DNA from: Chiloscyllium plagiosum
Taxonomy: Eukaryota
Reading direction: 5' to 3'
Length of the DNA: 38,347 nucleotides
Assembly (NCBI RefSeq): GCF_004010195.1
Contig: NC_057717.1
Coordinates: forward strand, 73,622,087 to 73,660,433
In this document: in pieces, positions 1 to 38,347 of the stretch
How positions within the stretch are numbered: the stretch's first letter is position 1
How the letters are laid out: each line of letters starts with the position of its first letter
Notes under the pieces: model-generated
Told to the model about the DNA's origin: nothing
What the model saw: only the letters and a program-made list of their open reading frames with translations
Database searches by the model: none
Program-made: the position numbers and the translations under genes

Positions 1-1431
1 AATATTGACTATATCGGTTCACGCTTATGTTTAATACCAACATGGATCTTTATTGTGATCAATATGATCATTAAGGTTGAACGTTCATTCTTTTCATGAA
101 CGTTCGGGTATTTACTTCTTCCAAAACACTCAATGTTGTGCTGTTTAACATTCTTGATGTTTATCGGTTGAAGCACACCATTTCTTGTTAGTAGTAGTAT
201 TATATTAGTATAATGTATTCAGGAGTCTGAATTTCTGCTGATTACAATAGGAAAATAATTATCTATTCATGCTTTTCTAATTTCCCACCTAATTCATTTG
301 AGTAGTGTTCAGTATTTCATACATTTACATTAGGGAAAACATAATTTAACAAATTGGTGAATACAATTAATAAAACTTAAAAACAGCCTTCCTTAGAAGA
401 GTCCTCCCAAATACCACTTTGATTCAATTATCAACATGTGCACCTGTTCACGCATTCCATTCTCTCAGACAGATTTAAGAGTGCTCTTTGTCCCATCTGC
501 ATTTGGTACATCACACTCATGCCTGTTCATTGTGCTTCAAGTTTGATTAAAACTAAATTCCCCTAATTCACTCCATCACCTCTCTGCTTTGTAATTCTGT
601 GCTTGCATTAAGTTTTAATGCTCCTGTTATCACTGTTTGACCTTATGTTCCTTTCTGGTTCTTTTTTGTCAACGCAACAACAAATCACTCTGTTCATCTA
701 CAAGCTCAGATTCCGATTTTTCAAGATTTAATTGATCTTTGAATAAAGCATCAGCTTTTTGCCCAACAATTGTCATTCTAAATCGTAATGCAGCTGGTTA
801 AAATATATAAATTATGACGTGTTAGTTAAGGAACGAAGTTACATTTTTAACACAGTATTTGTTCAACATAGTCACTTGCAGAGTAAAAAGTGCAAAAGAG
901 ATGTAACCTGTACAGAATTCCGAAAATTCAGGGTAACTTGCCTTCCAAGATGTTTCAAGAAATACGAAAAGTTGTATGCAGCAAGTAATATAAAATCCAG
1001 AATGCAAACACCTAGCATAAATATTTAAATACTAAACTGCTTCATTGATAGAAGTATTGAGATATCGTTTTAAATGCTATATTACACAATCCGTTGCCGG
1101 CTTTGCTGGCAAGACTGACAGGTGCAGTCACCAATTGCTTTGAATAGTCATAGATGGGTCCCTGTGAGCTGTCTGCAAGTGGAGTATGGTTCGGTTGTGG
1201 ATAATTATTAGTATCTCTGCCTTCTTCAGAGGACGCTGGTTTTCCTTGCCTTTTAATATTTTATGGGAGTTCATCGGTACTGATTCTCCTTCTTCTGGCG
1301 TTTACTGTCTACGTGGGTTGGAGCTGCAGGAATTCTGACTCAGGTAGAAACTCTCCTTTGGTGTCATGCATTCATCTCTGTATCCCAGGCTCAGTGTATT
1401 CTAAATAAAGAGTTGACATTTTTTACACCAG

Positions 1432-1490
1432 GAAACTGGAACACGGCTGAGAAATCCACAGATTTTAGACCACGTGATCCAAAGCCGGAG
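1432..1490 (+). other. Candidate isolated 59-bp internal exon of an unidentified host gene
   Basis: Acceptor-like ttgacattttttacaccAG|G upstream and a consensus donor GAG|GTAAGT at 1491. The phase1-to-phase0 reading gives (G)NWNTAEKSTDFRPRDPKPE. It lies in non-repetitive AT-rich sequence. No protein family recognised. Confidence 0.3.
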
Positions 1491-3035
1491 GTAAGTGTAT
1501 GAACATTTTTTTCTTTACACCTCTCTCTCAATGGATTCTTTCCTTTTGCTTGTTTTCTGCAACACTTATGTGAAATGATCTTGGCCAGAAAAATATACTG
1601 AGCATTTAAGAGTGATCAATGCAACTTGGAACAGTTTCCCATTTCTGGAACAACGAATACAACTAAAAATTGTAAATTTGGATATTTAATATCAGTAAAT
1701 ATATGTGTGTATATGTATATATACGCACATATATTCAAAATGCATCTTTAATGCAATGATGACGGGTAGGTATGCTCATACTGTGAAAGGAAAAATGCAG
1801 GTTTGACGATTGCTCTTGGACATAAGCAAGACAAAACCAAGATTTAGTTCATGTGATTAATTAGTTTAAACATGTCTTTCGGGGAATAGCGTGAATTTAT
1901 AAGAATGTGGCAAAATTTTGAGAACTTCATACCTCATATTGTGTTCAACAGGATAATGTTTGTAAGGTTATGTTGTTCTGAAAAAGAACTGTTCTTTTCA
2001 TGTAAGACTTCCTTCTTTTCTCCCTTCTTGTCTAATTCTATGTTTCCACTAATTTCTCAGCTTCGTCTAATTTTAATAATGATATTATTTACTCCAATTG
2101 TGGATTTCACCAGCAGACTTGCATAGTGCCGTTCTGGCTTTGTAAGGGAAACAAAAATAAAATAAAGTCAAGCAGTTTAGAGGTGACACATAAAGGAGAT
2201 GAATGCATCGAATCTTCTCGTCCATTTTTTCCTTCTTTGTTGATACCGATGCACAAAAGGGAAATCATTACAGCCACATGGAGATAAAGATCACTATCGT
2301 TTAACTGAAGGAGTTGGGAGTGGGATCAGCTAAAAGTGTAGAATTGCCATGCATTATTCCTATGTCTTTTTGATTGCAGTGGTGTCTGATTTCTTCCATA
2401 GACCCTCTACGCTGATTTGGCATTTAATGAAGATCTGATACGTTGATAGATCAAACACGCATGAAGTGAAGAATATGTCCCAGGTTTTCTCCTACTGCAA
2501 AGTCACTAAGAAGCTTTCTTTAGTCGTAATTGAAGGACTTTCTTCCTCGAATTTGTGCTGTGCCCGTGTATTTTAAGACCCATTCATACCGGCGTGGAAA
2601 TGTAGTTCAAAAGAGAATCCGACACAATTAACACTGAAGTGTCAACCTGTTCCCCCAGATGAAGATTGCATTATCACTAATCAATGTAATTCTTAATTGT
2701 CACTGAGGAATTCCGAGTTCCAAGTGGGGTTGGTCCACACAGAAGTGATTCAAACTCTACTGAGGACCGCTTTCATTCTTGTTATTGTTTTTCTTTGAAG
2801 TATGTGCATATTGCTGATAAGATCAAAATTCATTAAGAATCGTCGATGTTCGTTTAGAACTTGGTACCAAGTTTCCCGTGTATGTGCTGTTAATTTTGTA
2901 ATGACAGGAATATCGAAGTGTCATAAGGCGGCACTGGAAGAATAATTGCAGGTTTATAAGTTATTCTGGTGAGAAATTTGGATTCGAACGTCTACTCTGA
3001 TTTAATTTGCTTTATTGTTGTCAGATGTAACTATG

Positions 3036-3249
3036 AGGAGAAAGTGAGGTCTGCAGATGCTGGAGATCAGAGCTGAAAATGTGTTGCTGGAAAAGCGCAG
3101 CAGGTCTGGCAGCATCCAGGGAACAGGAGAATCGACGTTTCGGGCATAAGCCCTTCTTCAGGAAGAAGGGCTTATGCCCGAAACGTCGATCCTCCTGTTC
3201 CCTGGATGCTGCCTGACCTGCTGCGCTTTTCCAGCAACACATTTTCAGC
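3036..3249. mobile_element. Short fold-back (palindromic) PLE-end-derived element
   Basis: Arms 3070-3159 and 3162-3251 are 90-bp inverted repeats with 2 mismatches. It is flanked by a 15-bp direct repeat tcaga(t/c)gtaactatg (3021-3035 / 3250-3264). The sequence matches the 3' terminus of the GIY-YIG-coding PLE fragment at 26045-26172. Confidence 0.85.
3129..3166 (-). ncRNA. Minimal type-I hammerhead ribozyme motif (PLE-type)
   Basis: The minus strand reads CTGAAGA-A-GGGC-TTAT-GCCC-GAAACGTC-gattc. This gives core CUGANGA, a 4-bp stem II, GAAA, a palindromic ACGU helix III and a GUC cleavage triplet. Stem I is weak. Confidence 0.7.
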
Positions 3250-4099
3250 TCAGACGTAACTATGTAAAGTAAAAAGTTTTATTTTGTGAGCCACACAGGC
3301 AGATCATAAGGCATAGGACATACAGATCATAGGGTATTTAAATACATAAAATTGAGGTTTAAAGGTGTGGATGATTTGTAATATATGGGAAGATCAGATC
3401 AGCTGTAGAGAGTGCACGAAAAATCGACCGATGTCAAAGCCATTTCCTCGGCTCCTTGGAGCCTGTTAGATTTATCCTGCTAATACCAATTCGGGTTATG
3501 CATACTTCTTCTAAAAAACATGTGTGATGTCATCGATGCTTAATAAACGAGCATAACCATGCAAAATGACTGCAGACAACCTTGTTCACTCTGTCCGTTC
3601 ATTTTACTTTTTTGTTTGTCGGTTTAGTTTTAGCTTTTTTTCTGTTTTTCTACTAACTTACCTTCTGGAGAGTGGCGGCAGCGGTATTCAGCTCAATGAA
3701 TTTGGCTGCCGGTTGATGAGTACGTGCAAAGCAATGGCTGACGGCCTGACCGGGACTTTGGGGGTGTTCCCTATGACCAGAGTGCATATCAAAGTCAATG
3801 ATGAGGGACTGCATGGACAACGCCTGGATCAGGACTTTCACAGTCCAGTGTGAGGCACAGGTAATGATACCAGGAGCAAGACTAACGTGGTGATGTAGCT
3901 TCTCCCAACATCTGCAGCAAAGTCGAGGCCAGTGGAAATTGAGTCAGTGTGGGAGATTGTTTGCCAAACTGGAGAATGTTGCGCCCTCGTCAGACCTTCA
4001 GTCCCAGCAAATCAACATTTAAAAAGGATCAAATCAAAAATCAATATCAATTCGATGATCTAACAAAATACATGAAATGTTTTCCTTTATATGATATCA

Positions 4100-4945
4100 A
4101 AATATGTACCAGGAAGGTTATCAAATCCTTGATCAGCTGGCGAAGTGAGCTGAGAAATGATAAATGGAGTTTAATATAGATAGGCGTGTGGTCTTGCGTT
4201 TTGGGATTTAAAATCAAGGCAGGAATTTCCTGTTGAATGATTGAACCTTAGGGAGTGGAGTATAGCAAAGTGATCTTGGAATTCAGGTGCACTGTTCTCT
4301 GAAAGTTGAGTCACAAGTAGACAGAGCAGTGAAGAAGGCTCTTGGTACACTGGCCTTTATCGGTGAGGGCATCGAGTATTGAATTTGGGAAGTTATGTTG
4401 CAGTTGTGCAGGACTTTGGGGAGGCCACACTTGAAATATTGCGTTCAGTGTTGGTAACTTGACTACAGGAAGAATGTTATTAAACTGTAAAGATTCAAAA
4501 ATATGTTGAAAGGACTCAACAGCGTGAGTTGCATGGAGAATTAGGACTTTTTGTTTAAAGCATAGGAGGCTGAGGAGGGCTTTTATAGAAGTGCATGTGA
4601 TAATGAGAGTCATGGACAGGGTGAATGCACTCACTATTGTTCCCAGTGTTGTGGAATCGATGAATAGAGAGCATCAGTTTTAGGCAAGAATAAAAGACTA
4701 ACTGAGGGGCAACGTTTTTTACACAGAAGATGGTGTCCATGTACAATGAGCTGCCACTGGAAATGGTTGAGGCGGGTACAGTAACAACACTTAAAAGTCA
4801 TTTGGAAAGATACATGAAAAGGATATATTTGGAAGGATATGTGCAGAGTGCAGAGAAGTGGGCGGAGGGTTGGTGGACAGTTTGGTCAGCATGTACCAGT
4901 TTGTGTTTTCGGACCTGTCTCCGTGCTGTTGGACTCTATGACTCG
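4100..4945 (+). mobile_element. Old, 5'-truncated CR1-clade LINE (RT C-terminus + 3' UTR)
   Basis: Degenerate match to the CR1 ORF2 end seen intact at 8775-9305 (…AVKKA.G.LAFI…GIE…EVMLQL..TL.RPHL.YC…). Ends in a ctatgactc-type tail. Multiple stops and frameshifts. Confidence 0.8.
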
Positions 4946-5174
4946 AAATGAAAATGAAACAGCTTGAAACACAGTTAAAAGCAGAGGGGAAAAAATAAGA
5001 AGAAGGATAGCTCTCGCAGCAGAAAGGAAAATAGAGAGGGGGAGGAGAGAATGGAGGATGAAAGTGAGAGTTTGAACTTTAGATGTTGGGAACGAAAGAG
5101 GAAAAGCTGACATAAAATGGTGCAGGTAGAAAGTAGTCGTCGTGGTGAGGACAGAGATGACGAAAAAAAACATT

Positions 5175-5398
5175 GCTGCAATGGGGTTCAGGCCTCTGGC
5201 ACGGAGCCTGTCCCCGTTGCTCAGAAGGGAAGGGTGGAGAAGAGCAGAGCAATAGTTATTGGGGACTCGATAGTTCGGGGCACAGATAGGCGGTTTTGTG
5301 GGGGCGAGAGAGACTCACGTTTGGTATGTTGCCTCCCAGGTGCAAGGGTACGTGACATCTCTGATCATGTTTTCCGAGTCCTTAAGGGGGAGGGGGAG
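5175..5398 (+). pseudogene. CR1 ORF1 fragment, SGNH/GDSL esterase domain, cut by assembly gap
   Basis: Translation IVIGDSIVRGTDRRFCGGERDSRLVCCLPGARVRD (GDS motif), near-identical to ORF1 at 19740-20345. Confidence 0.85.
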
Positions 5399-6153
5399 NN
5401 NNNNNNNNNNNNNNNNNNNNNNNNNNNNNNNNNNNNNNNNNNNNNNNNNNNNNNNNNNNNNNNNNNNNNNNNNNNNNNNNNNNNNNNNNNNNNNNNNNNN
5501 NNNNNNNNNNNNNNNNNNNNNNNNNNNNNNNNNNNNNNNNNNNNNNNNNNNNNNNNNNNNNNNNNNNNNNNNNNNNNNNNNNNNNNNNNNNNNNNNNNNN
5601 NNNNNNNNNNNNNNNNNNNNNNNNNNNNNNNNNNNNNNNNNNNNNNNNNNNNNNNNNNNNNNNNNNNNNNNNNNNNNNNNNNNNNNNNNNNNNNNNNNNN
5701 NNNNNNNNNNNNNNNNNNNNNNNNNNNNNNNNNNNNNNNNNNNNNNNNNNNNNNNNNNNNNNNNNNNNNNNNNNNNNNNNNNNNNNNNNNNNNNNNNNNN
5801 NNNNNNNNNNNNNNNNNNNNNNNNNNNNNNNNNNNNNNNNNNNNNNNNNNNNNNNNNNNNNNNNNNNNNNNNNNNNNNNNNNNNNNNNNNNNNNNNNNNN
5901 NNNNNNNNNNNNNNNNNNNNNNNNNNNNNNNNNNNNNNNNNNNNNNNNNNNNNNNNNNNNNNNNNNNNNNNNNNNNNNNNNNNNNNNNNNNNNNNNNNNN
6001 NNNNNNNNNNNNNNNNNNNNNNNNNNNNNNNNNNNNNNNNNNNNNNNNNNNNNNNNNNNNNNNNNNNNNNNNNNNNNNNNNNNNNNNNNNNNNNNNNNNN
6101 NNNNNNNNNNNNNNNNNNNNNNNNNNNNNNNNNNNNNNNNNNNNNNNNNNNNN
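5399..6153. other. Assembly gap (755 N)
   Basis: Run of n characters. Confidence 1.
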
Positions 6154-6300
6154 CGGACTGTGGGAGGAAACCGGAGCACTCTGAGGAAACCCAGCAGACT
6201 CTGGGAGAATGTGCAAACTCCACACAGACAGTCGCCCAAGGCTGGAATCGAACCTGGGACCCTGGCGCTGTGAGGCAACAGTGCTAACCACTGAGCCGCC
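6154..6300 (-). mobile_element. tRNA-derived V-SINE/HE1-type SINE, 5' half (rest in gap)
   Basis: The minus strand reads ggcggctcagtggttagcactg (A box), ggttcgattcc (B box), then the V-domain-like gtgtggagtttgcacattctccc…ggtttcctcccacagtcc. Confidence 0.85.
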
Positions 6301-6535
6301 CTATGCACCTTGATTAAATCCCACTTATTCTTCTTCTCCGCTCGAAAGAGAACAATCCCAGCATCCCCAGTCTCTCCATATAAATGCAGTCCCTCATTTC
6401 TGGTACCATTCCAGTAAACCCTCCCCAAGGTCTGACATCCTCCCTAAAGCATGAAGCCCAGACACATACAAAATAACCCAACTCAGATCTAACAATGGTT
6501 TTGTAAAGGACAAGTATGATTCCTCAGATTTGTTT
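6301..6535 (-). mobile_element. Degenerate CR1/L2-type LINE RT C-terminal fragment
   Basis: The minus strand resembles the …RFT.MVP.M.GL.Y.ERL..LGLFS.E..R…DLI.V segment of the other LINEs here. Confidence 0.5.
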
Positions 6536-6599
6536 TCTACGTTTCATATGTCAGTGTTATGAACAGATTAAAAAAAAACTTTATCATATAGACATATAT

Positions 6600-6906
6600 G
6601 GGTGGCACAGTGGTTAGCACTGCTGCCTCACAGTGCCAGAGATCCTGGTTCAGTTCCCGCCTCAGGCGACTGTCTGTGTGGAGTTTGTACATTCTCCGTG
6701 TCTGCGTGGCTTTCCTCCGGGTGCTCCGGTTTCCTCCCACAGTCCAAAAATGTGCAGGTTAGGTGAATTGGCCATGTTAATTGCCCGTAGTAGGTGAAGG
6801 GGTAAATGTAGGGGAATGGGTCTGGGTGGGTTGCGCTTCGGCGGGTTGGTGTGGCCTTGTTGGGCCGAAGGGCCTGTTTCCACACTAAGTAAGCTAATAA
6901 AATCTA
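6600..6906 (+). mobile_element. Full-length V-SINE/HE1-type SINE
   Basis: tRNA-like head with A box ggcacagtggttagc and B box ggttcagttccc, followed by the central V domain. The 3' tail gggccgaagggcctgtttccacact is shared with the CR1 LINE 3' ends. Confidence 0.9.
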
Positions 6907-6911
6907 TATTT

Positions 6912-7062
6912 AGAGTTGAGTGTGGGGTCAAGTCAGGCAGCATCCGAGGAGCAGGAGAATCAACGTTTCCTGATGAAGGGCTTATGCCCGAAACGTCGAT
7001 TTTTCTGCTCCAGCACTACACTCTCGACTCTGATCTCCAGCATCTGCAGTTCTCATTTTCTC
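6912..7062 (+). mobile_element. Short partially fold-back PLE-end-derived element
   Basis: An inverted left arm (gtcaggcagcatccgaggagcaggagaatcaacgttt) joins directly to cctgatgaagggcttatgcccgaaacgtcga…ctccagcatctgcagttctcattttctcc. Same family as 3036-3249. TSD not clear. Confidence 0.8.
6966..7001 (+). ncRNA. Minimal type-I hammerhead ribozyme motif
   Basis: CTGATGA (6970-6976)-A-GGGC-TTAT-GCCC-GAAACGTC (6990-6997), with a canonical CUGAUGA core. Confidence 0.75.
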
Positions 7063-7799
7063 CACATATATATAGCAACTATTTGAAAAACACATTAAAA
7101 AAGCCCACGCAATAATGAGCAAGTTGGCTGCTCTAGACACTTCCAGTAATTCTAATCAAATCAAAATTCAGCTCTGGCATGGCTCACCTCCCATTGTGTG
7201 AGCATTCTAGTATAGGAATAGAAGACGAGATAGGAAGAAATAGAAGGCAATATTTCAGTTCTGAACAAAGGAAACTAGTGAAAGACACTGCGCACAAGCT
7301 GGTGCTAATAACTCCAGGAATCTACTGCAACAACAAATTCTGACCAGGACATCAAAAGCTAACTTGGTAGCTGCCTCAGTTACATTACAAACATATGACC
7401 TGGTCACAATTGCTTTTAAGTATACAATTTTTGATACCGTCCTCTTGGACATCCAAGAGAGAGCGTCTAATTCCCTGTGTTTTCAATGCATTAACACATT
7501 TTGCATTAACCCTAAGTAATTTGCCTTGGGCCATTTTTTAAATTGGCTTTCACAAACAGAGTCTTTGGGTAGACACATGACGGCCTATTTTTTCAAAGAG
7601 AAAAATATTAGAAAAGTCAAACCACCTTTATTTCAGATAGAAGAGGGATGTCGTTCAAAAGTTCCATTCACCTCTCCCTCATGTCTGTGGCATCAGTGTT
7701 CCACTTGCTTCCTGAACCGCCTCATCATCTTTACCTAGAAGGAACTCAAATCTTCACTCCCCAGGCTGCAATGTTTCTGCATCATCCCTCCAATTTAGG

Positions 7800-8022
7800 A
7801 TTAAGTAAAAACTGCAAGAACTGTAGATGCTGTAAATCAGAAACAAGAATAGAAATTGCTAGAAAGGCTCAGCATGTGTGGGAAGAAATCAGAGCTAACA
7901 TTTCTGGTCAAGTGACCCTTCCTCAGACCAGAAATGTGTCACTTGACCAGAAATGTTAACTCTGATTTCTCTCCACAGATGCTGCCAGATCTGCTAAGCT
8001 TTTCCAGCAATTTCTATTTTTG
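7800..8022. mobile_element. Older fold-back PLE-end element, second subfamily
   Basis: Imperfect inverted arms centred near 7925 and a perfect 13-bp TSD cctccaatttagg (7787-7799 / 8023-8035). The minus strand carries a decayed hammerhead CTGAGGA-AG-GGTCA-CT-TGACC-AGAAATGTT. Confidence 0.75.
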
Positions 8023-8277
8023 CCTCCAATTTAGGTGGCGTCCAAGACGATGGTGGAGTAGGGCTCCTGAGCTCAGGGCTCATCTGCTCTGTCTGCTTTC
8101 CTATTTACTCTCTCCTTCCTTTCTTCCCGCCGTCTTACTTAGCTTTTGTACCTATGGTTCTCTGAAGAACTCAGACAGCATCAACGGTGCTGAGTTATCC
8201 CAGCACGGATTAGTAGTGGAGAAGAGTGAGCCTGCACAGACTCGAGTGAGCCATTACTTACTTTTGCAGGGTGAGCA

Positions 8278-9537
8278 CAGGACCCTGTGGTAGACTACTG
8301 CAAAAAATACGGAGGTATGGCATTGAGGGTGAGTTGGAGGTTTGGATTAGGGGTTGGCTGGCTGGAAGAAGACAGAGGGTAGTAGTTGATGGTAAAGTTT
8401 CATCTTGGAATGCAGTTACGAGCGGTGTTCTGCAAGGATCTGTTTTGGGACCATTGCTGTTTGTCATTTTTATAAATGACCTGGAGGAGGGGTTAGAAGG
8501 TTGGGTGAGTAAGTTTGTGGATGATACGAAAGTCGGAGGAGTTGATGGTAAAGTTTCATCTTGGAATGCAGTTACGAGCGGTGTTCTGCAAGGATCTGTT
8601 TTGGGACCATTGCTGTTTGTCATTTTTATAAATGACCTGGAGGAGGGGTTAGAAGGTTGGTTGAGCAAGTTTGCGGATGATACGAAGGTCGGTGGAGTTG
8701 TTGACAGTGAGGAAGGATGTGTCAGGTTACAGCGGGATATAGATAAGCTACAGAGCTGAGCAGAAAGGTGGCAAATGGAGTTCAATGTGATTCACTTTGG
8801 TAAGAGTAACAAAAAGATGGGGTACTGGGCTAATGGTCGGATACTTGGTAGTGTGGATGAGCAGAGGGATCTTGGTGTCCAAGTACACAGATCTCTGAAA
8901 GTTGCCACCCAGGTACATAGTGCGGTGAAGAAGGCTTATGGCGTACTGGGTTTTATTGGTCGAGGAATTGAGTTCCGCAATCCTGAGGTCATGTTGCAGT
9001 TGTATAAGACTCTGGTGCGGCCGCATCTGGAGTGTTGTGTGCAGTTTTGGTCGCCATACTATAGGAAGGATGTGGAGGCACTGGAACGGGTGCAGAGGAG
9101 GTTTACCAGGATGCTGCCTGGTATGGTAGGAAGATCGTATGAGGAAAGGCTGAGGCACATGGGACTGTTTCCATTGGAGAAAAGAAGGTTTAGTCGTGAC
9201 TTGATAGAGGTGTACAAGATGATTAGGGGTTTAGATAGGCTTCACCATGAGAACCTTTTCCACGTATGTAGTCAGCTGTTAGGAGGGGACATAGCTTTAA
9301 ATTAAGGGGTATTAGATATAGGACAGATGTTCGGGGTAGATTCTTTACTCAGCGAGTCGTGAGCTCATGGAATACCCTGCCAGTAGCAGTGGTGGACTCT
9401 CCCTCTTTATGGGCATTTAAACGGGCATTGGATAGGCATATGGAGGATAGTGGGCTAGTGGAGGTTCGGTGGGCTTGGATCGGCGCAACATCGAGGGCCA
9501 AAGGGCCTGTACTGCGCTATATTTTTCTATGTTCTAT
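8278..9537 (+). mobile_element. 5'-truncated CR1-clade LINE (RT domain + 3' UTR) with internal 156-bp duplication
   Basis: ORFs 8271-8759 and 8775-9305 contain [27 protein letters not shown] and RPHLECCVQFWSP. The tail ends gggcctgtactgcgct…tctatgttctat. Confidence 0.95.
8385..8696 (+). repeat. Tandem in-frame 156-bp duplication of the RT catalytic segment
   Basis: Units 8385-8540 and 8541-8696 differ at 5 positions, all in the last ~38 bp. Confidence 0.95.
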
Positions 9538-9559
9538 TGTAGCCAAAGAACTTTTGGGG

Positions 9560-12500
9560 ACCTCTTTGAAGGGTCAAAGTGTTCGGAAATTTTGATGAGA
9601 AGGAAGTAGAAGCGTTTTCGTTTCATTTGAGAAAGTGACTGAACAAATGAAATGGCCGGCATCCATTTGGATCATGTTAATTCAAACAAAGTTGACAGCT
9701 AGAGCTAGTGTGGTGTTTGCATCGTTATCAGAGGACGTATTTGGGGAGTATGATGAGGCGAAAAAAGACGTCTGAAGTTCAAATGAACTTGTGCAGAAAG
9801 CCTGGAGACAATATTTTAGAAATTTAAGGACAGAACTTGTTCAAACGTAGATGGAGTTTGAAAGCATCCAACAAGGTCACTTTAATTGTGGGAAAGTGCA
9901 TTGAAAGTAAATCAGACATATGATCCTCTTTTAGAGACTGTTAATTTGGAGGAGTTCAAAATTCACTTTCTGGAATATTGTGGACTCGGGACGATGAGCA
10001 CAGTTAGAAGTGCAAGTTTCGCAGAAGAAATGGCAAATGATTATGAATTAGCTCATAAATCCAAGTTTGTTTTCCGACATCAATTTCAATCTGTGCTAAT
10101 CGTAAATTGTGGAAAAGCGAAATCCTCAGGTGCTGAGGGCAAAAATAGTAAGGATAGTTTACCACAAACTAAAAAGTAAACCGATGAGTAGGGAAAGAGA
10201 AGTGAAAAACCTCAGGTGTTTTGGCTGTCATAAAGTAGGACACATGAAGTCGCCATATTGGTGGTTTAACGAAGCACTGTTAAAGCAGATATGGTAAATT
10301 GTGGGATTTAGGAAAATGGTGATTAACATACATATGGAAATCGAAGAACGGCAAAAGGCTGGTCAGGTGTTGGTTTTTACGGAAGTATCAGATCTCTTTT
10401 TAAAAAGATCTGTTTAGGATAGGTTTACTCATGGGTACCAATAGCTGTAGGTGAAAAAAAAATAGCATTTTAAGAGATACAGGTGTAAGTGAACCTGTCC
10501 CAGCGAGAAATGAGGAGTTATGCACTCTGGAAGAAGTATTGTCAGAAAAGGTGGCAATATGTGTAGAAGAGTAGTCCTCCATTACATAAAGTGATATTGG
10601 AGAGTCTGGAAAAAAGTGGTGAATTGGTTGATTGTCAGAGCAAAAGTGAAATTCTGTTCTGAAAATACAGTCTCCTTGGAAATGATCTTGCTGGATCATG
10701 AGTGTGAGCAATGTATTGAAAAGCGAGTGGAAAATTAAGGAAGTATTGTATAGCATGGGATTTTAACTGGCTGCGTGGTAAAACTGTCCCCAAGACCTCA
10801 GGTTGAATTAGGAAGAAATATTAAGAAATAAAGATATTGATTACCGAAAACTACGTTTGATCAAATGTTTGAGACAAAATGAAGAGGAACAGTTGAAAGA
10901 CAAAGTAGGTATTTCTTCTAATTCAGGGAAGTTAGCTGCATTACAAAAAAAAGATGAAAAACTCAATTAGTTATGTCAAAAGACGTACACTGAAAATGAA
11001 CCTGGAATGTGACTGTTTTGAAACTGAATTCTCGATGAGAAAATTGAGACGATTACATATTCACAATAATGACAAATGGGCGGGAGTTTGGAAGTATGAC
11101 TGCTGTTTGATTATAGAAATAAAGTGTTGTGAATGCTTTATGCAAAAAAGGCATCAGCAGGTGGTCATTTGTGTGAGACGCTCGCAATATAATAAATTTC
11201 CATCCCAGTCAAATTCTGAAGCAGCGAATTTTATTGAAACATTCTTGCAAGAAGGGGTGCCTAGACACACCGATCCAGAAATTACTCCACAATTTATACA
11301 GTTTAATTATCGAGATTGACTGCATGCTCAAACGCTACATAATTGAAGTATGTTGCTGTAAGTGGAGCACATCGTGATGGGAGCAAAACCAATGCATGAT
11401 TACCCAAAATTAAAAGGCTTTATGAAATCTGATTTTTGACACATTCCACTAATGGAAGACTGTGTTAAGAAGGTGGGACAAGCAATTTATATTTCGAAGC
11501 TGCAGTTACTCAAAGGATACTTGTAGGTAAAATTATGTGAGAGAGCGAAGGAAATTTCAACTTCTAAGATACTGAATGATCTCTGCTAGTTTATGTTTAT
11601 GCTATTTAGTATGAGAAATGCACCAGCAACCATTTAAAGTCTAAACATTAAAGACATTTCGGGATTATCCAATTGTGTGGTGTACATAGAAAATTTAATG
11701 CTTTTGCGTCACACATAAAAGGAACATTGGGAACAGGCATCATAATTGTTTGAGCGTCTTCAGAAGGCAGGCTTGGTGATAAACTCGGAGACAGTGAGGG
11801 CTGCAGGTGCTGGAGATCAGAGTTGAGAGTGTGTTGTGGAAAAGCACAGCAGGTCAGGCAGCATCGACGATCAGGAAAATCGATGTCTCGGGTCAGAGCT
11901 CTTCATCAGTAATGAGCTCATTCGTGATAAACTCACTGAGAGTGAGTTCGCAAAATCCCAAATTCTTTAGACATGTGGCTGGATGTGAAAACAATGATCA
12001 TTGGAGAATTTCCCATACCATGAGAAAAAGGGAAGTGCAATGATTCCGTGGACTGGATTTTTTTTAATCAAACATCCATGCCAAATTTTAGCAACATTTT
12101 TGCTTCACCGACTCACTTGTTGAAATATTGCAGAAAATTTCAGTGGATTGAAAAATGTCAGAGCCATTTTTCAGCCTGAAATCTGTGTTAACCATTGCCC
12201 CTAATTAGTCAAAGACATTCAAAGTGCTTGCTGATGCGAGTCTTTTGAGTGTCAGTGCTGTAATCTTGCAAGATGACAACGAAATGATGGGAAGACCCAT
12301 TGGGTATTCTTCCTGAAAGTTCAATATTCATCAATAGAAATATTACAAAATTCAAAAGGTGATGTCGAGTTTGATGTTGGCGCTGCAACTTGTCAATGTT
12401 TCTGTGGCTAGAAATGTGGCAGAGCTAATTGTATTTCGTGATCATAAAGTCTTAACGTATTTGCATGCTTTAGACGAAGTGTATCTTTGCAACTATTTAA

Positions 12501-12600
12501 TTTGCAAATTATATATGAGGTAGGACGAGAGAACATAATTGCTGTCACATTGTCGTGACTTTGATGAAGGAAGGCAGCTGTGCTTGGTGGCGAATGAAAC
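9560..12600 (+). mobile_element. Degenerate Ty3/Gypsy LTR retrotransposon internal region, Gmr1-like (gag-PR-INT-RT-RH order)
   Basis: gag: KFDEKEVEAF…FEKV.EQMKWP…W..LIQTKL..RA…ELV..AWRQYFRNL, LEEFK, and knuckle CFGCHKVGH (~10217-10250). Protease: ILRDTG (10467-10484). Integrase N-terminal remnant: GGHL (~11160). RT: …EKVGQAIYISKL.LLKGY…MRNAPAT…CVVYIE (11360-11700). RNase H: ADAS…AVILQ, RPIGY, ENIIAVTLS (12225-12560). No integrase follows the RNase H. Many stops and frameshifts. Confidence 0.8.
11787..11923 (-). mobile_element. Short PLE-end-derived element inserted in Gypsy RT
   Basis: 11-bp TSD gtgataaactc (11776-11786 / 11924-11934). Decayed hammerhead CTGATGA-agagctctgaccc-GAGACATC on the minus strand. 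Ends in the micro-palindrome aatgag|ctcatt. Confidence 0.8.
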
Positions 12601-12629
12601 AGACTAAATGGACTCTATTAAATGTTTGA

Positions 12630-12834
12630 GGAGAAAGTGAGGTCTGCAGATGCTGGAGATCAGAGCTGAAAATGTGTTGCTGGAAAAGCGCAGCAGGTCA
12701 GGCAGCATCCAGGGAACAGGAGAATCGACGTTTCGGGCATAATTCCTGAAGAAGGGCTTATGCCCGAAACGTCGATTCTCCTGTTCCCTGGATGCTGCCT
12801 GACCTGTTGCGCTTTTCCAGCAACACATTTTCAG
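12630..12834. mobile_element. Short fold-back PLE-end-derived element
   Basis: Inverted arms of about 77 bp and a 17-bp TSD ctctattaaatgtttga (12613-12629 / 12835-12851). Near-identical to 3036-3249 but with a different inversion junction. Confidence 0.88.
12741..12778 (+). ncRNA. Minimal type-I hammerhead ribozyme motif
   Basis: aattc-CTGAAGA (12746-12752)-A-GGGC-TTAT-GCCC-GAAACGTC (12766-12773)-gattc. Confidence 0.72.
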
Positions 12835-12983
12835 CTCTATTAAATGTTTGAATGCTAATGATCAATGTGATGTATATGTACATGTATCATAGTGTACTAA
12901 CAGCAGAAGACTAAAGGTATTTTCTTGAAATGAAGCTATCTTTGGATATTTATTGGTTATTTCAATGCGTTCGAGGTGGTGGT

Positions 12984-13480
12984 TATAATGATACTAGGCT
13001 TTTAGAGGTGTACTTTGTTCATTTTAAAAGAAGGGTTTTGAGTCAGAGGTAAGGAGATTCTCTTCCCAGTCAGTAAATGAAACAGTTTATGAGGCCGTGA
13101 GCTTCCCTTCAATTTTAGAACAATAAAAGCAGCAGGAATGAGTGGTTTAAGACTCCTACAGAACCACGTTTATACCTAATATTTCTGTTATTTCTGGGGT
13201 TTTGAAGTTTGTTGTGAAACCTAGAGTTCTTCCTTTGTGCCCAATATTTTTCTTGGTATTCTGTTTTCCTGGACTGGAGACACATCACATATAACAGAAT
13301 CAATTTGTTAGGTTTTGCCTTTACCAAGTGTGTGTTTATGAGAATTTACTGTATTGGAACAATTGCTATTTATTAATCATATGCTCTGTTACTCTTAAAC
13401 TTAACAATAGAGTTACGTTAGACCAATCCTTCATTCTTTTGTTTGTATTTAACGAGGTGTAACAATAACGTGTACTGCAT
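12984..13480 (+). mobile_element. Probable 3' LTR (5' part) of the Gypsy element
   Basis: Follows the RNase H and a weak purine tract (gaggtggtgg). Its start, tataatgatactaggcttttagaggtgtactttgttc, resembles the start of the solo LTR at 21347 (tgtgatgatgctgcgcctttaacaaggttatattgtcc). Confidence 0.55.
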
Positions 13481-13484
13481 TTTT

Positions 13485-15745
13485 CCAAACATTTGTAGCT
13501 TGGTTTGTGAATGAGGTCGTCGATTCGTTTGCAGTACTGGTGCCGTTTTCTGCAGACGTTATTCGGTCGCTTGGTGACATTGTCAGTTCCTGCTGGAACA
13601 GTGTCGGTAGTCTATCCAATATGTCTTTTTGTTTTTGGTGCTTACGTTTCTGTATGTGCATGGTTTGTGTATGGCGAGCAGTTGTTAATGTGTTTATGGA
13701 TTGAGTTTCAGTTGGATAGCCAGGATTTAAGGAATTCTCTCAAGCGGCGCTGTTTAGACTGTGCTAAGATGGTCACATTTTCTCATTTGACTTCGTATCT
13801 TTCATTGTCTGTGTGACTGGAAATGAGAGAGTACTGGTCGTGTCTGGCAGTGATGAGGTATTGTTCATACACTCGTGTGGTAGTTGTTCTTCCTGTTTGC
13901 CCTATGCCATGTTATCTCACAATTTTTTGCAGAACATCTTGTCGATAACGTTCGTGCTGTTGGGTGTGGTTGTCGGCTTTTAACATTTGTGTGAAAATGG
14001 TGGAAGGTGTTTGCTAATTTGTGGATTCCTAGGGATCTGAGTAGCTGGGTGGTCATTTCTGATATTTCTTTGTTGTATGGTATGTTCACTATCGTGCTTG
14101 GTCGAACACTGTTTTCTTCTTTGGTTTGTTATGTAAGTATTGGAGGATAATATTATTCTAGTAATTGTTTTACTTAAATCCCTTAAATAGGTTATCCTGT
14201 CCTGCCGTCTGGAGTTCTGGTTTGTTGCAGTGTATCCCTGCTCTTTTATCTACTATTCTAATGCAGCGTTCTTTTGGGGGGCTGGCTTGGTTGCTGTTAT
14301 ACTGTAGTATGTGTTTGGCTTTCTTCCTGTACACACTGGTCTGGAGTTCATTGGTAGATATGCGTTCCATGAATATATTCAGGAAGGGGAGTTTTCCTGT
14401 TACTCAGTGAACTTTATTCCAGTGATGATGTTATTGCTGTGGTGGAGGGTTTCTACTAATTAGTGATGACAAAGGTTATCATCTACATACCGGATCCAGA
14501 GTTTGAGTTGGATGTGGAGGAGGGCTGTCCATTCTCAGCGTTGCTTTACTGCTTCCACCATCAGTCCTGATATTGGTGACTGTATTGGTGCACTGTTGAT
14601 TTGTCCGTGCACCTGTCCATTGAATGTAAATTTGGAACTGAAGCAGAGCTCCAATCGTTTTAGCATGTTGTTTTTGTTGATGAGGCTGGTGCCGTCGGGT
14701 GTCCCAGTAACGATTTTGTCCAATTATGTGATAATAGTACTTTTGGCTAGGTCGATGGCTACCAATGGGAAGAGTGTTTTTACATCAAATGAAATCATGG
14801 TTTAGTACTCCTTTATTCTGGAGTTTCTGATGAAGTTAAGTAACACTTGAGTAGAGTGAATGGAGTGTATGGAGAAATCTGTTAGGAGTTTTCGTCTTAT
14901 TTACAACTCCCTGGCTAGCAGGTAGTTATGTGTCCTTGAGATAGGTCTGAGTGAGCTCCTGTTTTGTGTACCTTGTGAGGTCTGTAGAATCAGGGTGTGT
15001 TGGATGTGTCGGGTTTGAACTTTTGTAAGTCTGTTTAGCTCATGTCTCCTGCGCTGTTCAGTTGCTTCATTGTCATGATAATTCTGTTCTCGAGTTGTGG
15101 GGTCGGAACTATCACTACCTGTACGTAAATAGTGGTCTCGCCAAGTAGTTCATTTCCTTTCTCCATGAAGTGGTCTTTGTTCAGCATTATTATCATCCTT
15201 CCTTTGTCCACTTGATGTATAATTATGTTCGTGGTTTTTTGAGTTACTTCCCGGCTATCATTTCTTCTGTAATGATTGTTTTCAAGTTTCTTTTTCTGCT
15301 TAGAGTCGGGTCTATCTGCTTTCTGATAATCTGTTGTGTTTCTCCACCCACTCCACTGTCTTTCAATTTGGCTTCTAGTACTATTAGGAAATTAGTTTAT
15401 CTGGCATCTGTGTAGTTAAATTGCTTTTCCACGTACCAGGATTGATTTTTTCAGGTCTGTGAGTGGTCTGTCTGAGAGGTTCTTTATCCATGTCTCTGCT
15501 TTGTCTGAATGGTTGTTGTGGTGAGTTGTGGAGGCTTCTGCTTTTCGTGCTTCTATTTTCCTACTTCTGGTCCTGTGTTGTGGTAATGATGGCTTCTTCT
15601 AATGGAGTGGTCCACTTGGTGTCGGTGATGTTGGAGTACAGAGTTTGATTGGGTGCAATTTCCTGTTCACATTTGGGGAGATGGTTATGTACACCTGTGA
15701 TCATAACCCTTAGCATTTTGCGGCCATTCTGTTCTGCCGTTCTTA
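13485..15745 (-). mobile_element. Old Penelope/Poseidon-type PLE, 3' part (RT + GIY-YIG + terminal repeat)
   Basis: Minus-strand motifs ISFDVKTLFP (~14780), PIQSPISGLMVEAV, WIRYVDD (~14480), TSVYRK, IPY.KEISE…LLR.LGI and a GIY-YIG remnant homologous to 37726-38301. Decayed hammerhead at ~13550-13590. Confidence 0.85.
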
Positions 15746-15860
15746 GAACATAGAACGTTACAGCGCAGTACAGGCCCTTCGGCCCTCGGTGTTGCGCCGA
15801 CTGTCATACCAATCTGAATTCGATCTAACCTGCACTATATCCATGTACGTCCATATGCTT
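15744..15860 (-). mobile_element. 3' tail of CR1 element A (continues at 17858)
   Basis: agaacatagaac tail plus gcagtacaggcccttcggccc. The sequence …tccatatgctta joins seamlessly to cttatccaatgacg… at 17858. Confidence 0.8.
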
Positions 15861-15872
15861 AGAACATAGAAC

Positions 15873-16176
15873 AGTACAGCACAGAACAGGCCCTTCAGCC
15901 CACGATGTTGTGCCGACCATTGATTCTCGTGTATGCACCCTCAAATGTCTGTGACCTTGCTTCCACAACTACTGCTGGCAACACATTTCATGCTCTCACA
16001 ACTCTCTGTGTAAACAACCCGCCTAGTACAGCACAGAACAGGCCCTTCAGCCCATGATGTTGTGCCGACCATTGATCCTCGTGTATGCACCCTCAAATTT
16101 CTGTGACCTTGCTTCCACAACTACTGCTGGCAACACATTTCATGCTCTCACAACTCTCTGTGTAAACAACCCGCCC
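15873..16176. repeat. 152-bp tandem duplication at the 3' end of CR1 element B
   Basis: Units start at agtacagcacagaacagg (15873 and 16025) and differ at about 3-4 positions. Confidence 0.92.
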
Positions 16177-17417
16177 CTGGCATCCCCTCTATACTTTCCT
16201 CCAACCAGCTTAAAACTATGACCCCTCGTGTTAGCCATTTCTGCCCTGGGAAATAGTCTCTGGCTATCGACTCTATCTATGCCTCTCATTATCTTGTATA
16301 CCTCAATTAGGTCCCCTTTCCTCCTCCTTTTCTCCAATGAAAAAAGTCCGAGCTCAGTCAATCTCTCTTCATATGATAAGCCCTCCAGCCCAGGCAGCAT
16401 GCTGGTAAACCTCCTCTGAACCCTCTCCAAAGCATCCACATCTTTCCTATAATAGGGCGACCAGAACTGGATGCAGTATTCCAAGTGCGGTCTAACCAAA
16501 GTTTTATAGAGCTGCAACAAGATCTCACGACTCTTACACTCAATACCCCTGTTAATGAAAGCCAAAACACCATATGCTTTCTTAACAACCCTGTCCACTT
16601 CGGTGGCCATTTTAACAGCTCTATGTACCTGAACACCAAGATCCATCTGTTCCTCCACACTGCCAAGAATCGTATCCTTAATCCTGTACTCAGCTTTCAA
16701 TTTCGACCTTCCAAAATGCATCACCTCGCATTTATCCAGGTTGGGGCTCCATCTGCCACCTCTCAGCCCATCTCTGCATTCTGTCAATGTCCCGCTGCAG
16801 TCTACAACAGCCGTCTATACTGTCAATGACAACTCCAACTTTTGTGTCGTCTGCAAAATGCTGACCCATCCTTCAATCCTCTCATCCAAGTTATTAATAA
16901 AAATTACAAACAGTAGAGGCCCAAGGACAGAGCCCTGTGGAATACCAGTCACTACTGACTTCCAGGCAGAATATTTTCCTTCTACTGCCACTCGCTGTCT
17001 TATGTTGGCCAGTCAATTCTGTATCCAGACAGCTAAGTTCCCCTGTATCCCATTCCTCCTGACCTTCTGAATGAGCCTACCATAGGAGACCTTATCAAAT
17101 GCCTTGCTGAAGTCCATATACACCACATCCACAGCTCGACCCTCACCAACGTTTCTAGTCACATCCTCAAAGAACTCGATAAGGTTTGTGAGGCATGACC
17201 TGCCCCCACAAAGCCGTGTTGACTGCATTTAATCAATCCATACTCTTCCAGATGGTCATAAATCCTATCACTCAGAATCCTTGCTAACAGCTTGCAGACG
17301 TGAGACTTACTGGTCTGTAATTGCCGGGAATTTCCGTATTTCTTTTCTTGAAGAGAGGAATTACATTTGCCTCTCTCCAGTCCTCAGGTACGACTTTAGT
17401 TGTGAGCGAGGATGCAA

Positions 17418-17736
17418 AGATTAGAGATTAGAGATTAGACTACAGTGTGGAAACAGGCCCTTCGGCCCAACAAGTCCACACCGACCCGCCGAAGCGAAAC
17501 CCACCCATACCCCTACATTTACCCCTTACCTAACACTACGGGCAATTTAGTATGGCTAATTCACCTAACCTGCACATCTTTGGACTGTGGGAGGAAACCG
17601 GAGCACCCGGAGGAAACCCACGCAGACACGGGGAGAACGTGCAAACTCCACACAGTCAGTCGCCTGAGTCGGGAATTGAACCCGGTCTCTGGCGCTGCGA
17701 GGCAGCAGTGCTAACCACTGTGCCACCATGCCGTCC
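17418..17736 (-). mobile_element. Full-length V-SINE/HE1-type SINE inside CR1 element B
   Basis: tRNA head, V domain, LINE-like tail and (tctaatc)n terminal repeats. Confidence 0.92.
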
Positions 17737-17857
17737 ATAATCTTCGCAAGTGGCGTAGCAATTGCATTTCTCGTTTCCCAAAGCAGCCGAGGACAAATCC
17801 GGTCCGGGCCTGGCAACTTGTTAATCTTAATGTTTAACAGAATTTCCAGCACAATTC

Positions 17858-20510
17858 CTTATCCAATGACGACTTAAAGGTACATAAATTTGGAGAATCT
17901 ACTACCGTTGGAGCAAAGCATTCCATACTCTTACTACTCTCTGAGTAAAGAAACTACCTCTGACGTCTGTCCTATATCTATCACCCCTCAATTTAAAGCT
18001 GTGTCCCCTTGTGCTCGCCGTCACCATTCTTGGAAAATGTCTCTCCCTGTCTACCCTTTCTAACCCACTGATTATCTTCTCTGTCTCTATTAAGTCACCT
18101 CTCAACCTTCTTCTTTCTAACGAAAACATCCTCAAGTCCCTCAGCCTTTCCTCGTAAGGCGTTCCCTCCATACCAGGCAACATCCTAGTAAATCTCCTCT
18201 GCACCCTTCCAAAACTTCCACATCCTTCTTATAATGTGGTGACCAGAACTGTACACAATACTCCAAGTGCAGCCGCACTAGTGTTTTGTACAGCTGCAGC
18301 ATAATCTCATGGGTTCCGGAACTCGATCGCTCTATTAATAAAAGCTAAAACACTGTATGCCTTCTTAACAACCCTGTCAACCTGGGTGACAACTTTCAAG
18401 GACCTGTGTACCTGGACACCGAGATCTCTCTGCTCATCTACACTACCAAGAACCTTACCATTCGCTCAGTATTTTGCATTTCGTTTACTCCGACCAAAGT
18501 GAGTCACCTCACACTTGTCCGCATTGAACTCCATTTGCCACCTCTCAGCCCAGCTCTGCAGCTTATCTATGTCTCTCTGTAACCTACAATATCCTTCGTC
18601 ACTATCCACAACTTCACCGACCTGAGTGTCGTCTGCAAATTTACTAACCCACCCTTCTACGCCGTCATCCAGGCCGTTTATAAAAATGATGAATACAGTA
18701 TACCTTGCAGTACACCACTGGTAGCTGGACTCCAGGATGAACATTTCCCATCAACCACCGAGCTCTGTCTTCTTTTAGCAAGCCAATTACTGATCCAAAC
18801 TGCTATATTTCCCATAATCCCATTCCCCCGCAGTTTGTACAATAGCCTACTGTGGGGAACCTTATAGAACGCCTTGCTGAAATCCATATACACCACATCA
18901 ACCGGTTTACTCTCATCTAGCTGTTTGGTCATCGTCTCAAAGAACTCAATAAGGTTTGTGAGGCACGACCTACACTTCACAAAACCGTGCTGACTATCCC
19001 TAATCAAATTATTCTTTTCTGGATGATTATAAATGCTATCTCATATAACCTTTTCCAACGCTTTACCAATAACTGAAGTGAGGCTCACTGGTCTATAATT
19101 ACCAGGATTTTCTCTACTCCCCCTCTTGGACAGGGGAACCACATTTGCTATCCTCCAGTCTTCTGGCACTATTCCTGTAGACAATGACGATTTAAAGATC
19201 AATGCTCTAACCCTGCTCTAACCATGTTTCCGAAATGGCCACAACATCGATGTCCCAGGTACCAACCCATGCTGCAAGTTCACCCACCTTATTCCGGATG
19301 CCCCTGGCGTTGACGTAGACACACTTCAAACCAAATTCATGCTTGCTGGTGCCATTTTGCATCCCTGAAACTTGACTATGGACCTCCCTACTCTCAACCT
19401 TTTCTGTACTCGAAATACTATTTTGGGTTCCATCCCCCTGCTGGATTACTTTAAACCCACCCCAATAGCCTTAGCGAAATTTCCCCCCAGGATATTGGTA
19501 CCACTTTGGTTCAGATGAAGACCATCCTGCTTGTAGAGGTCCCACGTACCCCAGAAAGAGCCCCAATTATCCAAGAATCCAAAACGTTCCCTCCTGCACC
19601 ATCCCTGTGTCCACGTGTTCAAATATTCTCTTTCCCTATTCCTTGCCTCACTAGCACGTGGCACGGGCAACAAACCAGAGACAACAACTCTGTTCCTCCT
19701 AGCTCTAAACTTCCATCCTAGCTCCCTGAATTTCTGCCTTCAATCCCCATCTCTCTTCCTTCCTATGTCGTTGGTGCCTATGTGGACCACGACTTGGAGC
19801 TGCTTCCCCTCCCCCTTAAGGATCCCAAAAGCACGATCAGAGACATCACCAACCCTGGCACCTGGGAGGCAACGCACCAACTGTGAGTCTCTCTCGTCCC
19901 CACAGAACCTCCTATCTGTTCCCCAAACTATAGAGTCCACAATGACTACTGCTCTGCTCCTCTTCCCCTTTCCCTTCTGAGCAGCAGGGACAGAGTCTGT
20001 GCCAGAGCCCTGTGCCCCACTGTTTTCCCCTGGTATGTCATCCCCCCCAACAGTATCCAAAACGGTATACTTATTGTTGAGGGGAATGGTCACAGGGGAT
20101 CCCTGCACTGCCTGCTGGTTCCCTTTCCGTCCTCTGACTGTAACCCATTTGCCTTTTCCTTGTACCTTAGGAGTGACAACCTCCCTGTAACTCCTCTCAA
20201 TAACCCCCTCTGCCTCCCGAATGATCCGAAGTTCATCGAGCTCCAGCTCCAGTTCCCTAACGCGGTTTTCGAGGAGCTGGAGTTCGCTGCACTTCTGGCA
20301 GATGTAGTCAGCAGGGACACTAGTGGTGACACTTACCTCCCACATTCTTCAGGAGGAACATTCAACTGCCCTAACCTCCATTCCCACTATTCTCAGTTCC
20401 CAAATAGACGGTTTAAAAAAAAAGGAATAAAAAAGAACTCGTTCCCTTACCAATGTGGCGCACAGGTCATTTTGTTTTGGTTAGAGAAGGAGGATGGGTG
20501 GGAGACACTG
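17858..20510 (-). mobile_element. CR1 element A: 5' UTR, ORF1 (Zn-finger/coiled coil/esterase) and internally deleted ORF2
   Basis: ORF1 (19740-20345 and 19446-19673) reads CQKC, LENRVRELELELDELR, VVVHIGTND, DGLHLN. ORF2 RT reads SQHGFVK.RSCLTNLIEFF and SKFADDT. The sequence jumps from the start of the endonuclease to the RT at ~19205. Confidence 0.92.
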
Positions 20511-20514
20511 CCCG

Positions 20515-20700
20515 AGTCTTCTTGGCAGCTCGTTGATGACAGGTGGTTTCTATATTAAATTTGGTGCTTGTACCTGTTAATTAATGTATTCATGTAGAAA
20601 GTACAGTTGTTCTCCGGTTGTATTGGCGTTTATCTCCCATCATCTGACTAGTGTGAGGATGTCGCACCATAGATGTTTAGGGTTCTTGCAAAGAATTGAA
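20515..20700 (-). mobile_element. 5' (N-terminal) part of the PLE interrupted by CR1 element A
   Basis: The minus-strand reading …GEQLYFLHE…PPV..RAAK joins across the CR1 to …AEQNGRKMLRVMI at 15700-15742. Confidence 0.65.
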
Positions 20701-22600
20701 ATTCGGGTTGCAGATGAAGATGTAGGTTCGTTCTCTGAGCTCCTGTGGTTTTCTGCAGATGTTATGGCGTTTTGCTAAGTGACATCGTCAGTGCGTGGTC
20801 AGTGTGTGCCCCCCCCCCCACCCACCCACCGGGGTATTTATATGTCCCTGTTTTTGGCAGCTCAGGTTCTGTGTGCGCGTGGTTTGTGTGTGGGGTCCAA
20901 TTCAATGTGTTTATGATTACATTCCAGTTGGAGTGTCAAGTTTCTAAGTCTTTCAATTGTCCCTGTTTAGCCTGTGCTAGGATGGTCAAATTTCCCCAGT
21001 TGAAATCGTGTTTTTAGTTTTTCCGTGTGGTTGGAAATGAGGGTGTACTGGTCATGTCTATCAGTGGTGAGTTGATGTTTGGTGACTGGTATTGTCAGTT
21101 TTCTTCCTATTTGTCTGTGTAGTGTTTTTCATTCTTTGCAGGATACCGTGTGAGTAATGTTCGTTCTATTGAATTTGGGTGTTGGATCTTTAAACATTTT
21201 GAGGACCTGGTGACAGATGCTTGCTTGTTTCCGGACCACGAACGTTCCTGGGGATCTGAGTACTCGGGTGATCCTTTCTGATATTTCTTTGATGTGTGAT
21301 ATGGTCAGTATCGTGTCTGGTCAGGCAATGTTTTCTTCTTTAGGTTTGTGATGATGCTGCGCCTTTAACAAGGTTATATTGTCCATGGTTTTGTTTTTCA
21401 AAACATTGCAAAATGGCACAGACTCCTAAATGTCTCAACTGAAGCGTTTTAGGACCAATTTGATTATAGCTAACAGATACTGCCTCAGCCGTAGGGCTTT
21501 CAAGTTTAAAAAAGTACAATGCAAGGGTAGTGACCAGTTCTCCCAGCTCAGGTTGACACTGGTTTGGTTTGGTTTTAGCACAGTAATGTTATCAATCTGC
21601 TCGACCCAACCCAGCGGGTCCATGCTGATACTCTCCCTGACAGCTCACCTGCAAGACCCTGTGTTTGATATTACATTTGTGGCAAGGGATAATTTGGTGG
21701 ATTGTTGCAAATATTTGGAACATCATCGTTAAATTGGTATAATCTGTGAATTTTCATGTACATTAAGATTTTCTGCGCTCTGTTCTCTACTGTTCGTGTT
21801 CATTCAGTAACCCTCAAAATAAATACTGTTTTGTTTAAAATTAGAAAGTTTGACCAGCGGTATCTCTCCTGGAATATCCAGACTATACCTGCTTAAAACA
21901 ACGAACAAAGCTCGGATGTGTGCGACTTTCTTGAAATGTTTTGAGCGGGCCTGGCCTGGCCCACAGCAGGTTTTCTGCGTTACTATCGGAGTATAGTCCT
22001 CCTGGGGTACCTGTTTTGTTTACGTCCCTAGAATAAGTGTTCCTGTTTTGCCTTCCGGTGGTCTGGGTTGCGCCATTGTGTCCTTGGTCGTTTAAACAGT
22101 GTTCTCATACAACTTGTTTTGCGGGTGCTAAGGTGGTTTATGCTATTGTTCAGTATCTGGTCTGTGTGTGTGTTCTTCCTTTACACACTGATCCGAATTT
22201 CACGCTGTAGGTGTGTGTTCCACTAAAACGTCACGGAAGCAGTTTTTATTGTGCTTTCCTCTTCTTTCGTGAACATTACTCTTGTGAGGACGTTAATGAT
22301 GTCGTGGCGGGTTTCTTCCAGTTATGTACGTTTAGTGGTGACAAAGCCATCATTACATACTGATCCAGAATTTTCATTGGATGATGGGAATGGATATCCA
22401 ATCTAAGCGTAACATTACCGCTTCTGCTCTCAGTCTGATTATCGGTGACCACATTGACATACCATTTTATATAAAGTGAGAATTGGGCATAGGACCAAGT
22501 TGTTTGAGCATGCTATTCTTGTTGATGCTGCTGGCGCCGTCAGGTGTCCTTGTAAACGCTCCGTCCAATCATGTGGTAATACTATACTTAGTGAGGCCTA
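20690..22600 (-). mobile_element. Second, 5'-truncated PLE copy in tandem with the first (interrupted by a solo LTR)
   Basis: 20690-21346 and 21969-22600 align colinearly with 13485-14750 (for example tgctaggatggtcaaattt vs tgctaagatggtcacattt, and gccgtcaggtgtcc vs gccgtcgggtgtcc). Decayed hammerhead CTGACGA-tgtcac at ~20760-20795. Confidence 0.82.
21347..21968 (+). mobile_element. Solo LTR (622 bp)
   Basis: TG…CA termini, 4-bp TSD ggtt (21343-21346 / 21969-21972) and an internal aataaa (~21818). The host PLE is colinear once it is removed. Confidence 0.8.
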
Positions 22601-22624
22601 CAGAAAACCACACCAGATGAATAT

Positions 22625-22778
22625 TCGTTCTCAATAAATTGTGTTAGCTTTAAAGCTGAATAGTGTGGCTAATAGAATTATATATCCACCACAGAACGTT
22701 GCATTTTAAATATTATAAAAGTTAGAGTGTAAGTTATCTCCTTGATATATTTGAAGGCAGTTCAGTCTAGTCAATAAA
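22625..22778 (+). mobile_element. LTR 3' end, possibly the continuation of the LTR at 12984-13480
   Basis: aataaattgtgtt…aaagttagagtgt…tccttgatatatttgaaggcagttcagtctagtcaataaaa parallels the last 150 bp of the solo LTR (21818-21968). Confidence 0.5.
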
Positions 22779-22799
22779 ATTAACTTAATGTTAATAATG

Positions 22800-23130
22800 A
22801 TTAATCTCAGCTCTAATTATCACTAGAGTATTCTTCATGAGACCTCAGTCATGCCCTGGTTGAATGGGCTTGAATCCTACCATGGTATTTAAATTCAATA
22901 AAAAATCTGGAACTATGACTCTAATGATGACCACGAATCCCTTGTTGATTGTTTCTAAAACCCATTTGGCTCGATCATACCCTTTCGGTAGAGAATCTGC
23001 CTCTTTACTTGATCTGGCGTAATCGTAACTCCAGACAGACAGCACTGTGGTTGACTTCTTAACTGACTTCATTGACAATTAAGGGTGGATAACAAATGCT
23101 GAACTGGCTAGCGACTGCCTCATCGCATAA
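22800..23130 (+). mobile_element. Old SINE of a second family
   Basis: Decayed B-box-like gggcttgaatcct followed by a body (aaattcaataaaaaatctgga…aaaacccatttggctc…gaatctgcc…ctccagac…tgtggttgac…aaatgctg…ctagcgac) that I recall as a common chondrichthyan SINE. Not verified by search. Confidence 0.5.
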
Positions 23131-25536
23131 ATTATCAGTGATGAGGGAGTCGCTGGATAGGGCAACATTTATTAATAACATTTATTAAATTAATAACATT
23201 TTTTTTAAAAATCCCTCCTACACTCCCTGTTATGTACAGTTGTGACTGGACATTACAGTGTTCCAAGCCAGTTCAGGATTGCTGCCAATCTCCCATTTTC
23301 CCTGTGCAAACTACCAGTGACTGACACAGATACAGTCTGGGAGATGTATTCTCCAGACAGAGAAAGCTCAATTAGTGCTGGTAAAGGCACGCCTGATGAC
23401 AGCTGTTGTATTTCATCACACAAACTACGTTATGTGTCATGTCTCACTTCTTCCAAATTATCGACAATTAAGTGACTCAATATCACGACCAATTTTCAAA
23501 TCAATGCTGCAATCTGAAATGAATTAGATTTTTTTTTAAACGAGAACTTGCAATCATTAATCACTCATAAAACTGATGAACGCTATTTCATTTATTGTTT
23601 CTGAATGTGTACAAAGTGGGCCTCCATTTTGACAGCACAGCGAGGAGACAAGGAGGAGTGAAGCGAGGGCTGCCGGGAAGGGAAGGGCTTAATTTATATT
23701 TGGGCCGTGGCTAAACTCGAGATACTACACGTGTACAGGAACATGGCATCGTGGCGGCCATTGCTGTCCAGACGGGCCATAGGCCATAGTCATATGGGAT
23801 TCTATTGTGAGGGGAGGAGGTAGGCGGTTCTGTGGTCGAAAACGGGACTCCAGGATGGTATGTTGCCTCCCAGGTGCTCGGGTCAGAGATGTCACTGATC
23901 GGCTGCAGAGCATTCTAAAAGGGGAGGGTGAACAGCCAGTTGTCTTGGTGCATATAGGCACCAACGATATAAATAGAAAAAGAGATGAGGTCCTGAATGA
24001 AGAATTCATGGAGCTAGGAGAGAAGTTAAAAAGGAGGAGCTCAAAGGTGTGATCTCGGGATTACTGCCAGTGCCACGTGCTAGCCAGCGTAGAAATGAAA
24101 AGATAGGTAGGATGAACACGTGGCTTAAGAGATGGTCTAGGAGGGAGGGATTCAGATTTGTTGGTCATTCGGACCAGTTCTGGGGAAGGTGGGAATATTA
24201 CAAAAAGGGACGGTCTACATCTCAACCATACCGTTACTGATGTCCTTGGGCAGTTTTTGCTACTGCTGTTGGGGAGGTTTTAACTAATGTGGCAAGGAGC
24301 TGGGAGCCAGAAGAGAAAACAGCGAGGTGGTGACTGGAGACTAAGAATTATGAAGATATCATTACTAGAGGGAAGAGTAGGCAGATGAGTGCAAAAAAAA
24401 CAACAGTGGCCTGAAATGCATCTACTTTAATGCAAGGTGTATAGTGTGTAAGGCAGATGAACCTAGGATTTGGATCGGTGCCTGGGAGTATTACGTTATT
24501 GCAATCACAGAGACTTGGGTGAAGGTAGGACATGATGATTGGCAACTAAATGTTCCAGGATATAGACGCTTCAGACAGGACAGGGAAGGAAGTAAAGAGG
24601 AGGGGGGTGGAGTTGCATTGCTGGTCAGGTCACGGCTGTGCTAAAGGACCACACTATGGAGATCTTGGGTAGTGATGCATTATGGGTAGAGCTGACTAAT
24701 AAGAAGGATGCAGTTACATTGTTGGGGCTGTATTACAGGCCTCCCAACAGTGATTGTGAGGTAGAAGAACAAAAAGGTAAACAGATTATGGAAAGTTGTA
24801 GAGGTAATAGGGTAGCAGTGATGGAAAAAAAATAATTTTCACAACATTGACTGGGATACACTTAGTGTCAGAGGTCTGGATGGGGTAGAATTTGTAAGAA
24901 GTGCCCAGGAGACTTTTCTAGAGAAGTATGTCAATAGCCCGATGAGGGAAGGGGCCATATTGGACCGGGTACTGGGCAACGAGACAGGACAGGTGGTAGA
25001 AGTTGCGGTGGGGAATTTATTTGGGTAAAGTGACCACAACTCTGTAAGTTTTCGAATACTCGTAGATAAAGAAGAAGGTGGTCCTAAAGGAAGAGTACTA
25101 AACTGGGCCAAGGCCAATTACATCAAAATTAGTCAGGAGCTCGGAAAGGTGGATTGGAGTCAGCTATTTGAAGGGAAGTCCACATTTGAGATGGGGTAGG
25201 CTTTCAAAGATAGGTTAAAGATAGTGAAGGATAGACATGTCCCCTTGAATGCAAAGGATAGGAAGGGCAAAATTCGTGAACCGTGGATGATAGGAAAAAT
25301 GGTCGACTAGGCAAGAGGAAAAGGGAAGCATACATAAGGTCTACGCAGCTATGAACAGAACGGGCCCTGGATGAATATTGGAAGAGAAGAGAACGCCTCA
25401 TCTTCCGCCTCAGGACACTTCAACCCAGGGCATCATTGTTGACTTCAACAGTTTGCTCATTTCCCCTTCCCCCACCTCATCCCAGTTCCAAACTTCCAGC
25501 TCAGCACTGTCCCCATGACTTGTCCTGACTTGTCCT

Positions 25537-25957
25537 ATAGAACATAGAAAGAACATAGAAAAATACAGCGCAGTACAGGCCCTTTAGCCCTTGATGTTGC
25601 GCCAATCCAAGCCCACCTAACCTACACTAGCCCACCTAACCTACACTAGCCCACTTAACCTACACTAGCCCACTATCCTCCATATGCCTATCCAATGCCA
25701 GTTTAAATGCCCATAAAGAGGCACTGCTACTGGCAGGGCATTCCATGAACTCACGACTCGCTGAGTAAAGAATCTACCCCTAACATCTGTCCTATACCTA
25801 CCACCCCTTAATTTAAAGCTATGCCCCCTCGTAATAGCTGACTCCATACGTGGAAAAAGGTTCTCATGGTCAACCCTATCTAAACCCCTAATCATCTTGT
25901 ACACCTCTATCAAGTCACCCCTAAACCTTCTTTTCTCCAATGAAAACAACCCCAAGT
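25537..25957 (-). mobile_element. CR1 3' fragment inserted in the PLE; same subfamily as 8278-9537
   Basis: ORF 25665-25955 reads GLFSLEKRRFRGDLIEVYKMIRGLDRVDHENLF. Tail (tctatgt)n. Confidence 0.92.
25610..25674. repeat. 19-bp minisatellite x3.4 (agcccacctaacctacact)
   Basis: Units start at 25610, 25629 and 25648, with a partial unit at 25667. Confidence 0.92.
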
Positions 25958-27336
25958 GCTCACCTATTGTATTCTATGCTACTTTCTCCCCACTCCCACC
26001 CTCCTCTCACTTATCTCTCCACACTTCAGGCTCTCTGCCTGTATTCATGATGAAGGGCTTTTGCCCGAAACGTCGATTTTACTGCTCCTCGGATGCTGCC
26101 TGAACCGCTGTGCTCTTCCAGCACCACCAATCCAGAATCTGGTTTCCAGCATCTGCAGTCATTGTTTTTATTTATTGGAAGAGTAGGACAAGTCTTAAAC
26201 GAGCAATCAAGCAGGCTAAAAGGGATAATGAAATAGCTTTAGTGAGCAGAATTAAGGAGAATCCCTAAACAATTTATTCTTATATAAGAAGCAATCGGGT
26301 AACTAGAGGTCCACTAAAGGATAACGAACCTGATGGAATGGGTGAGATTCTGAATGATTACTTTGCATCAGTGTTCACTGAGGAGAGGAACATAATGAAT
26401 GTTGAGATTAGAGATAAAAGTTTGATTAGTCTGGATTACGTTGACATAAGTAGGGAAGATGCATTGTGTAGGCTAGAGGTTATTAATGTGGACAAACCCA
26501 CAGGACCGGGTGGAATCTATCCCAGGTTGCTGAGGGAGGCGAGAGAGGAAATAGCTGGGGCCCTGACAGATATCTTTGTGGCATCCTTAAATACAGGTGA
26601 AGTGCTGGAGGGCGGGAGGGTGTCTTATGTTGTCTCCCTGTACAAGAAGGGTAGTACGGATATTCCAGGCAACTACAGACCAGTGAGCCTGACGTCAGTG
26701 GTGGGAAAGTTGCTAGAGAGGTTACTGAGGGATCGGACCTATTTATATTTAGAAAATAATGGGCTCATCAGTGATGGGCAAGTGGTATTGTGCGGGGGAG
26801 ATCGTGCCTTACCAACTTAATAGAGTTCTTTGAAGAAGTGACAAAGTTGATAGATAAAGGAAGGGCTGTTGATGTCATATGCATGGACATGAGTAAGGCG
26901 TTTGATAAGGTTCTCCATGGTAAACTAATGGAGAAAGTGAAGTCACATGGTGTGCAGGGTGTTCCTGGAACTGGTTGAGTAACAGGAGACAGAGAGTAGT
27001 AGTTGAAGAGAGTTTCTCGAAATGGAGGAACGTGATGAGTGGTGTTCCACAGGGGTCAGTGTTGGGGACATAAGAAACCGGAATAGGTTACTTTTGGTAT
27101 GATCAGCAAGATTGCAGATGACACGAAGATTGGTGGAGTAGCAGAAAGCATATGGGACTGTCTGAGACGACAGGAGGATATAGGTAGACTGGAGATTTGG
27201 GCGGAAAGGTGGCAGAAAGAGTTCAATCTAGACAAATGTGAGATGACGCATTTAGGCAAGATTAATTTGAGAGCGAATTATGCAATGAAAGGAAAAGCCT
27301 TGGGTAAAGTTGATGGGCAGAGAGATCTGGAAGTAT

Positions 27337-27628
27337 AGATTAGATTACTTACAGTAAGGAAACAGGCCCTTCGACCCAACAAGTCCACACCGCCCCGCCG
27401 AAGCACAACCCACCCATACCCCTACATTTACCCCTTACCTAACACTACGGGCAATTTAGCATGGCCAATTCACCTGACCTGCACATCTTTGGACTGTGGG
27501 AGGAAACCCACTCAGACACGGGGAGAACGTGCAAACTCCACAAAGTCAGTCGCCTGAGGCGGGAATTGAACCCGGGTCTCTGGCGCTGTGAGGCAGCAGT
27601 GCTAACTACTGTGCCACCGTGCCGCCCA
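27337..27628 (-). mobile_element. V-SINE/HE1-type SINE inside CR1 element C
   Basis: Same family as 17418-17736, with a short deletion between the two ggaggaaacc repeats. Confidence 0.92.
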
Positions 27629-29479
27629 CTAGGTTCATTGTACCCTGAAGGTTGCTGCATAGGTGAATAGAGTGGTGAAGAAGGCATGTAGTATGCTTGC
27701 CTTCATTGGACGGGGTATTGAGTATAAAAGCTGGCAAGTCATGTTAAAATTGTACAAGAAATTGGTTTGGCCGCATTTAGAATACTGTGTAAAGTTCTGG
27801 TCGCCACATTAACAAATGGATGTGGACGCTTTGGAGAGGATGCAGAGAAGGTTTACGAAGATGTTACCTGGTATGAAAGGTGCTAGCTATGAAGAGAGGT
27901 TGAGTCGGTTAGGTTTATTTTCATTTGAGAAATGGAGATTGAGCGGGGAGTGATTGTGGTTTACAAAACTTTGAAGAGTATAGACAGGGTGGTTAGAGAT
28001 AAGCGTTTTCCCAGGGTGAAGGAATCAATAACGAGTGGTCACGCTTTCAAGGTGTGAGGTAGAAAGATAAGGGGGATACACGCGGCAAGTACTTCACACA
28101 GAGGGTGGTGGGCGTTTGGAATGCGTTGACAGCAGAGGTGGTAGAGGCAGGCACGGCAGACTCATTTAAGATGCGTCTGGACAGATGCATGAATAGGTGG
28201 GGAGCAGAGGGATACAGATGCTGAGGAATTGAGCGGGAGGTTTAGACAGTAGATTTGGATTGGCTCAGGTTTGGAGGGCCGAAGTGCCTGTTCCTGGGCT
28301 GTAAATTTTCTTTGTTCTTTGTTCTTTGTTGTATTCGAAAACAGTCTGTTCCTAATTATCTGTATCAGATCAATAGGCCTGAAATGCACATAGAAATATG
28401 GTCTCCAATTTCTTTTTAAGTTTTGTCTCGACCATGCATCCTAACAGTGAGGTTAAGATAGCGATCACCTCTGTGTCTGTACACTCACAAAACACCTTTT
28501 AAATGTTTGGAAACATATCTTCGAGTGTATGCCAGTCGCTCTTGATGCCTGTTCTGGTACGATACATGTTTGGACAAAATTTGACTATATTTGCTTCATT
28601 ACTGTATTTCATAATTGTCTGCTACAAGACTGAATTAGAATTGAATACAATTTCAGAAATGTTCGGTTTGCCCATTCAGTGTGTGTAAACATTCCGGCAT
28701 ATTTCAATTGAATTAAGATGAAACGTTGAATTATCCCCTTATGGACGGATATAACATCTGCTCTTTCCATCTACAAATAAATTTCAGCAGTCATTTCTCC
28801 ATTATTGTGCCCCTAAATTCTTTGATTCCTGTTTTAAATTCCCATGAGGTCGTGAAAGTATTCCAGTGAAAAATAGATGCGTGATTTTAATTATTATAAA
28901 ACGACTTCTTAACACCACTTACAAATTCAATAAAGCAATAATGGAAACGAGCTGTTTTCGTTCTCTGAACAATTTGTAAATTTAGCTTAGACGCACTCAA
29001 CATATTTGAAGGCAATATAAGAGTACGCAATTCTCAATTTAATATATGTGAAGTTTAAAAGTAATGACATGTACCGATAGATCAAACAGAACACTGACGA
29101 GAAGAAGTGAAATAATTATATGCAGTGACTCCCCTGTGTTTTCACAACTGATGTAAATTCTTTAGTTGTCTTATTCGCTGGTTGACCGTGATTTCGATTT
29201 CACTTCAGCAAGATTACTCTTCAAACAAATCATGAGTGTGACCAGAGATATACAGTCATACTTTTTTTTATGACAGGTTCAAACGACTTCCCTGTTATAG
29301 AAGCCAATAACTTCCTGTTATATATATTCCCTCACTTCTGAAGTAAAGATATTTGCTGCTTTACGGTTTGATGCAATCTTTCGTGATCCTATGAAGCTAT
29401 GATAATTTAAGATGAACATTTCATTACAACACTGAGAAAGGCACCTGAACCAGATCAACATTTTCACCTCTTTACTTGC

Positions 29480-30040
29480 AACATAGCAAAATTTAAAACT
29501 TCAAACACCCCGTGAATATACTCAAATAGTTTCTAGCAAAATGTTTTGCATAACCAGTGCCATGACATACAAATAATAAATCTAGACACTATGTCTGTAG
29601 CATAAACACAAGACACCAATTTATTTGGAAGACTTTGGGAATGCACCTCTGATAGACTCCCGTTTATTGACTTTATCTCCACCTTGCACATGATCATTGC
29701 AACTAAATTCGTCTCCAAACTTCGAAACTCTGCTCCCTCCTTTGCAATTGGATCCTTGATTTCGTGACCCACGGACCGTAGTGAGGAAGGACAGGTAACA
29801 ATTCTTCCTCCACAATAATTCAAATGCTCATGATCAGCAAGGCTATGTGCTCCCCGACCCCCGCTTCGATACTTATTACACTGTCACGAATGTGAGGCGA
29901 AATTCAGCGCTGAACATACCACTAGAGTTGGTCAAATCTGAAAAGACGAGAGAGTACAGGAAAGTGACAGATAGCTTCGTGACATGGTGTTATTGGGGAA
30001 AGAGACAAAGAACAGCCTTGCGTTCTGTGTTCAGAAGTAC
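29480..30040 (+). mobile_element. Old Rex1/Babar-like non-LTR RT fragment
   Basis: Degenerate FIDF.ST..MII.TK.VSKL….SL CNWILDF.T.GP.VR…QG.VL.P. Confidence 0.6.
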
Positions 30041-31329
30041 AATCAATCACGATTCGAGCTCTTTATAACAAGCGAGGGAGAGGCCCAGAGGCACTCCGAA
30101 TCTGGACAATGCGTGCTACCTAATCGCTCTCTTAATATTCAGCTCAGACCAGAAGAGAGGTCAATTACACTTTAATTTGCCTCGGGGGATATAGCATTTC
30201 TATACATTTTGCATTAAAATAATTGCATGCAACATTGTCGTTGGTCTTTGCACTTTTATCTGGACAACCAATCCTGTTAAACACCTGATCAATGATGGAC
30301 GCCCCTGTGAGCAGGCCGAGGTTCCCCACCATTTCATGATGTTTCCCAGACATTGTAATCATCGATTCTGAGATCTTACAATGTATCCCATTAAATCGCA
30401 TTCCAAAGTGCATGGTAATATTCCTCTGGACATTTACCAGAATTGCTCATCTCTAAGCATTATTCGAATTATGATATTCATTTTATTAATTGATATCCCT
30501 ATCAAATACTCATCTTATGTTTCCCACTGTCCTATTCACCGGGAAAACAGAAGGAAGTTAGTTATTACTATAATTGCTATACAATTCACATTATTTATTC
30601 TTCTATACAGTTAATTATATGTAAACGTTTAAGTTGACACGTGCTCTGAACATTGTTTAGCTATTGAGTTGTGAGTGTTTTTTGTCCCACCTAATATCGG
30701 AGGCTCAGTTAGTTACTTCCTGTGTACCTTGCATTATAACTCATTCTAGACAAATGCTATCTTCCTGGATTCAATTTATTGGCACTGTTCTGACTAACTC
30801 TTTTTACCTAATAAGACAACAACTTTTTCTTCAGTAAGTCTAAAACTCAATTACTTCCACAGCTTAACGAATTTGTTTGATTTCCTAGAATTTTTACGAG
30901 TTATGATCCCACAGTTATCATTTGTGTCTGTTATTGGTGTGTCCTACTGTTATCTTTAATGCTTGTCACAAACTTAATTACAGACAAAAAAAACTTTGGA
31001 CGCTCGAAATCGATTTAGACAGCATCAGACTCGGACAACACAACAAGCAGGATTTGAAGAAACTCAGGCTGTCTATGCTTAGGCTTATCTTAAGAAATTA
31101 TCTCCTACAGAACTCTGCAGTTGCTGTTTATGCCGAACTCCCTTCATGTTAATTTTGAAAATTCTTTGTTCAAAGTAGATCCTATTATCTTGAGATAGCT
31201 CCTTTTCAAATCTACCATTGTGTGAGCTTATGGTCTCACTTTAATGCTGATTAGGCAAGCTCAACAATGGAAATACAACTATCATTCCTTCAATTTCAGC
31301 AAAACGAAGAGGTGAGTCATCGACTTCAG

Positions 31330-31950
31330 GAAGTGGAGTGGATCCAACGTTCTGGGGTCGCAGTCGCTGAGAGCTTCGAGTTTCTAGACATACATATCAT
31401 CAACAATCTACCCCAATGTATCAACGTTGACTCTACTTCCTCAGAAGGCTAGGATAACTCATCATGTCCACAGTGAATCGCAACAATTTTTATACATGCA
31501 ACGTAGAAAACACCCTGTCCAGATGCAACAGAGCATGAAACGGTAACTGCTCTGTACCAGACAGCAAGAAATTATACAAAAGACAGCCTTCCTTCCATTA
31601 AATCTATCTTCACTACCCAGTGCTTCGGGAAAGCAGCCAAAATATTTTTTTAAAAACACCTACCACCCTGGTTATAATTTCTTCCATCTATTTCTGATGG
31701 GCAAAATATTGAAACGCTTAAAAACATGTTGCCAACAAATTTAAGAACAGCTTCTTCCACTCTCTTATCAGACATATGAACAGACCTCGCACACATTAGA
31801 GTTGATCTTTCTCTGTACATTTTCGGTTACTGTAACACGAGAGTTTGCATTCCGTTCTATTGGCCTGACGTACTTTTATAAGCGATGATTTTAGTACACA
31901 AAACAGTACTGTTTTATTGTATCTACGTACATGTGACAATAATAAATTAT
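31330..31950 (+). mobile_element. Rex1/Babar-like 3' fragment
   Basis: …ESFEFL.IHI.NNL…, …FYTC.VE..LS.C…, …FKNSFF..IR, ending gtacatgtgacaataataaat. Colinear with 29480-30040. Confidence 0.6.
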
Positions 31951-32856
31951 AAGTCAAAATTCAAACTAACTTTAGCAGAGCAAATTTAAGCAGTAAGGTA
32001 ATCTAAGTGATGTCTACGATTTAATCCAAATAACCTTTGTTTTCAGTCCCATTCACACAAAAGACATTAAAGATAAATAAACATTGCAAAGGGATTAGAA
32101 AAAAGAAACTAACAAAACTGACTAGAATGCCAGGAGTTTACATGAGGTACTGTTCAACAGGCATCTTTCCTAAAGATATTCGTTAGGCCTAGCTTCTCAG
32201 TTCATTCTGAGGAAGTCAGTGATATTCAAATTTCTATTGCCTTAACATCAAATAGCTGTTAATTGCAGGTTGGGCAGGGAGTGTTTAACTCCACAGGCTG
32301 CAGCATCAACAGCCAAATTCCTTCACACAGAAAACACAGTTTAATTCCAGGGTCAAACTCTGGTCTCTCCATTTCACACTGACCAGTCTCAACGAGGTCC
32401 CAGTTAACAGTCAACATTTAACATCTGCTTGAACACAAAGCTTATCCTATAATATCGGTGACCAATCCCCATGCACTGACCCTGGTAAGCGCCATTATCT
32501 GCTATCTGTTGAAACAGACTGCCCTTCTCTGGTGTTGACGATTCTGTATAACTTGTTGGTCAGTAACCAACTGCAATTAACTTCCAGGCTGGCCTCACAA
32601 GTAAACTACAGCTTGCTTGGCCTGTTCTGCTTTTTAAACATTAACTGATATCCACAATGGAAAGATCATCTTCAGCTCGCAATTCGCAATCCACGGCTCC
32701 AAAGCTAAGTCGATAATGTAAAGCAACATCAAAATGAAAACTCAACGAGGATTCTACCAATATATGTTATAAACTACAGCAAACCGCTTTCAAGTAAGGA
32801 AAGGAGACATTAACTTTTATGTCATTTAAAGGCAAGCATAAAATGGTTTGTTCCGA

Positions 32857-33390
32857 TGTGGCAATGCTGTCCCTTTAACAGGTTAAATTGTCCTTTTTTT
32901 TCAAAGAGAGATCGTAAAGACAGAGGTGCTGAACTGTCTCGAACGAGCCAAGTGTAGCACTGACAGGGGAGTGGGAGAAAGTGAGGACTGCTGTTACTGG
33001 AGACCAGAGTTGAAAAGTGTGGCGTTGGAGAAGACCAGCAGGTAAAGCAATGAACAAGGAGCAGGAGAATCGACATTGAGGACTCAAGCACTTCAGGAGG
33101 AATCTTGCAGGGGAGTGGCAAGTTCTCCAACTTCAGTATTTTCTACTTTGGTTTTGTTGCAGCAGAGGTGGTCCTGAAGTGAAAAGGGTCCATGCTTCAG
33201 CAAATGATCACTTCCTGACTTTCTCTCTGTAATTTCTCCAGCCTGCAAGAAACTGTGTTTGAATGTGTCTTTTGTAAATGGGTGTGTTCATGGCATGTTG
33301 CAGGTATTGGAAAAGCTCCTCAGTTATGTTGTGCAATGGAGCAGGTTGATTTTCTAAAAAGGTAAGTTATTCTAAATTCTTTTGTTTGTC
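32857..33390 (+). mobile_element. LTR (5' part), related to the solo LTR at 21347
   Basis: Begins TGtggcaatgctgtccctttaacaggttaaattgtcc, versus TGtgatgatgctgcgcctttaacaaggttatattgtcc at 21347. Interrupted by a mini-PLE and then by CR1 element D. Confidence 0.62.
32975..33107 (-). mobile_element. Old short PLE-end-derived element
   Basis: 11-bp TSD caggggagtgg (32964-32974 / 33108-33118). Homologous to 3036-3165 and ends just beyond the decayed hammerhead position. Confidence 0.78.
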
Positions 33391-34198
33391 ATAGAGTCAA
33401 GGAGCCATAGAGATGTATAGCACGGAAACAGACCCTTCAGTCCAACCCGTCCATGCCGACCAGATATCCCAACCCTATCTAGTCCCACCTGCCAGCACCC
33501 AGCCCATATCCCTCCAAACCATTCCTATTCATATACCCTCCAGATGCCTTTTAAGTGTTGGAATTGTACCAGCCTCCACCATTTCCTCTGGAAGCTCATA
33601 CCATACATGTACCACCATCTACGTGAAAACGTTGCCCATTAGGTCCCTTTTATATTTTTCCCCTCTCACCCTAAATCTATGCTCGCTAGTTCTGGACTCC
33701 CACATCTCCAAAGAAAACATTTTATCTACTTATGCTATCCATGCTCCTCATAATTTTGTAAACTTCTACAAGGTCACCCCTCAGCTTCTGATGCTCCAGG
33801 GAAGACAGTCCAAGCCTGTTCACCCTCTCCCAATAGCACAAGTCCTCCAACCCTGGCAACATCCTTGTAAATCTTTTCTGAACCCTTTCAAGTTTCACAA
33901 CATAATTCCGATAGGAAGGAGACCAGAATTGCACGCAATATTCCAACAGTGGCCTAACCAATGTCCTGTACAGCCGCAACATGACCTCCCAACTCCTGTA
34001 CTCACTGTTACAAATAAAGAAAAGCACAATACTACACCTGCAATGTTGGTGTCATCTGCAAACTTACTAAGTATACCTCTCATGCTCAAATACAAAGCAT
34101 TTATATAAATGATGAGCATTAGTTCAAAGTTTGGGAGAAGATTTGTACCTCGTGTGCTCATTGTTGTGGTTCTGTTCGCCGAGCTGGGAATTTGTGTT

Positions 34199-34237
34199 TC
34201 AGACGTTTCGTCCCCGCATAGGTGACATCCTCAGTGC
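34199..34237 (-). ncRNA. Minimal type-I hammerhead ribozyme motif
   Basis: gca-CTGAGGA-T-GTCACC-TATGC-GGGGAC-GAAACGTC-tga. Confidence 0.7.
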
Positions 34238-34815
34238 TTGGGAGCCTCCTGTGAAGCGCTTCTGTGATGTTTCCTCCGGTATTTATAGTGATTTGTATCT
34301 GCTGCTTCCGGTTGTCAGTTCCAGCTGTCTGCTGCAGTGGCCGGTATATTGGGTCCAGGTCGATTTGTTCGTTGATTGAATCAGTGGATGAGTGCCATGC
34401 CTCTAGGAATTCCCTAGCTGTTCTCTGTTTGGCTTGTCCTATAACAGTAGTGTACAAACCATGAGCAAAACCAATGTAGTGTACAAACTCCAATGCAAGG
34501 ACTGCACAAAATACTACAATGGCAAACAGGAAATCAGCTAACGATTCGCATCCATGAACACCAACTAGCCACGAAACGACACGACCAGCTATCCTTAGTA
34601 GCCACACACTCAGATGACAAGCAACATAAGTTCGACTGGGACAACACTACTATTATAGGACAAGCCAAACAGAGAACAGCCAGGGAATTCCTAGAGGCAT
34701 GGCACTCATCCACTGATTCAATCAACAAGCACATCGACCAAGACCCAATATACCGGCCACTGCAGCGGACAGCTGTAACTGACAACCAGAAGCAGCAGAT
34801 ACAAATCACGATAAA

Positions 34816-34855
34816 TCACTGAGGATGTCATCTAGACAGGGGACGAAACGTCTGC
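34816..34855 (+). ncRNA. Minimal type-I hammerhead ribozyme motif
   Basis: tca-CTGAGGA (34819-34825)-T-GTCATCTAGACAGGGGAC-GAAACGTC (34845-34852)-tgc. Confidence 0.7.
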
Positions 34856-37705
34856 AACACAAATTCCCAGCTTGGCGAACAGAACCACAACGATGAGCAT
34901 TAGTGGACTCAGCACCAATCCACTGGTCACAGGCCTCCAGTCTGAAAAACAACCCTCAACTAACCCTCTGTCTACTACCTTTGATCCAGTTCTGCATCCA
35001 AATGGCTAGTTCTCCCTGCATTCCGTGAGATCTAACCTTGCTAACCAGTCTCCCATGGGGAACCTTATCGAATGCCTTACTGAAGTCCATAGAGATCACA
35101 TCTACCGTTCTGCCCTCATCGATCCTCTTTGTTACTTCTTGAAAATGCTCAGTCAAGTTTGTGAGACATGATTTCCCACGAACAAAGACATTTTGACTAT
35201 CCCTAATTAGTCCTTGCCTTTTCCAAATACATGTACATCTTGTCCCTCAGGATTCCCTAGAATAACTTATCTACCACCGACATCAGGCTCACTGGTCTAT
35301 AGTTCCCGGGCTTGTCCTTACCACCCTTCGTAAACAGTGGCACCACGTTAGCCAAGTTCCAGTCTTCCGTCACCTCACCTTCAGTATAGATGATACAAAT
35401 ATATCGGCAAGAGGCCCAGCAATCAATTCCCTCACTGATCAGGTTCCGGGGATTTACCCACCTTTATGTGTTTCAAGTCATAAAGCGCTTCCTCGTCTGT
35501 AATATGGACATGTTGTTCAAGATGTCGCCATCTATTTCCCTACATTCTATATCTTCCATGTCCTTTTCCACAGTGTACCTATCCCATTTTTTGTGGCTCC
35601 ACAAAAAGGCCACCTTGCTGATCTTTGAAGGGACCTATTCTCTCCCTAGTTACGCTTTTGTCCTACATGTGTTCGTAAAAACCCTTTGGATTCTCCGCAA
35701 TTCTATCTGCCGAAGCTATCTCATGTCCCCTTTTGCCTTCCTGATTGCCCTCTTAAATATACTCCTACTGCTTTTATACGCTACTAAGGATTCACTCGAT
35801 CTATCCTGTTTATACCTGACACATGCTTCCTTCTTGTTCTTAACGAAACCCTCAATTTCTTTAGTCATTCAGCATTCGTTATACCTACCAGCCTTTCGTT
35901 TCACCCTAATAGAAATATACGTTTGCTGGATTCTCATTATTTCATTCTTAAAGGCTTCCCATTCTCCCGTCATCCCTTTAGCTATGAACATCTGACCCCA
36001 AATGGGTTTTGAAAGTTCTTGCCTAATACTGTCAAAATTGGCCTTTCTCCGATTTAGAACTTCAACTTTTAGATCTGGTCTATCCTTTTCCATCACTATT
36101 CTAAATCTAGTAAAATTATGGTCGCTGGCGCCAAAGTGTTCACCCATTGACACCTCAGTCACCTGCCTTGCCTTATTTCCAAAGAGTAGGTCACGTTTTG
36201 CACCTTCTCTAGTAGGTACATCCACATACTGAATCAGAAAACGTTTTTGTCCACACTTAACAAATTTCTTTCCATCTAAACCCTGAACACTCTGGCAGTC
36301 CCAACCTATGTTTGGAAAGTTAAAATCCCCTACCATAACATCCTATTATACTTACAGACAGCTGAGACCTCTTTACAAATTTGTTCAAAAATTTCCCTCT
36401 GACTATTCGGGGATCTATAATACATCCAAATAACGTGGTCGTCTTTTTCGTATTTCTCAGTTCCACCCAAATAACGTGCCTGGATGTATTTCCGGGAATA
36501 TCCTCCCTCAGTACAGCCTTATCAAAAACGCCACGCCTCTCCTCTCTCTTGCCTCACTTTCTATCCTTCCTCTAACATTTATATCCTGGAACATTAAGGT
36601 GCCAGTCCTGCCCATCCCTGAGCCATATTTCTGTAATTACAATGATGTCCCACTCCCATGTTCCAAACCATGTCCTGAGTTCATCTGCCTTCCCTGTTAG
36701 GCCTCTTGCATTGAAATAAATGCAGTTTAATTTATTAGTCCTTCCTTGTCCCTGCCTGCCCAGACTGTTTGACTCGCTTCTGTTCTCAACTGTAACAGTC
36801 TCAGATTGATCAGTTTCCTCACTACCTCCCTGGGTGCCACCGCCCTCCGCCTCCCACCCCCCAAAACACCTTACTAGTTTAAATCCTCCCGAGCAGCTCT
36901 GGCAAATTAACCTGCAAGGATATTAGTCCCGCCCAATTTCGATGCAATCCGTCCTTCTTGTACTGGTCACTTCTACACCAAAAGACATTCCAATGATCCA
37001 AATATGAATACTTCTCCCATAAACCAGCTCCTCAACCGTGAATTCATCTTTTCTACCTTCCTTTCCTGCCCTCACGAGCTCATAGTACCGGGAGTAATCC
37101 AGATTTTGCTACTCTCGAGGATCTCCTTTTAAAAGTCCCTGCCTAAGACTCTGTAATCACTCTTCAGAATCTCAACCTCTTCCCTTCCTATGTCATTGGC
37201 TCCAATGTGGACGATGACATCTTGCTGGCCCCTCTTCCCCTTGAGAACATTATGCATCCTCTCTGAGATATCCTTGATCAGGGAAGCAACACAACATTCT
37301 GATGTTTCGCTGCTGGCCACAGAAACGTCTGTCTGTACTTTGGACTCGAGAGTTCCCTAACACAGTTGATCTCTTGGAACCCAACGTGCCCCTCATTGCA
37401 TTACAGCCAGTCTCAATACCAGAAACTTGGCTGTTCGCGCTACATTTCCCTGAGAATCCATCACCCCCTTCATTTTCCAAAACAGCATACTTGTTTGAAA
37501 TGGGGATAGCCACAGAAGACTCCTGTATTAACTGCCTAACTCTCTTACCTTTCCAGGAGTTAACCACTCTATGTGACTGTATCTGCGACTTTTCCTCTTT
37601 CTTATAACTGCCTATAACATCACATACTGTTCAAAGTTTGTGAGAAGATTTGTAGCTCGGGTGCTCGTTGCTGTGGTTCTGCTCGCCGAGCTGGAAGTTT
37701 TTGTT

Positions 37706-37745
37706 GCAAACGTTTCGTCCCCTGTCTAGGTGACATCCTCAGTGC
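37706..37745 (-). ncRNA. Minimal type-I hammerhead ribozyme motif (best-formed copy)
   Basis: GCA-CTGAGGA-T-[GTC-A-CCT-agac-AGG-G-GAC]-GAAACGTT-TGC. Stem I is GCA/UGC, helix III is the palindromic ACGU, and the cleavage triplet is GUU. Confidence 0.8.
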
Positions 37746-38347
37746 TTGGGAGCCTCCTGTGAAGCGCTTCTGGCGTGTTTCCACCGGCATTTATAGTGGC
37801 CTGTCCCTGCCACTTCCGGTTGTCAGTTTCAGCCGTCCGCTGCAGTGGCCGGTATATTGGGTCCAGGTCTATGTGTTTGTTGATGGAGTTTGTGGATGAG
37901 TGCCAAGCAACTAGGAATTCCCTGGCTGTTCTTTGTTTCGCTTGCCCTATAATGGTAGTGTTGTCCCAGTCAAATTCATGTTGCTTGCCATCTGCATGTG
38001 TGGCTACTAGGGATAGCTGGTCGTGTCGTTTCGTGGCTAGTTGATGTTCGTGGATGCGGATCATTAGCTGTCTTCCTGTTTGTCCTATATAGTGTTGTGT
38101 GCAGTCCTTGCATGGGATTTTGTACACTACATTAGTTTTGCTCATGCTGGGTATCGGATCCTTCGTTTTGGTGAGTTGTTGTCTGAGAGTGGCTGTTGGT
38201 TTGTGTGCTGTTATAAGTCCTAGTGGTCGCAGTAGTCTGGCTGTCAGTTCAGAGATGTTCTTGATGTATGGTAGTGTGGCTAATCCTTTGGGTTGCGGCA
38301 TGTCCTCGTTCCGTTGTCTTTCCCTTAGGCATCTGCTGATGAAATTG
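37726..38347 (-). CDS. PLE polyprotein C-terminus: linker + GIY-YIG endonuclease (partial, open at window edge)
   Basis: LPYIKNISE…VVYKIPCKDCTQHYIGQTGR…RIHEH…HEFDW…REFL.AW. No stops over more than 190 aa. Confidence 0.88.
   Translation of the reverse strand, partial: NFISRCLRERQRNEDMPQPKGLATLPYIKNISELTARLLRPLGLITAHKPTATLRQQLTKTKDPIPSMSKTNVVYKIPCKDCTQHYIGQTGRQLMIRIHEHQLATKRHDQLSLVATHADGKQHEFDWDNTTIIGQAKQRTAREFLVAWHSSTNSINKHIDLDPIYRPLQRTAETDNRKWQGQATINAGGNTPEALHRRLPSTEDVT

What the first reader, a model, noticed from the sequence alone, without database searches (positions are those of the whole stretch)
3036..33107. Family of hammerhead-anchored fold-back mini-retroelements: every 5' end or inversion point falls on the ribozyme
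Seen in sequence: six short non-coding insertions (3036-3249, 6912-7062, 7800-8022, 11787-11923, 12630-12834, 32975-33107). Each consists only of the last ~130 nt of a PLE, and five have clear 11-17 bp TSDs. In all six, the 5' truncation or inversion junction lies within or just upstream of the hammerhead motif. The junctions differ by copy: ...cttcag|gaagaaggg at 3161; acgttt|cctgatga at 6968; ~7925; aatgag|ctcatt at ~11916; gggcata|attcctgaaga at 12741; ~33103. Different junctions imply the hairpin is made anew at each insertion rather than copied from one master palindrome. Established knowledge: PLEs carry minimal hammerheads and often have inverted 5' segments. Inference: the ribozyme fold or its cleavage sets where reverse transcription stops or switches template, yielding a SINE-like class of ribozyme-centred hairpins.
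Basis: partly seen in the sequence, partly recalled or inferred. Interest (0 to 1): 0.8.

Follow-up and report, generated by a model that had tools for sequence, protein, structure and literature searches.

The report
Shark mini-Penelope elements ending at a hammerhead
These are very short, hugely abundant copies of one end of a shark Penelope-like retrotransposon, often inserted as fold-backs; their inner end lies beside a hammerhead ribozyme motif, most likely because the copied RNA begins there and not because the ribozyme cuts or blocks.

Summary
The six listed stretches are real repeats: five of family A and one (7800-8022) of a sister family B. Five have clear 11-17 bp target-site duplications. 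All six inner ends or inversion points lie from 14 nt before to 21 nt after the start of a minimal hammerhead motif.

A third-family fold-back (34124-34891) has its junction about 365 nt from its own hammerhead.

Public contigs of this shark and a relative show an enormous family, 85,000-123,000 contigs laid per run. It has three sharp edges: two alternative 3' ends about 30-34 nt apart and a 5' edge 4 nt before the ribozyme core. Junctions are very diverse.

None of the arm ends sits at the predicted cleavage site. Complete arms contain the whole ribozyme, so neither cleavage nor a fold roadblock explains the main edge.

Best reading: target-primed copies of the Penelope module between the RNA's 5' end and the two internal reverse-transcription start sites. 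Fold-backs arise from priming on both nicked strands. These features match published Penelope biology, so this is a new variant of a known kind.

The scan holds 65 notes with the words hammerhead and Penelope; the titles I saw describe similar elements elsewhere in this genome.

The parts
3021..3035 (.). c1 left target-site duplication
   Evidence: 15 bp, 1 mismatch against 3250-3264
3036..3161 (-). c1 long arm (family A): hammerhead motif plus 126-nt module with tail. Inner end +1.
   Evidence: Strict motif at 3138-3161.
3162..3249 (+). c1 short arm, lacking the roughly 34-nt tail. Inner end +3, with a 3-nt overlap (gaa).
   Evidence: (93-nt arms, 97% complementary)
3250..3264 (.). c1 right target-site duplication
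6914..6969 (-). c2 short arm. Inner end +21.
6970..7063 (+). c2 long arm, with an internal deletion and an intact CTGATGA...GAAAC motif. Inner end +1, or -3 if the ttc overlap is counted.
7800..7925 (-). c3 long arm (sister family B), with its own hammerhead motif CTGAGGA..GAAAT and tail
   Evidence: 13-bp duplication at 7787-7799 and 8023-8035.
7926..8022 (+). c3: an 11-nt filler that repeats part of the arm, then the short arm starting in stem II
11787..11923 (-). c4, single-arm copy with long tail. 7 homologous nt lie upstream of the core, followed by 4-7 extra nt that mirror them. The core has a GAGAC substitution.
   Evidence: An organism B contig crosses 11786/11787 (table 8).
12613..12629 (.). 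c5 left target-site duplication
   Evidence: 17 of 17 against 12835-12851
12630..12741 (-). c5 long arm. Inner end +14, in loop II.
12742..12834 (+). c5 short arm. It starts 4 nt before CTGAAGA, which is also the genome-wide 5' edge.
   Evidence: Loose ends at 12742/12743 in three runs.
26048..26170 (+). c7, the unlisted seventh copy. It is a divergent subfamily with ATGATGA in place of the core and a long tail. It continues upstream, possibly from 25960.
32975..33107 (-). c6, an old single-arm copy (75% identity) with a decayed hammerhead. 11-bp duplication at 32964-32974 and 33108-33118.
34124..34453 (-). Family C fold-back, long-tail arm (endonuclease ORF end, hammerhead, tail)
   Evidence: 13-bp duplication at 34111-34123 and 34892-34904, read.
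34454..34891 (+). Family C fold-back, short-tail arm. It reaches 190 nt further into the ORF, so the junction is about 365 nt from its hammerhead.
37633..38347 (-). Family C Penelope-like copy that runs off the window. The GIY-YIG-type ORF has its stop inside hammerhead stem II, followed by the long tail.

Best explanation
Families A and B are extremely short insertions of a Penelope-like (Poseidon-type) retrotransposon. Each arm is the module that runs from a fixed 5' edge, 4-8 nt before a minimal hammerhead motif, to one of two reverse-transcription start zones. The short start lies 88-93 nt after the motif's first base and the long start 124-126 nt after it.

Shown here:
- the arms and their duplications;
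- the two 3' end classes;
- the 5' edge in the window and in public contigs;
- the great abundance;
- the diversity of junctions.

Inferred mechanism:
1. The element's endonuclease makes nicks 9-17 bp apart.
2. Each 3'-OH can prime cDNA at an internal start site.
3. [quoted passage not shown]
4. One priming event gives a single arm. Priming on both strands gives two head-to-head cDNAs, joined with 0-3 nt of overlap. This is a fold-back bounded by one duplication, with the tail on one side only.

On this reading the ribozyme marks the junction because it sits at the start of the template. It does not cut or block. Why the RNA starts there is open. My preferred guess, at about 35%, is a transcription start at the A 4 nt before the core.
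For: Census and anatomy:
- 7 loci and 11 arms.
- Outer ends fall in two classes, 124-126 (7 arms) and 88-93 (4 arms).
- All 5 fold-backs in the window pair one long and one short arm: c1, c2, c3, c5 and family C. Under independent choice the chance is at most 0.5^5 = 0.03.
- Single duplications of variable length bound whole fold-backs.
- Complete arms end between +2 and -8. None of the 11 arm ends is at the cleavage site.

Public contigs:
- 85,000-123,000 contigs were laid per DNA run.
- The listed loose ends lie at 12628-12630 (long end), 12669/12673 (short-end zone) and 12742/12743 (5' edge, 533-589 contigs per run), besides 12665/12672, which I read as subfamily divergence.
- Flank consensus agreement is low, at 0.33-0.37.
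- 14 of 15 listed joints arrive at 12741-12745. 995 joints were recorded in all.

Literature:
- Frangieh 2024 (PMC11167929, main text read): the enzyme cuts and extends both strands. There are two internal start sites, and the tail is the sequence between them. The hammerhead lies just upstream. Cleavage is not needed, and uncleaved RNA is the main substrate.
- Craig 2021 (PMC8557442, passages): 5' truncation, an adjacent inverted copy, and a 30-40 bp tail at one end only.
- Schostak 2008 (PMC2377424, passages) together with Cervera 2014: in Drosophila virilis Penelope the transcript starts 46 nt before an intron whose end abuts the hammerhead.
Against: - No family A copy in the window is attached to an ORF. 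Its autonomous parent was not seen.
- The 5' edge at 12742 is also where the reference arm itself ends. Longer copies are clipped there too. The last consensus letters (CCTC in all three runs) show that a subset, by my rough estimate at least about 15%, runs on upstream, as c7 does.
- The listed joints have sides of only 20-30 nt, which the tool itself flags as weak.
- In c5 the long arm is the truncated one, while in c1, c2 and c3 it is the short arm. No simple order of events fits all four.
- The initiator-like match at the edge is a 7-nt degenerate motif (recalled consensus YYANWYY) and could be chance.
- No RNA evidence exists: 0 reads of the RNA run were laid.
Confidence: 0.6

Rival explanations
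1. The ribozyme's fold, or its self-cleavage, makes the reverse transcriptase stop or switch template, so ends and inversions fall on it.
For: All six listed copies have ends within -14 to +21 of the motif. Three truncated arms stop in or at stem II: c2 at +21, c5 at +14, c3 at about +11. The Anolis hammerhead is protein-assisted, so the protein sits nearby.
Against: - None of the 11 arm ends is at the cleavage site, and no listed loose-end peak lies there.
- Complete arms contain the whole motif plus 4-8 nt, so the enzyme had already passed it.
- In vitro, core mutants do not change the insertion products.
- The folding energy of the module is no better than that of shuffles (z = 0.06).
- The family C fold-back switches about 365 nt away from its hammerhead.
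- Listed genome-wide joints spread over 12652-12709.
Confidence: 0.15
2. The palindromes arose after insertion. Either a second copy inserted into the hammerhead DNA of a first copy, or a DNA-level hairpin or central deletion rearranged an older perfect palindrome.
For: Long palindromes are prone to central deletions. The c1 and c5 centres could each be derived from a longer perfect palindrome by a 10-17 nt loss (read).
Against: One duplication bounds both arms together, and no internal duplication exists. The arms always differ by the tail (5 of 5). 0-3 nt overlaps and an 11-nt filler look like template switching. 995 distinct joints were recorded.
Confidence: 0.08
3. A retrozyme-like lineage that is cleaved by its hammerheads, circularised, and copied from circular RNA.
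For: Li et al. 2026 (bioRxiv 10.64898/2026.07.22.740005; abstract, Results part 1 and Discussion read) argue that animal non-LTR retrozymes derive from Penelope terminal regions and include monomers.
Against: No head-to-tail array of the element exists in the window. Ends are fixed, not permuted, and none lies at the cleavage site. A single minimal motif with a 1-bp helix III is expected to need a partner.
Confidence: 0.05
4. A MITE-like DNA transposon copied from a master palindrome.
For: Two copies are near-perfect palindromes of similar size.
Against: Single-arm copies with duplications exist (c4, c6). Duplication length varies from 9 to 17 bp. The arms are asymmetric and the junctions differ. 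Related families sit next to a Penelope-type ORF.
Confidence: 0.02

Closest known systems
Penelope-like element insertions (5'-truncated, with an adjacent inverted copy and a 30-40 bp tail); Poseidon of Anolis (Craig 2021; Frangieh 2024)
   Same: A minimal hammerhead lies just upstream of two alternative 3' ends about 30-34 nt apart. The tail is on one side only. Copies are inverted head to head. Duplication length varies. Flanks are AT-rich.
   Different: Here the dominant form is only about 90-215 bp. It has a sharp 5' edge 4-8 nt before the ribozyme and is extremely abundant. No ORF-bearing parent of family A was seen.
Minimal hammerheads of Penelope-like elements (Cervera and de la Pena 2014)
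   Same: CUGANGA and GAAA boxes, an extra nucleotide before stem II, the G10.1-C11.1 pair, and the palindromic ACGU in place of helix III. That paper noted that most motifs are single and 'probably truncated PLEs', and that some pairs lie on opposite strands 100-700 bp apart.
   Different: Here the two motifs of a pair are adjacent or partly missing, and the junction was mapped. Helix I has at most 3 pairs. Activity is untested.
Animal non-LTR retrozymes (Cervera and de la Pena 2020; Li et al. 2026 preprint)
   Same: Short, non-coding, hammerhead-bearing, derived from Penelope terminal regions, and non-autonomous.
   Different: Retrozymes are head-to-tail tandem arrays that give circular RNA. 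These are dispersed single arms or fold-backs with duplications, and no array is present.
L1 5' inversions by twin priming (recalled: Ostertag and Kazazian 2001)
   Same: Both nicked target strands prime cDNA. The result is an inverted 5' part inside one duplication, joined at microhomology.
   Different: In L1 the two parts come from different stretches of one RNA. Here both arms copy the same stretch, each from an internal start site.
SINEs (for example Alu, or tRNA-derived SINEs)
   Same: Size, copy number, and dependence on another element's reverse transcriptase.
   Different: No tRNA-like part, no A-tail, and a hammerhead motif. Fold-back forms are common.

Membership tests
Penelope-like element insertion | Terminal module contiguous with an RT/GIY-YIG ORF | tested here: inconclusive
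   Family C: yes. The ORF at 37729-38346 is 88% identical to a Chiloscyllium protein, and its relatives are named GIY-YIG. Its stop lies in stem II. Pfam gave no hit. Families A and B: no copy in the window is attached to an ORF.
Penelope-like element insertion | 30-40 bp tail present at one end only, reflecting two reverse-transcription start sites | tested here: met
   Outer ends fall at 124-126 or 88-93. All 5 fold-backs pair one of each. Genome-wide loose ends lie at 12629/30 and at about 12659-12669.
Penelope-like element insertion | 5' truncation and an adjacent inverted 5'-truncated copy within one variable-length duplication | tested here: met
Minimal hammerhead of Penelope-like elements | CUGANGA and GAAA boxes around a stem II of at least 4 bp, with the G10.1-C11.1 pair and one extra nucleotide before it | tested here: met
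   Met in 3 of 6 family A copies (c1, c2, c5) by the strict pattern, and in 3 family C copies with a 3-bp stem. Family B was read by eye. c4, c6 and c7 carry core substitutions.
Minimal hammerhead of Penelope-like elements | Palindromic 15.2-16.2 (dimer helix III) and an NUH cleavage triplet | tested here: met
   GAAACGTC in families A and C. Family B has GAAATGTT, which is not palindromic.
Minimal hammerhead of Penelope-like elements | Helix I | tested here: inconclusive
   At most 3 of the first 4 positions can pair, and mini-copies carry only 4-8 nt upstream.
Minimal hammerhead of Penelope-like elements | Self-cleavage | not testable with these tools
   No assay is possible. No RNA reads were laid.
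Rfam hammerhead families | Match to a curated covariance model | tested here: not met
   No hammerhead match at gathering score or at E <= 10.
Non-LTR retrozyme | Head-to-tail tandem repeats, each with a hammerhead | tested here: not met
   Tandem Repeats Finder reports no array of the element.
MITE | Terminal inverted repeats with a fixed short duplication, and no single-arm forms | tested here: not met
   Duplications of 9-17 bp, single-arm copies, and asymmetric arms.
tRNA-derived SINE | tRNA-like head | tested here: not met
   ARAGORN finds nothing in the window.

The most novel reading that the evidence does not exclude
The stretch from the transcript start through the hammerhead to the reverse-transcription entry site is a self-sufficient replicon. 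On this reading it carries an internal Pol II start at the A 4 nt before the ribozyme core. Every new mini-copy would then regenerate a template that the Penelope enzyme can enter internally. That would explain the sharp 5' edge and copy numbers of roughly 10^5-10^6 in bamboo-shark-like genomes. The fold-backs would be in vivo records of one integration complex priming on both target strands from the two adjacent start sites.
Probability: 0.25. Interest if true: 0.7.

Novelty: new variant of a known kind. Interest (0 to 1): 0.5.

Why it matters
Little is known about how Penelope-like elements integrate. The only biochemical study reports extension of both target strands and two internal start sites in vitro. 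A family with this many tiny, cleanly bounded insertions is a natural archive of integration events. It offers one-arm and two-arm products, start-site choice, junction overlaps and fillers.

It also bears on what the hammerhead does. Here the inserted copies come from uncleaved RNA. If the 5' edge is a transcription start, the ribozyme would remove the capped end of the transcript, which can be tested.

For shark genomics, a repeat present about once per 5 kb in this window needs proper annotation.

Tried and rejected
- Rfam, at gathering score and at E <= 10. It gave no hammerhead, only weak miRNA-hairpin matches on the palindromes. I rejected those as a side effect of the fold-back.
- Thermodynamic test of the module. 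z = 0.06, so there is no support for an unusually stable fold.
- Consensus fold. A conserved long-range stem appears (GGATGCTG with CAGCATC), but with little covariation. Recorded only in passing.
- Coding test. The frames through the module are not kept between c1/c5 and c7 (read). I therefore treat the module as non-coding in family A.
- Search for the parent. The flanks of c7 are LINE fragments, and no ORF is attached.
- More shark loci through the look-up of encoding contigs.
- Metagenome scan with a 19-nt stretch. All 48 loci are chance matches of 22-26 nt.
- RNA evidence. The single-cell RNA run gave 0 laid reads, so this is no test.
- Empty site of c5 in the related species. An organism B contig stops at 12612 and the rest was not listed, so this is unresolved.
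- A downstream-promoter-element reading of GAAACGTC. Only 5 of 8 letters fit the RGACGTGY motif quoted in Schostak 2008, so I rejected it.
- Symmetric pairing of two cDNAs at stem II as the cause of the junctions. The observed centres are not at loop II, so I rejected it.
- Literature searches. They found no description of these shark elements or of junction mapping at the hammerhead. Dfam and Repbase could not be consulted.
- Supplements were closed and not requested. Those of Cervera 2014, Frangieh 2024 (Fig. S2) and Li 2026 (the cartilaginous fish sampled) may bear on novelty.

Full report
**Gap first.** The window has one run of N, 5399-6153. The nearest elements are c1, whose right duplication ends at 3264, and c2, which starts at 6905. 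No element or duplication touches the gap. Each element is judged on its own flanks, so nothing here depends on continuity across the gap, and I did not test that continuity. The DNA right of the gap (6154-6301) is the inverted partner of a SINE-like repeat at 6600-6740 and is unrelated to the finding.

**The observation.**
- BLASTN with 3036-3161 and an nhmmer profile built from the 11 aligned arms find the same seven loci and nothing else below E = 1.
The seventh, 26048-26170, was not listed.
- 7800-8022 is only 68-76% like the others and is a sister family B.
- c1 and c5 are young. All four of their arms are 97.7-99.1% alike, within and between copies.
- c4, c7, c2 and c6 are older, at 69-83% identity to c1's long arm.
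- Duplications: c1 15 bp (1 mismatch), c3 13, c4 11 (14 with 1 mismatch), c5 17, c6 11, c2 9 (1 mismatch, weak), c7 none clear.
- In each fold-back a single duplication bounds both arms.

**The hammerhead.**
- A strict pattern (CTGAnGA, a stem II of at least 3 bp, then GAAA) hits c1, c2 and c5 and three family C sites. Family B has CTGAGGA..GAAAT, read by eye. c4, c6 and c7 carry core substitutions.
- The motif shows traits that Cervera and de la Pena 2014 list for Penelope minimal hammerheads (text read). These are an extra nucleotide before stem II, the G10.1-C11.1 pair, and a palindromic ACGU where helix III would be.
- Helix I has at most three pairs.
- Rfam gives no hammerhead at any threshold tried.
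- The module folds no better than shuffles (z = 0.06).
- The motif is therefore of the published Penelope type. Its activity is unknown.

**Ends in the window**. Numbering starts at the C of CTGAnGA (+1), and the predicted cut is after +28.

| Feature | Positions |
|---|---|
| Outer (3') ends, long class | 124-126 (seven arms) |
| Outer (3') ends, short class | 88-93 (four arms) |
| Inner ends, fold-backs | c1 +1 / +3; c2 +1 / +21; c5 -4 / +14; c3 +2 / about +11 after an 11-nt filler |
| Inner ends, single arms | c4 -14 (homologous to -7); c6 -8 (homologous to -4) |

- Single-arm copies (c4, c6, c7) have the long end.
- Every fold-back pairs one long and one short arm: c1, c2, c3, c5, and the family C fold-back 34124-34891. 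That is 5 of 5. Independent choice gives at most 0.5^5 = 0.03.
- c7 runs on upstream.
- In each fold-back one arm reaches about +1 to -4 and the other is 2-20 nt shorter. They are joined with 0-3 nt of overlap (gaa in c1, ttc in c2, a in c5).
- None of the 11 arm ends is at +29.
- The family C fold-back has its junction inside the endonuclease ORF, about 365 nt from its hammerhead. 'Every inversion on the ribozyme' therefore does not hold for all Penelope families here.

**Public data**. I laid 11600-13000 (c4 and c5) against contigs of two runs of the same species (X1, X5) and one run of a related species (X13), plus one raw RNA run (X22).
- X22 laid no read, so it is no test.
- The DNA runs laid 84,939-123,495 contigs, almost all on the two elements. 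Summed word depth is about 10^7 on 12634-12727 against about 6-12 in unique bins. The tool warns that this is no copy number.
- The window's own density is 7 loci in 37.6 kb.
- The listed loose ends (18 rows of 1,893) fall at these places:

| Place | Contigs | Flank consensus agreement | Reading |
|---|---|---|---|
| 12628-12630 | 967-1,576 per run | 0.33-0.34, AT-rich | long 3' end |
| 12669 / 12673 | 339 in X1, 377 in X13; none listed for X5 | 0.40-0.42 | consensus shows flank changing to element at about 12659-12663: short-end zone |
| 12665 / 12672 | 74-430 per place and run | 0.52-0.71 | subfamily divergence, not an end |
| 12742 / 12743 | 533-589 per run at 12742 | 0.35-0.37 | 5' edge |

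- The 5' edge is also where the reference arm stops, so longer copies are clipped there too.
- All three runs give CCTC as the last four letters before it, and similar letters for about 17 nt. c7's upstream letters resemble them by eye. A subset therefore continues upstream. My rough estimate from the low agreement is 15-30%. Most do not share an upstream sequence.
- No listed row lies at the cleavage site.
- Of 15 listed joints (995 in all), 14 run from places spread over 12652-12709 in the antisense arm to 12741-12745. Five of them leave only the tail (12652-12665). Their sides are 20-30 nt, which the tool flags as weak.
- The same joint occurs in 1-6 contigs per run and in both species. Junctions are very diverse, with some recurrence.
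- The letters at the mirror places 12712 and 12788 are minority variants: about 36% in the window's species and 6% in the relative. This marks a young subfamily that expanded in the window's lineage.
- An organism B contig crosses 11786/11787, so c4 predates the split of the two species.

**Published background.**
- Craig 2021 (passages) lists 5' truncation, an adjacent inverted 5'-truncated copy, and a 30-40 bp tail often at one end only as standard Penelope features.
- Frangieh 2024 (main text) makes several points for the Anolis element:
  - The protein cuts and extends both target strands.
  - Reverse transcription starts at two internal sites, and the tail is the sequence between them.
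  - The hammerhead lies just upstream, at the pLTR/ORF junction.
  - Core mutants do not change the insertion products.
  - No RNA reads begin or end at the cut site.
- Schostak 2008 (passages) places the Drosophila virilis Penelope transcript start 46 nt before an intron. By Cervera 2014 that intron ends at the hammerhead's helix I.
- Li et al. 2026 (abstract, Results part 1, Discussion) derive animal retrozymes from Penelope terminal regions.

**Reading.** The elements are target-primed copies of the Penelope module that lies between the template RNA's 5' end and the two internal start zones.
- One priming event gives a single arm.
- Priming on both nicked strands gives two head-to-head cDNAs joined by end-to-end switching or microhomology. 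This is a fold-back with one duplication and the tail on one side.
- The geometry fits. On the top strand the left arm begins with the reverse complement of a start site, and the right arm ends at one.
- The junction lies on the ribozyme because the ribozyme sits within about 30 nt of the template's 5' end.
- Cleavage is excluded as the cause of the edge. A fold roadblock is unlikely, since the complete arms include the entire motif.
- Pausing at stem II could still bias where the shorter arm stops. Three of the four in the window stop there.
- Why the RNA starts 4-8 nt before the core is inferred only. The A at 12742, with the preceding CCTC, fits the recalled initiator consensus YYANWYY. This is weak evidence.

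**Limits.**
- The parent of family A was not found.
- A metagenome scan gave only chance hits.
- Dfam, Repbase and paper supplements were not available.
- The genome-wide statements rest on short contigs and on the rows the tool chose to list.

**Verdict.** The causal role given to the ribozyme is not supported. The structures are what published Penelope biology predicts, taken to an extreme of shortness and copy number. I rate this a new variant of a known kind, with interest 0.5.

Noticed in passing
window 34111-34904: A fold-back of a third Penelope family (C), bounded by a 13-bp duplication. The arms carry the end of the endonuclease ORF, a hammerhead and a tail. The left arm has a 36-38 nt longer tail. 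The junction lies in the ORF, not at the ribozyme.
   Followed up: partly
window 37633-38347 (-): A family C copy that runs off the window. Its GIY-YIG-type ORF ends with a stop codon inside hammerhead stem II. Its best protein relatives are uncharacterised proteins of Chiloscyllium, Hemiscyllium, Rhincodon and Stegostoma. Pfam gives no hit.
   Followed up: partly
window 12712 and 12788 (mirror places in c5): Both arms of c5 (and of c1) carry a minority letter, about 36% of summed depth in the window's species against about 6% in the related species. This marks a young subfamily that expanded in one lineage.
   Followed up: partly
family A module, e.g. window 3036-3161 (-): A conserved long-range pairing (GGATGCTG just after the hammerhead with CAGCATC in the tail) encloses the short start zone. 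It is kept in families A and B and in c7, but with little covariation.
   Followed up: partly
window 6154-6301 and 6600-6740: An inverted pair of a SINE-like repeat (98-nt arms, 86% complementary). The left copy abuts the N gap. ARAGORN calls no tRNA.
   Followed up: no
window 8384-8700: A 156-bp tandem duplication (2 copies, 96% matches) inside a LINE reverse-transcriptase fragment. It repeats the motif around FxDD.
   Followed up: no
window 15873-16175 and 25610-25673: A 152-bp two-copy tandem repeat next to a LINE 3' part, and a 19-bp repeat with 3.4 copies in another LINE tail.
   Followed up: no
window 20691-20798 (-) and 13688-13901 (-): Old, decayed family C remnants. One has a degenerate hammerhead-like box and the other is a piece of the endonuclease region.
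   Followed up: no
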